A stretch of DNA of 64,000 nt from Minutocellus sp. GHC0000111. Taxonomy: Eukaryota. The notes under the pieces were generated by a model. That model did no database searches. It was not told the origin of the DNA and saw only the letters and a list, made by a program, of their open reading frames with translations. The stretch covers positions 3,472,001 to 3,536,000 of the forward strand of contig OZ361256.1 in assembly GCA_977018835.1 (NCBI GenBank), in the 5' to 3' direction. How positions within the stretch are numbered: position 1 is the stretch's first letter; every line of letters begins with the position of its first letter. Position numbers and translations under genes: made by a program. Below, one piece after another: positions 1 through 64,000 of the stretch.

Positions 1-3000
1 CCCGATGATTGCTGAGCAGCACGAGCATTAAGGTCACTGACTGCTCTGAGGTGGTCTACATCTCGTGTGAAATGAAGAACCGTGACATTGACCTTGTCGA
101 GGATCTGTGAATCAGCGTGCAACACGTTGGATCCTTGATTATGGTAGCATTCCATTTGCTTCCGCAGCGTCGGGTTGGTCACGTCAAAGGAGCGATTGCT
201 ATCATCACCATATGGCAAACCGAATGTTTTCATCCACGATGCGAGACCACGGTGCTGGCCATCAATGTTGCAACCAATTAAATTGTAACTCATTGACGTT
301 GGAAAGGTTGATCCGAGACGACGGCGAGACAAGTAAATCACCATGTCATACCGCGCCCGCAAGACATAGTGAGTTCTTTTCATCCCTGTATATCGGTCCA
401 AGTCTCGAAGAAGAGGTTCCCTATGCGCAAAGAGAGGAAATATTCGTGAGTGTTCAAATTCTGTTTGAATACCTCTTGGTATTTAACCAGAAAATAAAAA
501 TCAGCACTTACCCTTCGATCTCACTATTCTTGTCCTTCTCTATGAATGATTCGATGCTCGCAATGTCTTTTGCCAAGCCTTCGGCAATTTTTGAGCACTC
601 GTCATGATAATCCTGGTTCCAATTCTCCTCTATTCTTCCCTTTTCAATAGTTTCCTGGATGTATTTATCGGCTTCTTCATAGCTTCCTGCTGACAGCATG
701 ACATAATACAGTACCTTGGGTCCTGAACACTCGACCACGTGCCGCTTTACTGTTGACTCGCCACTCGCGACGCCGTATTCTGCATCGAACACAAGATCCT
801 CCTCATCATTATCTGCTTCATTGCCAACGGCTCCGATCATCAGCGTTGCAGGTTGGAATGTAAGCTGCTCCTTCGCCTCATTTCTGCTCCGGAACATGTC
901 CACTGCGATGTCTTCGGCCTTGGCCCGCTGCACTAGTTGCTGATTACAGCCTCTGAGTTTCAATCGCTGCGAGGAAGTCTTCGGGAAAGGTAACGACACA
1001 TAGGCCAACAGGACAATTGGCCAATCCCCTCTCGAAGCAATGCTTGTTTTTAAATCAACTTTCGTCGTGCTTGCGGTTATGTTTGCGAGATGATCGACAT
1101 CTTTAAATTCATCTTCATCGTCACTATCATTGTCACTCTTGCCGCTGCCCTCACTACTCTGCTCGTCTCTATCGCTGCCACTCGAGTCGTCGTTATTGGA
1201 TGCCTCGCTGTTGGCTTCTTCGGCTTCATCGTCAGCGTTATCGATATTATCAATAGAGTCGTCGTTAACTGGAGGTGCATTGAAGTCCTCTTCTTCCATC
1301 GGTAGGGCTTCCTGATCATTGGTGTTTCCTTCGGAACTAACCTCGGCGTTATCGACGGCACCATGAGGCCTGTCAGTTTCCAGAAGTAGCGTTTCTCGGC
1401 TGGCCATTTTTCGACTCTCCCGCCTTGGTGTAGCAGCGTCGACAAATAGCCTCGAGCGTTCAGTCTCGCTCATTTCTTTATCTGAGGCGTCATCGCTGAG
1501 TTCGTCAAGATTTAGAAAGGTATCCTTTTCGAGCGTATCAAGATGGGCTTTTGTTTCCTCACCCACCCTCGCGAAATGGGCTTGTAGATAGTCATTAAGG
1601 ATCGCCGCCCCATTAGGAGCCACACGGTCAATTTCATCCATTACTTTGGCCACTTTCATCAACTCTGTCTTTGCGACAAATCCTTTATTTTCCCAGAGGG
1701 GCGTAATATTCTGCCATCTGCCCAATCCAACTTCATACCATATGTCATACTTCAAGAGACATTTGACAGCAGGTCTCGAGCGCTTGGCAAAGAGTAGTTT
1801 CATTACTCCGATAATATAGCTCTGGGTGTTCATGTTCACCTCTTTATTCCTAATCAGTTGGACATTGTCTTTCAAGAACTGGCCCAGGTAATAGGGAGTC
1901 ATGGCATTATATCCGACCCAACTACCAGTTGATTTTGTGTTCGGACCGATCGTTGGAAGAAATTCATGAGATCGAAAGAGGTCGTGGATGGATTGCCGCT
2001 CTTCTCCGCTTGTCGCAAATCGTAAGTCAAGATCATTTGAAATAGGGCCCTCTGTCAATTCTCCAAGAGCAAGAGTCGCCAATAGCCCTTGTACAAGGAA
2101 AAGATAGACGAGATATCTCTTTTCCTTATTGTCCGCGAAAACATCAGGACCAACATGATCGTCCTCACTGAGAAGTGTTGGTACCGTAGCCCTGAGATGG
2201 TCAATTGCGTTAGTCAGAAATAAATCTATCAACTGAGGAAGCGAATCTCGATGAATGCAAACAAAGAATTCCGCTCCGCGTCTTTTGAGTTCTCCGCCAA
2301 TGAAAGGATGGTAACTGGCAAAAAGTTTATCGATAACGTCATCGTCACCGTCCCTATTGATGTAGTCTGGCACGATGCCAGAGTCAATTATGTCCATGCA
2401 TTTCAGGATACGTTCGATGTTATTATTGGAAACGAATGGATAAAATGCAAGCGCGGCAGAGGGGTCTTCTATCCACAGGTTGTCGAGGTTCTCCACTTTC
2501 CCCCCTGGTCGCCGATCACGGACGAGTTCACATTCTAACAGGGTCTTTGTTGGTTCGCTGACGTCTCGCTTTCTAAGCAACGTCTTCATTATCCCGAAGA
2601 GAAAGCTCTGCACGTAATTTGCGTCACGACGATAAGTCTGATATTGAGAGTTTGTGTCACCATGATGAGAAGGGAGCACTCCATAGTAAAATCCCCACCA
2701 TTCATGATTGAGATCCTCGGTGAATTTTCCGAGCGTCAGTTCACCGGCGAAACCCTCGTTATCCATTATCTTCATCATTATTCTAACGTCTTCGCTGCGC
2801 ATGATGAGATTACGTCGATACGGATTTAGGTCATCCAAGTTGTCATCTACCTCGCCGTAAGTGCGATAGGCATGAATGCCCTGCGAGACGAGAGAATACA
2901 CCAGCATTTTGAAAGCTCCAGTGCTCCCAAATCCTTCAGTGTTCAATCTGATACAAGCGCCCCTATCGTTTCCATCACCAGCGGCACCAATATCTTCACC

Positions 3001-3652
3001 ATTAATTGCAGGGTCAGTGGCCCCGAAGTACTTCAAAAGAGCACGAAGAAAAAGGACCGAGAGCTTGACCGTTGAAGCCTCGCCAATGCATACACATATC
3101 TTTCCATTATGATTGAGAAACGTTGCTTCGATACCGGCAGCAGTCAACAGTTGCTTAATTCCTTCATCTGGGAGTTGGATTTGGATTTGCTATGTCACGT
3201 AAATAAAACAATGTATAAGTCAAAGGAGAGTTAGATCTCGTTTTGGGTCTTCCGAATGAATACTGGGGGGTATTCAAAAGGAAGAACGTCATATAATCAT
3301 CATGATTACGTCATGGAAATAAATCAGCACGAAAAAAAAAAAGAAAAATTGTTCTCCTTGAAGGGAAATATTGCTACCGCTGGATGATTTTGATTGCAAC
3401 TCAAAATCACACACCAATGGACAATGATTGTCGACGTTCCCTTTCATGTGTCATCAGTGCGGGGAATTCCCTTTCGCTCTTGGTCAGTCGAAAATATGTG
3501 TGGATCTGATATCAATCGCATGCTCATTCACCGAAATGAATACAGAAATAGTTGATACTTACATCGTTGCTCCCAGCCTTCGCCGCACGCCGAGAGTTGC
3601 CGCTGTCACCAGCATCCTCGCTTCCATCTGGGGGATCGCCAACCGTGGCCAT
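1..3652 (-). CDS. Large hypothetical protein, multi-exon, 3' end runs off window start; contains a twice-repeated uncharacterised helical domain and an acidic linker
   Basis: 879-aa ORF 508..3147. GTAAGT donor at 511 and polypyrimidine-TAG acceptor at 421 join in frame to an open exon 420..1 (GEPLLRDLDRYTG...). Putative first exon ATG 3652..3563 (MATVGDPPDG...) ends at GTAAGT. Middle 5' exon uncertain. Confidence 0.75.
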
Positions 3653-4521
3653 GGTCACTTCTTTGTTACGAGGCGGATGATGAGTGGACGTCAATATGAG
3701 CGATGTATCGTTCGTTGTACGAAGAAGCACCTTACTTTGCGATCGGTATCACATTTTTTTTTCCAAGTTTTGTGAGCGAATGGTCCGGTATTTTCTCGGA
3801 ATTCGCAGAAATCTTGATTCGTTCGACCGGATGTCAGAATAGAAAAGCCCTTTGGTGTCGCCGTATCTTCATGTTCATTCTCGCACGTGTATTCATCTTT
3901 CATTATTTGAGAAAAGTGATAAGTGCCAGTCCATCTCAACGATTCGACCAACGCTCTTGGCAAGAGCGTCCCATCGAAAGAAAACATTGCTCCGAGGTCG
4001 CCATATTCCACGGAAGATAAGCGTAAGTGCCCTTCGCGTTTGCGTCACTCAGTCGTGGCGCCGCTTTTATTCAGTGCGACTTGTACATTTATTGCTCGGG
4101 ATCGTCGCCGCGTCTCGGTTTCGTTCCAATGAATCGTATGATCATGTCAAGTTGATTACTCTGTTCATTTGTAATGCTGGAAACGAGTCGCCCATTGCGC
4201 TTGAATGGTCGCGCAGTGCAGGTGATCGATCTTTACCATCGGGTCCCAAGCTTTCATCACCATCGTTGTCGGCGATGGGCAGGAGCGGCATGCATGGGCG
4301 GCATACCGATGGCGCATCGCATGGCGCGTGGCATGGTGGCGGTTCCTTATTTTTGACGCACGAAGGAAAGACATTATTTTTGGAGTATTTTCCCCTTAAA
4401 ATGCCGGGGGAGGTGTTCATTCGGAATGCCCGAAAAGTCCACACATCTGCACGTGCAACTGTGATTTTACACCTTTCTAGTTCTTATGATGTTAGTTGTT
4501 ACTATGTTTCTTCCAGCTGCT

Positions 4522-5691
4522 ATGTCAAGCACTGGCTCTCCTAGCAGGAACCTGCGCAGCAGCAAAAGCTCTGGTGCTGCTGCTGCTGCTGTGGCTCTGT
4601 GTCGTCGCTGCTGCTGGTAGCGGTGACGACAGCAAGAAGAGCAGCTGTTCTTCAGCAAAAAAGAACAAGAGTGACAGTGTTTCTGCTCTTGTGGTCTCTA
4701 AGAAGAGAGCTGTTGCTGATGATCAGCGTGGTGAGTCAAGCCCTGTTGCCAAGAAGAAAACAGGTGATGACTCTGTCTGCTCTCTCTCTGCCACCTCACC
4801 TGTGCCGAGCTTGGTGGACTTACTTAAGCAAGAAGAAGCTAGCTGCTGTCATAGCCTTCGAAAATGGCGTTGACGTCAGCTACTTTGGCAATTGGTACAG
4901 TGCTTGTCAGATTAGCACTGGCAGCAGGGTTCCTGTGCAGGAGCTAAAGGATGAAAGCAACCCTGCCCGTGTGTGTTCAGTGCCATTATTGACGATGCTG
5001 GCAAGCGGTTCACTCTTGATGCTTGCTATGACTTGGTGCATGGCGTGGCCACTGCCTGGGCTCTTGAAGCTCGGTCCAAGGGCAGCAAGGACTGGGAGAA
5101 CATTTCTGTGGTTCTTCACAGCAGTTGCCCTGACTGAGGCAATGAGTGCCATTCAGGAGAGTGGAGCTACAGTGTTTGTTCCTTGTGTTGGCAAAGACGA
5201 TGCTGTGAGCACGAGTGCCAGTGGTGCTCTTGAAACCCCCAAGCGCACCCCCAAAGCTGAAGGAGGTGGCGCTAGTGCTGGGAAAGTTGCTGCTGCTCTT
5301 GCTCCTCCTGCTGCTGTTGCCAGTCAGAGCACTGTTGCCATCAGTTCACCTTCAAAGTCACCATCAAAACAGCTCAACCTGGACAGTCTTGACATCAAGG
5401 TGACCAAGGACGTTGTCCAGAAGCACAAGAGTGCCAAGGAGGCCCGTGGTGGTGGAGCCAGACATGATGGTGAACGGCGGTGGGCGGTGGGCCAAGCTTG
5501 GCTCTCAGATTGAGCAGGACAACCACTCCTGTTGGGTCATTTTCAAGGGGTGCAACCTGGAGGTTGTTGATCCTTCACCCCTGAACACAGTTTTGATGGA
5601 CAAAGACATCGAGGAAGCCATGTCCTTCTTGACTGACGGCGTTCCCCCTGGACGCTGGGCTGCCGATGCTTCGTTGCGGAAGATTGCTTAG
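4522..5691 (+). pseudogene. Multiply frameshifted, CpG-depleted remnant of an unknown gene (possibly repeat/TE-associated)
   Basis: Protein-like text switches between all three frames (MSSTGSPSRNLRSS.. / GSGDDSKKSS.. / LAAVIAFENGVDVSYFGNWY.. / AIIDDAGKRFTLDACY.. / RPVVVEPDMMVNGGGRW..). About 26 CG dinucleotides in 4561-5640 by hand count, far fewer than in neighbouring genes. Confidence 0.6.
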
Positions 5692-6177
5692 CAGCATGTC
5701 TTCCAACAACCAGCATGTCAAACGGCCAACCAGCACATCAAAACGTCCAGCGCATCGCTTCCATTCCACAACCAAAGTGCTCCCCGCGTAAAGACACGCG
5801 AACATAGTAGCACGAAGTGCCGTAGTGTTTCCCAAAGAAAACTAGCACGAAGTGCCACAGCGTGTTGAAACTGCCTTCTCTTCTAAAAAACCACTAGATC
5901 TACACATGTTAAAAACACACCCGTTATTTAGACTTTAATAACAACATGCTTCTGCTCGCATTCAACTCATCGGGGCACCCGGGCCATCTGCTGTAGCGCA
6001 ACTATCCACACGAATCTGACTACGTGCCGGAACAAAGGAAATCTAGCAAACTGTCTCTATGCGCGCTAATGGGTGCCCGCCCCTCCCTGAGCTTGCGTTA
6101 GCCACTAGAACATCACCGCATCAGCGCTAAACACGCATTGAACGCGTGCTCAGACTTTTTATTCCTACCCATCTTTC

Positions 6178-6315
6178 CTACTACGTAGTAGCTAGAGATT
6201 CCCTTTCAGATCAGATGACAACGAGCAGATGGCCATGGATTCCTTTTCAGATCACATTACCTGCTAGAGCTACGTAGCTGGGCTAGGTGCGTAGCTCTAC
6301 TTAGCTAGATCTAGC
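6178..6315. repeat. Intergenic nested-palindrome patch (CTAG/AGCT/TACGTA words)
   Basis: Perfect palindromes CTACTACGTAGTAG 6178-6191, AGCTACGTAGCT 6268-6279, GCTAGATCTAGC 6304-6315; 17-bp near-direct repeat at 6197/6238. Confidence 0.8.
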
Positions 6316-6403
6316 CAGTGGCAGCGTGGGCAGCTATCATACGCCAAAGGAAAGATAGAAAGGCCCTTCCTGACGCCGAGTCTACAAGCGGCAGCGTCCT
6401 GTC

Positions 6404-8720
6404 ATGCAGCAGCATCGCAAGATACATGTACATGTGAGGCGAAAGCGTCAACGGCAAACACGGCATTTGTCTTCAGCTGTCGTAATAGGGCTAATCGGTC
6501 TGGTAGAAGGGGCTGAACTTGGCATATCTCGTTCCCGTCAGTCTGCTTTCCCGCTGTCGATGTCAGCAGTCTCTGGAGAAAGCAATCTCACCCATGAGCA
6601 CAATACAAAAACACATGAGCCTGCCGACAACGTATCTGTGCGGCGAAATCATCATGAGTCTAGTGGGTATGCCGTTCCGGAGAGAAGAAATGGCGGTGAT
6701 GTGAGTGCGGCAATAAGGGCAGATCAGGGCTCGTCGACACTACAGGCGCCCATGAATGTCGTTGACGCAAATAATGGTCATGCAGGCAGACATTCACGCG
6801 CTGATATGTACTCTTTCCACGCTGACGGGGTCAAATTTAGCAGTGGAAATAAGGACGATATGAGGGTTACTTGGGGTTCGTTTAGCCTGCAAAGATATAA
6901 TGAGGAAGGGGGTGAAGTTGATGTGTCTCGCCGGGTTCGTGTAACAGATACAAATAACATGCAGCATGAGGAGGTTGTACTGTCATCGCAGGGAAATGAG
7001 AGTGACGAATTATTGAAAAATACCAACCTAGAGAAACTCCATGCGCAGAAGCTGAGACATCGCAATCGATCGCGACGACATGGACAGCTTTATGGTGAAG
7101 CTGTGGAAAAGGCCGACATGAACGCAGTGAACGCAATGAAAATTCTTGATGTCGCGATTATTGATGACGAAGTAATAGAACAGAATGGTGTTGATCGATA
7201 TCGGCTTCGGGGTCGACATCATGACAGCGACACAACCGATGCCATAGGGGATTTCACGGGGGAACATACAATATCATTATCACAACATGACAAAGGTCGC
7301 AATCGATTCCGAAAGCACAGGCACTCGGCAATTGGTGTATCTGACAAGGCATCAAACTTGCAGTCAGGTGATTTGGATTTGTTGCACCAAGTGAGGAACA
7401 AAGGCGGTATCAATAATATGGAGAGACTGCACACATTCAAGTTTGGATATTTTGATAGATCAAGCAGTAAGACAAAGTCGAGCAAGAGCGAGTCCAGGAT
7501 CGGGGGAAAGAGTACAAAATCGTCCAGCGAGACCGATCTGAACGACGACATTGGGCGCAATAGAGAGCGACGGCACAAGACAAAGCGTAGCAAAGATGCA
7601 TCTACAACCAAATCATCAAAAGGGCTGTTGCAGTCGATATCTCGAGATGACCTCTACGACCCGTGTCTGCCTTACAATTCAGCTCAAATGAGGTTTCGAA
7701 GGCATAAAAATTCCAAGGGAAACAATGCAAACGATTGTTCTGAAAGTAGCAAGTCATCTAAGAAATCTCGATCATCAACGCCGCTGCCTGTACCTTCCAT
7801 TACTCCAGCCCCATCAGTTGATGTACCTTCGAGAAAAGATACTCCTGTGCCAACGATAGTTACAGAGCTGCCAACAGTTTCGTCGATGCCGTCTCAATCC
7901 CCATAAGAGGTAGAGAGTGAGGTACCTTCGACATCACCATCGAGTATCCCAAGTCTTCCTCCCTCTGATTTGCCTTCCGCTTCACCGTCGGGAAATCCGA
8001 GTCAGATTCCAAGCAAATTCCCTTCAACAATGCCTTCTGCGCATCCTTCAGCTTCACCATCTTTGAGCTCAAAGCCAACGATGAAATATCAGCCGAGTAC
8101 TTCTCCCTCGATAAGTGTTCAACCAAGCGCAGTTCCATCGACATTACCATCGGTGACACCGAGCGATGAGCCTTCTAGCATTCCCAGCAGATCTCCCTCA
8201 GCGATGCCTTCATCAAAGCCAAGCTCAAGGCCATCTTTGGCCCCTTCTGAAAGCTTTGAACCAACAATGAAATATCAACCGAGTAGCTCGCCATCATTGA
8301 GCGGCGAGCCAAGCAAAATCCCGTCGCTGCAGCCGAGTATTAATCCAAGTAGCCTGCCGAGTGCCATGCCCTCGAGTAGACCTTCTTTGGAGCCTTCGTC
8401 GTCGCCCTCAGGTTTCCCGAGCAAGAGCTCGGCCCCTTCGAAAAGGTGAGGAGTCCGACCGTCCCATTTCGCTCGCGTGTGATGTTTGTAAACATTGCGA
8501 TTTCTTTCTCGATCTCACATTGTTTTTCTTCGACAGCTCAATGCCATCGACCTCGCCTTCAGATACGATGTCTCCTACCGCTAGCAGTTCTCCTTCTCAG
8601 CTACCGAGCGCGGCTCCTACTCTTTCGCCTTCGTCCGGTCCTAGCACAGATCGATTGCACCGAGCCGCCCTCCCACTACAAAACCTGTGTGATATGAAAC
8701 GTGTATCCAGATCTAGCTAG
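6404..8720 (+). pseudogene. Secreted Lys/Ser-rich and PSxxPS-repeat (mucin-like) cell-surface protein with internal stop
   Basis: N-terminal hydrophobic segment (AVVIGLIGLVEG), KSSK-type motifs, long PSSxPS tract. In-frame TAA 7904-7906, after which the same frame continues (EVESEVPSTSPS...). Intron 8446..8536. Confidence 0.75.
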
Positions 8721-8955
8721 CAAAGAAAATGAGTTTTTGTTCATGTATTTAGATTGATCTTAATAAAAAATTATTGATCTAGGAATTCCTACATGCAATG
8801 TAGACTACTAGAGCATGTCGGTTGGCACAATGCACACTCATGTGCACTCATGATAAATATGGGATCTACCGACCAGTCGACCGGCAGATCTACGTAGACT
8901 CTAGCTACTAGACTAGATCTACATGTGTAAAATCCAATAAACGTTTACGTAGACT
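8700..8955. repeat. Intergenic nested-palindrome patch
   Basis: TAGGAATTCCTA 8780-8791, TCTACGTAGA 8889-8898, TAGATCTA 8914-8921, many CTAG/GATC words. Confidence 0.75.
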
Positions 8956-9373
8956 TTTACTTACACATGTGTAAAGGAACGGGTGGTGGTCGCGTTTTTA
9001 TCGAATTGTTATCTTGAAGAGATGCGTGTGCCGCACCGGTAGGAGCAAGAAGTTTGAGCCAATTCACGTGTCTGCATGTACATATGTAGACCCGTGTACC
9101 ATGATACCAATAGTACCGAGTAACAATACATATATCCGATCCGTTGCTGGTTGTTTGATGTTTCGAAGGCTTGTTGCTGCCTTTCGTTGCTCTCTTGCGC
9201 TTTGCGAAATACAAATAAATGTGCCGCATTTTGTTGGCGGGCGTCAGATTTACATCACCGAAATTTTCTAAGCAGCACAACATCGCTGACTCGACGAACG
9301 CGCCGCCGCAACCATCCAAAAAGTGCGGCTGGCCACTCCAAACCTGCCAATACAGGAAGGAAGGAGGCGCAAC

Positions 9374-11921
9374 ATGCCCAACGGTATCCCTTCCAAACGC
9401 TGTGGTAGGCGTACTTTATTGCCTGCCATTGCTTTTAACCTCGTAGCGGCGATTCTTCCCGGCGCATTTGCTCTGGTCACTCCAAAATTTCCTGCACATG
9501 TCTCTCGCTTTCGATCTGTCGCCGTTGCACCATGTCAACGGCATCATCAAAGATATTGTCGACGGGATACGGCACTTCTAAACGTGGGCTCGCCTGTTGT
9601 AAATGGCGATACCGCATCAGTCACTGCTACCGGCGATGCTCTTTATGATGAATCAGCCATTCACGGTGATGACTTCCAACCCGAGACCCAAACAATTGTG
9701 GCTTCCATTGCCTTCTTTGCGCGCTACTTGGTCCGCACAGTTCAACAAGAGCGGCTTACCTCGCGCCTTACGAATCGCAACAAGCGTCGTCTCCTCACCA
9801 AGCTTCGCAATTCTCTCCGTAGGAAGGGATGGACCGCAGATGCGGATGCCCGACGGAGGGAAGATGAGGCAACACTTGCCAGGCTCAAGGCCGAGTTGGG
9901 ATTCAAGGATAATGAAAAGGAATTGCTCGACGGGGAGAAAAAGGGGTTGAGGGAAACCCTGGCCGGTCTCAACGAATCTCGCAAATCCCTCATCAAACTT
10001 GTGGGATACGACTCGTCCCTTTTGGTACCTTCCTTTGGCTTTTTGCTCCTAGGTGCGTTGATGACGTCCATCATCCCACACTACTACTACTCGCAGTGTG
10101 TTACTTGCCTGGCAGCAGCTGAAAGCACCTCAAGGGAGACCGTGGTCAAGTCATTGTTTGGTTTGGCTGTCGTCAATGTTTTGGCGGCTCTCTTTACAGG
10201 TATGCGAGGGGCTCTCTTCTGGATTGCTGGCTCGCGTGGTAACTACAACGTCCGCGTGAAGCTGCATCGCAACTTATTGCTTCAGGAAGGAAGCGGCCTT
10301 TTTCGATTCTACCGAGACCGGCACCCTCCTCTCGCGTCTCAACAACGATGTCAATAAGATCGGTATGGTAATCAGCTTCCAGATAAATGTTCTGCTGCGA
10401 CAATTTGCTCAATTTGTCTTTGGTGCCGTCTATCTCGTGAAGATTAGCCGCAGTTTGAGCCTTTATGCATTCGGTGGAATTGGCCTTGTTGCCATTGTTT
10501 CAGCTCTCTACGGTCGCTTCGCTCGCGGTCTTGCTGAAAGGGTACAGGATACCTTTGCTCGAGCATCAGCAGTTGCTGAAACTTCCTTCAGCATGAGCGA
10601 GACAGTGCGGGCCTTTGATGGAGTACCCTGTGGGGTTGCCAAGTGAGTTTCTGAATTGTTTGCTTCGAATATAACAGATGTATTTCCTCGTATGGTGTCT
10701 CTCACACATTCGCGCCGCGCTTGCTTCTTGGATTTTCCGATCCATAGGTACGAAGATGCTCAGGGGCGGGCTCTTGAACTTGAGGAGGTTCAGGCTTGGG
10801 CGTATGGGTCTCATAAATTCGTGTCAGACACCATAGAAGCTCTGCTTCAGTGTGGTCTTCTTTTTGCATGCTGGAAGGCCGGCCGAGCGGGAGGATTGCC
10901 TGTAGCGAAGCTCACAAGCTTCATGTTCTATGTGAATTTTGTTTTAGAATCGAGTAATGAGGTAGGCGACCAATGGGCCAAGATACAATCAGCAATCGGC
11001 GCTTCGTCTAATGTGTTTGACCTTATTCGGCGCGTTCCTGCGATACGTGATCCCGTCGAAAAGGTTGCCGTGAAGGAAACACCATCATCGTCTATGTCTG
11101 ATCGTCCTGTTATCAGCACGGAAAACATGTCCGTCACGTATGGTCAGATGGAAGCCCCTGCTCTCTCTAGAATAAATCTGGACATTCAGCCGGGAGATAG
11201 AGTTGCCATTGTCGGCCGTTCAGGCTCGGGCAAGAGTTCTCTGCTAAGGACTGCACTTCGCTTCTATGACCCCTCCTCAGGATCAATAAGCTTTGATGGA
11301 ATCAATATGAAAGACATGTCCCGTAAGGAGATTGCAAAGAAAATTTCTGTGGTTGAGCAGGAGCCTCATTTATTTCCAATGAGCTTGATGGACAATGTAT
11401 TGTATGGCATCGAGAAGGACTCCATCGATCAGGAAACTGGTGAGACCTGCTACGGCGCTGATTGGCGAGAAGCGGTAGCAAATGCTCTGGAGATTGCTGG
11501 ACTGCCAGTGACAGGTGACGCGAAGAATGATTTAGGACTAGATCTTGACAGCATGGTTGGGGAGGGATATCGAAGTCTCTCTGGTGGTCAGCGACAGAGA
11601 GTTGCTATAGCTCGCGCCCTCATCCGCCAACCATCACTGCTGCTGCTTGATGAACCTACCGCAGCGCTGGACTCCAAGTCAGAAAAGATTGTAGTTGAGG
11701 CTCTTCTCAACGCCCTGAAAAAGACCAAGAGCATGCTCATGGTGACTCATCGGTTAGGTGTCATCCGATCTCTTGGCGTAAACAAAGTTATTGTTCTTGA
11801 GCGTGGAGAGGTCGCCGAGATGGGCCATCCAGAGGATTTATTGCGAACTGGAGGCATTTATTCTCAGTTGGCCCAAGAACAAGGCATCACCGCTCTTGAA
11901 GAAAACGAGGTTGCTCGGTGA
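9374..11921 (+). pseudogene. ABC transporter subfamily B half-transporter (TAP/MDL-like), probably plastid-targeted, frameshifted
   Basis: TM domain plus NBD with GRSGSGKS, LSGGQRQR and LLLLDEPT. A 4-bp duplication (GGAAGGAAG at ~10285-10293) breaks the conserved QEAAFFD..TGTLLSRL motif. Intron 10643..10747. Confidence 0.9.
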
Positions 11922-12093
11922 TGAATTGGTATCTGCTTAATTAATGCATGCTAGATGCTGGTGTATATGATTGAGCTAATCATTGTACTATAAACAAACA
12001 CTTCGATAACACGAAGGTAGACCAGTACATTAGCATGTATTGTTTTGTATCAACTCGCTTTTGCTCCCGTTCCATTCCAATTATATTTTGATG

Positions 12094-13122
12094 TTATCGA
12101 GCCTCACCTCGAAGTTCGTAAGTCAATGATAAACGCGCTCTTTCCAGCCGATTCCTGACTCTGTGGACACAGGCACTCGTATTCGTGAGCGTACTGCCCA
12201 TAGAGGTGTGCACGTCTTCCCCCTGTCTCCCCGACATCGCAGCCAGTGCCTCCTTCAACTGATCGCCTGCCATTACGCAAACCAAATCACTGCAGCCACT
12301 GCAACGTTCAACGAGTAGAGCTTCGGCCTTGGCAATCATTTCCGGACAGACGTATCGATTGGACTCGCGACAAAATACCTCGAGGCCAGGCACATGAGTC
12401 AGAGCGACGCATATTAGAATCCCCCTATCAACGTGCTCGGAACAGTTCTCGTTCCTCCTGCCGCCGTTATTGTTGTATAGGAAATAATCAAGGGGACAGT
12501 ACAGTGCTTCATTCATGGATCGTGGAATGAAAAGATTACCACTTTTGCCTGGAGCAGCATCAGTCATTGATAATGATGATGTCTTTTGTCGTTTCCTACG
12601 ATGGCCAGTGTCACAGTCACTATTAATACCTACTGACACAACCGCCCGCTGTGTTCGATCACTGTCGTTAAAGGATGGCTCCTCCATTTCATCTGGAGCA
12701 CTGCGAGTAGTGGCAGCAACAGCAACTGCATTCAGCTCGTCCAAACAATCGATGAGCAATGCGTGCAACCTACTGGCCACATCGATCGATGACCGACGGA
12801 GATGACCTCCGTCTAAGTCATCTGGCCAGGGCTGAAGCTCTTTTGCTTGATCCGAACATATCGACCGAAAGAGGCGCTTCGCATCGGACAGGACGTTGTG
12901 CCCGTAAAGTGCGCCGTTGGCGATCCGGCGACGGGCGTCCCCATGCTCATGGCCAGCAACGTGCTTGTCATCGTCATCAAGCACAGTGGAACCAAAGAAT
13001 TGCTTGGCTGCCAGCCAAGAGCTTTGGATGGACTTGGCAGTGGAAGACTCCACGCGGAGAATGGCATATGAGCGACGCAGGATGGAGAGCGCGGCTTCCT
13101 CCGTAGTTGTACAGACCTCCAT
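12094..13122 (-). CDS. 2-oxoglutarate/Fe(II)-dependent oxygenase (IPNS-like fold)
   Basis: 342-aa single-exon ORF with HxD (EHVDRGIL), distal H (ACVHRV) and RxS (RLSLTYELR). Confidence 0.75.
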   Translation of the reverse strand: MEVCTTTEEAALSILRRSYAILRVESSTAKSIQSSWLAAKQFFGSTVLDDDDKHVAGHEHGDARRRIANGALYGHNVLSDAKRLFRSICSDQAKELQPWPDDLDGGHLRRSSIDVASRLHALLIDCLDELNAVAVAATTRSAPDEMEEPSFNDSDRTQRAVVSVGINSDCDTGHRRKRQKTSSLSMTDAAPGKSGNLFIPRSMNEALYCPLDYFLYNNNGGRRNENCSEHVDRGILICVALTHVPGLEVFCRESNRYVCPEMIAKAEALLVERCSGCSDLVCVMAGDQLKEALAAMSGRQGEDVHTSMGSTLTNTSACVHRVRNRLERARLSLTYELRGEAR

Positions 13123-13334
13123 GTCCGTCCGGCCAGGCAGTGGTCAGTCGGCAGCTCTAGCACGCATGCGCATGATCTTATCTTGAGACCAGACACTTCA
13201 TGGCTTTCTGGTGCAGGCAGCAGCAGTGCAGCAGCTCCTCGCTGACTCTTTTTTCCTTTTCTTCCTTCATAGCATCTTCCTCTTCTTTTTTCGTCTAATT
13301 CTGCAACAACCTTACGAGCTCGTACACTCCAGCC

Positions 13335-13370
13335 GTACCTAGGTAGCCTACCTAGGCCTAGGTAGGGCCG
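13335..13370. repeat. Palindrome patch in a divergent promoter region
   Basis: Perfect 20-bp palindrome CCTACCTAGGCCTAGGTAGG 13347-13366, preceded by TACCTAGGTA 13336-13345. Confidence 0.85.
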
Positions 13371-13449
13371 TCGAGCAGCACATGATATCGGGGGCCGTTG
13401 CATAGCATAGACGTAGCAGATACGCGCACAAACACAGTAAGCAGGCACC

Positions 13450-14923
13450 ATGGCGTCGAGCAGCGTGGGGATTAGCATCAATGGAGCAGGCAGCAGCAGA
13501 TCTCCTCGAGGCTCCAGCACCACCAGTCCATCGCGGAAACGACCCCATAATTTCATGAGGCAGCAAAACGAGGATCCAAAACTCCACTCGTCCTCCCTCA
13601 CCCGCTTGATGGGGAAGCTCATCATTATGGCCCAAACCAAGTACTGGTGCCGGCTCACTTCCCAGGTGGTCTGTGCCCTGGTATGCGTGGGGGTGCTCCA
13701 GCACTGTAGACGTCAATCTCTTCATCTTCAATCTCGTACGCATATTCTTCGGGGGCACGCCATTTCCCCGGGTTGTTGGCTACTCGAAAGCCACAGGGCA
13801 CGTCATCCTGTTTGTTCCATGTAATCCACCTAGCACGGTTGAAATCGTACGAGCAAATACAGCTGCAGAAGCTTCGGATTGCGACGCAGGTTCTTACCTC
13901 CATTGCCACCATGCATAACTTCGATAAGGAGGGCCAGGCTTCGATCATTTCATCTCGATCTTGCAACCCCCTATCATTGTCATACTTGTCCAGTAAGTCG
14001 TTGACAAAGTTCTCAATGTCCCCACCATCGGCGTAATCCACCACGGCGGTCACACCACAGAATCCATAGATTTTCCCAGTCCTTCCCCGTCGTCCGCCTC
14101 CTCGACTCCGTGTAATCGTGCCAGTAGTTCCACCAGTGCTTTTAACGCTTGGTCTTGAGGACCTTCATCGACCCATCGTACTCCATGATGGCAAAGATGT
14201 CCACCCAACCGCCTTTGTTAATCAAGAAGGGGACCGGATCGCCCTGACCGAAGCTCTCGTGAATGCCGTTGCATTGCGGAAACGATGTCTTCTGCCAGTC
14301 ATGCTGATAGTCGCACGGAGCCTCCGGAACTTCGCGCATGTACCGACCTATCTTTTCCGACCGTTTCCGCCTCTCGGTCCGTCTCATCAAGGCATCGACC
14401 TTGTCGGACATGGGCTCGTCCAGCTCTGCACCCTCTCGTAGGGCTAGCCTTTCTCCTGCCGCCCTGGCCTTGTCCTGACGGATGGGACCTCCCCCGTCGG
14501 CCCACCCTGTGTCGGGACTAAAATAGTAAAACAATGTCCGCGGATGGACCGGAGGAGATGTGATGTTGAGCACATTGGGCGCCGAGGTCAGCCGTTCCAT
14601 TGCCAAGGCATCTCGTCGGTAGCGATCAAAGTTCCGATCAGTGAATTCATGCCTATAATTATTTGCTGACACTGAAGAAGCCTTTTGATGACGAGGACCA
14701 AAAGGATGCCAAGAAGCTGGTGATGAAGGGGAAGCGGCCGCCCTTGCCCAAGCGATTTCGGGAGCCGACGCATCGAGTGGATCTGGTACTGCTCAAGGCA
14801 ATGAATTGGTGTTGGACTCATGATCCAGCCGAAAGGCCAAGCGCCCGTGCTGTTGCAGATCTTTTGGAGAATGAACTTGGCATCATTGAAATAAAGCAGA
14901 AGCACGGGGGAAGAATAGATTAA
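13450..14923 (+). pseudogene. Diatom-type membrane-anchored protein kinase, internally inverted and scrambled, catalytic loop deleted
   Basis: N-terminus with TM-like helix on + (13450-13706) and kinase C-terminus (WCWTHDPAERPSA) on + (14660-14923). Internal subdomains (DWQKTSFPQCNGIHE, VLKT, AMERLTSAP, IYGFCG, DFNRAR, RAPEEY, DVYS) are on - and out of order. Confidence 0.85.
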
Positions 14924-15059
14924 CGAATAGGAGTCATTGATAATATGCTACAAGCACGCATTGCACCTCACTGCTAATCGTTGCTACGTGGCAATGTCCA
15001 ATAGGATACTTGTATCACCTACAACAAACGAAAGAAATTGTCCTATACTAGTAACAATG

Positions 15060-15965
15060 TCATTGTCTATCCTTTAATGGTGCTTCCGTCGTCATTTCTA
15101 CCTCGTCCATATCGGCATCATCCGCAGCTGAAGCACTGCCATCTTTTTCTAATTGGACATTACCCCCAAGCTCCATCACATGGCTTTGGTCGCTGGCCTG
15201 TTTGACGTATTCTGAAGCTTGGTAAGCGAGCCTCTGTTTCTCTTCCGACGTTAGGTCTCTCAACTTCTTCGCTGGATTACCGGCCCATAGCTCACCGCTC
15301 TTCACAACCACATTCCGTCCAATGACGGCACCGGCAGCGACGAGACTTTGAGCCTCCACCTTTGATCCGGGATTGAGGATGGACCCCATGCCGATGAGGC
15401 AGCCATCTTCGACCGTCGCGCTGTTGATGTGAGCTCCGTGTCCGATTGTCACTCCATTACCGATGAGACAGTGATCCTCAACGGCTGTGATGACGCAGCC
15501 ATCCTGCACGTTCGTGTTCGCGCCGATATAAATTCCTCCGCCATTGGCGGTTCCGTCCCAGCTCAGATCCTTCTGCGACGATCGTTCGTCTCGAGAGAGG
15601 CCTCGCCACGTGTCCTCGGCGTCCGACCGATGTCCCATTCCGTTGTTCGATCTGTCGCCTCTGAGTACTGAACCATACCAAACCGACGATCCTGGACCTA
15701 TGCGGACTGTCCCGATCAACGTGGAACACGGCGCTATGTAGGCAACATCCTCGGACACCTCCGGGGCTCCTCTGCGGAGGAGAGGCATCTGGTTCCTGTT
15801 GCGGGACAAATGATCATTGTACCTGTACGGGGGATCGCCCAGACTTTTGGTTGTGGTTGCATGAGTGATTCCCCAAACACCGGCTCTGTCGATGGCTTGC
15901 CCCGTTTCGCGAAATGCCCGTCCGAGGACTTGGCGAAGCCGAGCCACAATCGTTGGTGGGGGCAT
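15060..15965 (-). CDS. Gamma carbonic anhydrase-like protein (mitochondrial complex I type, left-handed beta-helix)
   Basis: 301 aa; GRAFRETGQAIDRAG N-terminus, SSVWYGSVLRGD, NVQDG, TIGHG, hexapeptide repeats, LWAGNPAK; not all three Zn-binding His are evident. Confidence 0.9.
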   Translation of the reverse strand: MPPPTIVARLRQVLGRAFRETGQAIDRAGVWGITHATTTKSLGDPPYRYNDHLSRNRNQMPLLRRGAPEVSEDVAYIAPCSTLIGTVRIGPGSSVWYGSVLRGDRSNNGMGHRSDAEDTWRGLSRDERSSQKDLSWDGTANGGGIYIGANTNVQDGCVITAVEDHCLIGNGVTIGHGAHINSATVEDGCLIGMGSILNPGSKVEAQSLVAAGAVIGRNVVVKSGELWAGNPAKKLRDLTSEEKQRLAYQASEYVKQASDQSHVMELGGNVQLEKDGSASAADDADMDEVEMTTEAPLKDRQ

Positions 15966-16433
15966 TTTTGCGAATAAGCAAGTAGTACAGGCGAATGAAT
16001 GATGATTGGGATTTGGACCTCATGGCGCACTGATGATGGACAGACTGTCGAAAGCCGTACGTACGATACGATACGATCGACTGACTCGACCCGACTGTCG
16101 CAAAGCAAATTCTTTGCCAAAGGAAGATGCTCATTGATCGAATGAATCGGAGGGGTAGATCTACCGGTACCAATGAATGAATCGGTATCAATTCATTCAT
16201 CGTAACAGCAAAGAGTAAGCTATCTACTGATTAGCCACGTAGCTACTTGATAGTACGTGGACTACGTGGAGCACGCGTACCGGTAATATGTGGTAATCCA
16301 AAGCCTTTCCCGATACGCATAAAACATTCAAATTCTTTTTTTGCTAATACATGTAATACGGTAAATTAATTTTGTGGAATATTTTTATGGATTCTCGATC
16401 CATGCGGAGACCGCCTCCCTCAACCGACTAAAC

Positions 16434-19400
16434 TCAACCACGACGAAATGCATCCGTCAGTTTCCTCCACAGACTATCGGTCGTCCACCAACTTGAACTT
16501 TCCCTGTCGTCCTCACAGGCCTCCATGCAGTTCAATACATAGCGGAATTTACACGCCTTTGTTGCATCGCCCTTGTTGCCGCCGGCAGCGCATGCATCTG
16601 GAATGGTCAGAGCAGATTCGTCCGTTTGGTAGAAAATACCCGTTGCAGTCTCGTCTACCGCATAGATATCTATGAGAGCAAGACCTTCTGTGCACTTTGC
16701 TGTAAAGGCGTTGACGATACCACAATCAGGCCTGGAGGTTTTGAAGCACTCCAATTCGCCATTCTCGGGAACAACGAAATCAGCAGCGATCCAATCCATC
16801 TTGTTGTTGGTAGAAGAGCCGTAGTTGCACTCCTTCCACACCTGTGACAGAGTGAAGGTGACAGTCTTGCCGCTGCGTGATATTATATCAAGAGGAAGCT
16901 TTTCTGAAGGATTGCACTGATCTGCGCTTAACCTCCGAACATTTGCAATCGGGACGCCCATCCTGCAAGAAGGAATGTCGTCGTCCTTGGGCGTGTCGAC
17001 TTCTTCGGTCGCCGCCTTTGTTTCGGATGATTTGGAGGACCGTGGCTGTGTCAATTGGACTTTGGAGTTGTGCTTCTTGTAAGATGAAAACAATTCTTCC
17101 ATCCTACGCTCCATCAATCTGCGGGTGCTTGGGCAAATGGGTGCCCCACCATCGGCGCCAAAGACAGCGGGATTATCCCAATTATTTGATACAGAATCCG
17201 AATCGCGAATGCACATATAGTCTTGGTCTGCCACGGACGTTCCGTTTCCATAGTAAGCGGTTCCGTTGCCCACAATATTTCCACCGTCGGGGACGGGAGA
17301 AGAAGGATCGCCGTCGAGGCAGTTGAAATCAGCACAGCAAATATTCTGGGAACCAGTGCCTCCACATCCTGCAGAGCCACAAACATTCTTGCATGTGTTG
17401 CCGTTGCAACTGACCTGGCCATTATCGGCAATACAGCTATTATTTCGAAGGTCGTCGGCGAGGCCTGGGCAGTCATATAGGCCCTCTGCAATGAAAACAA
17501 AGAAAGGAACATGGATGGGTGAGTTCATGAATCAATACATTCAAACTTTCATGTGTGCATGTGAGCATGTGACCATCACAAAAGGAAGAATGAAGAGGAA
17601 ATAAAGTACCAACTTTCCCATTGCTAACTCACTTAGTCTCTGACCGAACATGCAAAAAGTCGCTGGAACATCTGTGCCTTGACTGTTGAAATCCGAAAGA
17701 CAGTCGCCGCAATTGACGCTGCAGGTGCTGGTAGCTTTGACTCCAATTTGGGTCCTAACACAGCCACTTGTAGCGGGACAGCACTTGGCACGATTGTCAG
17801 TTTTTCCAGTGACAACGGCATAAGCTTCGTCGCACAAGGTCTTCTTGTCCGCAGTACAAACGCCTGAATCGACGCACGTCCCATTTGTATTAGCGCCAAC
17901 AATGATGCAGTCTGTATCGACAGGACAGGTCGTATTCGTTGTGGTACAAGTCTGACAATTACTTTCGTTGTTTTCGTCGACATTATTGCATTCAGCGTCA
18001 ACTTTGTTGTAATCCGATGCATCGGGGTCTGTTTCGTTGTATGTGGTGCAGGCCCTTCCACAATCGCAAGCAAATGAACACCCAACATCATTGCTTGCGC
18101 TTTGGCCAGTGCCTGCGTCGTTTCTCACTAAACAACCCTGGCACTTGCATCTACAATTACCTGAATTATCACGATCATCAAAATTACAAATTCCTCCACC
18201 ACAGTGCGAATCGCTGTAATAGAATACCAGAAACAAAAGAGCATATCATGTAGGTGAGTATTGTGAAATGAAAGTTGAGAAGTGTTTGAGAGACAACAAT
18301 TTATTACGGCTTTGTAATGATGTAAAATTTGATTCATTCCTTCCACACGAAATCATATCTCCACTGTTGTCCACTTTGTAACCGGAGATCGAGGGTTGCA
18401 TGCTTGGGGCGCTACTTGGGTACAGGCTCGGTCCAGCGGAAGGTGATAACGAGGGCATGTCACTGGGTTGGCTAGAAGGGAGCAGCGATGGTGAAGCAGA
18501 AGGCGATGACGACGGATCGCGCGTCTTTGGGGTAGGATTGCCACTTGGCGAAGAAGACGGTCTTTGACTTGGCTCGGCGGATGGCACAAAACTAGGCGAT
18601 GACGACGGAGATGAGCTCGGCTCTTTCGAAGGATGTGAGCTTGGTACCTGGCTAGGATCACTGGACGGTAAAAGACTAGGTTCGTCAGATGGCACAACAG
18701 ATGGCGACGAGGTAGGCTCGCTCGACGGGTCAGAGCTTGGTGACAGGGATGGATTGGAGCTCGGATCGTCAGAGGGAGAGCTGCTGGGAACATTCGATGG
18801 CATGGAACTGGGTACCGTTGTAGCATCACCGATGCGAAGAAATTGAGGGTCCTCGTAATAACCAGAACTTTCACAAGTTCCGTTGAGTGGAGGGCAGGAC
18901 CGTGGCTTACTGTACATCACATCGAATCTGTAATCAGGACAACTAGGGAGACCGGATGAACCGCAGGGATAGATGGCGACTTGGCGAGTGAAAATCTCCT
19001 GCTTCACAGTCCCATCTGCTATGGTGACATTCTCGACAACATCAGTAGTATCCAAAGTAAAATACGACGGATCCAGGGCAAACCCTGGAGCAGAAAATTT
19101 CTCATGAATTTCGAGGGTGTGGTCGACATCATCATCATTGTGAATGTAGTACACAAAGTGAAATTCAAGGACGACAAAATCACCAGCGAGGATTTCATTT
19201 TCGTATAACTTTCCAACCTCAACGCAAAATCTTTCAGATGAGAGCCCAGTTGTTGCATTCGTATATGTGAAAGAACAATTGACACCGGCAATATAAGGGC
19301 AAATTTCTCCACAAGAAGGAGAATTACTTGGGGAGGAAGAAGGGTATGAAGACGGATCACTGCTCGGCTCCGACGACGGCATACTCGACGGTGAGCTACT

Positions 19401-22400
19401 AGGCTCAAGAGACGGTACGTCAGTTGGCTGTCCCGTCGGTGGCTTCGAAGGCATCGACGATGGAGATGAGCTAGGCTCACTGCTTGGATCAGACGACGGC
19501 GACGAGCTAGGCATACTCGACGGTGACGAGCTGGGCTCACTGCTTGGCTCCGACGATGGATCCGAAGACGGATCACTGCTCGGCTCCGACGACGGCGTAC
19601 TCGACGGTGAGCTACTAGGCTCAAGAGACGGTACGTCAGTTGGCTGTCCCGTCGGTGGCTTCGAAGGCATCGACGATGGAGATGAGCTAGGCTCACTGCT
19701 TGGATCAGACGACGGCGACAAGCTAGGCATACTCGACGGTGACGAGCTGGGCTCACTGCTTGGCTCCGACGATGGATCCGAAGACGGATCACTGCTCGGC
19801 TCCGACGACGGCGTACTCGACGGTGAGCTACTAGGCTCAAGAGACGGTACGTCAGTTGGCTGTCCCGTCGGTTGCTTCGAAGGCATCGACGATGGAGATG
19901 AGCTAGGCTCACTACTTGGATCAGACGACGGCGACAAGCTAGGCATACTTGATGGGTCAGAGCTCGGTACGGACGAAGGAGCAGGCGTCGGACCTCGAGT
20001 TGGAGGGCTCGTAGGATCTGATGAAGGGTTTGTGCTCGGCCTTGAAGACGGTACAAATGAAGGTCTATCGCTCGGCCCATTCGTCGTGTCTAGATCTGGT
20101 GGCGGATAAATAAATTGTGGAGGGTCAAGATCACCAACAACCACAATCGTCACCGTAGCCTCATCCCTACCGCCTTTGCCATCCGAGATGGTGTAAGTAG
20201 CCGTCTCGACGAACGTCTCACCGTCCCTCAGCCCGTCGGCATACTCCGAAGCGGAATAGGTCATGCCACCGGTCTCAGGATTGACCGTCATCTCGCCACC
20301 TGACGGGAAAGACACCGAAAACGTCGAGGATGGATTGCTGATCGGGCCAGTGCCATCGCCCTTATCAAAACCAACGATGGTGAGCTTGTCCGTCTCCGGA
20401 TCACTGTCGTTGGGAGCAATAATGTTGGACGAAACGGAGGGATTGTCCGCAGTGACGCGATACGAATCATCCTCCGCCACGGGAGGATCGTTCTCACCCG
20501 TGATCTCGATGCAAACCTCTGCCGATGCGGATGCTCCGACGACATCGCACACCAAGTACGTGAAGCATACTTCGGCGGTCTCGCCCACACCCAGACTCTC
20601 AAAGTCGCCGTTCGAGGTCGAGAAAGTGTAGCAGCCATCGCTGTTGATGGAAAGCGTGCCGCCCTCCGGCATCTGTCGAGGACCACCACCGACCGGAATC
20701 AAAGCACCGGAGGAGTCTACCACTCCGCCATCACAAAACGTGAGGCTATCACCCTCATCTGGATCCGAATCATTCTCGCTGCGCGCAAGGGAAAGCAATT
20801 ATTGCAAGTCGAAATCAAGCATGACAGAGATTGAATGTGAGAACAAAGAAACAAAATATATGCATCAGGAGGGTACCGGACCTCGATACGTCGACCATGG
20901 GCGGCTAGCACAATGCATGAATACATAAAGACATACATACATACAACGAGAAGACAACACGAGAAAAGGCGAAGTTGTAACTCACAAGACACAGTCCGAG
21001 ACATCATTGCCCTCCGGCACAGTCTCGCTGTCATCCTCGGGGACAGGTGGATCATTCTGGCCAACGACGGTGAAGGTGACCGTCGCAATGTCCGTTCCGC
21101 CGTCCTCATCGGTAATAACATACGTAAGGATGTCAGTGATCTCTGACCCTGGTCCCAGAGCTTCAACCTTATCACGATCGGGAGTGTACACAATTCCACC
21201 CGAAACAGGATTGATCCTGATTACACCATTTGTCAGATCGTAGTCTATGCCAATTGCAGGCTGTACCGGCGTGTTTGTTCCACCATTTGGAGTGATGGAT
21301 GTGATGGTGAGGTCTCCCAATTCACCATCAGGATCGCTGTCGTTCTCCAGGATTTGACCAATAATAGTGCCGCCACCAGCTTCGAGCTGATCGACCGTCC
21401 GGGCGTAGGAGTTGTCCTCGGCAATCGGAGGGACATTGGTAGGCTTTGGGGTAGGCGCGGAACTTGGTTTGCTTGATGGGCTATCGATCGGTGAATCGGT
21501 AGGTGGTGGGGGCGGTGTTTGAGGGTTGACAAATTGAGGAGGGCTAGCAACGATCGTTACAGTCGTTGTCGCGGGTTGGCCGGCAGCGTCGACAATTTCA
21601 TAGTCAAAGACTTGTTCGTATGTATCCCCAGCTGGAATATCATTGATAAAGGCGCTGGTATCGAAAGTCATCTCTCCTGTTGCAGTATTGATAGTGACGA
21701 CAGCCTCCTTGCCTTTACCGTATGGTGTCATGAAGGTTGTGGTGATAATATCGTTCCCACTTTCGTCCGGCTGGGGGAACACCGCCACAGGATCCTCGCC
21801 AGGCATTCCAGGCTTTGTGATCTTCGTGACCGTGAGATCATCTCCATCTGGATCAGTATCATTTTCAAGAACAATGTTTGCATTGATAATGCTGTTGACC
21901 TTGGTGGCAGTGTTGTCAGGGTTGGCAACGGGCGGACTATTGCCCCCCTCGATAGTAATTGTCACGGTCGCCATGGCAGTCTGACCCATTGTATCGACAA
22001 TCTGATAAGTGAATGTCTCTACGAACGTCTCTCCAGCTGGGATGCTGGCAACCACATCACTGGCATCATAATCCATCTCGCCAGTCAGAGGATTTATCGT
22101 GACAACACCACCGCTGGGGAATGTAGCAGAAATAGTCCCCCCAGAAGGGGCGATATCAGTCATTTCTCGATTCGGCCCACCGGGGATAGTTATCTTGGTA
22201 ATGCTAATAACGTCACCGACGTCAATATCGAAATCATTGTCCAAGATATTATCCGAAACGGTGGGATTCGTAATGGTGGCCGTGTAGTCATCATCGATAG
22301 CTACGGGGGGATTCGGGCCAGGAGTAGGAGGAGCAGGAGGCGCGAAATCCGGATCCTCTGGTTCCTTGCACCGATTGGGCAACTTATCCACCAACGTGTC

Positions 22401-24599
22401 GTAGTCCTTGTCGTTCTCTGGCAACTCCTTTGGGCATTCGGGCTCGGGAGGTGGTTCCATATGGCTGCAAATGTAGTAATCATCAGGAAGGATCTGGTAG
22501 TTGGTAGAGGTACATATTGGCTTTACGTCGACATTGATAAGCTGGGGGCCGGCGGGTGTCGATGTGGGCAGCGGCTTAGCAGTACCCTTGGAATTACCCT
22601 GAAGGTCGCGCATAGCATCGTCGAAGGAATCGTCGAGGTCGCGTCCCTCGTCCTCAGCGAAGTCAGAATCAGCATCGAATGAGTCCTCCTCAGCGTCATC
22701 GTCACCTTCCACGAGATTGCGTGGACGTCCATCTCGATGCTTCTTGTAGGTATTGTAGTCATCGCTCGACGATCCACCTTTCCCACCACTACCACCGCCA
22801 CCAGCCTGGGTACGGTACGTCGACGCATGTCCACCCTTACCCTTACCACTGCCGGAGTTGTTATCAATGGGGAGAGGCGGCAATCTCTTCTGACCGGAAG
22901 GTCGTTCTTCGTCCTCCTCGGCAGGTCGTGTCACAATCATGCTTGGCGGCGCAGGAAACTTGCAGGTGAAGGATTCGCGGCAAACATAGTCGGGTCGATC
23001 GGCACAGAGGGCAGGACAGACAAACTTCATGTCCTTACAGAGATCATGATCTTCAGGAAGGATGTAGAGCTTGTCCTTGACATCGCCGGGCGAAACGAGC
23101 TGAGGGCCGCCTCCGCCCTTGGACTGCTCGGCGGCACGACGGTTGCCATCGTTGTCGTCGTTGCCCTTCCTACCGAATCCACCCCGCTTCGCAGACCAAC
23201 CCTAGAGCCAATTCTTTGTCTTCTGGACGCTGGAGGCAGGTTTGGCAGGGGAAAAGCTAGTCTGCTGCTGCATGCTGACACTCTCGGGGATGTCAGTCGT
23301 CTGCACATTTTCCCCCGGGTAGGCACAGCGCCAACGGAGGCGAGTATCGGCAGCGATAGGAGGACCAGAGACCATCTGAGGCCCATCGTCTTCGTCCTCG
23401 CTGACGTCGGTCTCCGATTGACCACCCTTGGAGTCCGACTGCTGCTGGGCCGAGACCTGATTGGGCCGGCCAGTATTGTCGTGCTGCTCCCTTGGCGCAT
23501 CGCGCTCAACCGAGTCACCTTGGACGGCCTCCTCGGCATCGCCAGAATCCCGAGTCCTGCTGGAAGCCCTGTCGGCAAATTCCTTGTCCTCGCTGCTGCT
23601 GGAAGCATCGCCCTCCCGATCCTGGATGTGGAAAGGAAGAGCCACATTGGGAGCTGCCTTATTCCGCGTGGGAGTGGCCGTCTTCGCATTCTTCTTCTCG
23701 CGTATCTCTTCGGCTCGATCGGAGAGGGTTTGGCCACGCTTGCGGCGGCGGCGACGCCTCAGACGAAGGCGTAGCTCCTTCTTGGTCAGGGTCGTCCCCT
23801 TCTTGGTGGCACCCTCGCGATTGCGCTCCTTGGTCTGAACGTACTTGCGCTTGGCCAGGCTTCGTCCTTTCTTGGTTTTACCGTCTGCGGCGGCAGCGGC
23901 GGACTTGGCGTCGACGTCGGCCTTGGCGTCGGCCTCAACCTCGACACTTTTTGCATCAGCAGTCGAAGAAGTATCATCGACGGCACTACTGGCACTGGAA
24001 GAGTCGGCGGTAGAGGCGACGGGAGACGATGGCGACGACGGAGACGAGACGAAGAGGTTGCGGACGAACGAGACGGCGGTATCGACGAACGACGTCGCAG
24101 CGTCATCACCTTCATCTTCAACACCCGGCCGACTGGCAGCAGCCTCAACGCCAGTATCATCGTCATCGTCGTCGCCGATCAGCCCATCAAAGATGCCTTC
24201 GTCGCCTTCTTTTTCCTCATCGGGCGAATCGGCGGCGTCATCTGCATCGGACGACAGGTTGGAGAGGCCACCGAGACTGACCTGCTGGTCAGAGTCAGAG
24301 TCAGCGGCGGCGGAGGAAGCTGCGTCCTCCACAGCTACAGACGACTTGCATGTGGTCGTCGCGTCCGCCGCCTTCTTGTCGTCGTCGTTTTCGGTGGCGG
24401 CTGCAGCAGCCGATGCCGACGCTGCTGCAACAACACCTCCAGGCGACGAGGAGAGGGAGATGGCCAAGAGGAGGAAGGTCCCGAGGAGGACCATCCCCGA
24501 GCCATGTCTGCGACGACGGGCAGAAACAGCCGTCGGCGCATTGCATGTATCAGCCGGGGCACCGGCAGCAGCCTCGGCTGCTGCCAATGAAAGCTTCAT
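16434..24599 (-). pseudogene. Giant secreted adhesin-like protein: five cadherin-like/Big_9-type Ig repeats, PSSxPS stalks, Cys-rich domains; carries a premature stop and a non-canonical donor
   Basis: Exons ~24599..20986, 20778..18340, 18213..17633, 17485..16434. In-frame TAG 23202-23204 with open continuation. The intron 18339..18214 begins GA instead of GT. Repeats follow PPVAxDD..NILxNDxDPD..ETFTYxIxD..ATVTI. Confidence 0.8.
19347..19950 (-). repeat. Coding tandem repeat, 216-bp (72-aa) period, about 3 near-identical copies (PSSxPS/PTGQPTDV)
   Basis: GACGGTACGTCAGTTGG recurs at 19411, 19627 and 19843; built from 12-bp subunits. Confidence 0.9.
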
Positions 24600-25318
24600 T
24601 TCCGAAACGAATTGGTTGATTCCCGAAGGTAAGGTATCCACGAGGCGTGAGCTCCAACCAAAGAGGGATCGATCGATCCGGACGGTAGGGACTGAATGAA
24701 TATCGAATCGGATTGAAAATGCGAGTATGTGCTATGTGCTGGAAAACGGAGCAGTGATCCTCGAATGGCGCGCTCCAGAACGAAAGACGGCACAAAGAGA
24801 AGCACGATGGCCCAGGAATTAAGACGAAAGAGTTCCAGTCAATCAACAATATGAAGAAGGTCGATGGAATGGAATGAATACGAATGCCGGGAGATGGAGG
24901 CTGGGATGGAATGGACCTTCAAAGCACATTTTCGCCCATTTCGGATGCCTCACATTGACGAACGTGCATTTCACGATTTGGGCCCGTTTTAGAGCATCAT
25001 TCGGAAATCAGGGCTCGGACTTTCCGATTTCTGAGGGCCCGCAACGCACATTTATTTATTGCCAGGTCTCGATGATTGCCGATTCTTGGTCTTGCTTGTT
25101 TTCACTTTTCTTGAGGGGAAATAAACGGGGGAATCTAGAAATCCCCCCGTAATTCCGTTTTTTGACGGTTGGCGCTGATGACGTGATGAGAGCAAGTGGT
25201 GATGGGAGACGACGGAGACCACACGGCACGGAGCTCTCCTGCTTGATGGGCTGCTTGATGCAAGTCAATGCATGCCGGCTGAATAAATGTAGCAGGGACC
25301 GGACTAACAGCCAGATAA

Positions 25319-28300
25319 ATGAATACATGCAACAGGTCCAGCAGTGCTAGTGTCCGCACCACCGGCGATGGGGGTGGCATTGCCGTCGGCCGAGCCCCCA
25401 TGGATATCGAACAGCCAGAACATTCACACGGGCATGAACACCCCAATTCCCATCAGCACCAACATGCACCAAATCAACCTCCACCGTGCACCCCCGGGGG
25501 TGGGGTGACCGACGATCTCCTCCGTCGATCCCTCGACGATTTCCTCCGTTGCTGCTCCTCTTCCTGCAAAGATGCTTCGCCAGATACGCGCACGAGCACG
25601 AGCACGGCCGCCAATGACGAGGAAACCATGACGAAAATGTGCTCGGCACTGTCCAAGGCAACTTGCAACCTTACCCGCTTGCGCGACAAGTGCGGGACGA
25701 CCGTTGGACCGTACGTCGGCGCCGGTGTCTCCAGCGGTAGCGGAATGGCAGTCGTCCTAAGTCCTCCGACGGCCGAGACGGCACTCAGGGCCATCCACGC
25801 CTCCTTTCGGCTGCTACACACAGTGCTGCCTAATACTAGTATGAAGCGGGCCGATACTGCTGCTGCCACCACAACCACTGCGGCAGTGCTGAGTTTCCTC
25901 TCTCAGGCATTTGCATGTCTTGAGAATGATTTGATATTCACGGCCATGTGCCTGCCAACCACCGAGCAGGGGGAGGACAACAACGGCCAAAGACAGGATG
26001 TGGATATGAATCCCTTTCGGATTTTGTCGGACATTGTTTTGGATGACGGCAGCGATGGCAGCATGAGCGAGGTCCAGTCTCTGGCAATAGCTACTCTGTC
26101 CCGGGGGATGCACGCCGTGGAATTCGTTCAGAGATATGCCACCTCGGTGACATCCCTCCCCACGGCTTGTGCCTGCTCGCAGGATTCCGCCCTTGGGGTA
26201 GGGCTGGGATTGGGGTTGGATCGATGCCGGCCCATGGTAGAGGGTGTGGCCGTGCGTTTGATTGATGTGGTGGTGGCATTGGGCGAAGAGCGGATTAGCG
26301 GTAGTGGTGGTGGAGGTGGTGCAAGCAATAGTGCGATTGGTAGTACGGCAGCTGCGCTCCCACCAAACCCATATCAGCGACGTCACCCTGAATCGGTTGG
26401 AGCAGCAGCAACAGCAACAGCAACGCGAGCAGGAGGAGCAATCACCACCGAAGCTGATCGACCCATCAAATGCGACCACCTGTCCTCGGCCTCCAAAGAC
26501 ACTCTCCGAATATGCAGTATATCGTTGCTGAGCGTACTACTCAGGACTGATTATGCCGATTGGGCCCTCCCATCGCCATTTCATCATTCGCGCAAGCAGC
26601 AGCACCAGCAGAAACTGGAAAGGATGCGCAACATCCTGCTATCCCAGGCACAAAGATTTGGTCGTGATATGCACGATCGAAATGCCACGGAATTATCTGC
26701 AGGATCGTTGTCTTTGCTGGTCCTCCTCAACACCAAGAGGGATGGCACCGTGCTCGACGAATCAAGGATGTTTGATGCCAGTACTGTTGATGCTCTGCTT
26801 TCTTCGACATTCCCAGCAGCAGGATCTCGCCTACCGTCGAGGGCTGCCAAAGACGAGTCTCTTGGGCGGATTGCTGCGCAATTATTGACCGACGTGGCCT
26901 CTGGAAGGGGTGAGGGCTATGCTGCCTTCCAGCAAAATCATTTATCGGTTGCATTGGATAGAGCCTGGCCAATTATTGTCGGATGTCATCGGGAAGGAAT
27001 ACTCGACCAACGAGTGGAAGGTCTCGAAAATGTGCTACTGAGTGCATTGGCTTTGCATGGTAGGAGCAGCAGCCGATCTGTGGTTCGCGTCAGCCTCAAG
27101 GCATTCCTTGGAGTAGATGATGAAGCCACTACCGCCGCTGCTGCTGGTGATGGCATGCTCACCGATGAAGATACTCCCGTAACGCACAACACGCAGCACC
27201 GTAGATCGTCGGACCGTTCCTTTCAAAAATCATCTTGTGATGCATTGGTGAAATCGCTACTTCTCTTAGCGAGACACGATTGCTTTGGCGTATCAAGCTT
27301 GGCGCTTGGTCTGCTTAGAAGCTTACTGGAACATCCTACTTGTGGCAACTGTGAAGACGATTTGGGGAGATCGCTGTGGATGTCGGTTGAAAAATCGAAA
27401 GCATTTGGTGATGAATCAAAATTAATTCATCCAAAACTCGATCGCTCTCTTTCAATATGTTGGTTCTAAAAAGTTTGATGAAGGCATAGACGATGATTCA
27501 ATGGGATTATACTCAGATGGCAAGTGGAGAGGGAACAACCCAGCATTTGCAAGGTTCATGCCTCGTCTTTGCATCACGGTCGATTCAATGCTTGTCCTGA
27601 TGAGATCGTCCTCGTTCACCTGTCGCTTGACAACCTTCTTTGGTGACGATATTTGCGACTCCCCCGAGGACATTGCGTCAAGTTTCCTTCTGCCCTCTAA
27701 TGGTGCAACCTTGAGGTCCGACCTCCTTCGAGCACTGTTGCTTTCAGGCGTAACTATTTTGGCTCAAGTTGCTACCTCGGCCCAAGCGACACCATCTGAA
27801 AGCGACACCAACGCCGTAGAAACGCTCGGAGCCACCAAGAAGGTATTGCGACGTTCAATAACAAGCCAAGAGGGAACGATAGCGAATGCAATCGGCGATT
27901 CAATTTCGGAAGGGAGCTCCTGCGACTTGACCGTCCGCGTTAATCATCTTGTGCGAGTCATTGGGAAAGTCATTCCCGAGAGTGAAGTGTCCATCACAGC
28001 ATCGATATATGCGTCTTGCCGTAGTGTCATCTTGGATGCGATGCGATCGCAAAAGCAAGCTTCAGATGCTACTCTGAAATTGAAGCAGATGGAACAAAGG
28101 TTGGAATCCATTTCGCTTGAGCGTGACGATTTGTTGCACTCAATCGCATCGATTCGGGCTTCGCACGCAAAAGAGTTGGCCCGTACCACAGCTCTGGTGG
28201 AAGCCAATGCTGTCGATGAAAGAGAGATGCTTGTAAAAGAGAAGCGACGGGCAGAGGATCAAGCTCGACAGTATCGCAGTAGGATGATTCAAGCAGAGGA

Positions 28301-29045
28301 ACAATGTCAAAAAGCCAGCGCACTCGAAGAAGAGGCTCGTACGAATCTGGAACAAGCCAAGGCTGCAATATCAGAATTGTCCCAGAGATACGAAGAGCTC
28401 GAGATTCAGGCCAAGGACGAAGCCGAACGGAAGGTGATGGCAGAAGAAGAGGTTCAAGAGTTGAAGCAAGATATTGAAGAAGTAGAGCGTGAGCTGAATG
28501 AAAAGAAAGAAGATTTGTCGGATTTGGAGAAGGAGCATGAAGCTGCAAGCCATGCTCTTCAGGTGGCGGAAAGCTCTAATTCTGATCTGAAACAGGAAAT
28601 GGAGGATACTTATTCTCGCTTGGTCTCTTTAGCTCAACTCTTTCAAGTCAAGGAGGAAGATCTCGCCAAGGCCAATACTACAAATCGTGACGAACTTCGT
28701 CGAACGCGACGAGAAGTAGAGAATTTATCCTCGAAACGTGCCGTAGCAGAAGAGCGCGCCGATGCCATCGAACGCGAGAACGATGAGCTAAGACGAAAGG
28801 TGTCTCGTCTCAAGAAAGAATTGGAGAAGGAAAGGTCACGCAAGGCAAATGGCCCCGTTGGATACTTTAATAAGTTGCACGATGACTTTGAAGAGAAGGA
28901 AAGTGCTCGTCGTGAGAGGTCGGAGAGATCCGAACGACGTACCGGCAAAGAAAATGATCGAGAGTCTTCCAGATCCAGATCTCGGGCATCCTCTCGAGCT
29001 AGAGATGCTTCTGATTCCCAACGAAGATTCTATATTGCTCGATAG
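25319..29045 (+). CDS. Hypothetical protein, helical (ARM-like) N-terminal region and long C-terminal coiled coil with RS-rich tail
   Basis: Two long ORFs (716 and 514 aa) separated by an AT-rich, intron-like segment ~27386-27473; splice sites are weak or possibly damaged. Confidence 0.65.
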
Positions 29046-29151
29046 TCTAGCTACGTATCTCTCTCTCTTGTGTGTTAAGTCTACGTAGCTACATATCTTA
29101 GCTCCCAAGTTTACTCCGTTCGCCGAGAAATTCAAAAATGATTCCATTGCA

Positions 29152-30165
29152 TCATAAACGAAACATCGGCACAACATGAGTCGGTATCGCCCCTTCCTTC
29201 TCGAACAAATCATTCAATTTCTCCATGTCAGGCATATCTCCACCTGTATCCCCCAGTTCCGACGAATGAATCCCCCCCGCAACAAAAACAGATGGAATTT
29301 TGGCTGCATTTGCTCCGGCAATATCGTGATGCAGAGAATCTCCAACGTGAGCAACGTCCGCCTTGTCAAGTCCAAGCTCGCGAATACATGCCTCAAAGTG
29401 CTCGCAGTGAGGTTTGCCAAAGGTAGTGCACTCTCCACCCATCTCTTGATATCTTTTTGCTATATTTCCGGGCATATATCGGATCCCACCGTCGCCGTAC
29501 TTTACGACGAAATCAGGATTGGCGCATATCATGGGAAGTTCGCGATCCAGACAGCGTTTCAATACCTGGTCAATTTCCGTCAGATCACCATCCTCCAGGA
29601 ACGAGCCCATGGACTGGAAACTAATGTCCTCATCGTCATCACTCAGTCCAGGACCGCGGATCACACCGCTTCCATGCGCAACAACAAAGTCGGCATCCTC
29701 CACCGACAGCGTCGGTTCAACATTTCCACATTGTCTGAGAAAGTGAAGGGGAGATGGTGCGTTGGTGTTGCCGGGTCCCCACGTGAACCAAATGAATTTC
29801 CTTGGTGGTTTATCCTCATTGCATACATTGTCGCTACGGCTGTGTTCGCCATTGCCACCACCATATGTCTCGCGGATCAGACGGCTGGCTTCGTCTCCGC
29901 TGGTGACCGCACCGATGAAATGATCCGGATTGAATCCCAACCCGGGCAATCGAGCGAGTGTGGTATGCGCTGGGCTGGACGTGTTGGACAGGATGATCAA
30001 CTTCTTGTTCGCCTTGGCCAGGTGCTCCACCAACTCAGCAGCCCCAGGAAGTGCAGATGAACCGTTGTGCATGACACCAAACTGGTCCAAGATGAAACCC
30101 TGATAACGAGAGGTGAGCTCGGAGAATGTGGCGTGGGCCTGGAATGCGGTCGCAAAGAGCCTCAT
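29152..30165 (-). CDS. HAD-superfamily hydrolase, subfamily IIA
   Basis: FILDQFGVMHNG, LSNTS, CANPD, GKPH, VGDSLHHDIAGA motifs; 337 aa. Confidence 0.9.
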   Translation of the reverse strand: MRLFATAFQAHATFSELTSRYQGFILDQFGVMHNGSSALPGAAELVEHLAKANKKLIILSNTSSPAHTTLARLPGLGFNPDHFIGAVTSGDEASRLIRETYGGGNGEHSRSDNVCNEDKPPRKFIWFTWGPGNTNAPSPLHFLRQCGNVEPTLSVEDADFVVAHGSGVIRGPGLSDDDEDISFQSMGSFLEDGDLTEIDQVLKRCLDRELPMICANPDFVVKYGDGGIRYMPGNIAKRYQEMGGECTTFGKPHCEHFEACIRELGLDKADVAHVGDSLHHDIAGANAAKIPSVFVAGGIHSSELGDTGGDMPDMEKLNDLFEKEGAIPTHVVPMFRL

Positions 30166-30205
30166 TCTGCTCTTTGCATTTATTTGTGCTTCGCCGTCTC
30201 AAAAA

Positions 30206-30276
30206 GCAAAGCTACGAGTAAGTCGTACTCAAGATGGAATGAACGGCAAAGCTACGAGTACTCAAGATGGAATGAA
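30206..30276. repeat. Local ~40-bp direct duplication upstream of the HAD gene
   Basis: GCAAAGCTACGAGTA...CTCAAGATGGAATGAA occurs twice (30206 and 30246), copies differing by a 7-bp indel. Confidence 0.7.
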
Positions 30277-30768
30277 GAACGGCCGAATGAACCGCACCGG
30301 CATGCCGGGGGTGGAGCGTAGAGAAGGGTGGAATTGGGTCGAGGCGAGGTACCGTCTGCGATTTTTTTGGCTTTCGCTTTCCGTTGCTTTTCGCGCAACC
30401 GCCACGCGGCCGAGATGGGGGATGGGAGGGAGATGTGGAGATGTCCAATGCTCGTGGCGTGGCTGCTCTGTCTCTACCAATATGAAACAATAAGCCACCT
30501 GAATACATAAGCCATGCACCTCCAGGCCGTTCTTTAGCTCTGCCTCCTATCCTCCCTCCTTATCGCATCATGCTCAAGCCACTCCACAAAAAAAACAGCA
30601 CGCACCATGCGACCTCCTACAATCAGCGAGCGAGCACTCTCTTGGCGATGCGGCCTCTGCCACTAACGGTACGGGGTACGGTCCAGTTGCAGCTCATAAA
30701 TCGTGCTTCGTGCGCTGTTGCCAGGAAGAAAATCAAGCCTTTGCGAATGGTGGTGACCTCCGCATACG

Positions 30769-32000
30769 ATGACCACAACCGCTCCCGCTGCTACTGTGTG
30801 TAGCTCTACTTTTGCCAGCGCGGCGAAGAATCCAATGACTGCCGCTACCGCCACTGCTGGCATACCCACTGCTACTGGTGCCAGCGTCGGCACCATCCCC
30901 ACCACCACCACAACCAAAAGTACTCTCCCACGACGCGCATCCAAGATGCTGGCCCCGCAGCAACTGCTACCTCCAACATCTGGGACACGAAATCCTGTCG
31001 GTAGGCAAGTCCATCAGGTGGAAATTCGATCCGGTGGAACCATTGCCTTCCGCATCCCTCTGTGGCAGAAGATGGCAGTCGGAGCATTCTCAGGCGTTCT
31101 GGGGACCGTGGCCATCTTCCCCATCGATACCGTCAAGACTCGCTTGCAGCTTGCATCGGTCCAGTCCAATACCGGCATTCGAGGCATCGTCCAAGACGTC
31201 CTTGGTCGGTATGGTGTTCGTGGCTTTTATCGTGGCCTTCCTCCAACGGCAGTATTCGTGGCCCCCGAAAAGGCCATCAAATTGGGAGTCAATGACTACC
31301 TGCGCGATGTGCTCTGCGGTTGGGATCGAACCAAGGAGACTGTATTGCAGCAGATTGCTGCTGGTGCCCTTACGGCTTGTGTGCAGATGGTCGTCACAAA
31401 TGTGAGTCGAATCGATCGAAATGCTCCCACATGTATGCATCAAAATATTGAATATTACAGCTGTACAGTCGCAATCAACTTACCTGCACTTCATTGCATT
31501 GATCATTCCCGCATATTCCCCCTCTCTAGCCAATGGAAATTGTTAAGCTTCGATTGCAAAGCGCAGAGACTTCTTTGACGCCCTTTGAAGCTATCAAAGA
31601 ACTTGGCCTCAGAGGTCTGTACAAAGGTAGCGCCGTGACTCTGGCACGAGATATTCCCTACAATGTCCTTTTCTTCCTGAGTTACATCTACCTCAAGCGA
31701 GGTTTGACGGACCAAGAAGGCAACATCTCACGCGAGAAAATCCTCTGCTCGGGAGTTGCAGCTGGAATGGTGGCGGCATGCGCCTGCACGCCATTCGACG
31801 TTCTCAAGTCGAGAATCCAAGCGAGAGGTAGCGTGTATACGAATGGTGCAGTGGATTGCGCTAGGAGACTTTATGCAGAGGGTGGATCGGGCATCTTTTT
31901 CCGAGGCGCTGTGCCTCGAATGGCGGTGCAGGGCCCGCTGTATGGAATCGCTCTTCTCAGCTTCGAACTCCAGACTCAATATCTTTCTTCTTCTCAATGA
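30769..32000 (+). CDS. Mitochondrial carrier family (SLC25) protein, glutamate-carrier-like
   Basis: Three PxD/ExxK repeats (FPIDTVK, NPMEIVK, TPFDVLK), APEKAIKL motif; intron 31402..31529 joins in frame. Confidence 0.9.
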
Positions 32001-32024
32001 CTGCGATGGACGGTATCCGTTACA

Positions 32025-32258
32025 CATAGATAGATCTATAGATCTAGATCTACTGATACATATGCTGGTAGAGTCTATCTAGAGATGTTCTAGAGGAATT
32101 CTAGTAGGATTCCTTTGTTTATGTACACAATGTACGAACGTTTACACAGTTAACTAGATCTAGTAGCTAGATTTACGAGCTCAACTAGGTAGCTAGTAGC
32201 TAAGTGGATAGATACTAGCTAGTACGTGTAGATCTAGATCTAGCTAGATCTAGATACC
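32025..32258. repeat. Largest intergenic nested-palindrome patch
   Basis: TAGATCTATAGATCTA 32031-32046, ACTAGATCTAGT 32153-32164, TACTAGCTAGTA 32213-32224, 24-bp ATCTAGATCTAGCTAGATCTAGAT 32232-32255. Confidence 0.9.
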
Positions 32259-32446
32259 ACAACGGCCGGCCTTCGTTTCCTTTTTTGCATTCGCATGCCG
32301 CCCGCCCGCCGATTGGCCCGGCCGGCGCGCTCGAAAATCGGCTGGCGCATTCCGCGCCGGCCTCGGCATCACATCGAACATTGGTACCGAAAGGTACATT
32401 CGAACATTGTTCATTTAATTTCCCGCGCAACAAAGTCAAACAAGAG

Positions 32447-33223
32447 ATGCCCGGTCCCACGGCCGCCGATGAAGCCGAGGGCGATGCCCCACGAGAACTT
32501 AGCGAGTACGAGAAGATACGTGCTCAAAATATTGAGCGCAACAATGCCAAGCTACGCGAGTTGGGCCTCATCAGCAAGGCCGAAGAGAAGGCCTCAAATG
32601 ACATGGCCTGGGGTCGCCACACCGCGAGGCATCACCAGCAGAGTGATGATGATGATGGCGACGATTCTTCTGGAGAGAGCGAGTACGAGGACGACGATGA
32701 TGACGAGGAGGAGGAGGAGGAGGATTGGACGGATCCTCGCCGCCCTCACGGAGCCGCCATCCAGCCAAAGAAGAAGAGAGCAAACAAAAAGAAACGAAAG
32801 GCGGACGGTCCACCCGCCGAGGGGAGTAGGAAATCAAGGCGACTTCAGGGCATGGCGGCTGATGGATCCATGCTCCCTCCCAAGCCAACGCGGGAGGAGA
32901 TCGAAAAGGAGCGCGAGGAACGCGTCAAGGAGTGCAGGGAAGTCCGACTCAGAGCTGCCAGGGCTGTGGCGGAGGCGGGGGCGGAAAAAGCAGCCAAGGA
33001 GAATTCAACGGCAACGTATGAACACTGTCTGATGCGGGTGAAGACGATGAGCGACAAGGGTCTTCAGAACAGAGTCAAGGCCATCGAGCGTGCGGCCGGG
33101 AAGCATTGCGTGGTGAAAATGGCCATATTCAAATCTTGCCTCCAAGATGAAGGGATGTGGGACCTCGCTGAGCTTGCATCGGAGGCATTGGAAAGACTGA
33201 AGGGTCTCAAGGCTCCTGTCTAA
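32447..33223 (+). CDS. Hypothetical nuclear protein with LSEYEKIRAQNIERN motif, acidic tract and NLS-like basic tract
   Basis: Single-exon ORF from ATG 32447; composition typical of small chromatin-associated proteins. Confidence 0.7.
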   Translation: MPGPTAADEAEGDAPRELSEYEKIRAQNIERNNAKLRELGLISKAEEKASNDMAWGRHTARHHQQSDDDDGDDSSGESEYEDDDDDEEEEEEDWTDPRRPHGAAIQPKKKRANKKKRKADGPPAEGSRKSRRLQGMAADGSMLPPKPTREEIEKEREERVKECREVRLRAARAVAEAGAEKAAKENSTATYEHCLMRVKTMSDKGLQNRVKAIERAAGKHCVVKMAIFKSCLQDEGMWDLAELASEALERLKGLKAPV

Positions 33224-33403
33224 AGAGATCTACACGAGGGCCTTTTGCATGTATGATATGCACGAGATTCTATGCGTCAACCTCAAAGAGAAGACGAATA
33301 GAGAGACTGGCTTCAATTCATATTATATTTTAGGCTTGCGTCAAAATTGTCCCCTTTTCCTAACTGTATTCATACTCGTATGTGTATCGATCTACAATGT
33401 ATT

Positions 33404-34801
33404 TTAGAGACCAGCATCCTCCTCAAAACCAAGGGCAAGGTTCAAGTTCTGCACAGCCGCTCCACTTGCTCCCTTGCCAAGGTTATCAAGACGAGCGCAA
33501 AGTACAGCCTGTTCCTCGTCGTCGTTGTAGAACACAAACAACTGCATCTTGTTGGTATTCTTCAGCGTATCCGGTCGGAGGAAGGCTCCGCGTTCGAGCA
33601 GTCCAGCATCCTTGATATCCGCCTCACCGGCAGGCATAACCTCGATAAATTTACTTCCCTCATAATACTTGGCAAGCGCCTCGTGAATGTCCTTTCCCTT
33701 AGTACCAGACTTCAACCAGGCATAGTGCAGGGGAACAGACACCACCATGCCCTGATCGAACGACGCTACAGCGGGCTGGAAAATGGGCTTCTTGCCAAGC
33801 TTGGAATACTTGGCCATCTCGGGAATGTGCTTGTGCGCCAACGAAAAGCCATACGAGCCCCATGGTTCGGAATCGCCGCTCTCGTACACCTCCATTAAGC
33901 CCTTACCGCCGCCGCTGTATCCAGAAATCGCATTGATGGTCAGTGGAGTTCCCTCGGGAATAATGCCCGCTTCGACGAGGGGACGGGTGAGACCAATGAA
34001 GCCAGTCGGATAACAACCAGGATTCGCAACCCTCTTGCTCTTTTTGATCGCCTCATACTGATCAAGTTCAATCGCATCCATATATCGCAAGAATGTTATG
34101 TAAATGTATGTGCACGACGCAAATCGTTGCTTAGAAATTTGTTTGTATTGATGAATGATGATACAGTAACCAATCCAATCAAAGTTAGTGCTTACCAGGA
34201 AATCCGTATGTCCATTCATCGTTCACACGGAATGCTGTGGACGCATCAATGAGAACCGTTCGGTCGTTGTCGGCATCGACCATCTTGGAAGCTTCAATGG
34301 AGGCAGCATCGGGAAGGCCTATATGCATACAAAAGTGGAAAGGGTGTAAATATGAGCAAGATATGTCAAAAAAGGAAATAACCTGAGCATTTACGCTGCA
34401 GAAACCAAAGACACCACACTGACACGATGGGATAGGAGGCATATCTTTTGGATGTCAAACAGAATCAGCGTGTATGTAATACTTAATGCAACATTCAACG
34501 CACATAGAATAACGGCATCGGCCTCGTTGATGAACTTCTTGCGAGTTTCCTCATCCTTTCTCAGCTCCGATGGGGGAGAGATGATCTCAATGTCAGTGCG
34601 CTTGCCAAGGCGATAGCGAACCTGCAGGCCCGTCGTACCGGCCTCTCCATCGATAAAGACCTTTTTGGTGGCGAACAATTCCATCATGCGGGCGGTGGCG
34701 CTTCTTGGCGATGCTGCCGCCGAGGGGGCGAACGCCGAAACGCCGGGAGCAACGGCGGCAGCAGCCGCAAACAGGGCAAGGGAAGATGCTAAGAGCTTCA
34801 T
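33404..34801 (-). pseudogene. argC: N-acetyl-gamma-glutamyl-phosphate reductase (type 2 ArgC), plastid-targeted; second intron lacks an in-frame AG acceptor
   Basis: VSAFAP presequence, [46 protein letters not shown]. Exons 34801..34504, 34318..34196, ~34068..33404. The only junction restoring GFPEL ends in TG (34070-34069); the AGs I found nearby are out of phase. Confidence 0.85.
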
Positions 34802-35219
34802 TTGGCTTGTTGATGTACCGGATGGTCTGGAACTGTATCTATTGTGTGGTGGTGGCTTGACCGGAATCCGGAACGGAACGCAAGTGCACCGATCTTTGAA
34901 GACGAAAGGCAGATCTTGCGGAACCAGCTGTGCGTGCGGAACCAAACTTGCGGTCGCGCAGTCAGGACAAAGTTCATTGTGTTGACGACGGCCAGACGTC
35001 AGAGCCTGCCTATCCTCTCTGGCGATTTTTCTTGAGCTTGGCGGATTGCGCCAACCTCACACCCCTCTTTCGAGACCGCTGCAAGGAGAGGCGGTACCAC
35101 TTAAACCTCGCACAGTTGCGCCATATATTTTTAATTTGACGGCCTCGATATCCTCTCTATTGTTGGGGCTGTGCGGATCGTCTTGTACAACCCTCGCTCG
35201 CCGCGTATAAAGTCCAAAA

Positions 35220-38200
35220 ATGCCCTCCTCCAGCAGGAAAGCGAAGAAGAAAATGACACACGTGCTCGTGCCTGTCTCAGGACCATCGAGCACATCGTCG
35301 ACCTTGCTCTGCAGCGAGGAGCTCGCCCTGCCCTTTGGAAACGGCCCAAACATAGAATCGGGGGAGGGTCTGAGATCATCATCGGGCGGGAGCGTGGCGG
35401 GAAAATTCGGCCCCGACCACCGCCGACGAGCGGTGACTGGCAGCGCCGTTTTCACACCGGACGGCCAACAGAAGCTTGCAGCGACCGCGGTCGGTGCATC
35501 CCGCACAATGAAGGACCCAACGAAGACGATTGCCGGTCGCAATGCCGGTAAGATACATATTTCTGGCGGAAATGCAAGTGTCATCGCCCCGTCGCAACCA
35601 TCTTCGCCGCAGTCTCGTGCCCGAATCAAAATGCCGAACGCATTTGCGTCGGTCTCTCTCTTCACCGGGGAGGCAGACTTTGGTGGACTCTCTACGTCGT
35701 CCGAGGATATGGACGATAATGTCAGCGGCAACAGTCGTAGAAGTGCTGAGTATCAGAGCCCAATTCGTGCGACAGTTATGGGCAGAACGAATATCGGAAG
35801 TACCTCCATCAGCCATGTCGGTCCAGGACGACCGGACGCACCGTCTTTCGTCCCCGTAGAAGACGAGGAAACGTGGAAAAGTCGCTTCGTCGCTCTCTGT
35901 CTGTACAAATCTCAGCACGGTCATTGTCTCGTGTCTAGTGACCCTCGGCATAGCACTCCTTCAGAGAGGTCCTTGTCCATGTGGGTGAAACTCTGCCGAG
36001 AGGAGTATGAGGCGCTAGGTACTAGTATGCCCGACGCCACCATCAGAATGCTCACGCAGGAGCGGATTGACATGCTGGACTCGATCGACTTTGAGTGGAA
36101 CGTCAAACTTTCGTTCCCCGAAGGCATCGCTCCTTCCAACGCTACCAATACTCAGAGCCGTCACGTGAAGCCAATGTCGTGGGATGGACGCTACGACGAA
36201 CTTCTCCGATTCAAGTCCAAGTATGGAGATACCAACGTCCCGGCGCGATGGGCTAACAACCCAAATCTTGCCAAGTGGGCAGCCGAGCAGCGCCGCGAGT
36301 ATCGACGATACACTCTGGCTGATTTCCACAGTTCTCGAGGAATCACCGAGGAGCAGATCGACAAGCTGGAGCTGATTGGATTCCAATGGAGCGAGACGAC
36401 GCCCGACAACGTCGATGCCGCCGCTGGCATAGAGCCCCGTCGCCCACCACCGCCACCACCACCACCGCCGCCGCCACCACCACAGAACCAATATTCGTCG
36501 ACGACGACTCATCAGGATTCATCCCAAGAAGTGGCGACAGTTTCACCTTCGCCGATGAAGGTCGAATACCCTGCCAGGGAAGATTCCATGCTACAAAACT
36601 CTAGCACGGCGGCTTCTATCAGCAACAGCAAGAGAAAGATCACTCCCATCTCCCCTCCCAATCCTTCAGAAGATCCCGATTCCAATATCGCCGATGGACC
36701 CTACGGGCATGGGAAGGGCGAAAGTCAGGCGTCGTGGGATAAGCACCTAGACGATCTCCTACAATACGGCGAGAAGAATGGCACCTTCAGCGTGAGCAAA
36801 TCTTACCAAGGCGGCGATCTCTACGATTGGGTGCAGTATCAGAGAATCCTGTTCTACCGCGGAGAGGACGAGGGGCGAGGCAAGCTTGGGCCAGCGCAAA
36901 GAGTGCGTTATGACAAGCTGAAGATATCCGAAATCTTTGTTCCGAGAGGGGGTATGGTTGATGCACCGCCGGTCGAGGGAGACGATAACAAGTATCCTCC
37001 TGCCCCCAGGAGCTGGGACCAATCCTTTGCCATGCTCAAACGTCATTTCGAAGAAATTGGTGACGTTGATATTTACTACATTGCCGATCCTGATCTTTAC
37101 CATTGGACAAACACTGTAATGATTCAGTACCTTGAAAAGGATATCGAAGTGGACGAGTCTGCTTTGTCTGAGAAGCCCTTATCTGACGCCCGCTACAAAA
37201 AACTCAAGGATATGGGAATTGGGCGCGATTGGTCCCACAATGACAAGCTTTGGCACATTATGTTTCATAAGTTGAGCCAGTTTGAGCTGGAGAATGGTCA
37301 CTGCGAGGTGCCTGGTAGCAATACGACTCAGCTCGGTCTATGGATCTATCGTCAAAGGTATTCCCTTGCTTCCTTCATTGCGAATGGCATGAAGAGCTCC
37401 TCATTTACTCACAAGAGGAAGGCCAAGTTGGACGGGTGAGAGCTTCTTCTTCTGTCATTGGATGGTCGATACCTCTTTAATTTATTCACCCCATCTGCTC
37501 CTTACGCTAGTTATGTAGCGTGAACCCTCCAATAATTCTCACCAATCCCATTTGTGTGCCTCTCTCTTGCACTTTCTCTTGTCCTATGCGCAGTATTGGC
37601 TTCGATTGGAAGGAATATGACAAGGGATATGTCGATCCCGATGACGGCGATGACGACCAAAAGGGTAGGGCTGATAGTGTCGACCAAGACGAGAAAAAGG
37701 AAGATGACGCCGATTCGATGGATTCCATTGAAGCTCAGTCTCTCGCGGAGAGGCTTGGTTTGCCTAATGGATACACGGGAAAAGATATTGAAAAGTACAA
37801 CAACAAGTGTCCAAATTGCCAACAGACGTTCACGTCGGATCGGGGCCTCAAGTATCACATCGACAACAACGTTTGCATCAACCAGAATTATATCCCCAGA
37901 GCCCCAACGTACGACCTTACAAGAAAACAGCAGGACCATAATGACAAGTTGTGGGAAGAAAATTTTAGTGCCCTTTGTGCTTACAAAAAGAAGCACGGCA
38001 ATCTGGAGGGGGGCAGGGGCGATGATCCTTTGTGCAAATGGGCAAAGCGGCAACGATATGAATGCAGAGAGTGGATGAGCGGCCTGCACACACGTTTCAA
38101 CGCCGAGCGCAAGAGGAAGCTCGATCGGATCGGCTTTGACTTCAAGGGATACGACGGCAAGCCCATCTCCGTTCCTGGACTCAAAGGACCCAAGGGCATC

Positions 38201-41200
38201 ACCGAGGTCACAACGGCAGATCATCAATGGAATCAAAACTTCTTTAGTTTAGTGGAATTCAAGAACGAACACGGCCACTTTGAGGGTATTACTCCCATTG
38301 ATGAAGTACTTGGACGGTGGGTATACAAACAGCGGTATAATATTCGCTCGTTGATATCCGGGAAGAGCAAGGGCAACTTCAGTGTCGAGAAAAAGGAGGC
38401 CCTTGATTCCATCGATTTTGACTGGCAAGGCTATGATGAAGGATGGGAAAAATGGAAGCGGGCTTCCGCTCGAAAGGCCACTAAATCAAACTCTGCGGCT
38501 GAATCCTCAGAAGCACAGCCTCGCCTAACATCGTCGATAGATGTCCCTGAAGGTGGAGCATGTCCCGGCTGCAAGCAGGTCTTTCACAGCAAAAGTGGGT
38601 GGCTTTATCATGTCAAAAACGGGGTCTGCGGAGTTCATGCCTGCACCCGATGTCGTATGGTTTTCAAGGTTAAATGCCATAATGGATGCCCCGTCCACTA
38701 CCAATGACGATGCAGATGATGTTGTAGTCCTCGGTGAAGACTACAAATTCGATCATTGCTGCGAATGTGGCATTCTCCGATCCTGATCTTTACCATTGGA
38801 CAAACACTGTAATGATTCAGTACCTTGAAAAGGATATCGAAGTGGACGAGTCTGCTTTGTCTGAGAAGCCCTTATCTGACGCCCGCTACAAAAAACTCAA
38901 GGATATGGGAATTGGGCGCGATTGGTCCCACAATGACAAGCTTTGGCACATTATGTTTCATAAGTTGAGCCAGTTTGAGCTGGAGAATGGTCACTGCGAG
39001 GTGCCTGGTAGCAATACGACTCAGCTCGGTCTATGGATCTATCGTCAAAGGTATTCCCTTGCTTCCTTCATTGCGAATGGCATGAAGAGCTCCTCATTTA
39101 CTCACAAGAGGAAGGCCAAGTTGGACGGGTGAGAGCTTCTTCTTCTGTCATTGGATGGTCGATACCTCTTTAATTTATTCACCCCATCTGCTCCTTACGC
39201 TAGTTATGTAGCGTGAACCCTCCAATAATTCTCACCAATCCCATTTGTGTGCCTCTCTCTTGCACTTTCTCTTGTCCTATGCGCAGTATTGGCTTCGATT
39301 GGAAGGAATATGACAAGGGATATGTCGATCCCGATGACGGCGATGACGACCAAAAGGGTAGGGCTGATAGTGTCGACCAAGACGAGAAAAAGGAAGATGA
39401 CGCCGATTCGATGGATTCCATTGAAGCTCAGTCTCTCGCGGAGAGGCTTGGTTTGCCTAATGGATACACGGGAAAAGATATTGAAAAGTACAACAACAAG
39501 TGTCCAAATTGCCAACAGACGTTCACGTCGGATCGGGGCCTCAAGTATCACATCGACAACAACGTTTGCATCAACCAGAATTATATCCCCAGAGCCCCAA
39601 CGTACGACCTTACAAGAAAACAGCAGGACCATAATGACAAGTTGTGGGAAGAAAATTTTAGTGCCCTTTGTGCTTACAAAAAGAAGCACGGCAATCTGGA
39701 GGGGGGCAGGGGCGATGATCCTTTGTGCAAATGGGCAAAGCGGCAACGATATGAATGCAGAGAGTGGATGAGCGGCCTGCACACACGTTTCAACGCCGAG
39801 CGCAAGAGGAAGCTCGATCGGATCGGCTTTGACTTCAAGGGATACGACGGCAAGCCCATCTCCGTTCCTGGACTCAAAGGACCCAAGGGCATCACCGAGG
39901 TCACAACGGCAGATCATCAATGGAATCAAAACTTCTTTAGTTTAGTGGAATTCAAGAACGAACACGGCCACTTTGAGGGTATTACTCCCATTGATGAAGT
40001 ACTTGGACGGTGGGTATACAAACAGCGGTATAATATTCGCTCGTTGATATCCGGGAAGAGCAAGGGCAACTTCAGTGTCGAGAAAAAGGAGGCCCTTGAT
40101 TCCATCGATTTTGACTGGCAAGGCTATGATGAAGGATGGGAAAAATGGAAGCGGGCTTCCGCTCGAAAGGCCACTAAATCAAACTCTGCGGCTGAATCCT
40201 CAGAAGCACAGCCTCGCCTAACATCGTCGATAGATGTCCCTGAAGGTGGAGCATGTCCCGGCTGCAAGCAGGTCTTTCACAGCAAAAGTGGGTGGCTTTA
40301 TCATGTCAAAAACGGGGTCTGCGGAGTTCATGCCTGCACCCGATGTCGTATGGTTTTCAAGGCGGAAAAGAATCTTCGAAAACACGAGAAACATGTTGAT
40401 TGCAAACCATGGACGTACGAACAGGCAAAGCTCGAGGCATTAAATGCCATAATGGATGCCCCGTCCACTACCAATGACGATGCAGATGATGTTGTAGTCC
40501 TCGGTGAAGACTACAAATTCGATCATTGCTGCGAATGTGGCATTCTCGAAAAGCCCGGTGACCAAATGCTACTCTGCGACAGGTGCAATCTCGCTTGTCA
40601 CCTTGAATGTACACACGATAAGCTCACTGAAATCCCCGAAAATGATTGCTTCTGCCGTAACTGCATCTCCAAGGCAGATAAGCTGGACTATTGTATTGAA
40701 TGTGGCATAATGGAAAAGCCCGATGGTCCTCCGATGCTTCTCTGCGACGGATGCGATGTCTGTTGTCACGGTGAGTTTTTCATTACTTATTTTATTGTTC
40801 GCCTCTGCCGACTTGCCATCATAGTGCCCACTACATCGCTAACCTTTGCATTGCACGTTTCAACTCTGCTAAAATCTGCAGTAAAATGCACCCATGATGA
40901 CCTTACAGAGGTTCCTGAGGGTGAGAGCTACGTAGTACTGTTCATTTGCTTTTGGTTGTAATCTTTTCGTGCAAATTTCTTCATTCCATTTCTTGCTCAC
41001 TACAACAAACAAATGTTGCTCGCCTTCACTTTTCACTCGTTGCTCGGGATCAGATGAATGGTTTTGCAGAAAATGTACCGCAAAGAGAAATATCCGCCTA
41101 GGCGAAGCACTGGCAGTGGAGAATTATGCTCCACCCTCATTTGAGGATCTTCTCGAAAAGTTAAAAGTATTTCGCGCTGAGAATGGCCACTTCGATGTTC

Positions 41201-42626
41201 CACCCGAACTGTAGGAACTCCACCAATTTGCAGAAAAGCTTAGGGAGTCCTATCTGAAGAGGCGCAAGACTACTCTGCAGCTTGAGCACGAGGAACAACT
41301 CGACAAGATCTATCAGCTCCACCGACGAGGCCGTCATCTCCTGTCGATGAGGCCAATGTTACCAAAACGGTATCAAAATCTAGCAGCAAGAACAATAAGA
41401 AGGCTGCTGATTACATGATCTTGGGTCGGTGGTCGAAGTTAGTAGAACCTGAATGGGCTGAAATGTTGGTCAAGCTTATCGAATACCAAGCAGTCCACGG
41501 CGAGATGACCTCTCCGAAGGGGAATAGAAATCTGTACTACTGGCTTGAAAAACAGAAAGAGGACTACGTTAACAAAAAGCGCCGCTCTCCAAGTCCGATG
41601 AGCGCAGTGCAAGTCAATCTCCTTGAAACAAAGGCTGGCTTTACTTGGAAAGGCAAGGAATGTGTCATCGTCGTGCCCGAGAAGAACAACGCCAGCGACA
41701 GTGATGGCGAAGAATCTTCTTCGTCGCTTGCTGCTGGCGGTGATTCTCGAGAGAAACGTGCCGCCAAGCGAAAGCGCGACGATAGTGATGGCAGCGATAC
41801 TGATGGCGATAGTGAAAGTGAAGAGTCCTCCGCCGCTCCAAGGAAGAATTCTCAGAACATAATTCTCATCGGCCCTTCAAAGAGGAATCAAAGACCGCCC
41901 GAGTACTGTGGCCTTGGGTGCAGCCACGGCGAGCGACAAGCATCTTGGGATCGCCACCTTGAAGAACTTTTGGAGTATGGCCACGAACATGGCACATACA
42001 ACGTTAGCAAAAGGCACGGGGATGGAGATCTGTACAACTGGCTTCAGTACCAAAGATATTTGTTTTACAAAGGAGAGAGGGACGGTAGGAGCAAAGGCCT
42101 TGGACCAGCTCAGAGGGAGCGGTATGATAAATTCAAGAAGGTAGAGGTATTCATTCCTCTTGATGACTCGGAGGGACGACGAGGAGGAGGAGGGACCAAG
42201 CGCCAGCGCGACGAGAGCAACAGCGGCGAAAGTGACCGCGGCAGCAGCGACAGTGAAGAGTCATCAACTCTGCACCTGCACAAGCGTCGGCGCCAGAATT
42301 CGCAACAAATTACTCTCATCCCGCCACCGAAGAAAGGCAACCCCAAACCCCCAACCTACGACAGCGTTAGAAATGATGGTGTCAGCAAGGGCGAGAGCCA
42401 AAAATCGTGGGATATGCACTTGAACGAGCTTCTCAAATTCGGCGAGAAAAATTGCACCTACAACGTTGGGAAATCATACAAGGGCGGTGATCTGTATCGT
42501 TGGTTGCAGCATCAGAAGTGTTTATTTTATAAAGGGGAATATGAAGGAAGGAGCAAGGGCCTGGGTCCGGGCCAGCGTCACCGATATGACAAACTCAAAG
42601 AGGCTGATATTTTCGAGACGAGCTAG
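35220..42626 (+). pseudogene. Multi helicase-associated (HA) repeat protein with C2H2-like zinc fingers and tandem PHD fingers; disrupted
   Basis: Many W..(F/Y)..L..(F/Y)K..HG...VP...L..W...QR...L..IGF.W repeats and two C4HC3 PHDs. Introns 37436..37593, 40771..40881, 40921..41053. Internal 1.77-kb duplication, in-frame TAG 41212-41214, frameshift after LDKI at ~41310. Confidence 0.85.
37084..40547 (+). repeat. Tandem duplication of ~1770 bp inside the HA/PHD gene; first copy has a 77-bp deletion
   Basis: Identical ORFs at offset 1693 (37507/39200, 37554/39247, 37981/39674); offset becomes 1770 after 38670; junction at ~38777. Confidence 0.95.
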
Positions 42627-42783
42627 ATTGAGTGTGTTTCTACAGCTCTATCACACGTAGCATTAAAAAAATTATGTAGAACGGAGCATAAATGTAGAAT
42701 TCTTGTTCCACTATTCGCTGCATCTCAAGATACTGCTGCCCAAAATGTTGCAAAATTAGAAACGCTCGCAACATTCAATCAAT

Positions 42784-44116
42784 TCAAAATATTCCTCGAC
42801 GACGTCTGTGCTTAAAGATCAAAATGAGCAGGAGGAAGGCAATAAGGCAGACCAAGAAGATGATGCACTTCAATGGCCGAGCATTCTTCTGAGATGTTTC
42901 GGCTCGCTCCAGCTGCGTGATGCCCTCCTTGGTATGCTCCACAACTGCCTCCATGTTGTAATCAATGCGGTCCAAAATTGTTCCCTGATCAATAACAAGG
43001 ACCGCGAGCTCTTTGAAAATTGCCCCCAGCTCCTCGATGCTCTTGGCAATCTCAACGATTTCCTTGTCTCGAGACTGGACTGCCTCCTGCAGATCATCCA
43101 CAACGGCCTGCTGCTGCATGGTGAAGCCAAAGTCATTGTCCGCCCCGCCGCCACCACCTTCGTCATCCATCAGTCCAAATTTGGCCTCTCTCCCCTCCAA
43201 TCCACCACTCTTCTGCGCCTGAACGTCGGCAAGGTATTTGCGCTGCATCTGGCGGAACTCCACACTCAGTTCCTGCAGCTTCTTGGCCAAACTGCGCTGG
43301 ACATTCGACCCGACCACCGCCTCCTCTCCACCGGCCCGCCTCGTGGCGGTGCCGACCCTCTGCAGGTACCGCTCAGCTGTACGGAACCGGTCGGTGATGT
43401 CCCTGGTCAGCTTTTCGATCTTCCCCTCCACCTCGTCGAGGTCCTTGCCGAAGACGCTGCCCACCCGACTGGAGTGCATCGACTGCAGAACGCCCATGAG
43501 GCGGGTGATGTCCGACAACTCCTGATGGACGGCGTCGACGTCATCGACCCACTGCGGGGGAAGGACCGATGCCGAACCCCGATCGATGCCCGCCGAGAGG
43601 GCACCCTCCTCGAGATGGAAGTCATCGCCTCCTCCCTTGGAGATGCCTATGGGTTGTTATGCAGCCACCCAGATGAAGAAGAATGGGGGGTTGGATAAAT
43701 AAGTGTGTGAGATGGTTCATAAATGAAAGGAAAGAACGCATTGCTTTGGCACGTCTCCCGGAAACAATTTGCAATATACGGGAACTTTGGCGCGGCAGAC
43801 GACCCAGAGATGTCGAGATCCTTCCTCCACCCAAAGAACTCCAAAAGTTGTCGTTTCATCCCAACCCCGACAATGTACCGCTTACATATCAAGCATCAAG
43901 GAGTCATTGATTGACATCTGCGATGCGGTGCGCGTCCAATTCAACACATTTTGTGCTCTCGTGGAACATCCGATTTTGACGGTTCTCCAGAAATGAATCA
44001 AGATGTGCACTTACCAAACGGCTTCATCCCACCATTCCCGGCGGAAGCTTCCGCCGGCGCATGTTGGCCGCCGCCCTCCGCTCCTGGAACGTCGTGGTTA
44101 AGTCTCGGCTAGCCAT
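42784..44116 (-). pseudogene. STX16: Syntaxin-16/SYP4/Tlg2-type Qa-SNARE with frameshift in exon 1
   Basis: N-peptide MASRDLTTTF, LPPQWVD, SNARE motif LVIDQGTILDRIDYN, C-terminal TM. Exon 1 44116..44015 hits TGA at 44026-44024 and is one base short for the phase-1 intron 44014..43647. Confidence 0.85.
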
Positions 44117-44457
44117 GGTCTTTGCCGTTTGGTGGGCAATACTCTTCTAGCTACGTAGGCCTAGTGTGCATGTCGGCCGGCGGCCGGCCGGGTTGAGCAA
44201 AATTGCCATGCATACGCAAGTCGCACCACAAGCCGCCTGACGCCGCCACCTCTCCGCTCCACCGGCTCCACCACTTCCTTGCCTTGCTTGTACGCCTCGT
44301 AGCTTGGATAACCGGCAGCCGGAAGGGCAGTGTAGCAAAGAGACCGCCTGGGTTGTGCTACGAACAGATCAATATTCAGTCAGCTTGGAACAGGAAAGTG
44401 AAGCATCTTGGGCACAGACGGCGACATTGAGCCAGTCACGAAAACGCCGGCACAAAC

Positions 44458-45063
44458 TTTATCGATGAGATCGATTCCGTCTTTCGGAAACGAACGACGG
44501 CTCAAGATTCGGGGGAAGCAACTCGAAGTTCAGTTGTGAATCAAATCCTAGCCAAGCTAGATGGAGTCAATGCAATCCCGAATGTGCTTCTTATTGGGAT
44601 GACCAATCGACGAGAATTACTTGACGATGCTTTGCTAAGACCTGGCAGATTAGAAGTACTAATTGAAATCCCTAAGCCAGACAAGCAAGGGAGGCGAGAG
44701 ATATTGAAGATCCATTTCAGGCCTTTACGCCAAAGTGGTAGACTATCGCAGCCTCTCATTCAGGCCATCGACGGCGCAAATGATCCTTCTGATATTGATA
44801 GCCCTACTAGTATCACTTAAGGGAGCAAAAGGAAGGCAATAAGGAGACTGATCCATAAGAGTCCTATGTTTCAGAGACATAACAAATATTATCTCGCCGC
44901 CGACTATGCAACGGGGGGATTCACGGGGGCAGATATCGCTGGTTTGGTTCGCTGTGCAGGCTCTATCGCCCTTGCCCGGTCAAGAGAGCAGGGTGATGGT
45001 ATTGATAGCTTGGTGATTACACTTGAGGATGTGAAACAGGCTTTGGCCGAGGTGAAAGCTTAA
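44458..45063 (+). pseudogene. NSF-like AAA+ ATPase fragment, 5'-truncated, with in-frame stop
   Basis: Starts abruptly at Walker B (FIDEIDSV); [38 protein letters not shown]; no Walker A upstream; TAA 44818-44820 in frame. Confidence 0.85.
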
Positions 45064-45473
45064 CCACACCGTACGCAAGGGCTGCTTGCCGTACGTATGT
45101 AAAAAGCACAAATTAAATGGGAAATTCTCAAAACTACATCAGCACAAAAGGAATACTCGCAGAAATAATCATCTGTTGTTCGAACACCTCGGACTTATTT
45201 TTAGCTTTCGTCGTTGATGGTTCTAACCCAAGGACAGTTTTTGCACATGGAAGACGGCTACCCGGCAGAGCAATGACGTGTCAGGGATTGGTTGCGTCCG
45301 ACGCCCCTGTCGGCCTGCTAGTTATTTATTATCGTAATCACGGAACACAACACGTGTATATCCACAAACACACACAGAGCAAATGCTCATCTAACTCCGG
45401 AGAAGCACGACACGGGAAGTAATGATGTAAGAGCTTAGAGTAAGTATACTTCTAAAATCGTACGGATATGTGC

Positions 45474-45803
45474 TTAGGTGCTCTTCTCGATGAAGTCGAT
45501 GGCAGCCTGGACGGTGGTGATCTGCTCGACATCCTCCTCGGGGATCTCGATCTCGAACTCCTCCTCGAAGGCCATGATGAGCTCGACGGCGTCAAGGGAG
45601 TCGGCATCGAGGTCGGCCATGAAGCCGGCGGAGTTGTCGAACTCACCCTGCACATCGAGCTGGGACTGGACGATGTTGCGGACACGCTCCTCGATGTTGT
45701 CGGCGGCCATGTTGAGGGAGGCGGTGCGGCCGAAGGAGGGGCGGGCGGCGGGGGCGAAGGCGGCGGCCGAAGTGGCGAGGAGGGCGGCAATGGCGAGCTT
45801 CAT
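45474..45803 (-). CDS. acpP: Plastid acyl carrier protein, nucleus-encoded
   Basis: [18 protein letters not shown] bipartite presequence; [20 protein letters not shown] phosphopantetheine motif. Confidence 0.95.
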
Positions 45804-46466
45804 CTTGAACTGTTTGGATATGGCAAATCAACAAGGAATGAAAATGACAGGATGGAGATTAGAGAGTGGTGTGAGAATGACATGCTGCATTCGTTGAGGA
45901 GGATCAGCGATTGCAAAGTGAACGTTCGATCCCTTGGTCATTGGTGGGAAAGTTGCTGCCAGCACCCAGTTCGTCATTTGCATAACCACACACAAGCAGA
46001 TTGTGGATCCGGCGGCATGAAAAGCTCGGCGAGGACGTCGCGAGGCAACCCCTCATCTCTGTAGTCCGTCGGCGGTTCAACTTCCCCACCGGAACAAGTA
46101 TCCATCGGTAGGAACTTCACCACGCATGCACCAACCCACTTTTGCACTTACAAGTATTGGAATGAAAGAGAATCCGAAGGAAGAGTGAGATCAACCGGGA
46201 GGCAAAAGCAACGGATCGGTTGCTTGCGTTACCGCCAAAAAACGACGGCGTGGCAGCAAGACTGACGTACGCCGTCTATGCCGGGCGAAGAACAGACGTT
46301 GTACATACATACATACGATACTTGAATAATAAAGAGGGAGATGCAGAGAACAAAAGAAAATCGGAGAGCTACCGATCGCGAGGAACACATTGCGTATCAG
46401 CAGGTTACGGGCTGGTAATACCGGTACGACGCAGTTCGTGCAGGACAAGTTCAACTCTAAGCAACG

Positions 46467-47213
46467 ATGAGATTATTACACCAGTGCCTGCCAATTTCTG
46501 CCGTCGCATTATGCGTGGCGAACGTTGCCTCGGCGTTCAATGTCGCAAGAGGCGTAAATGGAGGCTCCCAATGTCAATACCACAAGCCACTTCGACAACA
46601 ATTCAAACTGTACGCCTCGTCATCATCCGATGCAGAAGACGAGGCACGAAAGCTTCGTGAATTGGCATCTCAACTTCGTGGAGAGGTCGATGCCTTCCAA
46701 AAGGGGAAGGATGAAGTGGCAGCGGCGGAGCAGAAGGCCAAAGACGAAGTCATCGCAGCCAAGCAAGAGACTCGGATGAGATATTCCGCAGAGGTTCCCA
46801 TACTCAAGGGCGATGGACAAACCGTGATGGAAAGGGTGGACTTTCCTCCCAGAATAAAGGATGGCAAGTCGTTCATTATGGCCGTGCAGGCAGATCTTCC
46901 ACTGGGTATTCTTTTGGGTGAACACGAAGAGATCCCTTCAGCCATCCGTGTGGATGAGGTTGCTGCTGATTCAAATGGCCAACGTGCAGATGTGCGAGAG
47001 GGAGATATATTGAGAGCTTGCACGGCATGTCAACAGACGATGGAAACTCCGACGTGGCAGCTGCTCGCCGGCGGTATTGGCCAACCCAAGACAAAGCGAT
47101 TTATGTATGCTACCGATGGTCGACCCTTTGAGGAGGTTATGGATGCTGTTGGCTCTAATCGCATGGACCCCGAGGGCAGACCGGTATGGCTAGTATTGGA
47201 AAGGCAAGAGTAG
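46467..47213 (+). CDS. Plastid-targeted protein with PDZ-like domain
   Basis: VASAFNV presequence, coiled coil, LPLGILL..VDEV...SNG..ADVREGDILRA PDZ-like pattern; 248 aa. Confidence 0.7.
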   Translation: MRLLHQCLPISAVALCVANVASAFNVARGVNGGSQCQYHKPLRQQFKLYASSSSDAEDEARKLRELASQLRGEVDAFQKGKDEVAAAEQKAKDEVIAAKQETRMRYSAEVPILKGDGQTVMERVDFPPRIKDGKSFIMAVQADLPLGILLGEHEEIPSAIRVDEVAADSNGQRADVREGDILRACTACQQTMETPTWQLLAGGIGQPKTKRFMYATDGRPFEEVMDAVGSNRMDPEGRPVWLVLERQE

Positions 47214-47352
47214 ATTGATGTTATCCGTAAATCGATCTAAGCTAAGTAGCTACACATGTATCAATGAAACAAATCTTCATGATACATTGTGATATCTTCC
47301 AGTAAGATATCTCAAATATCATATTATTCTCTGGCCAAAGCAAGCATACGTC

Positions 47353-48037
47353 TTATGTCAGCTTCTCCCAGTCTGAAAATGTTCTGGTTACAACAATCTT
47401 TTCAATCTTGAGATCGTCATTCACCAGGAATCGAGTCTGCCCCTCCACGCTCAGGGGAGTACCCTGTGGTGAAATGCCAAGAGAGTCGCCGGACCATGTG
47501 CCGGTCTCGTACCAGTGAGCGAATACCCAACGATTGCCCCTTCCGCCCAATGCCGTCGGAGGATAGTGAAAGTGAACCACTCAGTCTGGATGGGCGGCCA
47601 CGAATTCCATACATCTATCAGCCAGTTGGTCACGAGTCGCCGACTTTTCCTCTTGGCTGAGGCCACAGACATCTCTGATGGAGGCTCCCGTTTCTGGAAA
47701 GCAGCTTGCTATTTGTTCGCGATTTTTTAATGTCACTGCACAATGCATGTGTCAGTTGTAGATGAGAATGTGAGATGATACTAGTGAGTAAGTGGATACA
47801 GCCCACTTGGCAACAATGTGATATGTACGAACTCGTAATAAGCGCATGGCAAACGAACAAACACATACCTCCCTGAAAGTAACGCGCAACGGCCTCCTCT
47901 CGCAGACTCTTCCCGAAGCCAAGCTTCAGCCTCACTCTTCCCACCACCGATAAGCCGTTTGTACCAGAAAAGGCGAACATCAGCAACAACAGGGTAGCGC
48001 TCGCTGCGCTGCTGCGGGAAGGAAGAAGGAGCGTCAT
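47353..48037 (-). pseudogene. Signal-peptide protein with SnoaL/NTF2-like domain; in-frame TGA
   Basis: Exons 48037..47869 and 47735..47353 join in frame (VARYFQGVTLKNREQIASCF..); TGA 47583-47581 in EFVAAHPD*VVHFHYPP. Confidence 0.7.
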
Positions 48038-48166
48038 CGATGGAGAAGAAAATATGAGCGAGCATGGCCGATTTGCCGGTTGGTAGCATTTCTGTGTCGA
48101 AATTGTTACGTCATCCCACTTTCCGGAGGCTCAACGCCTCCGCTCTGTCATAATTTACTGCCAACC

Positions 48167-50538
48167 ATGCCGGCCAAGGACCAGCAAGCCCCCACCGGGC
48201 TTCGGACGATCGTCCAGAAAAGGATGATGGACGACGTGCTACACAATACCATGGGTGAGTGCGATTCGACTTTGCCCTTTTGGAGGGGATGCGCCATGAA
48301 ATATCGCCCCCTCCAGATTCGTGCGCAAAGCGCTTTGCTTGATTCATTCATGCGTTGAGGACGAAGGCCAAGAGTGGTCCTCTTTTATCAGTTGTTCGGC
48401 AAGCCCAAAGACTGCTACCTCTCCCAGAGATCATGGCCACCGTGTTTTCTGGTATCTTTTGCATATTTGTCATATCTCTCATACCCAGCACATTAATGTT
48501 CGTTCGTCTCTCTCAAACCACACCTCCTCCACTCGCTCCGCACGATTTATCGAACCGGCCGCCAAAAACTAAATCACAGAGAAGCACCCCGGTTGGCACA
48601 TCCTCGTCATGGACAAGGCAGCGACGCGGACCATATCCAGCGTTATTGGTATGTACGATCTGATGGAGCAGCGCATCTCCCTGGTGGAGGACCTCAGCAA
48701 GAAGCGCGCCCCGTTCCGCGACAAGGCGGTGATCTATCTCCTGGCCCCGACCAAGGACAGCGTGGAAAAGATGATCGCCGATTGGACCCCGTCGGAGGAC
48801 CTCAAGGAGCCGCTGTATGGCAACGGGGCCTTCATCTACTTCCTGGGGGCGCTGCCCGACCCCCTCCTGGCGCGGATCAAGTCCTGCAAGGCCCTGGTGA
48901 AGAGAGTCAAGGGTCTGGGGGAGATCAACATCGACTTCTTGGCCAAGGAATCCAGTGCATTCCATCTCGACATGGACTCGACCTTTTCCGTCCTGTTCAA
49001 GCGAGGCGGCCGACCGTCGCGGGCGGAATTCGTCATTTGTGACAAGCTCGTGACGCTTTGTGCCACTCTGAACGAATACCCTCACATTCGGTACGATGCC
49101 TCGTCTCCTCTGTCGACGTCTCTGGCCAAGATTTTCCACAACAAAATGAATGAGTTCGTCGGGAAGAATCAGAACTGGTGGCACCATGGCGATGCTTCCC
49201 ACACGGATCGGGGCAGATCGACGTTGCTGCTGTTGGACCGTACTGTCGATTGCCTTTCACCATTGATGCACGAGTTCACCTACCAGGCCATGGTGAATGA
49301 TCTGCTCAAGGTGATGGACGATAAGATCTCGTACGAGGCCGAAACGGTTGGTACGGCCGCGGAGGAAGATGGCAAGGCAACGATGACCAAGGATGCCCTC
49401 CTCAACGAGAACGATGAGGTATGGGTCGAACTGCGCGGAGATCATATTGCCGATGTCATTCAACAGCTCAGTGGAAGAATTCGCGACATTGTCAACTCCA
49501 ACACCGCGCAGGTGCTCAAGAGCAAGGGCAACAGCGCCAAGGCTTTGTCCCTATCGCAGATGGCCAATGCCATGAAGGCTCTGCCGGAATATTGCGAGGT
49601 GATGTCGAAGCTATCTCAGCACATGCATATTTCACACCAGTGCATGGATCTGTTCAATAAGGCCAGCCTACTGAACCTTTCGGAGCTGGAACAAACGCTT
49701 GCTACGGGCAAGGATGAGAATGGACGGACACCAAAGGTATCCGAGCTGGTGGATCTCGTCGAGGAGGAGCTGAAATCGTCGCCGGATGCATTGACCCGGC
49801 TGCGTCTACTCGGTATTTTTATCGTTAGTCAGAAGGGTATCCGAAGCAGGGATAAGGATCGTCTCCTTACGGCAGCAAGGCTCAATCCCAAGGCTGCCCG
49901 TACTCTTAAGAATCTGCAAAAGATGGGTTGCCCATTGATTCAAAAGACCGAAAGCAGCAAATTGAACTCCATCTTGTGAGTGTTTTACAACTTATATGGC
50001 ATTGTGCATATTGCCTTCTTTGCCAATAATCTGGTTTGTGCTCACATGTACTTGTTTTCATTTCCAATTTATCAATCACTATTGATTCTATTAGTGGACA
50101 AAGAGCGGGTGGTTCGGGACGGAATGATTCCGAGAGCGAATACTCTACCAGTCGATATGTTCCGTTGCTCAAGATCCTTATGCAGGAGATGAACGAAGGT
50201 ACGCTCAGCATGGAAAGATATCCCAGTGTCGTGCCCATGCCGACGAGGGAAGCAGCAGCGGTACAGCCATGAGTGCAAGGAACCGTCAGTCGGTGACGGG
50301 CAGCGCCCGACGCGACAATCCCATGAGAGCATCGCGATGGGCCCGAGAGAGCACGAAACCGGCCAAGAGGAATGCCTACTCTGGATCCAGACAGATTGTG
50401 TTCATGGCCGGTGGCCTTTGCTACTCGGAGATCCGATCAGTCTACGAAGTAATGAACTCTGGCGAGAAGGAGTTCATCGTCGGTGGTACTCGGTTCCTCA
50501 ACCCAAGGCAGTTCGCACGAGAACTGAGCACGTTGTAA
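48167..50538 (+). pseudogene. SEC1: Sec1/Munc18 (SM) family protein, exocytic type, frameshifted in last exon
   Basis: WHILVMD, NEYPHIRY, LLDRTVDCLSPLMHEFTYQAMVNDLL, LEQTLATG, SRYVP, IVFMAGGLCYSEIR. Introns 48255..48579 and 49976..50094. A -1 shift at ~50240-50250 leads to TGA 50270. Confidence 0.9.
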
Positions 50539-50675
50539 AATCGCTCCTTACCTTTTTGATTTATCCAGGCCATAAGCTTAAATCGTTTTTGTTCATAGAA
50601 ATGGGCTACAGACCCTAACGCATGATAGTCACTGAGGGACAGACATACCACTGGTTGATGTTGTGATTGCTAATG

Positions 50676-51895
50676 TTACTCGTTATGTATTTCTTCGTCG
50701 ACCCGACCATGTCGAGCAGCGTCACGTCGCTGTGCAGCTTTTGGGGGGTCCCACTTACTTTTGGCCCACCGCAAAGAATAGGATTCCTTGTTGTACCTGA
50801 TCCAACAAATATAGTGATATAATGCGTATGCCTCCTCGGCGGCATCTTCCTCGGCCTTCTTTGCTCTCTCCTCCTCGTCGGAAAGCAGACCGGCCACACT
50901 CAACTCGAGTCCGGCAACAACATTCTCAATGGTCGGGCTGGACCCAGAAATAATGACGGCGGCCACGGACTTGGCCGCACCGTCCTCCTCGATCTCCTCG
51001 ATGGCATATCCGGCAAAGTCCTCCGCACCGGCACCCTCGTACACGTACGCGGTGATGGCCTGGCTGGTCGGGTCGCGCGCCTCGGGGCACGCTCGAGGTA
51101 GGCCAGAAGGCTCGGCGCGAGCTTGGCCGAGTTGCTAATGACGCGGACGCCGATGCGAGTTCCGGGGACGTGTCCCTCGGGGCAGTAGAGGCTGTCGGAC
51201 ATGCTGAGAGAGTCCTTGGTACTCTGCGCGACGTCGTCAAAGGTGTCGAAGGACAGGTCCTTGGAGCCGGCCTCGGGCATCAGGCCTCGGGCGGTGGCGG
51301 CATTCACCTTGAGGGGGTTGGACTTAGGCTGGTCCAGGCCGGCCAGTTTGAGGTCCAGGGGCTTGGTGATGCGGAAGGCCGACTTCTTCAGCGGGGTAAC
51401 ACCATCCGCGTTAAGGGCCCAGTTGAACTCGTAGTTCTGACCAGGATATTCATTCGGGACGCTGACCGACTTGCCTACTCGCTTGACGCTATCCGGAAGG
51501 CCGGCTGATGAACGAAACGAACACAACACAAGAAACAGAAAAGAGCCCAGATCAGATTTGAGCAGCGCCAATCCACCAAGCCAACCAGATACCAACCACA
51601 GGTACATCGCCGGGGCGAGAGAATTGAGGGAGTGGGAATCTAAAAGTGAGAACATAATCTCTTTCAACTGGCGTCGTCGGCATGTTGCCAATAACCCGAT
51701 AAAACAAAGCACGTAGTAGAAGCCGCCGACCCCCCGCCGAGCTGGATGCTCATACCACAAACAAAGGCTTGCTCACTGCTACTCACCGAAATACCGCACA
51801 GCCTGCGTAGAAGCAGCGGCCGGCGCCGCCGACCGTGCCGAGAGGGTCACCGCCGCGCGGCGGACCAGGAGCGTCGCTTGTCTGCTGGCCGACAT
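50676..51895 (-). pseudogene. Mitochondrion-targeted hypothetical protein (weak resemblance to PEP-carboxykinase N-terminal fold), frameshifted
   Basis: Arg/Ala/Ser-rich presequence exon 51895..51787, intron 51786..51505. An extra dinucleotide in a (GC)n run at ~51074-51080 shifts ERAPRR|DPTSQAITAYVYEG. Confidence 0.65.
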
Positions 51896-52041
51896 CTTCC
51901 TCGCAACAAAATGGAAGAGGGAAATGGGGCAGGGGGGCGAGAGGCGAGAGTCGAGGAGTGACGGAAAGACGACTGATCCATTTTTCTGGTGCGGTGCTGT
52001 GGCGTGGGCGTGCAAAGTTGCGGTGGGACTGCCTACGAACG

Positions 52042-52875
52042 ATGAGGACCCTTCGCCGGTGCCTCCACACGTGCCATCGGGCCTTCACGTCGACGCCTAC
52101 CCGCCATTTGGCATCGTCTGAGCCATGGTACGGCTCACCGCGTCCGTCCCGCGACATTGGCTCATCTTCAGGCATGGCAGCAGCCGCCGGCGCCGGCGCC
52201 ACCTCAGGTCTAACTCTAACCCCTCTGGAACGGGTCGGCGTTGCCGTCCACTCGGCTACGACGGCCCTGGCCGACCCAACCCGTGCCGATGCCGTGGCAG
52301 CACTTGGCGAGGTGACGGGTCACGTGGCATTGCAGTCGATGCAACGTCGGATGCAATCCGATCCGGTAGGAAGTCGAATACTTGAGGATCGACCTCTGGT
52401 GGACAATGCTTCCGTCGATATCGAACAGTTATCGGCAACACTGGCCCCGAATACATTCGGTCATCAATATGCGACATTCATGAAAGGGCATGGGTTCGAT
52501 CCGGATGGACGGGCGGCCATCAAGTTCATTGCTGATCCAGAGCTGGCGTACATCATGTTGCGATATCGGCAATGTCATGATTTTTGGCACACCCTCACAG
52601 GTTTGCCGCCGACGGTGTTGGGTGAGTTGGCCCTCAAGTGGTTGGAGGTCATCCAGACTGGACTGCCCGTTGCTGCGCTTTCGGCCACCGTTGGGTCAAT
52701 CCGATTGAGTGCCGAGGAACGAAGAATACTGAATGAGGTGTATTTGCCGTGGGCAGTACGGGTGGGACAAAATGCTGAGTATCTTCCGAATGTTTATTAT
52801 GAGGAAGAATTTGAGGCAGATATTGACGAGCTGAGGGCACGGCTGCGGATAGAAAATGTCCCCTCGCTTGATTGA
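52042..52875 (+). CDS. COQ4: Ubiquinone biosynthesis protein COQ4, mitochondrial
   Basis: DPTRADAVAALGEVTG, RYRQCHDFWHTLTG...GELALKWLE (HDxxH..E) motif; mitochondrial presequence. Confidence 0.95.
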   Translation: MRTLRRCLHTCHRAFTSTPTRHLASSEPWYGSPRPSRDIGSSSGMAAAAGAGATSGLTLTPLERVGVAVHSATTALADPTRADAVAALGEVTGHVALQSMQRRMQSDPVGSRILEDRPLVDNASVDIEQLSATLAPNTFGHQYATFMKGHGFDPDGRAAIKFIADPELAYIMLRYRQCHDFWHTLTGLPPTVLGELALKWLEVIQTGLPVAALSATVGSIRLSAEERRILNEVYLPWAVRVGQNAEYLPNVYYEEEFEADIDELRARLRIENVPSLD

Positions 52876-53061
52876 GTGATTGCGTACGCGGTAGGTACTA
52901 GTCTAGTAGTAGGGGAAGTCTAATCGAATCGAATTCATCCAAGTAGGCTCATAAGCTTAAGAGTCTGCAGTGCTCGTACAATCTATCTGATATATATATT
53001 GACCACGATATGCATATTTGCGTATAATTTGCCTCAATGCGGCCGGTTTACATAAATTGCA

Positions 53062-53817
53062 TCATCTATACAGCTTATCGTCTTGTTGCAATTGATCTAC
53101 AAGGCTAAGTTCCTGAGTGCTACTTGCGAGTCCAGCATTCATTTCAAGGTCGATATTACTACTACCGGCGGCAGCAGAGCGTGTATTATGAGAGAATGCC
53201 TGCTCTTTTGATACCAAGGAAGCTGCTGCGTTAGCATTTGCAAAAGTAGTACTGGCAGTAGTATCGTTGGCATTCGCAGATGTTGCAGATTCAATCGGCA
53301 CAAAGGCGAGGACTCTTTCCGATCGCGCATGCTTTGGTTTGCACATGCCCGTATGCTTTGTCAAATAGGTGATAGAATACCCTGCATTCTCAAAGCGATG
53401 TTCCCAACCCTCCATTAGTGTCTTGATCTGATTATCAACGCGTCGATTTTGTACCTCGTAAATATAGATGATAGCACCGAGGTAAAGCGGGATTGTAGCC
53501 CAGACGACAATCAGAAACATGGACGGTCCGTCATCGTTGTATTGCACGATGACTCCTGATGCACCCAGCCCCACAAAGACGCCAATGATTGTAATGTAGA
53601 GAAGCAGGGCTGTGCAGAATCCAGCGTTGAGCCTCCTTGCAAGTGGATCAATTTCTTGTACCACTTCCGACCAAAGTAAATCATCAATGGCGAGACCCTG
53701 CGGTTTGGTTTGGTTGATGCCTCGGTAGCCGCGCGGGAATGCCGATTGCGGTTCTACTACAAGGCAGCATGTCGATGCGGATGTCTGAGTGACGAGAGAT
53801 GTGTTGGCGTTGCCCAT
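53062..53817 (-). CDS. Hypothetical membrane protein with two TM helices
   Basis: 251-aa ORF starting MGN; two hydrophobic segments. Confidence 0.6.
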   Translation of the reverse strand: MGNANTSLVTQTSASTCCLVVEPQSAFPRGYRGINQTKPQGLAIDDLLWSEVVQEIDPLARRLNAGFCTALLLYITIIGVFVGLGASGVIVQYNDDGPSMFLIVVWATIPLYLGAIIYIYEVQNRRVDNQIKTLMEGWEHRFENAGYSITYLTKHTGMCKPKHARSERVLAFVPIESATSANANDTTASTTFANANAAASLVSKEQAFSHNTRSAAAGSSNIDLEMNAGLASSTQELSLVDQLQQDDKLYR

Positions 53818-54208
53818 TGCACGTAGCTACGTGATAGTAAGAGCGCGCATGCATGCAGGAGACTGTGTGAGCTCCGGCAATCGTGGCATCATCTAATCTG
53901 TGGCATCGATACTCGAGGCATCGTGGAACGCGTGGCGGTTGCGGGCGCGAGCTGGCCCGCCAAAAAAATGAGCGCCGGCCCCACCTTTCAGCAGCCGACC
54001 GACAACAATCGACAGGTTGATTTTGAGAGGTCCAGGTGAAAGGTGGCGACATATCCTCTCTCATCAGTCGATGCACGTCTTTTGGGCGGCCCGATTGAGC
54101 TACGTAGAGCTATCGGCATTCTCGCATTCTGACTTTCACTTTGATTTATTTGTTTTCCTGCGCACTGCACTCACTGCCTACAAATCGACCCCATCGGCAT
54201 CGTCAACA

Positions 54209-55416
54209 ATGTACGTATCTTCAAATGGCGCCACGGATCAAAACATATTCATCTCACCAATGATTCCATGCTAACTTGTCCTTTTGATCCTTTGCTCTAT
54301 CTCAATCGACAGGGCTTTCATCTTCAACAAGCGCAACAAGAACAAGAAGGGATCCGGAGGAAAGAAGAAGTTCAAATGGGGCAAGAAGAAGACCAAGGGC
54401 AGCAACAAGTTCGCCAGCACCGAGCTCCCTGTGATTGAAGAGGAGGAACAGAAGCGATGGCACTGTTGACGATGCCACCGAGAAGAGGGTAAGTCGTTGT
54501 AGGCGGCGGCGGCAGCCAGTACACGTATTCTCGATGATTGCTGGTGACTGAATTACTACATAGGGATCCAATATCTACCATGCTGGAATACCACACAACA
54601 CACATATCCTAACTCTCTCACCTGTGGCATCTCCCTCATCATCTTCACTCCTCTATTGTATAGGACGATGTGCTTGACTTTGGAGACATCTCTCGTGCGT
54701 CTACTGACGGTAACGGTGACGATTTCATTCTCAATTCGTACAACACCGATGGCACTATCGACGGATCGCAGCTCAAGAGCGACGCCGAGGTCCCCGTTGT
54801 CGAGAGCACCTCTTTCTCTCAGCAACTTGCTGTGGCCGCCGCTGATGCCGCCAACATGTTCCAGCGCATGTCGTCTACTATGAGTGTTGCTACTGCTCCT
54901 GTCCCTATCCAGAGCGAAAAGAAGCAGGGTAATGAAGAAGAGAAGAAGGATGACGCTGTTAGTGACCATCTTGTGGAAGGAAATGCTGGTGAAGCCGGCA
55001 TTAAGGCCATTGGAGAAAACAACGAGGACGAGAGCGAGGAGGATACTATCAAAAAGGATGATGATGCCAGTAAGGATGGTCGTGGGCTTATTGTTGCATG
55101 GCCCAGCATGGAGGAGAAAAATCAAGGTGGCGAGAACGCCAAGGACTCTACTTCAGCTAAGGACGTTGTCTCCAACGACGAGGACATTACTAATGGCAAG
55201 GATGACGAGTATTTCCAGTCTGGCGGCGACGCCACCAAGAATGCCGATGTCATCGTGGAGGACACTGACTCCCCTCCCGCTGCCAACACGTTGGCCTATA
55301 GTATTGGACAGACTGAGGTGGAGGATGAAGAGGATGGGTCGCCCTTCAACGTATGCACCGACTTGTTCCGCTTTTTGAGAAAGAGAGAATTCAATTTAGT
55401 TGCTTTTAAAAGATGA
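54209..55416 (+). pseudogene. Hypothetical protein, Lys-rich N-terminus and acidic low-complexity body; frameshift in exon 2
   Basis: AT|G split by intron 54211..54312; second intron 54489..54663. A frame change at ~54452 is needed to reach the GTAAGT donor, otherwise TGA 54467. Confidence 0.6.
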
Positions 55417-55457
55417 AATCGAAACAAAAGATACACACGCGTTGTACGATACTTTAC

Positions 55458-58400
55458 TTAGTAGAAAGTGATGATAATAAAAGTAAGTTGATGCTGGCAA
55501 TAAGTATTGGTCTTCACGCCGCCCAAGGCAGGCATATTCTTGCGCTTTACCCCACCAGATAGCTGCGGGAGATCCTTTTCTTGGCTCGCGCTACTGACGT
55601 CGGTAGCTGGTGGTAGTGTCGGGGTAGAAATATCGACATCGTCCCCATTAGCACTGGAACCACCTCTGTGCGTAGGCGCCAAGCATTGCCGCTGTATGCA
55701 TATGCAGCGCTGGAAGCTTCCAGTGGAACGAGCATTGGTAGCTTCTGAAGGACGCTCAAGGCAGGAGCGACAACGACCGCAGTCTTTGGTCTGTGTGCAA
55801 CCAAGGCAGGATCCACAGGGAAGCCATCGGGGCTTACTCCCCCTGCCTCTCCCGGTACTATTACCACTCTGGCGGCGGCTTTGGCGCTTCTTTTTTTCGC
55901 AGGACGTTCGTCCGATGATATATCAGGTGGAAGATTATGGTCAGTAGAATCATTTGCGTCATTATTGACCCAAACCTGTGAGTAGTCCTCATCGCTGTCA
56001 TCGTCATTATCCCCAGCACTGCTTGATTTCGAGGAACGGCGAGAAAGCTTCAGCTGCTTACGTTTCCTTCGGGCTTGGTCGCGCTTACGTTGGATGTCGC
56101 TCAATCCCTTCTTCGTTGATATTTTTTTTACGGAGGTTTTAGCCTTCTTCTTAGCCTTGGTCTTTGGTTGGTCATCACTTTCAGTATCTTCGTCATCGCT
56201 GCTACCCGATGGCTGTTTTCGTTTCTTCTGACCAGACTTTGTTGAAGAAGAGCGCTTCTTGGCATCAATACCGCTGGCGGTGCTGGCATCGGCAGCAGTT
56301 GCTTTCGTTGGAGCGTCAGAAGCGACATTATCACTCTCTTTCTTCTTTTTGCCATTCGTAGATCCTCGAGCCTTCTTTTTCTTGATAGCCTTGCCATTGC
56401 TAGAAGAAGGCTTGGCTGTGACGGAAGCATCTGAGTCATCGGCCTCCTCGATTGCAGATGATAAAGAAGAGGCATTTTCTGAGAGTTCATCAAGACGATT
56501 TGTGAGTCTCTTCTCCTCGCCTTCAAGATTCTTCAGCTCCAGTTGTTTCCAAGTAATTTTCTTGGTACGAGATAAGGCTGATTCGGGCTTCTCTCCTCCC
56601 TTTTTGGCAGCTGCAGCTCTGCCATGATCTTGCAGAGATGTTATTTCTTCCTTGAGACGGCGAATTCGTAGGACAATAGTCTGCCTCTCGCCCTTCAGCC
56701 TTGTCCTTTCGAATTGCTTAAACTCTTCTTCCACAGTCAATGCGATGCTATCCATAGGAGTCGAATTGTTATTGTCCTTGTTTTTCCCCTTTTTCTTCTT
56801 CTTGCTGGCAGTGGCAGTAGCAGCAGCACCTTTCATTTTCTTAGCGGCCGATCTCTCAGTCGTAGTCGCCACGTGAGCGTTGTCGCTAGTAGTCGAATCC
56901 TCGACAACTTGTCCATCCAACACTGCGAGCAACTTCTTGCTGGGGAGATTCGCAGGAGACGATAAGATTGATTCTTGATCTTTTGGAGTCTTTGGACGAG
57001 GAGGGCTCTTGGTTTGTTTCTGCTTTTGCTTGGACTTGGCACTGCGGGACTTGCTTGGTAATGGAGCTGACGCCAAGGCCGATGCCGGTGCCGTACTCTG
57101 CCCGAGAAAAGCAAGAGAATCCATCACATCGTAAGAAGCCGGAGTGACTGGCCGGACAGAAGACAAATTAGGGGTTGAGGAGGATACCGATGTTCTCGTA
57201 CCAGAGCCCTTTGATCTACTTGCTTTGGGAACACGCTTTAGCTTTGATCTTTTCTTCGTCTCGTCCTTCTTTGGCTTACTGCTGATACTGGAACTGTTTT
57301 TGTCTTGACAGCTCTTGCAATACCAATTGCCATCAGGAACAGCATTGAGCTTATCGTGCGTGCAGGATAGGTGACAGGCCTTATCACAGCTATCACCATC
57401 ACACAGGAGCATCTCAGGACCGTCAGGACTCTCAATCTCGAGGCAAACGTAACAGTAGTCAAGCTTTGGCTCCCCATCCTTGTACTTGTAAAGTTGTAGC
57501 ACCTTCTCAACGTCACGTTTCTCTGGAATTCGGAGGATTGTACCCTGCTGTAGCTTTGATTTGGCATTCAATCTCTTGTATCGTTTGCGATTGACAGAAA
57601 TGAGATCATTGCACTCGCAACCTCGCTTTTCGGAGCAATCGAATGGCGTTTCATCATTCAGCGTAGTGTAAAATTGTGCATCTCTGCATACATGACCGGG
57701 ATGAAACGTCTCCTTTTCTTCCAGCCCCCCGTCAGATTTCTTGGGTATGGTACTAGTACTGGTACTGGTTGCAGAGACGGGCGTTTTGGTGGCAGCCAAT
57801 TGCGTTGCGGCCCGAAGGATATCATCTCGACTCGAAATTGGTGGATCCGAAGGCTTCGACGCTTCATTTGTTGCGTCCGACTTCTTGCCTTCTTTCGATC
57901 TGCCACCCTTATTTGCACTCTTACTAGACTTCTGAGCTCCGTCATCACCAGCAGAAGCGCCAGAATGATCGCCTGCACTCTCACTTGTACCGCCATCAAT
58001 CTTCCCACCGACCTCCGAGGACGCAGCCTTTTTGGAATCGCCCTTCTTGGCGTTGGCCTTCTTCGTACCGCCCTTCTTGGTGCCGGCGCCGGCATCATCG
58101 CCCGCCTTCACACTGATCTCCGACGAATCAACTATTTTCGCTCCGGCCTTTTTGCCATTGGACTTCTTCTTGGCGTCACCATTCTTAGTGGCGGCGCCTG
58201 CATCATCTGTCTTCGTTCCAGTAGAATGTACGACATGAACTCTCATATCCTTCGCGTCCATCTCCTCCTCATCACCATCGGAATATCGGATCTTGTAGAA
58301 TTTAGAACCCTGGTCATACGAAACAAACTTCTCCTCGATAGGCTGATATGTTATTGGTAGCATTTGGGTAGAAGATTATTGTTGTGGTTGGGTGAGAAAT

Positions 58401-59766
58401 TAAAGATCGGCTCTGAACGAGTGTAAAACATGGGCATAGATTTGGAAAAATGCAATGTACTCGCTCTGAATGCACTTACCGACTCCATCAAAATCTTTGG
58501 ATATTTCAGTTCCAATTAGATAAAGATCACTTGTCTCTTGATTCTTCTTGGGCCCATCCTTTGCGGCAGCAGCCTCATCTCCTTTCCCACGGTCAGTCGA
58601 TTTTGCTGTCACCGCATCCTCCTGAGCAGCAGCAGCAGTAGCGCCTCTAGTCTTCCCCTCGGGCTTTGCTGCTGCAACATCCTTGGACCCTATTGCAGAC
58701 TCGTCGGCACTTGTCTTTTTACCAGCGGTGGTCACATCAGTAGTCACTGCTGCTGCTGTAATAGAAACGGCAATGCTACTATCGGCATCGGAAGAACAAT
58801 CCAGTGGGTCCAGGAAACGCTCAATTTCGGCTTCCTCCAGCTCCTCCTCGTCACCATCCTCCACATATCGGACCTTGTAATACCGAGCCTTGGCATCGTA
58901 CGAAATAATATCACCTCGATACGCTAATCAGCAATTTGTTTGGATGGAATTTTCAACGAATGATGGATAATTAAGTAAAGTTCCAACGAAATCTTACGAT
59001 GCATGATTCATTCCATAGCATTGCAATTTAACTCAGGACATGTCAAGCATTCTATCCACTTACCAACTCCATCAAAATCTTTGGATATGACAGTACCGAC
59101 CCGGTACTTTTGTCCCTTTGCCCTCCCAGGTGAAGGCTGCACTTGGACTTGATCCTTCGTCTTGGTCTGTGCCTGGGTCTGTGCTTGTGCTCGAGCGGCC
59201 CGACGCTTCGTCAATGACAGTCTGCTGGTCCTGCCGACAGTTGCACCGGTGTTGGCACTTGCTTTCTGCGTTTTGCCACCGTTCGAATCGCCACGTGCCT
59301 TTGCTGATTTATCACTGATAGCACTACCCGCCGTATCCGACTGAGCCTCCGATGAGCGTGATGTCGCACCGCCCGTAGCTTCTGCCTCAGCGGCACCATC
59401 TGCTTTGGCCGTTGAACCCCCAGTCGATTTTTCAGTACCCACATCGGCATTGTAGAAGGTGGTCCTAGTTCGCTTCCTCGTATTGGCCGATCTCCGACCT
59501 GGTGGGTCTGCTCCTGACTTTGAGGCTTGTCTCTGCTCCTCTGCCATCGCTACCATGGTGTTGCTCTTGCTCTTGGCCTGTGCTCCATCACCGGTAGCGG
59601 CGGCCGATCGTGTTGCTGCTGATGCCGCCGTCCGAGGCGATGTGCGACGAGTGCTACCGCTCATGCCAGCAGAACCGATAGGATCAGTAGCAACGTTACC
59701 AGCTGCTGGGGGAAATGATGCGGCAGCTGTGGCGGCAGGGGCTTTTCTGGAACGACGCGACCTCAT
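55458..59766 (-). pseudogene. Chromatin protein with two Tudor-like domains, a LysM-like domain and a PHD finger; frameshifted
   Basis: 2x GTxISKDFDGV.YRG...YD....YK.RY.DGDEEE; YTTLNDETP..DLISVN..KLQQGTILRIP; C4HC3 PHD. Introns 59063..58924 and 58479..58343. +1 base at ~58325-58330; probable second shift at ~55684. Confidence 0.8.
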
Positions 59767-59824
59767 TGCCACGGTATCGATACACGAAAAACTGCTATGT
59801 GCGATGTGGTGGATGCTTTGTCAC

Positions 59825-59888
59825 AAGTACCGTAGGCCTACCTAGAGCTAGGCCTAGTCTAGCTACGTAGCTAGAGTAGGTAGGTACC
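59825..59888. repeat. Palindrome patch in a divergent promoter region
   Basis: GTAGGCCTAC 59832-59841, CTAGGCCTAG 59848-59857, 18-bp TCTAGCTACGTAGCTAGA 59858-59875. Confidence 0.85.
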
Positions 59889-60473
59889 AATGCAATGTGA
59901 TGCAAATTTGCCTTGGTTTCGGAATCATGAAAGATAGCAAGCGAAAAATCGGGGAGTTCCCAATTTCTTGTAAAAGCCCTATACTTACCTTAGGTTCGCA
60001 GGCGTCCGATCAAACAGGGGCGTCGCGAGATGGAGGAGCTGGTCCGTTCACGCATGAAACACTGCAGGCTGTACGTGATCCCATCTCACTTTTCGCAAAG
60101 CGGGAAGTCAACCTATAATTTTTGACCTGGCGAAACTTGGCGCTTGTCGCCAGTTTTGCCCCCCCCCCCCACACCCAACCCCCAATACACACCCCACACC
60201 AACCCCACGTTGCCGACCCCGTTGTATCCATTGTTGTGGATTTGGCATTGTTGCCGGCCAAGAGCTTTTGTCGGGCGAGTTTCCCCATTTCCCCCCCAGA
60301 AATTTACGTCACGCCGAAACTAATCCTCACAGCCGCAGATTTCACTTTATTTCGCTCCCACCTGCTCCCACAATCCATCACGTCAGTGAGGTGGAAGTGG
60401 AAGTGCCGATCGCGTCGCTACTCGTGTTCCAGCCTTTGCCCCCTCCCCACACACCTTACCCACCCTCCCAACT

Positions 60474-62735
60474 ATGTTCACTCCACCATATCTTCTCATT
60501 GCCCTCCCCTGCCTCTCCTGCCTCGCCCGCAATTCCTTCTGCACGGCATGGGTCGTTAGCTCCCCCCCTTCGATATCACCCACTCGCCACCGCCACCGCC
60601 ACCGCCACCGCCACTGCATCCTGTACTCCTCTGCATCACCAGATGATGACGAAGCCACTTCTACCAATAGCATATCCTCCATGGGCCTCAACGAGCTACA
60701 AACTCTCCTTCGGCAGGCCGTGTCGACGGAGGACTACCTCCTGGCCAAGAAGTATCGGGATGAGCTGGCCGATCGAGTATCGACCGGTGCCTACCGTCCC
60801 GCCGGCACGTCGGACAGCAAGGACATCGACCGGCGCAAGATGAAGCGACTTAGTTGGAGAGGGCTGGGCACGGCCCGGTGGTTGGAGGATCGGCTCGATG
60901 CGCTCAACTACAAGTTCCCCACGACGATCCAAATCAACACCTTTGAGGCCGTCAACACCATGCTCGGAGCGCTGGAGGAGGCCATGAACGGCGAAGATGC
61001 GCCGACTACGTTGGAGGAGCTGATCCAGCGCAACGCCAACGTTGGCAATATGGGCGTCATCATCTCGGGAAGTACCGGTTCGGGTAAGACCCTTGCGTAT
61101 TTGGTACCCATGCTGTCCACTCTGTCGGATTCGCTCTTCACCCGGCAGCGCATCCGTGTCAAGGCCGAGGAAGATGTGGGCGATGTGGCGGACGATTTGC
61201 TGGCTCGGGTGGCCGTACAGACCAGCCCGACCATTCGAGGGCAGGGACGAAAGCAAGTCGGCGGTGGAGGTGGCAATACCATCGCCACCGGAGCAGCCAT
61301 GTCCACTCACGGAAAGTCTGGTACCGATGTCAAATCTCCACTTGCGCTCATTGTGGTGCCGACGAGGGAGCTTGGCGTTCAGACCGCCTTGCTTTTGTAT
61401 GAATGTGTCGGTGGCAGCACCAAAAAGACGCAGACCGAGATGCCTGGATTGGCCAACATGTTCAAATACAAAGGACCAAAGGGAGTGAAAATTGGTTGCG
61501 TATTGGATGACGAGGAGGCCAAATTTGGACTCAAATTGCAGACCGACGTGGCCATTACCACACCCAAGTATCTTGGCAAGTTAATTCGGGATGGCGACAT
61601 CATTCCGGAGAATCTTCGAGTTGTCATCTATGACGAGGCCGATCTAGCGTTGGAGCAAACCCCCGAGGATGATTTGAAAGCCCTCTTTAGCGATGCAGAG
61701 GACGAGCGCAACTTCTCCAGACTTACATACGTTGTCGGGGCAACTGTTACTCCATCATTGGGCAAGCTGGTTGTGCGAGATGGTATCCTTCCGGAGGGCA
61801 AGAGCTTCATCGCAACGGCTACTCAATTTGCACCGCTATCAATGTCCGATGCCGATTCTGCCAGTGGCGATACTGCGAGCGAAACGAGAACTGCATCGCT
61901 CAAGGATCTCGGTTTGTGTTTGGACCCTGGACTCCGACACGAGCGTGTCATTGCTCCCGCCGACCGTGGCATGCTATGTCTAGTACGAATGCTGCGCAAG
62001 GAGCTGCAAGAATACGACGAAGCCGTCCGAAAGGCCAACGCCGAGGCTGATGCAGATAAAGGCGCTGCTCGCAAGCAGATTCAGCGTCCCCGCGTCGTGG
62101 CCTTCTTCCCTGGCGAGGAAGAGGCCAAGGCAGCGATCGAGCCCATGAGAGATGCTCTATGGGGCGAGCATAGATTGTGCGTTCTGCTACCCAACATTGG
62201 CGTGAATCCTCTCGAAATTATGGAACAATTCAAGTCCAATGCTACCAGCGTCATGCTCGCCACGCCCAACTCCGTCCGAGGTTTGGACTTTGCCAACCTG
62301 ACGCATGTTTACACCATGTACCTTCCATCGGATGATCCGAGAGAATACCTTGATTTGGCTGGCCGTGTCGGCAGGATTGGCCAAATGGGCAGTGTATCGG
62401 GCGTTGGAGGGCGAGTTACCTCTATTCTCAAGACCGAAGAGGCAGATCAAATGGACGATATGGCTCAAGAACTTGGCTTTACTTTCACAGACTTTAACTA
62501 CGATGACGTTGCCTCTATGGGTGGCATGAGCAAGGGACCGGAGGCTACAGAAGGCGCTGGCAACAACGGTGATGGTGATGACAGCGAGGTCGAGAGAATG
62601 AGAAGATATCTTGAAGATACCATAACACTGCTTGACTTGGCGGAAGAGCCCGAGGTGGATCTAGATGCAGTCGCAGAGAGAGCTTCTTCTATGTCGGATG
62701 ACGATGGTGAATACGACGACGACGAGGAAATATAG
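60474..62735 (+). CDS. DEAD-box helicase-like protein with N-terminal UVR-like motif, probably plastid-targeted
   Basis: Signal peptide ending CTA-W; GSTGSGKT, VPTREL, DEAD, GAT, VRGLDF; motif VI reads DLAGRVGR; 753-aa open frame. Confidence 0.85.
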   Translation: MFTPPYLLIALPCLSCLARNSFCTAWVVSSPPSISPTRHRHRHRHRHCILYSSASPDDDEATSTNSISSMGLNELQTLLRQAVSTEDYLLAKKYRDELADRVSTGAYRPAGTSDSKDIDRRKMKRLSWRGLGTARWLEDRLDALNYKFPTTIQINTFEAVNTMLGALEEAMNGEDAPTTLEELIQRNANVGNMGVIISGSTGSGKTLAYLVPMLSTLSDSLFTRQRIRVKAEEDVGDVADDLLARVAVQTSPTIRGQGRKQVGGGGGNTIATGAAMSTHGKSGTDVKSPLALIVVPTRELGVQTALLLYECVGGSTKKTQTEMPGLANMFKYKGPKGVKIGCVLDDEEAKFGLKLQTDVAITTPKYLGKLIRDGDIIPENLRVVIYDEADLALEQTPEDDLKALFSDAEDERNFSRLTYVVGATVTPSLGKLVVRDGILPEGKSFIATATQFAPLSMSDADSASGDTASETRTASLKDLGLCLDPGLRHERVIAPADRGMLCLVRMLRKELQEYDEAVRKANAEADADKGAARKQIQRPRVVAFFPGEEEAKAAIEPMRDALWGEHRLCVLLPNIGVNPLEIMEQFKSNATSVMLATPNSVRGLDFANLTHVYTMYLPSDDPREYLDLAGRVGRIGQMGSVSGVGGRVTSILKTEEADQMDDMAQELGFTFTDFNYDDVASMGGMSKGPEATEGAGNNGDGDDSEVERMRRYLEDTITLLDLAEEPEVDLDAVAERASSMSDDDGEYDDDEEI

Positions 62736-62927
62736 CCAATACTGCGTACGGTACTAGTACGATTATATAGTATCATGCTAGATCGACCAGACTAATTTGT
62801 TACTTTTCTTCTGAGCGCAACTTAGCTAGCCTACTGGAAAAGAGATGATGTCCAAGCTTTCTTTCATTGCAACTTGATCTGATCTTAAATCGGATGGCTC
62901 GTGTTACATGTATTATCTCAAGCAAAT

Positions 62928-63879
62928 CTATCCACCACGGACGGGGCGGACGTACGCATTGATGTCCAGAGGCGCCCAGCAATGGGTATTGTCAGCATAA
63001 AGCTGGATGCGATAGGCGTTGCCATCATCCCACTGCTTGATGACGACGCCCCGCTCCCACTGGCCGATGTTGGCCTCGACAGTGCTGCCGACCGCAAAGC
63101 GGAGCTCATCGGTGACTTTACAGGCCTCAAAGCCCTCCTTCAGAAAGGCAACATCGAGGTTCTTGCCAATGAAGACGAATCGGCTCCCACGCTTTTCATC
63201 AGGAATCGGCTCCCACGCTTTTCATCAGGCTTCCACGCGCCCTGGAAATTTCCGGAGAACATCATTCCAACGCCTTGGAAGACAAACTTCTCGTCTTTGC
63301 CCTTGACAGCGATGACACCCTTGTAGCGGTAGAGGTTGGCACCGTCCTCCATGATGAGACGCTGAATCCAGCGCTCCACCATGGAGATATTGACCTCTCC
63401 TTCAAACTTGGAGGACGTGGACACGATTGACTTATCGTGCTCATGCTCGGCATCAGGATCGTCGAGGAACTCTGGCTCGAACTCCAAGACGCGCTTGAGA
63501 TCGAAGGCACCAATGTTGAGAAGATCCTTGGGAGAGATCTTGCCATGCTGGGCACGAAGAATGGGTGCCGTGGGAGTGAGCTTACGAAGGCGATCCTCGA
63601 TGTTCTTGAGCTCGGCTTCATCCTTGACGATGTCCGTCTTGTTGAGGATGATCTATGGTGGGAGCGGAGCAAATTTAATAGGATGTATTTGTCAGAAGGA
63701 TATTTGGTGCGTACATCTGAATGGTACATTTTGATATACATGTACATTCGAGATTTGTAACATGTAGTACATGGTGGGTGTTCTGGACACGAAAAAATAT
63801 TATCAAACATCTCAGAATACATGTATAATAACTTACCCTATCGGCAAAGACAACCTGCTCGACGGCCTCGTTCTCCACC
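62928..63879 (-). pseudogene. COG0523/CobW-family metal-chaperone GTPase, 3' part; frameshifted by a 26-bp duplication (5' end beyond window)
   Basis: ENEAVEQVVFADR|IILNKTD, HEHD, LYRYKGVIAVKG, FVFQGV, SRFVFIGKNLD; intron 63836..63653; stop TAG 62930-62928. Confidence 0.9.
63177..63228. repeat. Perfect 26-bp tandem duplication inside the CobW-family gene
   Basis: GAATCGGCTCCCACGCTTTTCATCAG at 63177-63202 and 63203-63228. Confidence 0.95.
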
Positions 63880-64000
63880 CTATTTAATCATGATCAAGTA
63901 AATGAATGTGTAGTAGTCAAGATGATGGGATTAGTCACAAATGATAAATGCATGTACATCATACAGATGTATATATTACAAATCGTACAGATACAGTTCG

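Follow-up and report, generated by a model that had tools for sequence, protein, structure and literature searches.

Chained TA-Bounded Units in Diatom Spacers, Possibly Stacked Excision Footprints of TA-Inserting Transposons

Intergenic patches and their gene setting

The DNA analyzed here is a 64,000-nucleotide stretch of contig OZ361256.1 from Minutocellus sp. GHC0000111 (referred to as the window; positions count from its first letter). Several of its spacers, including those beside a hexapeptide-repeat gene, a SNARE gene, an AAA ATPase gene, Coq4, and a DEAD-helicase gene, carry patches of TAG/CTA-rich text. These patches are real, and their text is non-random and intergenic. All 11 stretches listed in an earlier note on this DNA were found by direct check of the window letters, and an independent scan for TAG/CTA density recovered them. 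The earlier list is not exhaustive, as additional clusters of words were located at 5890-5910, 16056-16170, 16345-16362, 53820-53840, and 54095-54220. The features are as follows (none is assigned to a strand):

5890..5910: TA-bounded word TAGATCTA, additional to the earlier list
6178..6315: chains of TA units in a tandem spacer upstream of a plus-strand ORF, with three palindromes of 12-14 bp
8700..8975: chains of TA units beginning ~19 bp past an inferred stop codon, with an 8-TA chain at 8891
13335..13370: chained CC, GG, GCC, and GGCC units that include a 20-bp palindrome, within an open frame lacking Pfam matches
16056..16362: several chains within the upstream spacer of the hexapeptide-repeat gene, taking in the listed stretch 16220-16285
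29043..29102: a pair of TAGCTA/TACGTA chains flanked by convergent stop codons
32014..32258: largest patch, with 12 core words, a 24-bp palindrome, and three chains (13, 7, and 16 TAs)
44140..44165: chain of GC, CG, and GGCC units between the SNARE gene and the AAA ATPase gene
47230..47262: short chain past a stop codon
52882..52912: one-sided units (GG, C, GTC, G, G) directly 3' of the Coq4 stop codon
53820..54220: words additional to the earlier list
59825..59888: 13 chained TAs in a divergent spacer, including an 18-bp palindrome
62744..62915: chains 3' of the DEAD-helicase stop codon

The patch at 13335-13370 lies within a 299-codon open frame for which a Pfam search gave no match, and it is treated here as presumably non-coding spacer.

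Six core palindromic words (TAGCTA, TACGTA, TAGATCTA, TAGGCCTA, TACCGGTA, and TACATGTA) occur 49 times in the 10.9 kb of spacers versus 8 in the remaining 53 kb, a 30-fold enrichment that agrees with the earlier description of a text peculiar to intergenic DNA. The words are clumped among the 27 spacers, and the chain at 52882-52912 contains none of them. According to rough gene models, there are nine spacers each of the divergent, tandem, and convergent classes, of which three, six, and three, respectively, carry core words; the words are absent from the other 15 of the 27, including 6 of the 9 divergent ones. Divergent promoters, which the earlier note had named as a setting of the patches, are therefore not typical of them, while its other setting, just past stop codons, is borne out by five spacers in which the first word lies at most 33 bp past the stop (according to the same rough models). 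Overall, core words occupy sites both 3' of stops and 5' of starts, with no fixed position or spacer class.

The TA-x-TA unit and its vocabulary

The basic unit of the patches is TA-x-TA, chained to its neighbors via shared TAs, rather than a long palindrome. All enriched words are of this form, and 20 of the 49 core words have a TA in common with another core word. For even, self-complementary x, observed counts exceeded expectation with GATC (11 versus 0.24), GC (18 versus 2.4), CG (12 versus 1.7), and GGCC (3 versus 0.06); TAATTA was not enriched (3 versus 3.0 expected).

Letters pair across x: non-coding units of the G..C, mixed, and C..G kinds number 53, 29, and 39, compared to expected values of 37.7, 59.7, and 23.7 (P = 1.6e-8). 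No such pairing was detected in coding DNA (P = 0.86). Across the TA itself, letters are independent, with CTAG, mixed, and GTAC contexts at 62, 128, and 55 versus 64.8, 122.4, and 57.8 (P = 0.47). The inner bases of the units thus have the makeup of left-end plus right-end pieces of inverted termini, independent of their flanks. This two-part test (whether letters pair across the spacer and are independent across TA) is applicable to any genome.

The vocabulary is fixed: TAGATCTA occurs 11 times and TAGCGCTA, TAGTACTA, and TACGCGTA not once (Fisher P = 0.0008), with the half-words of these four present 120, 120, 67, and 109 times, respectively. The end GAGA accounts for 11 of the 44 non-palindromic units versus 7.0 ± 0.9 in shuffles for which the end was chosen anew each time (P = 0.0025). 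GAGC/GCTC units were observed four times and GAAC and GACC units never, which counts against simple decay of GATC. Units starting with G outnumber those starting with C by 44 to 16 in patches and by 53 to 39 in all non-coding DNA, which has no CAG unit of the Sleeping Beauty type (0 versus 1.0 expected); TACATGTA and TACCGGTA occur 5 and 3 times. The G-started vocabulary and the statistical signature are what is new here.

The host of the G-started words is a marine, probably centric, diatom.

One explanation for such words is selection, in which the patches would be clustered binding sites of dimeric factors, acting in transcription or on chromatin, and would serve to mark promoters and 3' ends. 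We take TACGTA/TACGTG to be bZIP-like, AGATCT to be GATA-like, and TACATGTA to be homeodomain-like sites. Both the 30-fold spacer enrichment and the fixed vocabulary favor this explanation. It accommodates less readily that at least six different words are all TA-bounded and often overlap a neighbor at a shared TA, that the words keep to no position or spacer class and leave most spacers empty, and that the non-palindromic units obey the same left-end plus right-end rule. In sum, we consider binding-site clusters a less likely source of the patches, but a serious rival nonetheless.

Palindromes, copying, and comparisons with alleles and relatives

The 14.5 kb of non-coding DNA holds 45 perfect palindromes of at least 10 bp, whereas dinucleotide shuffling gives 14.5 ± 3.9 (none of 150 shuffles reached 45), so that the suspected enrichment over shuffled DNA is genuine; coding DNA holds 50 versus 49.5 in shuffles. 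Within the listed patches there are 21, all in 6 of the 11, and only for these six does the earlier description of patches with 10- to 24-bp palindromes apply. The patches at 16220, 29043, 44146, 47230, and 52882 contain no perfect palindrome of at least 10 bp. At 59832-59875, where three palindromes had been said to abut, two do so and the first stands 6 bp off.

Re-ordering the units (unit shuffle) gives back most of the long palindromes and of the folding. The 21 palindromes compare to 15.6-15.9 in unit shuffles, a small residual excess (P of about 0.07, and 0.03-0.16 depending on length and control), and the summed folding energy is -112.3 versus -105.3 ± 6.5 kcal/mol (P = 0.13). Against dinucleotide shuffles, some patches do fold better (z to -3.65). 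Chance symmetric orders of units probably explain most of the long perfect palindromes. As both these palindromes and the folding energy follow largely from the chaining of short units, the cruciforms proposed earlier find no support.

The earlier note had also proposed iterated fold-back or template switching, which together with slippage would act in open intergenic DNA. Hairpins can arise by template switching (10.1101/2023.04.19.537475), the slight excess of long palindromes over unit shuffles is in line with it, and one of the allelic indels described below, TCTA, is also a tandem duplication. A fold-back process predicts palindromic contexts at new TAs, whereas the inner TAs of the chains are found in the contexts CTAC/GTAG (40), CTAG (31), and GTAC (5). 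The C flank expected from a U-turn-and-realign event is present at just 3 of 14 TACGTA, and TAGCGCTA, TAGTACTA, and TACGCGTA are missing despite their common halves. The longest local matches equal those of the unit-shuffle control (direct, 77 versus 79; inverted, 77 versus 74), with no local direct or inverted copying above it. Pairing across x, independence across TA, and the outcome of unit re-ordering together argue against fold-back copying as well as cruciforms. Fold-back is largely refuted for the short units, and we judge it improbable as an account of the patches. The more general expectation that a repeated mutational process probably produced the text still holds.

A palindrome reaches beyond the TA in just 7 of 20 TAGCTA. 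Period-4 contexts were found for only 4 of 20 TAGCTA and 3 of 14 TACGTA, which speaks against direct 4-bp tandem duplication as the source.

The patches had been described as not aligning as copies of one element, and this is upheld: among 105 patch pairs, a single one shares a 20-mer at 19 of 20 positions, and a few have shorter or gapped runs in common that exceed the unit-shuffle control. The shared 20-mer (53820-53839 and 16236-16255) belongs to two patches that both lie upstream of minus-strand ORFs, a point in favor of binding-site clusters. Among the largest repeat families listed, none links patches, and just short local tandems were seen. A scan of the window for TA-flanked terminal repeats gave nine candidates, none convincing, the best consisting of a patch's own words; an Rfam search at the gathering score was empty (0 matches). 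With no linking family among the largest listed, no alignment between patches, and no convincing element in the window, the patches do not qualify as a MITE or satellite family.

Four read runs (X4, X5, X6, and X13) were compared with the window; X6 and X13 show a sister lineage. Runs X6-X20, whose word shares are small, do not enter as evidence on habitat. Contigs of X4 and X5 span the 32025 patch, and contigs of X4, X5, and X13 span the 29043 patch, which speaks against an assembly artefact. Chance gains some room from the selection of patches by eye, which inflates within-patch tests, but tests on all non-coding DNA agree with those on the patches; chance or artefact is very improbable. The words at 29043-29102 persist in X13, as would suit binding sites, with no unit gained or lost among the differences listed. 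In the same run, ~200 bp of the largest patch region cannot be aligned at 80% while coding DNA is 95-99% alike, which counts against such sites. Compared to X4, the largest patch (32014-32258) differs by two small indels. The same-species patch indels, among the differences listed, are TCTA, which fits a one-sided excision scar (see below) or plain slippage, and TGT, a neat fit to neither. No pair of empty and filled alleles was found in the runs compared.

Beyond the species, pairing asymmetry is detectable at 3 of 10 other Coq4 loci (L030, P = 0.0005; L003, P = 0.003; L028, P = 0.027) and absent from 7; L017 deviates in the opposite direction. L030, a distant diatom locus, has GC, GAC, and GAG/CTC units too, with a vocabulary of CCAG/CCAGG versus GATC in this window. 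The related metagenome loci L029 and L030 show no gap difference. L017 and L020/L021, in the part listed, are too diverged for indels and lack the TA grammar, and the DNA downstream of Coq4 in L001/L002 (86% protein identity) gave no patch and no alignment by eye.

The recurrence of GC/GAC/GAG units in a distant diatom is what a conserved host process would give. Such a process could consist of break and repair at TA, in which, for example, a domesticated transposase or staggered-cut nuclease, with end joining, would add a few fixed bases and duplicate the TA. It would account for the same unit structure and independence without a mobile element, of which none was found. We know of no host enzyme that supplies complementary fixed ends on both sides, however, and the lineage-specific vocabulary fits changing element families better, making host repair quite unlikely in our view.

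A 14-mer scan of viral contigs yielded 65 stretches, 47 of them without a further word within 150 bp; the four inspected were all phage- or bacterial-looking DNA. Runs of TAGCTA/TACGTA in phage spacers account for 3 of the 65 (two being the same sequence), and L082 has paired TAGCTA. Such text can therefore arise otherwise, and the similarity lends some weight to binding-site clusters.

Proposed excision footprints and known systems

The interpretation we prefer, at roughly even chances of being correct, is that the patches are stacked excision footprints of TA-inserting cut-and-paste transposons, mainly one with GAG...CTC ends. An element would land at a TA and duplicate it, and its excision would leave, between the two TAs, one to three left-end plus one to three right-end bases. 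A GAG...CTC end would give rise to GC, GATC, GAC/GTC, GAGC/GCTC, and GAGTC/GACTC, along with one-sided G/C and GA/TC; ends GG, CA, and CC would give GGCC, CATG, CCGG, CG, and relatives. Each scar would present two TAs flanked by G or C that attract the next insertion, so that open DNA close to where genes begin and end would accumulate scars. The donor ends are deduced from the scars alone, and a scan of 46 long frames and 90 of 123 short ones turned up no transposase.

Tc1/mariner ends usually begin with C, G-started ends being atypical, and Harbinger relatives and related superfamilies are not known to leave element-end bases behind on excision. The C-started ends of described Tc1/mariner elements (CAG, CA, CC, and CTC) are matched here by minor words only. 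Published footprints consist of 1-4 bp of terminal repeat within a TA duplication, and there are recorded cases of insertion next to an earlier footprint (PMC1925063). Those of IS630-Tc1-mariner elements and Stowaway MITEs resemble the present units in the TA on both sides, the 1-4 bp of each end between, and re-insertion (PMC1925063, PMC2874221, PMC5224488). They are described at single excision sites, whereas here they would be chained, with as many as 16 TAs in a row, and occupy almost half of the spacers. Known footprint ends are C-started while the main words here are G-started. CAG ends are given for Tc1/mariner-type elements (PMC5224488, PMC13469147); the 3-base CAG/CTG type is absent here. 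For Sleeping Beauty, the footprint is given as cag/ctg in the primary paper, the version followed here, versus TAG(T/A)CTA in a review.

G-started elements that duplicate TA do exist, as illustrated by PHISTA (PMC12730594). PHISTA (Harbinger clade) and ESTA (CMCT clade) share the TA target duplication proposed here, and in supplement rows they start with GGGG and CACC, like the putative GG and CAC ends of this window (PMC12730594). Both come from fungi, the passages covered describe no footprints for them, and the three supplement rows include no GAG-started example.

The word TACATGTA is a known Tc1 footprint (PMC3520976). In Phytophthora, TACATGTA (motif-1, M93) and TACCGGTA (M94) are abundant promoter motifs read as factor sites (PMC3520976, PMC3597505), which favors binding-site clusters, and the former study rejects a footprint origin for TACATGTA. 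Like the present words, these motifs are palindromes with a TA at either end, and they are highly abundant 5' of genes in a stramenopile. In the window, both make only a small contribution to a broader, TA-chained TA-x-TA set that is also found 3' of stops. Yeast poly(A) sites, too, have short TpA-rich inverted repeats nearby, linked to low nucleosome occupancy (PMC6420913). They are similar to the patches in their TpA-rich inverted repeats near gene ends, but are A/T-rich and of cruciform type, whereas the units here are G/C-cored and fold no better than the unit-shuffle control. No description in diatoms was found in the literature covered, which excludes subscription journals and Repbase entries.

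More tentatively, and with some doubt, we suggest that an undescribed TA-targeting transposase group with GAG...CTC ends, active across distant diatoms, repeatedly re-enters its own scars and has in this way written much of the DNA at gene ends and promoters. Stramenopile TA-bounded promoter motifs, including Phytophthora TACATGTA and TACCGGTA, might then be the same scars, some adopted as binding sites. If the footprint interpretation is true, diatom spacers would be a readable record of vanished transposons, with the ends of each family deducible from its scars. In diatom and oomycete promoters, a motif search would then report scars as factor sites, and excision would offer a means of creating palindromic dimeric-factor sites directly at promoters and 3' ends.

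TAG/CTA-rich patches and gene models of the window

By its sequence, the window is from a diatom, and we infer a centric diatom as its source; the best named homologues are those of Odontella (82%) and Chaetoceros (80%) for the ArgC exon and that of Odontella (57%) for Coq4. Gene models, drawn from long frames together with Pfam hits, are rough and count ~77% of the window as coding. They include the following:

6374-8694: Ser/Pro-rich low-complexity gene, in-frame stop at 7904-7906, no Pfam hit
18246-24731, minus strand: large cadherin/Ig-like repeat protein with PT repeats
35211-42626: array of at least 4 helicase-associated (HA) domain ORFs

The stop in the Ser/Pro-rich gene may reflect either an intron or a pseudogene, and those between frames of the cadherin/Ig-like gene, which carries a 216-bp tandem repeat at 19327-19974, may be introns. 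The HA array contains a young duplication, with copies 1693 bp apart and 100% identical over the stretches listed.

The 11 TAG/CTA-rich intergenic patches of the earlier note are present and stand out in a blind scan of TAG/CTA density. As they had been chosen by eye, tests were run on all non-coding DNA, and all statistics on patches and units come from this 64-kb window alone. Comparison with shuffled sequence bore out the palindrome excess: non-coding DNA holds 45 perfect palindromes of ≥10 bp, versus 14.5 ± 3.9 in dinucleotide and 17.4 in trinucleotide shuffles (0/150 shuffles reach 45), and coding DNA holds 50 versus 49.5 expected. The 10- to 24-bp perfect palindromes ascribed to the patches occur in 6 of the 11 and are absent from the others, and at 59832-59875 two palindromes abut, not three. 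An assembly artefact was rejected because contigs of other sequencing runs span both patches examined in them; the patch text is real and non-random.

Chained TA-bounded units

The commonest non-coding 6-mers are TAGCTA (18 versus 2.8 expected), AGATCT (18 versus 5.9), and TACGTA (12 versus 3.1). Cutting non-coding DNA at each TA uncovered a grammar of units, TA-x-TA, in which x of 2 bases (75 versus 36.8) and of 4 bases (66 versus 31.7) exceeds expectation, with 39 versus 34.0 at 3 bases. Particular inner bases are enriched (GATC, 11 versus 0.24; GC, 18 versus 2.4; CG, 12 versus 1.7; GGCC, 3 versus 0.06), AT shows no excess (3 versus 3.0), and TATA is depleted (27 versus 44.7). Neighbouring units share a TA, and the resulting chains run to as many as 16 TAs. 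Six palindromic core words, including TAGCTA and TACGTA, occur 49 times in 27 spacers (10,917 bp) versus 8 times in the remaining 53,083 bp, and 20 of the 49 share a TA with another core word. They clump: 15 of the 27 spacers have none, versus 7.0 expected (p=5e-5), and by the rough gene models they occupy 6/9 tandem, 3/9 divergent, and 3/9 convergent spacers. Shuffling unit order yields 15.6 to 15.9 long palindromes versus 21 observed in the patches (p about 0.07), and it also matches the patches in folding energy (p=0.13) and in the length of their longest local repeats. The nested palindromes are therefore mostly a by-product of chaining, and the patches are better described as chained TA-bounded units.

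Symmetry is located between TAs, not on them. The first and last letters of x are paired in non-coding DNA (G..C/mixed/C..G, 53/29/39 versus 37.7/59.7/23.7 expected; p=1.6e-8) and unpaired in coding DNA (p=0.86), and letters flanking each TA are independent (CTAG/mixed/GTAC, 62/128/55 versus 64.8/122.4/57.8; p=0.47). Fold-back or template-switch synthesis, an origin proposed earlier, or slippage would copy neighbours and give palindromic TA contexts; the independent flanks count against it, as do the inner chain contexts (CTAC/GTAG 40, CTAG 31, GTAC 5), the C flank that a U-turn leaves, found in only 3/14 TACGTA, and the match of local repeats to unit shuffles. The vocabulary is fixed: TAGATCTA occurs 11 times and TAGGCCTA 4 times, and TAGCGCTA, TAGTACTA, and TACGCGTA have 0 occurrences each, though their half-words are equally common.

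Proposed transposon footprints

The most likely reading, to which we give about an even chance, is that the patches are stacked transposon footprints. A TA-targeting element would excise and leave pieces of its terminal repeats within the TA duplication, and old scars may draw new insertions. Such self-seeding is suggested by the clumping of units and by frequent G/C flanks at core-word sides (35/40 for TAGCTA and 19/22 for TAGATCTA, versus 54% at non-coding TA overall). IS630 reportedly prefers TA in CTAG. Unit anatomy resembles published excision footprints of TA-targeting elements, with 1 to 4 bp of each terminal repeat inside a TA duplication and documented re-insertion beside old footprints (PMC1925063, PMC2874221). 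Ends of the form GAG...CTC yield the lopsided units GAC, GAGC, GAGTC, and GAG and their reverse complements, accounting for 11/44 non-palindromic units versus 7.0 ± 0.9 when every shuffle picks its end anew (p=0.0025); four ends account for 20 versus 16.5 ± 1.0 (p=0.007). The effect is modest and comes from small numbers.

A scan of 46 long and 90 of 123 short frames found no transposase in the window, and a scan for TA-flanked terminal repeats gave 9 candidates but no convincing element. Tc1/mariner ends start with C as a general rule. Published examples are cag/ctg (PMC5224488) and CAGT (PMC13469147), whereas our dominant inferred ends and main words start with G. Because the main words lack this end type and no donor was found in the window, the units are not assigned to Tc1/mariner. 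The superfamilies of the fungal elements PHISTA and ESTA are not known to leave element bases on excision. These two are G- and CAC-started elements that do duplicate TA (PMC12730594).

Few allele data bear on the footprint reading. Within the largest patch, 32025-32258, run X4 shows 0 substitutions relative to the window and two indels, one of TCTA (32078) and one of TGT (32086); these are 2 of 6 indels across 5.3 kb, the patch being 234 bp, and neither is a clean two-sided unit indel. Run X13, a related lineage (at least 267 substitutions and at least 45 indels), keeps the patch at 29043-29102, with two 1-base indels in a simple repeat between words among the differences listed, and aligns with only parts of the large patch, where one piece stops at 32071 and another covers 32172-32215. 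Separately, an X4 contig joins 29141 to 30300 (depth 58 versus 155) and lacks the whole HAD-like hydrolase ORF at 29152-30165, likely a deletion allele. In the divergent spacer 30250-30560, X6 and X13 contigs break at identical places, perhaps because that lineage carries an insertion or a repeat there.

Other loci and factor sites

The asymmetry was tested in 10 of 45 metagenome Coq4 loci. Three show it: L030 (nearest named Nitzschia; p=0.0005), L003 (p=0.003), and, weakly, L028 (p=0.027). The other 7 do not, and one of them, L017, deviates in the opposite direction. L030, from another diatom, has dense TA-unit chains at 2658-3850 and 6452-7176 (C/G, GC, GAC, CTC, CCAG, CCAGG). It shares GC, GAC, and GAG/CTC units with the window, adds CCAG/CCAGG, and has no GATC excess, so the vocabulary is partly lineage-specific.

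Phage spacers may contain similar TAGCTA/TACGTA runs, which counts against the footprint reading. Phage-like contigs have them at L053 1400-1570 (= L094), L108 354-450, and L082 678, 2993, and 3421; in L082, a TAGCTA pair is repeated before three genes, operator-like. Some patch words may instead be selected factor sites. A 20-mer common to two patches (1/105 patch pairs) hints at selection: 16236-16255 and 53820-53839 are identical at 19/20 positions, both lie upstream of minus-strand ORFs, and they include TACGTG/CACGTA, possibly a real factor site. TACATGTA and TACCGGTA have been published as abundant Phytophthora promoter motifs and interpreted as factor sites (PMC3520976, PMC3597505); one of these papers points out the likeness to a Tc1 footprint and dismisses it on grounds of conservation and abundance. 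In yeast, short inverted repeats close to poly(A) sites exclude nucleosomes (PMC6420913).

We found no published description of such chains in diatoms; diatom genome-paper supplements and Repbase, outside the scope of the search, may list matching ends. Scar origin and later use as factor sites are mutually compatible.

What the first reader, a model, noticed from the sequence alone, without database searches (positions are those of the whole stretch)
6404..63879. Region-wide gene decay: about 15 of 27 genes are broken, including housekeeping genes
Seen directly. In-frame stops: 7904 TAA, 23202 TAG, 41212 TAG, 44818 TAA, 47581 TGA. Frameshifts: 10286 (+4), 38670 (-77), ~41310, ~44045, ~50243, ~51075 (+2), ~54452, ~58327, 63177 (+26). 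Lost splice sites: 18339 and 34069. Also a 5' truncation (44458), a 1.77-kb duplication and a scrambled kinase. Genes that look intact are mostly short (ACP, COQ4, gamma-CA, HAD, carrier), as expected if lesions accumulate neutrally with length. Motifs and introns are otherwise well preserved, so the decay is recent. Inference: this is a redundant, non-selected copy of a normal chromosome segment, such as a decaying homeolog after polyploidy or hybridisation, a sheltered haplotype in a clonal diploid, or a non-recombining mating-type-like region. Substitution stops, multi-base duplications and rearrangements are not the homopolymer-indel signature of plain long-read error.
Basis: partly seen in the sequence, partly recalled or inferred. 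Interest (0 to 1): 0.85.

Follow-up and report, generated by a model that had tools for sequence, protein, structure and literature searches.

The report
Diatom haplotype riddled with broken genes
This stretch of a diatom chromosome carries stop codons, frameshifts, lost splice sites and duplications in about half of its genes; public reads show that most of these defects are real and that intact partner copies occur in the same samples, so it is likely one of two redundant genome copies that both decay in a lineage that does not reshuffle its chromosomes.

Summary
The ~54452 frameshift is unverifiable and the "scrambled kinase" is one sub-threshold Pfam hit. I count 12-13 broken genes of about 26.

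Most lesions are not assembly errors. Of 13 items that Logan contigs of four public runs could judge, 9 lesion alleles recur in at least one run, 7 of them in runs from other studies. Three are window-only: the 1,693-bp tandem duplication, its 77-bp deletion and a 5-bp insertion. Related diatoms have the intact state at 47581, 50243, 51074, 63177 and a full-length AAA gene where the window has a remnant.

An intact allele, about 99.5% identical, was found for 10 of those 13 items. Every run carries window-type alleles at some sites and partner-type at others. X3, X6 and X7 show both alleles at similar depth.

The partner copy is broken too: -1 at 21773, -8 at 24355, a stop at 42479 and -1 at 43556. 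Five stops match a neutral expectation of 2.6-5.3.

Best reading: two redundant copies, most likely the haplotypes of a clonal diploid diatom, both decaying. One-sided decay is not supported. Genome-wide extent is untested.

The parts
6404..8449 (+). Pro/Ser/Thr-rich secreted-type gene with an in-frame TAA at 7904-7906. 510 open codons lie before it and 180 after, in the same frame.
   Evidence: PT repeat (Pfam) continues after the stop. The X1 contig 6400-9127 has 0 other letters, so the TAA is in X1. No RNA cover.
9323..11921 (+). ABC half-transporter with a 4-bp tandem duplication (GAAG twice) at 10286-10293 that shifts the frame. The intron 10643-10747 is normal.
   Evidence: The X1 contig keeps the 4 bp: 3,618 against 3,621 nt, explained by the 3-nt gap at 10080. 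The X6 RNA piece is 7 nt shorter, 3 of them at 10080; the other 4 lie in a hidden row and are inferred to be the duplication.
16437..24599 (-). Giant cadherin/Big_9, Pro-Ser-rich gene. In-frame TAG at 23202-23204. The donor at 18338-18339 reads GA instead of GT. On the partner allele: -1 at 21773 and -8 at 24355.
   Evidence: At 18338, T>A restores GT in X1 (73.3/73.3) and X3 (11.8/11.8). RNA contigs of X6 and X7 carry the window allele and run unspliced over 17633-18784. Introns 17485>17633 and 20778>20986 are spliced.
33407..34801 (-). argC (N-acetyl-gamma-glutamyl-phosphate reductase type). The acceptor of the second intron reads TG instead of AG at 34069-34070.
   Evidence: DNA contigs of X1 and X3 are like the window. 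RNA contigs of X6 and X7 join 34196 to 34063 with 11 other letters, which gives an in-frame exon start from another allele. Those letters are nowhere in the window.
35220..42626 (+). Large HA-domain/PHD gene. Tandem duplication 37084-38776 and 38777-40546. 77 bp missing at 38669|38670. TAG at 41212-41214. 25 bp missing at 41309-41311. The partner allele has a stop at 42479.
   Evidence: X1 and X3 contigs are single-copy and hold the 77 bp. 41212 T>G in X1, X3 (10.4/14.4) and X6; X7 keeps T. +3 and +22 letters in X3 restore the frame. 42479 C>A (Tyr to stop) in X1, X3 and X7.
42787..44116 (-). Syntaxin (SNARE) gene. A 5-bp insertion at 44043-44047 makes a 10-bp palindrome and shifts the frame in exon 1.
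   Evidence: The 5 letters are left out in X1 (98.6/98.6), X6 and X7. The intron 43645>44014 is spliced. X3 has its own -1 at 43556.
44459..45063 (+). Remnant of an AAA ATPase gene. It starts at the Walker B region and has no Walker A. In-frame TAA at 44818-44820.
   Evidence: The relative L001 has a 703-aa intact gene at the syntenic place, and its similarity to the window starts at 44461. 44818 T>G in X1 and X7; X3 keeps T. Contigs end or start at 44458/44459.
47356..48130 (-). SnoaL-like gene with an in-frame TGA at 47581-47583.
   Evidence: L001 has a Cys codon at this place and an open 211-aa frame. The rows for this place were not shown.
48150..50538 (+). Sec1/Munc18-family gene. One base is missing at 50243/50244, so the last ~95 conserved residues are out of frame.
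   Evidence: The X1 DNA contig and the X7 RNA contig are identical to the window here. The intact allele is P0121 (99% identical) and 9 more of the 15 listed proteins of its cluster. The window-type C-terminus is found only as the truncated 89-aa P0217.
50655..51895 (-). Conserved gene of unknown family. 2 extra bases in a CG run at 51074-51075.
   Evidence: The 2 letters are left out in RNA of X6 (11.2/11.2) and X7 (23.7/23.7) and present in DNA of X1 and X3. The relatives L002 and L009 lack the 2 bases.
54209..55416 (+). Lys-rich gene with a possible frame change near 54452.
   Evidence: only. No homologue, no reads laid. Inconclusive.
55461..59772 (-). Tudor/PHD/CXXC gene. One extra base near 58327 in the second Tudor domain. 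The CXXC domain sits in another frame from about 55900.
   Evidence: The +1 follows from comparison with the first Tudor domain of the same gene.
62931..63900 (-). CobW/G3E GTPase gene. A 26-bp unit is present twice (63177-63202 and 63203-63228) inside CobW_C.
   Evidence: The four homologues I read (P0135, P0127, P0128, P0134) run through this place without the repeat.

Best explanation
The window is one of two near-identical copies (about 99.2-99.6% alike) of a diatom chromosome segment and really carries stops, frameshifts, lost splice sites, a truncation and duplications in 12-13 of about 26 genes. The two copies are likely the haplotypes of a diploid lineage that propagates clonally, so each loss-of-function mutation would be sheltered by the partner allele and would accumulate almost neutrally on both copies.

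Shown:
- The lesions are in the sequence, and 9 of them recur in independent public contigs.
- Intact alleles for 10 items occur in the same runs or in the protein collection.
- Both alleles occur within single runs.
- The partner copy has lesions of its own.
- Related diatoms have the intact state.

Inferred:
- The two copies sit in one cell as alleles.
- The lineage does not segregate them (clonality).
- Transcripts of broken alleles are partly removed, for example the unspliced or prematurely stopped argC and ABC messages.
- The same holds outside this window.
For: 1. The lesions are real. The lesion allele was seen at 7904 (X1), 10286 (X1), 18338 (X6, X7), 34069 (X1, X3), 41212 (X7, and the minor part of X3), 41310 (X1, X7), 44818 (X3), 50243 (X1, X7) and 51074 (X1, X3). 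That is 9 of 13 items the contigs could judge.

2. An intact partner exists. It was seen at 18338 (X1, X3), 34069 (X6, X7 RNA), 41212 (X1, X3, X6), 41310 (X3), 44043 (X1, X6, X7), 44818 (X1, X7) and 51074 (X6, X7). The intact Sec1 exon is P0121 and relatives.

3. Each of the four runs, from four studies dated 2015-2024, shows window-type alleles at some lesion sites and partner-type alleles at others.

4. Both alleles occur inside one run at similar contig depth.
- 23175: X6 26.1 of 51, X7 9.14 of 16.3.
- 22996: X6 32.8 of 48.6, X7 8.39 of 16.3.
- 34709: X3 14.4 of 27.1.
- 23438: X3 12.6 of 26.6.
- 53962: X1 59.7 of 146.9.

5. The partner copy is broken too: 21773 -1 and 24355 -8 (X1, X3), 42479 Tyr to stop (X1, X3, X7) and 43556 -1 (X3). 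In the rows shown, 6 lesions lie on the window copy and 4 on the partner.

6. The counts are near the neutral expectation. 3.2% of coding substitutions would give stops, which predicts 2.6-5.3 stops per copy for 0.4-0.8% divergence over 41.4 kb of coding sequence. 5 were seen. Coding indels in the shown rows were 6 frame-shifting events and 5 in-frame.

7. Outgroups are intact at 47581, 50243, 51074, 63177 and the AAA gene.

8. There is a precedent for a globally dispersed asexual diatom clone with shared heterozygous positions: PMC6043606 (passages read).
Against: - All runs are Logan contigs, not raw reads. Depths are contig means, minor alleles are dropped and contigs can switch between alleles, so neither a 1:1 balance nor phase is proven.
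- X1 may be the sample the window was assembled from, so its support is not independent. 7904 and 10286 rest on X1 alone.
- Three items (duplication, -77, +5) are in no run.
- X3 has alleles of its own (43556 -1), and the protein cluster of Sec1 exon 2 holds many further variants. More than two haplotypes or several strains therefore exist in public data.
- Nonsynonymous:synonymous is 24:16 among 40 shown coding differences, against 2.74:1 expected. This is about 0.55, so missense changes are not fully neutral (site 34945 was dropped because it lies upstream of the start codon).
- Nothing outside this window was seen, so a regional cause is not excluded.
Confidence: 0.5

Rival explanations
1. 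The two copies are very young duplicates rather than alleles. They would be homeologues after a recent whole-genome or segmental duplication, or a polyploid clone. Duplicate genes would then be lost from either copy at random (fractionation).
For: The same facts fit: two copies at similar depth in every run, lesions on both copies, and lesion counts near neutral. More than two variants are seen at some sites, for example X3's own alleles and the many Sec1 variants.
Against: Divergence of about 0.4-0.8% is at the level of alleles. No third or fourth allele was seen at most sites. No second collinear copy could be searched for, because no genome is held.
Confidence: 0.2
2. The window-type and partner-type alleles are common polymorphisms of a mixed or sexual population, or of co-occurring strains. 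Each run's contigs would then show the majority allele of that sample.
For: Public data hold many related variants. X3 has private alleles. Contigs cannot show that two alleles share a cell.
Against: A dozen loss-of-function alleles at intermediate frequency within 57 kb are not expected under segregation. The same pair of alleles, identical to the window over kilobases, recurs in four studies. Examples are X7 with 1 difference over 16414-18784 and X1 with 0 over 6400-9127. Similar depth of both alleles in X3, X6 and X7 would need equal strain mixtures each time.
Confidence: 0.12
3. The window lies in a special non-recombining block, such as a mating-type-like region or supergene, that decays while the rest of the genome is normal.
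For: Lesions fill nearly the whole window. No boundary of the lesion-rich block was seen. The one long gene left of it (508-3189) is open.
Against: Decay is on both copies, not on one sex-limited copy. No known mating-type gene was found among the Pfam hits. One intact gene is not a boundary.
Confidence: 0.08
4. The lesions are mainly errors of the assembly: consensus errors, or false duplication of haplotypes.
For: The tandem duplication, its -77 and the +5 are seen only in the window. The window also has small private differences from all four runs, at 41570, 45229 and 45410.
Against: 9 lesions recur in short-read contigs of other runs, 7 of them in other studies. The lesion types (26-bp and 4-bp tandem repeats, a 25-bp deletion, stops by substitution, splice-site substitutions) are not homopolymer errors. 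The two repeat copies are both window-type, because X1's partner-type contig differs from copy 2 at 39391, 39824 and 40062. So the duplication is not two stacked haplotypes.
Confidence: 0.05

Closest known systems
Obligately asexual, globally dispersed clone of Thalassiosira pseudonana (PMC6043606; passages read with 'find')
   Same: A diatom lineage in which isolates from distant places share the same heterozygous positions, which is taken as loss of sexual segregation. Here four runs from four studies share the same two alleles.
   Different: In the passages I read, that paper has no matches for 'stop codon' or 'Meselson' and describes no pseudogene load. Here about half of the genes of one copy are broken and the partner copy is hit too. 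My data are contigs of mixed samples, not isolates. This diatom is not that species: named Thalassiosira proteins are about 58% identical in Sec1.
Loss-of-function variant alleles among ten Phaeodactylum tricornutum accessions (bioRxiv 10.1101/176008; passages read)
   Same: Frameshift and stop-gain alleles segregate in a diatom that is mostly propagated clonally.
   Different: That study reports 902 genes with such alleles over all accessions, mostly in large gene families. Here 12-13 of about 26 neighbouring genes on one copy are affected, including argC, Sec1, a syntaxin, CobW and an ABC transporter.
Allelic divergence and sheltered recessive load in asexual or clonally propagated diploids (Meselson-type effect; recalled knowledge, no call)
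   Same: Without segregation each allele can accumulate mutations independently, masked by the other.
   Different: As far as I recall, reported loads are a few percent of genes. A per-copy rate near the neutral expectation at under 1% divergence would be extreme. This comparison was not checked in the literature here.
Gene loss from duplicates after polyploidy (fractionation; recalled knowledge, no call)
   Same: Random, reciprocal pseudogenisation of two redundant copies.
   Different: Homeologues usually differ by several percent. Here the copies differ by about half a percent, and their locus relation is unknown.

Membership tests
Assembly or consensus error | Lesions are absent from independent reads or contigs | tested here: not met
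   9 of 13 judged items recur in public contigs, 7 of them in runs of other studies. 3 of 13 (duplication, -77, +5) are window-only.
Assembly or consensus error | Homopolymer or short-repeat indel signature | tested here: not met
   Lesions include 26-bp and 4-bp tandem repeats, a 25-bp deletion, a 5-bp palindromic insertion, 5 substitution stops and 2 splice substitutions. Only -1 at 50243, +1 at 58327 and +2 at 51074 are of the short-run kind.
Sheltered loss-of-function alleles in a clonal diploid (fixed heterozygosity) | Two alleles present together in a sample at similar abundance | tested here: met
   X6, X7, X3 and X1 each show two contigs at several sites with similar mean depth (23175, 22996, 34709, 23438, 53962). 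This is contig level only.
Sheltered loss-of-function alleles in a clonal diploid (fixed heterozygosity) | The same pair of alleles is shared by independent samples | tested here: met
   All 4 runs (4 studies) carry window-type alleles at some lesion sites and partner-type alleles at others.
Sheltered loss-of-function alleles in a clonal diploid (fixed heterozygosity) | Lesions on both haplotypes, in different places | tested here: met
   The partner copy has -1 at 21773, -8 at 24355, a stop at 42479 and -1 at 43556.
Sheltered loss-of-function alleles in a clonal diploid (fixed heterozygosity) | Both alleles in one cell, and no homozygous segregants among isolates | not testable with these tools
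   Only contigs of mixed samples are served. There are no isolates and no raw reads.
Sheltered loss-of-function alleles in a clonal diploid (fixed heterozygosity) | Genome-wide extent | not testable with these tools
   No genome is held for the window. Earlier notes of this scan are empty.
Decaying homeologue after polyploidy or hybridisation | A second collinear copy at another locus of the same haploid assembly | not testable with these tools
   No genome is held.
Decaying homeologue after polyploidy or hybridisation | Divergence between the copies clearly above allelic level | tested here: not met
   Long X1 and X3 contigs differ from the window by 0-1%. Summed over the listed long X1 pieces this is 95 letters in about 30.5 kb.
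Non-recombining mating-type or sex-linked haplotype | One haplotype degenerate, the partner intact | tested here: not met
   Both copies carry frameshifts or stops.
Non-recombining mating-type or sex-linked haplotype | Defined boundaries and a sex-determining gene | not tested
   No boundary lies within the window. The Pfam scans of ORFs of 60 aa or more gave no candidate, but diatom mating-type genes have no Pfam model that I know of (recalled).
Alternative genetic code or RNA editing | The stops or indels are read through or corrected as a rule | tested here: not met
   All three stop codons occur as lesions, and the partner alleles have sense codons in DNA (41212, 44818). DNA-RNA differences go both ways: RNA carries the broken allele at 18338, 41212 (X7) and 50243, and the intact allele at 34069 and 51074.

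The most novel reading that the evidence does not exclude
A widely dispersed diatom lineage that has stopped segregating its chromosomes, in which both genome copies are being pseudogenised at close to the neutral rate. About half of the genes on a copy are already dead, each covered only by its partner, and some genes (the giant cadherin-like gene) are dead on both. This would be a diploid caught on the way to functional haploidy, and a measurable clock for the age of asexuality in a diatom.
Probability: 0.33. Interest if true: 0.85.

Novelty: new variant of a known kind. Interest (0 to 1): 0.68.

Why it matters
If the pattern holds genome-wide, this would be an unusually clear natural case of what theory predicts for diploids without segregation: recessive loss-of-function mutations piling up, unseen by selection, on both haplotypes.

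It would give:
- a direct estimate of how long the lineage has been clonal;
- a test of how much haplo-insufficiency constrains gene loss;
- a warning for annotation, because a phased or pseudo-haplotype assembly of such an organism looks 'broken' although the organism has a working copy of nearly every gene.

It also shows that lesion-rich eukaryotic contigs in mixed samples need not be low-quality consensus.

Tried and rejected
- Whole genome of the window: not held. I could not search for a second collinear copy or measure lesion density genome-wide.
- Earlier notes of this scan: empty, both by place and by sequence.
- Micro-exon idea for the 11 extra RNA letters at the argC junction: neither the letters nor their reverse complement occur in the window.
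- RNA editing or systematic DNA-RNA difference: rejected, because the direction differs between sites.
- Variant genetic code: rejected, because TAA, TAG and TGA are all involved and the partner alleles have sense codons.
- Short introns hiding the stops or shifts at 7904, 10286, 50243 and 63177: no GT..AG interval of plausible size restores the frame. The X7 RNA contig is collinear with the window over 50095-50569.
- CobW protein search: it returned only relatives of 90% identity or less, and no same-species allele. The 26-bp repeat is therefore unverified in other data.
- Kinase: a Pfam scan of 32 ORFs between 12097 and 15074 at E up to 1 gave only the known sub-threshold hit plus noise.
- JGI metagenome scan: 10 loci, none of the same species. 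The best, L001, is 86% identical in DNA. They were used as outgroups only.
- Places without information in the laid runs: 23202 and 47581 (their rows were among the 142 and 146 not shown), and 7904 in RNA (no cover).
- The break of contigs at 44458/44459, and a loose end in X1 before 44500, hint that the partner copy or a paralogue continues into a full AAA gene. This is not shown.


Full report
**What the window is.** It is nuclear DNA of a diatom.
- Genes have short GT..AG introns.
- Several proteins carry repeated HA (helicase-associated) domains and Pro/Ser-rich repeats.
- The best named relatives of its Sec1 protein are diatom proteins at 55-67% identity.
- No whole genome is held for it.

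A Pfam scan of 505 stop-to-stop ORFs of 60 aa or more, together with RNA-supported introns, gives about 26 genes. Among them are an ABC half-transporter, a gamma-carbonic-anhydrase-type protein, a giant cadherin-like gene, a HAD hydrolase, a mitochondrial carrier and argC. There are also a large HA/PHD gene, a syntaxin, an AAA remnant, ACP, Sec1, COQ4, a Tudor/PHD/CXXC gene, a DEAD-box helicase and CobW.

**Check of the observation.** I read every listed place in three frames.

All five in-frame stops separate two open pieces of one frame.

Eight of nine frameshifts are clear:
- a GAAG-GAAG tandem repeat at 10286, exactly where the ABC_membrane match jumps frame;
- -77 at 38670;
- -25 at 41310, which removes the end of an HA domain;
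- a 5-bp insertion at 44043-44047 that forms a 10-bp palindrome;
- -1 at 50243 in Sec1;
- +2 in a CG run at 51074;
- +1 near 58327, shown by comparison with the gene's own first Tudor domain;
- a 26-bp unit present twice at 63177-63228 in CobW_C.

The ~54452 shift cannot be judged.

Both splice lesions are as described. The donor at 18339 reads GA and the acceptor at 34069 reads TG.

The duplication is 37084-38776 and 38777-40546, identical except for the 77 bp.

The 'scrambled kinase' is only one sub-threshold Pfam hit.

So 17 of 19 items stand, in 12-13 genes of about 26.

**Outgroups.** A scan of JGI metagenome contigs gave 10 loci. None is of the same species.

L001 is 86% identical in DNA and collinear with 44461-50539. 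In L001:
- the AAA gene is a full 703-aa frame with a Walker A motif, while the window keeps only its last third;
- the SnoaL-like gene has a Cys codon where the window has TGA;
- the second Sec1 exon is one open frame with one more base at 50243.

L002 and L009 lack the two extra bases at 51074. Full-length Sec1 homologues and four CobW homologues read through 50243 and 63177.

**Public reads.** One search found 20 runs from 10 studies that hold part of 44000-53999. Ten of them are on record as RNA.

I laid Logan contigs of four runs on 34000-53999 and on 6400-26399:
- X1, labelled as an organism and DNA-like because it covers introns;
- X3, a metagenome (DNA);
- X6 and X7, metatranscriptomes from two further studies.

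The rows for 23202 and 47581 were among those not shown.

Of the other 13 items, the lesion allele recurs at 9:
- 7904 and 10286 in X1;
- 18338 in X6 and X7, whose contigs also retain that intron while splicing the next one;
- 34069 in X1 and X3;
- 41212 in X7 and the minor part of X3;
- the 25-bp deletion in X1 and X7;
- 44818 in X3;
- 50243 in X1 DNA and X7 RNA;
- 51074 in X1 and X3.

Three items are in no run: the duplication, the -77 and the +5. X1 and X3 each have a contig that runs through as a single copy containing the 77 bp.

Contigs end or start at 44458/44459, which is only a hint of a structural difference there.

X1 may be the source sample of the window. Seven of the nine lesions are also seen in runs of other studies.

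**The partner copy.** An intact allele was seen for 10 of the 13 items:
- GT at 18338 (X1, X3);
- an in-frame argC exon start in RNA (X6, X7);
- GAG at 41212 (X1, X3, X6);
- +25 at 41310 (X3), which by hand restores the frame and the G-F-x-W end of the HA domain;
- no +5 (X1, X6, X7);
- GAA at 44818 (X1, X7);
- no +2 (X6, X7);
- single copy of the duplicated segment, with the 77 bp (X1, X3);
- for 10286, an X6 RNA contig that is 4 nt shorter than the shown 3-nt gap explains. This one is inferred.

For Sec1, the protein collection holds an intact exon-2 protein at 99% identity (P0121). Ten of the 15 listed proteins of its cluster start upstream of the site and read through it. The window-type C-terminus occurs only as a truncated 89-aa product.

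Every run shows window-type alleles at some sites and partner-type alleles at others. Within X3, X6, X7 and X1, two contigs of similar depth cover several sites. The listed long X1 pieces differ from the window by 0-1% (95 letters in about 30.5 kb). I take this as roughly 0.4-0.8% between the two copies, because the contigs are mosaics of both.

**Decay is not one-sided.** Where the window is open, the other allele has:
- -1 at 21773 and -8 at 24355 in the cadherin-like gene (X1, X3; the RNA is like the window);
- Tyr to stop at 42479 (X1, X3, X7);
- -1 at 43556 in the syntaxin gene (X3 only).

Among the rows shown, 6 differences repair a window lesion and 4 break the partner. Coding indels were 6 frame-shifting events against 5 in-frame.

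With the observed substitution spectrum, 3.2% of coding changes would make a stop. That predicts 2.6-5.3 stops per copy over 41.4 kb, and 5 are seen.

Of 40 shown coding substitutions, 24 change the protein. This gives a ratio of 1.5 against 2.74 expected, or about 0.55. One site, 34945, lies upstream of the argC start and was dropped.

**Reading.** Errors of assembly cannot explain most lesions. A variant code and RNA editing are excluded, because all three stops are involved and DNA-RNA differences go both ways.

The data fit two redundant, nearly identical copies that are present together in every sample and both lose genes at about the neutral rate. I think these are most likely the haplotypes of a clonally propagating diploid diatom.

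There is a precedent for a globally dispersed asexual diatom clone with shared heterozygous sites (PMC6043606, passages read). In Phaeodactylum, loss-of-function alleles are reported for 902 genes over ten accessions, mostly in large families (bioRxiv 10.1101/176008, passages read). That share is far lower than here.

Other readings remain possible:
- very young duplicates or polyploidy;
- a strain mixture;
- a special non-recombining block.

The contigs cannot show phase, exact allele balance or what happens outside this window.

**Limits.**
- All read evidence is at contig level.
- Many table rows were hidden: 146 and 142 substitution rows, and 22 and 50 indel rows.
- Five lesions could not be checked against runs.
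- The lesion count for the partner copy is a lower bound.
- No supplementary files of the two papers were opened.

Noticed in passing
window 27426-27469: The 716-codon frame 25319-27469 and the 539-codon frame 27426-29045 overlap by 44 nt in different frames, with no GT..AG interval between them. This may be a further frameshift that joins one gene, or two genes 32 nt apart. There is no RNA cover of the 5' part.
   Followed up: partly
window ~55850-55920 (minus strand): The CXXC zinc-finger match (55682-55832) lies in another frame than the long Tudor/PHD frame that overlaps it. The switch would fall near an A7 run.
   Followed up: partly
window 47734-47870 against L001 4677-4688: The SnoaL-like gene has an intron of about 140 nt in the window that the 86%-identical relative lacks. 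This is an intron presence/absence difference between close diatom lineages.
   Followed up: partly
window 44038-44047 (minus strand): The 5-bp insertion in the syntaxin gene is the reverse complement of the 5 bases before it and makes a perfect 10-bp palindrome. It looks like a templated (snap-back) insertion rather than a slippage event.
   Followed up: no
window 44459-46080: One abundant X7 RNA contig (depth 87) covers the AAA remnant, the ACP exon and part of the ACP intron without a break. The remnant may be transcribed as part of the ACP 3' region, antisense to the old AAA frame, or the contig may be unspliced RNA or DNA carry-over.
   Followed up: no
proteins P0122-P0126 and P0206-P0219; loci L001, L002, L009: Public metagenomes hold many lineages 84-97% identical in the Sec1 exon-2 protein. 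In every one whose listed protein starts before the site, the frame is open there. The organism belongs to a diverse complex of related diatoms with no close named reference.
   Followed up: partly
window 53818-53962: X1 holds two forms: a contig (depth 59.7 of 146.9) that skips 127 bp (53818>53946) and lacks one base at 53962, beside the window form. This is a structural heterozygosity upstream of the membrane-protein gene 53065-53817.
   Followed up: no
window 41570, 45229, 45410: All four runs differ from the window here (T>C, +AAG, A>C). These are either private variants of the sequenced copy or small consensus errors. With random allele choice in four mosaic contig sets, some such sites are expected.
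   Followed up: no
window 9078: X1 has 23 extra letters upstream of the ABC gene that the window and X3 lack. This is an indel polymorphism in the intergenic or 5' region.
   Followed up: no

Follow-up and report, generated by a model that had tools for sequence, protein, structure and literature searches.

Positions 13450 to 14923 of the 64,000-nt stretch of Minutocellus sp. GHC0000111 DNA analyzed here (hereafter the window) hold a protein kinase gene in eight blocks, arranged +N -E +G -C -D -A -B +F relative to intact homologs in tblastn alignments (Table 1). Four intact homologs (P0001, P0002, P0004, and P0007) were used as queries against the window and all four gave an identical map, with block E-values from 4e-130 to 4e-14, far outside chance, and the borders were fixed to the base by a single 3,337-nt contig from sequencing run X16. 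Each block occurs once in the 64-kb window and none occurs twice. The whole event, with its seven new joins, lies within 13697-14658, about 1-1.2 kb, and is made up of pieces of 69-419 nt. The block map and the joins bear out the central claim of a preliminary description of this DNA, that a kinase gene had been scrambled here at very short microhomologies.

Table 1. Blocks of the scrambled kinase gene in window order, with the matching residues of the intact homolog P0001.
Feature	Position	Strand	Content
Block N	13450-13697	+	P0001 residues 1-84; start codon, N-terminal tail, membrane helix; native orientation
Block E	13698-13848	-	DFNRAR...DVYSAG, P0001 400-449; DFG-like and APE-like motifs; inverted, adjoins N
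Block G	13847-13947	+	YEQIQLQKLRIATQVLTSIATMHNFDKEGQASI, P0001 346-378; coding (YEQIQ...GQASI); flanked by minus-strand blocks on both sides
Block C	13946-14068	-	(I)YGFCGVTAVVDYADGG...DRDEM, P0001 301-343; inverted
Block D	14069-14137	-	TGGTTGTITRSRGGGRRGRTGK-I, P0001 about 108-130; X16 record positions 2893-2961
Insert GCTTT	14138-14142		5 nt at the D/A join, from neither block
Block A	14143-14561	-	ITSPPVHPR...MKVLKTKR, P0001 130-269; extracellular/juxtamembrane part, glycine-loop region, VLK lysine
Block B	14562-14657	-	YRHEFTDRNFDRYRRDALAMERLTSAPNVLNI, P0001 270-301; helix C glutamate; misplaced before A on the coding strand
Block F	14658-14923	+	YLLTLKKPF...HGGRID and stop codon, P0001 454-540; native orientation

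Contigs from the sequencing runs follow these borders. Block N aligns at 94% identity (tblastn E 4e-43), and the contigs of runs X1 and X3 terminate at 13697, so that the block stops there and not at 13706 as first described. The reading frame that opens at its start codon enters inverted DNA, and the ORF read-out shows a stop after 124 codons. For block E, the contigs of X1 and X3 are exactly 152 nt long, spanning 13697-13848. What had been taken for an intron stub is block G, a coding block on the plus strand (tblastn E 4e-14) that is recovered as 101-nt contigs in X1, X3, and X5, with opposite-strand joints at 13847/13946 and 13848/13947 in X11, X16, and X17; the end of block C, previously placed at 13898, is at 13946. 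Block D normally precedes A, and in the scrambled copy it follows A on the coding strand. Block A is represented by 422-nt contigs (14143-14564) in X1, X3, and X5. At block B, the joints 14655>14143 and 14068>14562 each have three letters in common, and the proposed placement of B before A on the minus strand was recovered by both tblastn and the X16 comparison. Block F is well matched by tblastn (E 4e-49), with a Pfam PF07714 E-value of 0.0012 that falls under the cut-off.

The 171-residue piece encoded by B and A has relatives among nine longer proteins, the best of which, P0001, is 540 residues long and 97% identical. We inspected eight of these, leaving out P0009 (19% cover, E 1e-4), and all eight run ...VLK-T/S-K/M-R, then Y-R/K-H-E/D-F...NVLN-I/L/M, then Y/F-G/A-x-CG..., which is the order A, B, C. 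Together with the X16 contig, these homologs uphold the reference order N-D-A-B-C-...-E-F that had been deduced from kinase subdomains, and none of the relatives shares the order of the window. P0001 contains a PF00069/PF07714 kinase domain (51.5 and 52.3 bits against cut-offs of 31.7 and 23.1) at residues of about 262-520, and the protein in its intact form is a kinase anchored in the membrane. When the separate pieces of the window were searched with Pfam, none of the four reached a curated cut-off, the best being F at 18.7 versus 23.1 bits. The nearest atlas clusters of the intact protein are Bacillariophyta kinases. Among metagenome contigs, two related loci were found, at 72-73% identity to P0001, and each gave one unbroken tblastn segment, which indicates that the coding region is collinear and continuous. 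At that identity, these two relatives are too distant for a base-by-base reading of microhomology. Expansion of genes with helicase-associated (HA) domains is typical of diatoms, and the other genes of the window include many of these, along with Sec1, Coq4, SNARE, and mitochondrial carrier genes, a content that fits a diatom-like nuclear genome. No second copy or paralog of the kinase gene was found within the 64-kb window.

The scrambled copy has also lost DNA. About 160 nt, in four pieces, are missing from it and from the rest of the 64-kb window, where P0001 residues 85 to about 107, 344-345, 379-399, and 450-453 have no match. The first piece, between N and D (residues 85 to about 107), comprises 82 letters in a conspecific RNA contig (X6 record 25) and 70 in X16. 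The X16 contig supplies 8 letters between C and G and 60 letters between G and E, the latter with the catalytic loop (SHTDISPYQF...), and the piece between E and F (NVLY) measures 10-11 letters, 11 in X16 and 10 in X6 record 26. The catalytic-loop stretch, SHTDISPYQFIKLDGKGFVLN, was found in contigs of X8, X11, and X16 but nowhere in the window. It had been suggested that a catalytic-loop exon was lost; the loop is indeed gone, but as 60 nt out of an uninterrupted coding region and not as an exon. The scrambled copy cannot make the kinase.

The 31-letter words of the region are present in 20 of the 24 runs listed (11 studies). Eight runs were compared in detail: five that are mostly at least 99% like the window (X1, X3, X5, X6, and X8) and three that are 90-99% alike (X11, X16, and X17), with runs of word shares 0.3-0.5 (X7, X9, X10, X12-X15, and X18) left out. 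Taking at least 31 letters on both sides of a join as a firm bridge, we found three of the seven scrambled joins firmly bridged, all in RNA libraries of two studies: E/G in X8 record 9 (151/100 letters), C/D in X6 record 28 (151/69 letters), and A/B in X6 record 30 (58/97 letters). Three more joins have bridges with 29-30 letters on the short side, namely N/E (X5 record 18), G/C (X6 record 28), and D/A (X6 record 29), and further bridges in the 27-30-letter range were found for A/B in X5 record 23 and for E/G in X6. For the B/F join there was no independent piece among the contigs shown.

Intact joins accompany the scrambled ones. Both kinds are present in all five runs at least 99% like the window: E>F in X1, X3, and X6, B>C in X1 and X3, loose ends of D>A in X5, and the C-B-A order in X8. 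X6 record 25 reads N, then 82 letters absent from the window, then D, an intact join, and X6 record 26 reads E, 10 letters, and F, with a terminal run of A after 14948. The RNA run X6 has no cover at the intergenic flanks 13200-13391 and 14992-15100, which would suit RNA better than DNA contamination, or at 14288-14479 (in block A), but missing cover is itself no evidence. The three runs that are 90-99% alike contain the intact order only, and the 3,337-nt contig of X16 carries the whole gene with all blocks in intact order and contains 70, 8, 60, and 11 additional letters missing from the window. No joins that would represent intermediates of the rearrangement occur in the joint tables of the eight runs. 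Absence of the junctions from native reads had been named in the preliminary description as the observation that would count against it, and the junctions are present in independent runs. As independent short-read contigs share the joins and there is no repeat near 31 nt, the joins are not an artefact of assembly or amplification. The scrambled gene is real DNA, confirmed here, and more complex than first described.

Depth in the organism sampled by X1 and X3 (organism A), which may be the same as the window's own source, bears on how the two forms relate. The X1 and X3 contigs stop exactly at every block border, so the assembly graph branches there. Contigs of the blocks have depths of 156-170 in X1 and 196-216 in X3, and the flanking contigs, which run 1.6-4.1 kb unbranched, have similar depths (137-181 in X1 and 191-229 in X3). 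The two listed contigs with intact joins have depths of 61-70 in X1 and 65-85 in X3, or about 35-45% of block depth, with contig depth being a rough guide and not a copy number. By arithmetic on two junction bins, which assumes a hidden block-B contig at the depth of its neighbors, the scrambled joins come to about 86-96 in X1 and 123-138 in X3. Among the pieces shown for X1 and X3 (8 of 25 per run), no contig bridges a scrambled join; the scrambled form is represented in these runs by a word share of 0.95, cover in 30 of 30 bins, the window itself, and the depth arithmetic. A nearby heterozygous indel at 13316 is seen in 80 of 169 in X1. The blocks are contig-identical between the scrambled and intact forms in both runs, suggesting that the event is young relative to the haplotypes. 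From these data we infer that organism A is diploid and carries one intact and one scrambled allele of a single locus. That both forms occur in all five runs at least 99% alike would be surprising for a simple deleterious allele, except in a clonal lineage or if the allele is common.

At six of the seven joins, the joined ends overlap by 1, 2, 2, 3, 3, and 1 bases, and the seventh carries the 5-nt insert; the first three letters of this insert, added to four bases matching the end of block E, make up an inverted heptamer. The D/A and B/C breakpoints both carry ATC, and there their partners are interchanged to form a reciprocal pair of joins, an exchange that had been recognized from the window and for which the X16 comparison gives three shared letters per joint. 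The same comparison confirms that the end of A and the start of B share three letters, and at this A/B breakpoint TAA (2-3 bases) is kept on both sides. At the D/A, A/B, and B/C breakpoints the blocks cover the reference base for base, and common letters amount to three bases at these three reference breakpoints, with none where pieces were lost. The locus holds no exact repeat longer than 11 nt, and no repeat was found at two block ends, which takes homologous and site-specific recombination out of consideration. Treated as a signed permutation, the block order needs at least four inversions, and in each of the four shortest scenarios a junction made earlier is broken again at the identical base. 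The heptamer AGCACTG, to which attention had been drawn earlier, is indeed present at 13700-13706 and inverted at 14134-14140, but with 19 copies in the window versus 8.3 expected it is a frequent word and therefore weak evidence for a recombination signal.

We consider it probable, with moderate confidence, that a diatom-like membrane kinase gene exists in two copies, one of which was scrambled in a single burst of breaking and rejoining and now sits as a null allele beside the other, intact one. In such a mechanism, a burst of double-strand breaks would have fallen within one copy of the gene, and the ends would have been rejoined in random order and orientation by end-joining assisted by microhomologies of 1-3 bases. 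The outcome would be a heterozygous null allele and, in effect, a miniature chromothripsis. The presence of each block once and the exact tiling fit cut-and-paste rather than copying. The event was probably breakage and end-joining and not replicative copying, and it was probably one event and not several, the latter on the indirect grounds of breakpoint re-use and of the lack of intermediate joins in the eight runs. The TAA at the A/B breakpoint and the partly templated-looking insert run against this origin in that they suit template switching at least as well.

Chromothripsis as originally defined acts at the scale of chromosomes or megabases. The kinase locus resembles it in having clustered breaks on one haplotype, a random-looking order and orientation of pieces, pieces lost with none gained, and joins with 0-3 shared bases plus a small insert. 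The locus differs from it in scale, with pieces of 69-419 nt in about 1 kb, in the conservation of three breakpoints to the base, and in setting, as this event would belong to the germ line of a wild protist in which it persists in nature and not to a tumour. Complex rearrangements that arise from single, homology-independent events have been described (PMC3638133). No report of such a shatter event in diatoms, or of scrambled genes in diatoms, was found by title or the start of the abstract among the papers listed in the one literature collection searched. Compared with known complex rearrangements, the locus stands out for how small it is, for having seven joins with no gain of copies, and for persisting in natural samples.

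The chief competing explanation is replicative template switching. Here, the same dead heterozygous allele would have been produced serially, as in fork stalling and template switching or microhomology-mediated break-induced replication (FoSTeS/MMBIR), by a stalled nascent strand priming seven times, through microhomologies, on neighboring templates of one strand or the other. Zhang and colleagues reportedly put forward such a replication-based mechanism in 2009 for small multi-junction events inside genes. The microhomology of 1-3 bases at six of seven joins, the insert whose opening letters extend the match to the end of block E, and the TAA on both sides of the A/B breakpoint are all features that template switching could produce. 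FoSTeS/MMBIR events usually leave duplications or triplications, but no block of the kinase gene is duplicated or triplicated; each is present once, with even depth in X1, and together the blocks cover the reference a single time, adjoining to the base at three breakpoints. Copying is also not expected to conserve material in the manner of the reciprocal D/A and B/C joins. We therefore regard template switching as a reading with a real but minor chance of being correct. Small multi-junction events within genes are nonetheless its known territory, and the locus shares with such cases (PMC6292170) the sub-gene scale, several joins in cis, microhomology, inverted segments, and a small, possibly templated insertion.

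It is distinctly less probable that the order accumulated through serial rearrangements in an allele that was already dead, whether by four inversions or by an inversion combined with excision and re-insertion of an A+B circle and a small inversion of G. Four inversions suffice to give the observed order, and in three of the four shortest scenarios the first step, a B-to-E inversion, makes the present B/F join together with a join of the A end to the E end, of which the AGC or heptamer at 14134-14140 could be a trace. Yet every one of the shortest scenarios has to break an earlier junction again at the same base, no intermediate join appears in any of the eight joint tables, and the identity of the block contigs between the two forms leaves little time since the event. 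The circle itself was the explanation offered in the preliminary description, in which A+B was excised, reopened, and re-integrated. It is one way of describing the reciprocal D/A and B/C exchange, but it explains part of the order and ignores G, which is oriented opposite to its neighbors, and because four inversions or a one-step rejoining suffice, it is possible but unnecessary. X5 record 23 and X6 record 30 read from the A end through B to the A start, as a circle or a tandem copy would, but the depth of block A in X1 is not raised (156, the other blocks having 156-170). These two low-depth records could equally be graph walks between alleles through the shared block B.

A further reading is that the two forms are not alleles at all, and that the scrambled gene is a pseudogene in a recent segmental duplication or that the intact joins come from a second strain. 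Depth and branching cannot separate alleles from a very recent duplicate or from a 1:1 mixture of strains, and a fixed duplicate would likewise give both forms in all five conspecific runs. However, the flanks are unbranched for at least 1.6 kb on each side at block-like depth, the indel nearby splits about 50:50 as diploid heterozygous sites do, and no second copy lies in the 64-kb window. We hold a duplicate or a second strain to be improbable, and favor two alleles of one locus.

Programmed rearrangement, in which the window would hold either a germline-like precursor to be unscrambled or a switchable cassette, deserves mention on account of its likeness to the scrambled genes of spirotrich ciliates, where coding segments are also permuted and partly inverted and consecutive ends share short letters, as a few do here (ATC and TAA). 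The co-occurrence of both forms in all five conspecific samples and the identity of the blocks between forms would also suit such a program. Unlike in ciliates, however, segments are missing (the ~160 nt with the catalytic loop), blocks abut without spacers, a junk insert of 5 nt is present, the shared letters are absent or limited to 1-2 bases at most ends where ciliates have pointers, and relatives carry the intact form only. The intact form is also not in excess at about 35-45% of block depth in X1 and X3, and the similar depth of the two forms does not resemble a soma far above its germline. Shufflon-type invertible DNA differs in turn, as the locus has no repeated recombination sites, no repeat being found at two block ends, and no recombinase or transposase family was detected among the 62 ORFs scanned (of 168 ORFs of at least 110 aa in the window). 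Programmed unscrambling is very unlikely, and decay, already preferred in the preliminary description over a ciliate-style precursor, agrees with the missing DNA, the lack of spacers, and the similar depth of the intact form. Least credible of all is a misassembly or amplification chimera: multiple-displacement amplification typically yields inverted chimeras joined at microhomologies, and no X1 or X3 piece shown bridges a scrambled join, but joins are bridged in short-read contigs of other studies (X6 of P3, X8 of P4, and X5 of P2), and no repeat of at least 31 nt is available to fuse graph paths.

The scrambled allele may still be expressed. Contigs with scrambled joins in the RNA libraries of two studies (X6 and X8) suggest that the scrambled copy is likely transcribed, and with its promoter side (N) and 3' end (F) both in place, it may well be transcribed from its own promoter. 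A transcript started there would, as computed, include an 856-nt stretch antisense to the mRNA of the intact form. In Phaeodactylum, genes are silenced by antisense and inverted-repeat constructs (PMC2724275). Like those engineered knock-downs in diatoms, the scrambled copy would yield an antisense transcript, but from a putative natural allele and not from a transgene. Given the antisense stretch and the action of such constructs in a model diatom, a dominant silencing effect is conceivable, and the scrambled copy could then be a knock-down allele that arose naturally and, through RNA silencing, tunes or silences the intact copy. This is a speculative reading to which we attach a small chance, and most likely the scrambled copy does nothing useful and is a null allele covered by the intact one. 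If the knock-down reading were true, it would explain why, in all conspecific samples examined, the two forms occur together.

Whatever its effect on the partner allele, the locus offers a base-resolved, natural, copy-neutral rearrangement with seven junctions in about 1 kb inside one gene. It would be heterozygous in a wild diatom-like lineage, and it is visible in environmental DNA and RNA from several studies. The seven unique junctions are a ready marker for tracking the lineage or the allele in metagenomes. The locus is also a caution for haplotype-collapsed assemblies and gene callers, as the haplotype that was assembled is the broken one. The putative pair of alleles also lends itself to asking, in a natural setting, whether an allele that makes antisense transcripts of its partner acts dominantly. 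We suggest that rearrangement by many breaks in one step, mostly documented in tumours and at human disease loci, may also occur at sub-gene scale in the germ lines of protists.

The scrambled form of the kinase gene seems to be present in more than one strain background, because the sponge-metagenome run X5 has the same scrambled joins as the window despite differing from it at single bases. Single-base differences from the window were detected in this run at 13558, 14214, 14220, 14229, 14957 and 14964, and at 14214 its letter is the one also found in the relatives X11, X16 and X17. The RNA library X6, which also has scrambled joins, likewise departs from the window at 13558. In one contig from each of these two runs (X5 record 23 and X6 record 30), the sequence of blocks A and B of the gene (14143-14657) followed a path from the end of A through B to the start of A. 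This path may reflect a circle of A and B, a tandem copy of the two, or a contig that switches alleles inside the shared 94-nt block B.

Shortly upstream of the kinase gene, at 13316-13321, runs X1 and X3 of organism A carried a G>C change together with four inserted letters. By contig depth, this variant accounted for about half of the total (80/169 in X1 and 89/219 in X3) and looks like a heterozygous indel, which could be used as a phasing marker for the scrambled versus intact kinase forms.

Open reading frames with distinctive domain content in the window
Feature	Number	Position	Strand	Basis
Very long ORFs	2	18249-23201	-	Bacterial-type cadherin-like/Big_9 domains and PT repeats
Helicase-associated (HA, PF03457) domain ORFs, consecutive	5	35211-42623		Domain content
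Neighbouring helicase-associated-domain ORFs	2	37511-38704 and 39204-40958		Matching overlapping-ORF pattern, Pfam matches

Domains of the cadherin-like/Big_9 kind are unusual in eukaryotic nuclear genes, and these ORFs possibly encode a surface adhesin. For the neighbouring helicase-associated pair, the overlapping-ORF pattern repeats at an offset of 1,693 nt and the Pfam matches are near-identical (residues 145-209 in each), which probably reflects a recent tandem duplication. The five consecutive ORFs are a local cluster of the HA family, which is expanded in diatoms.
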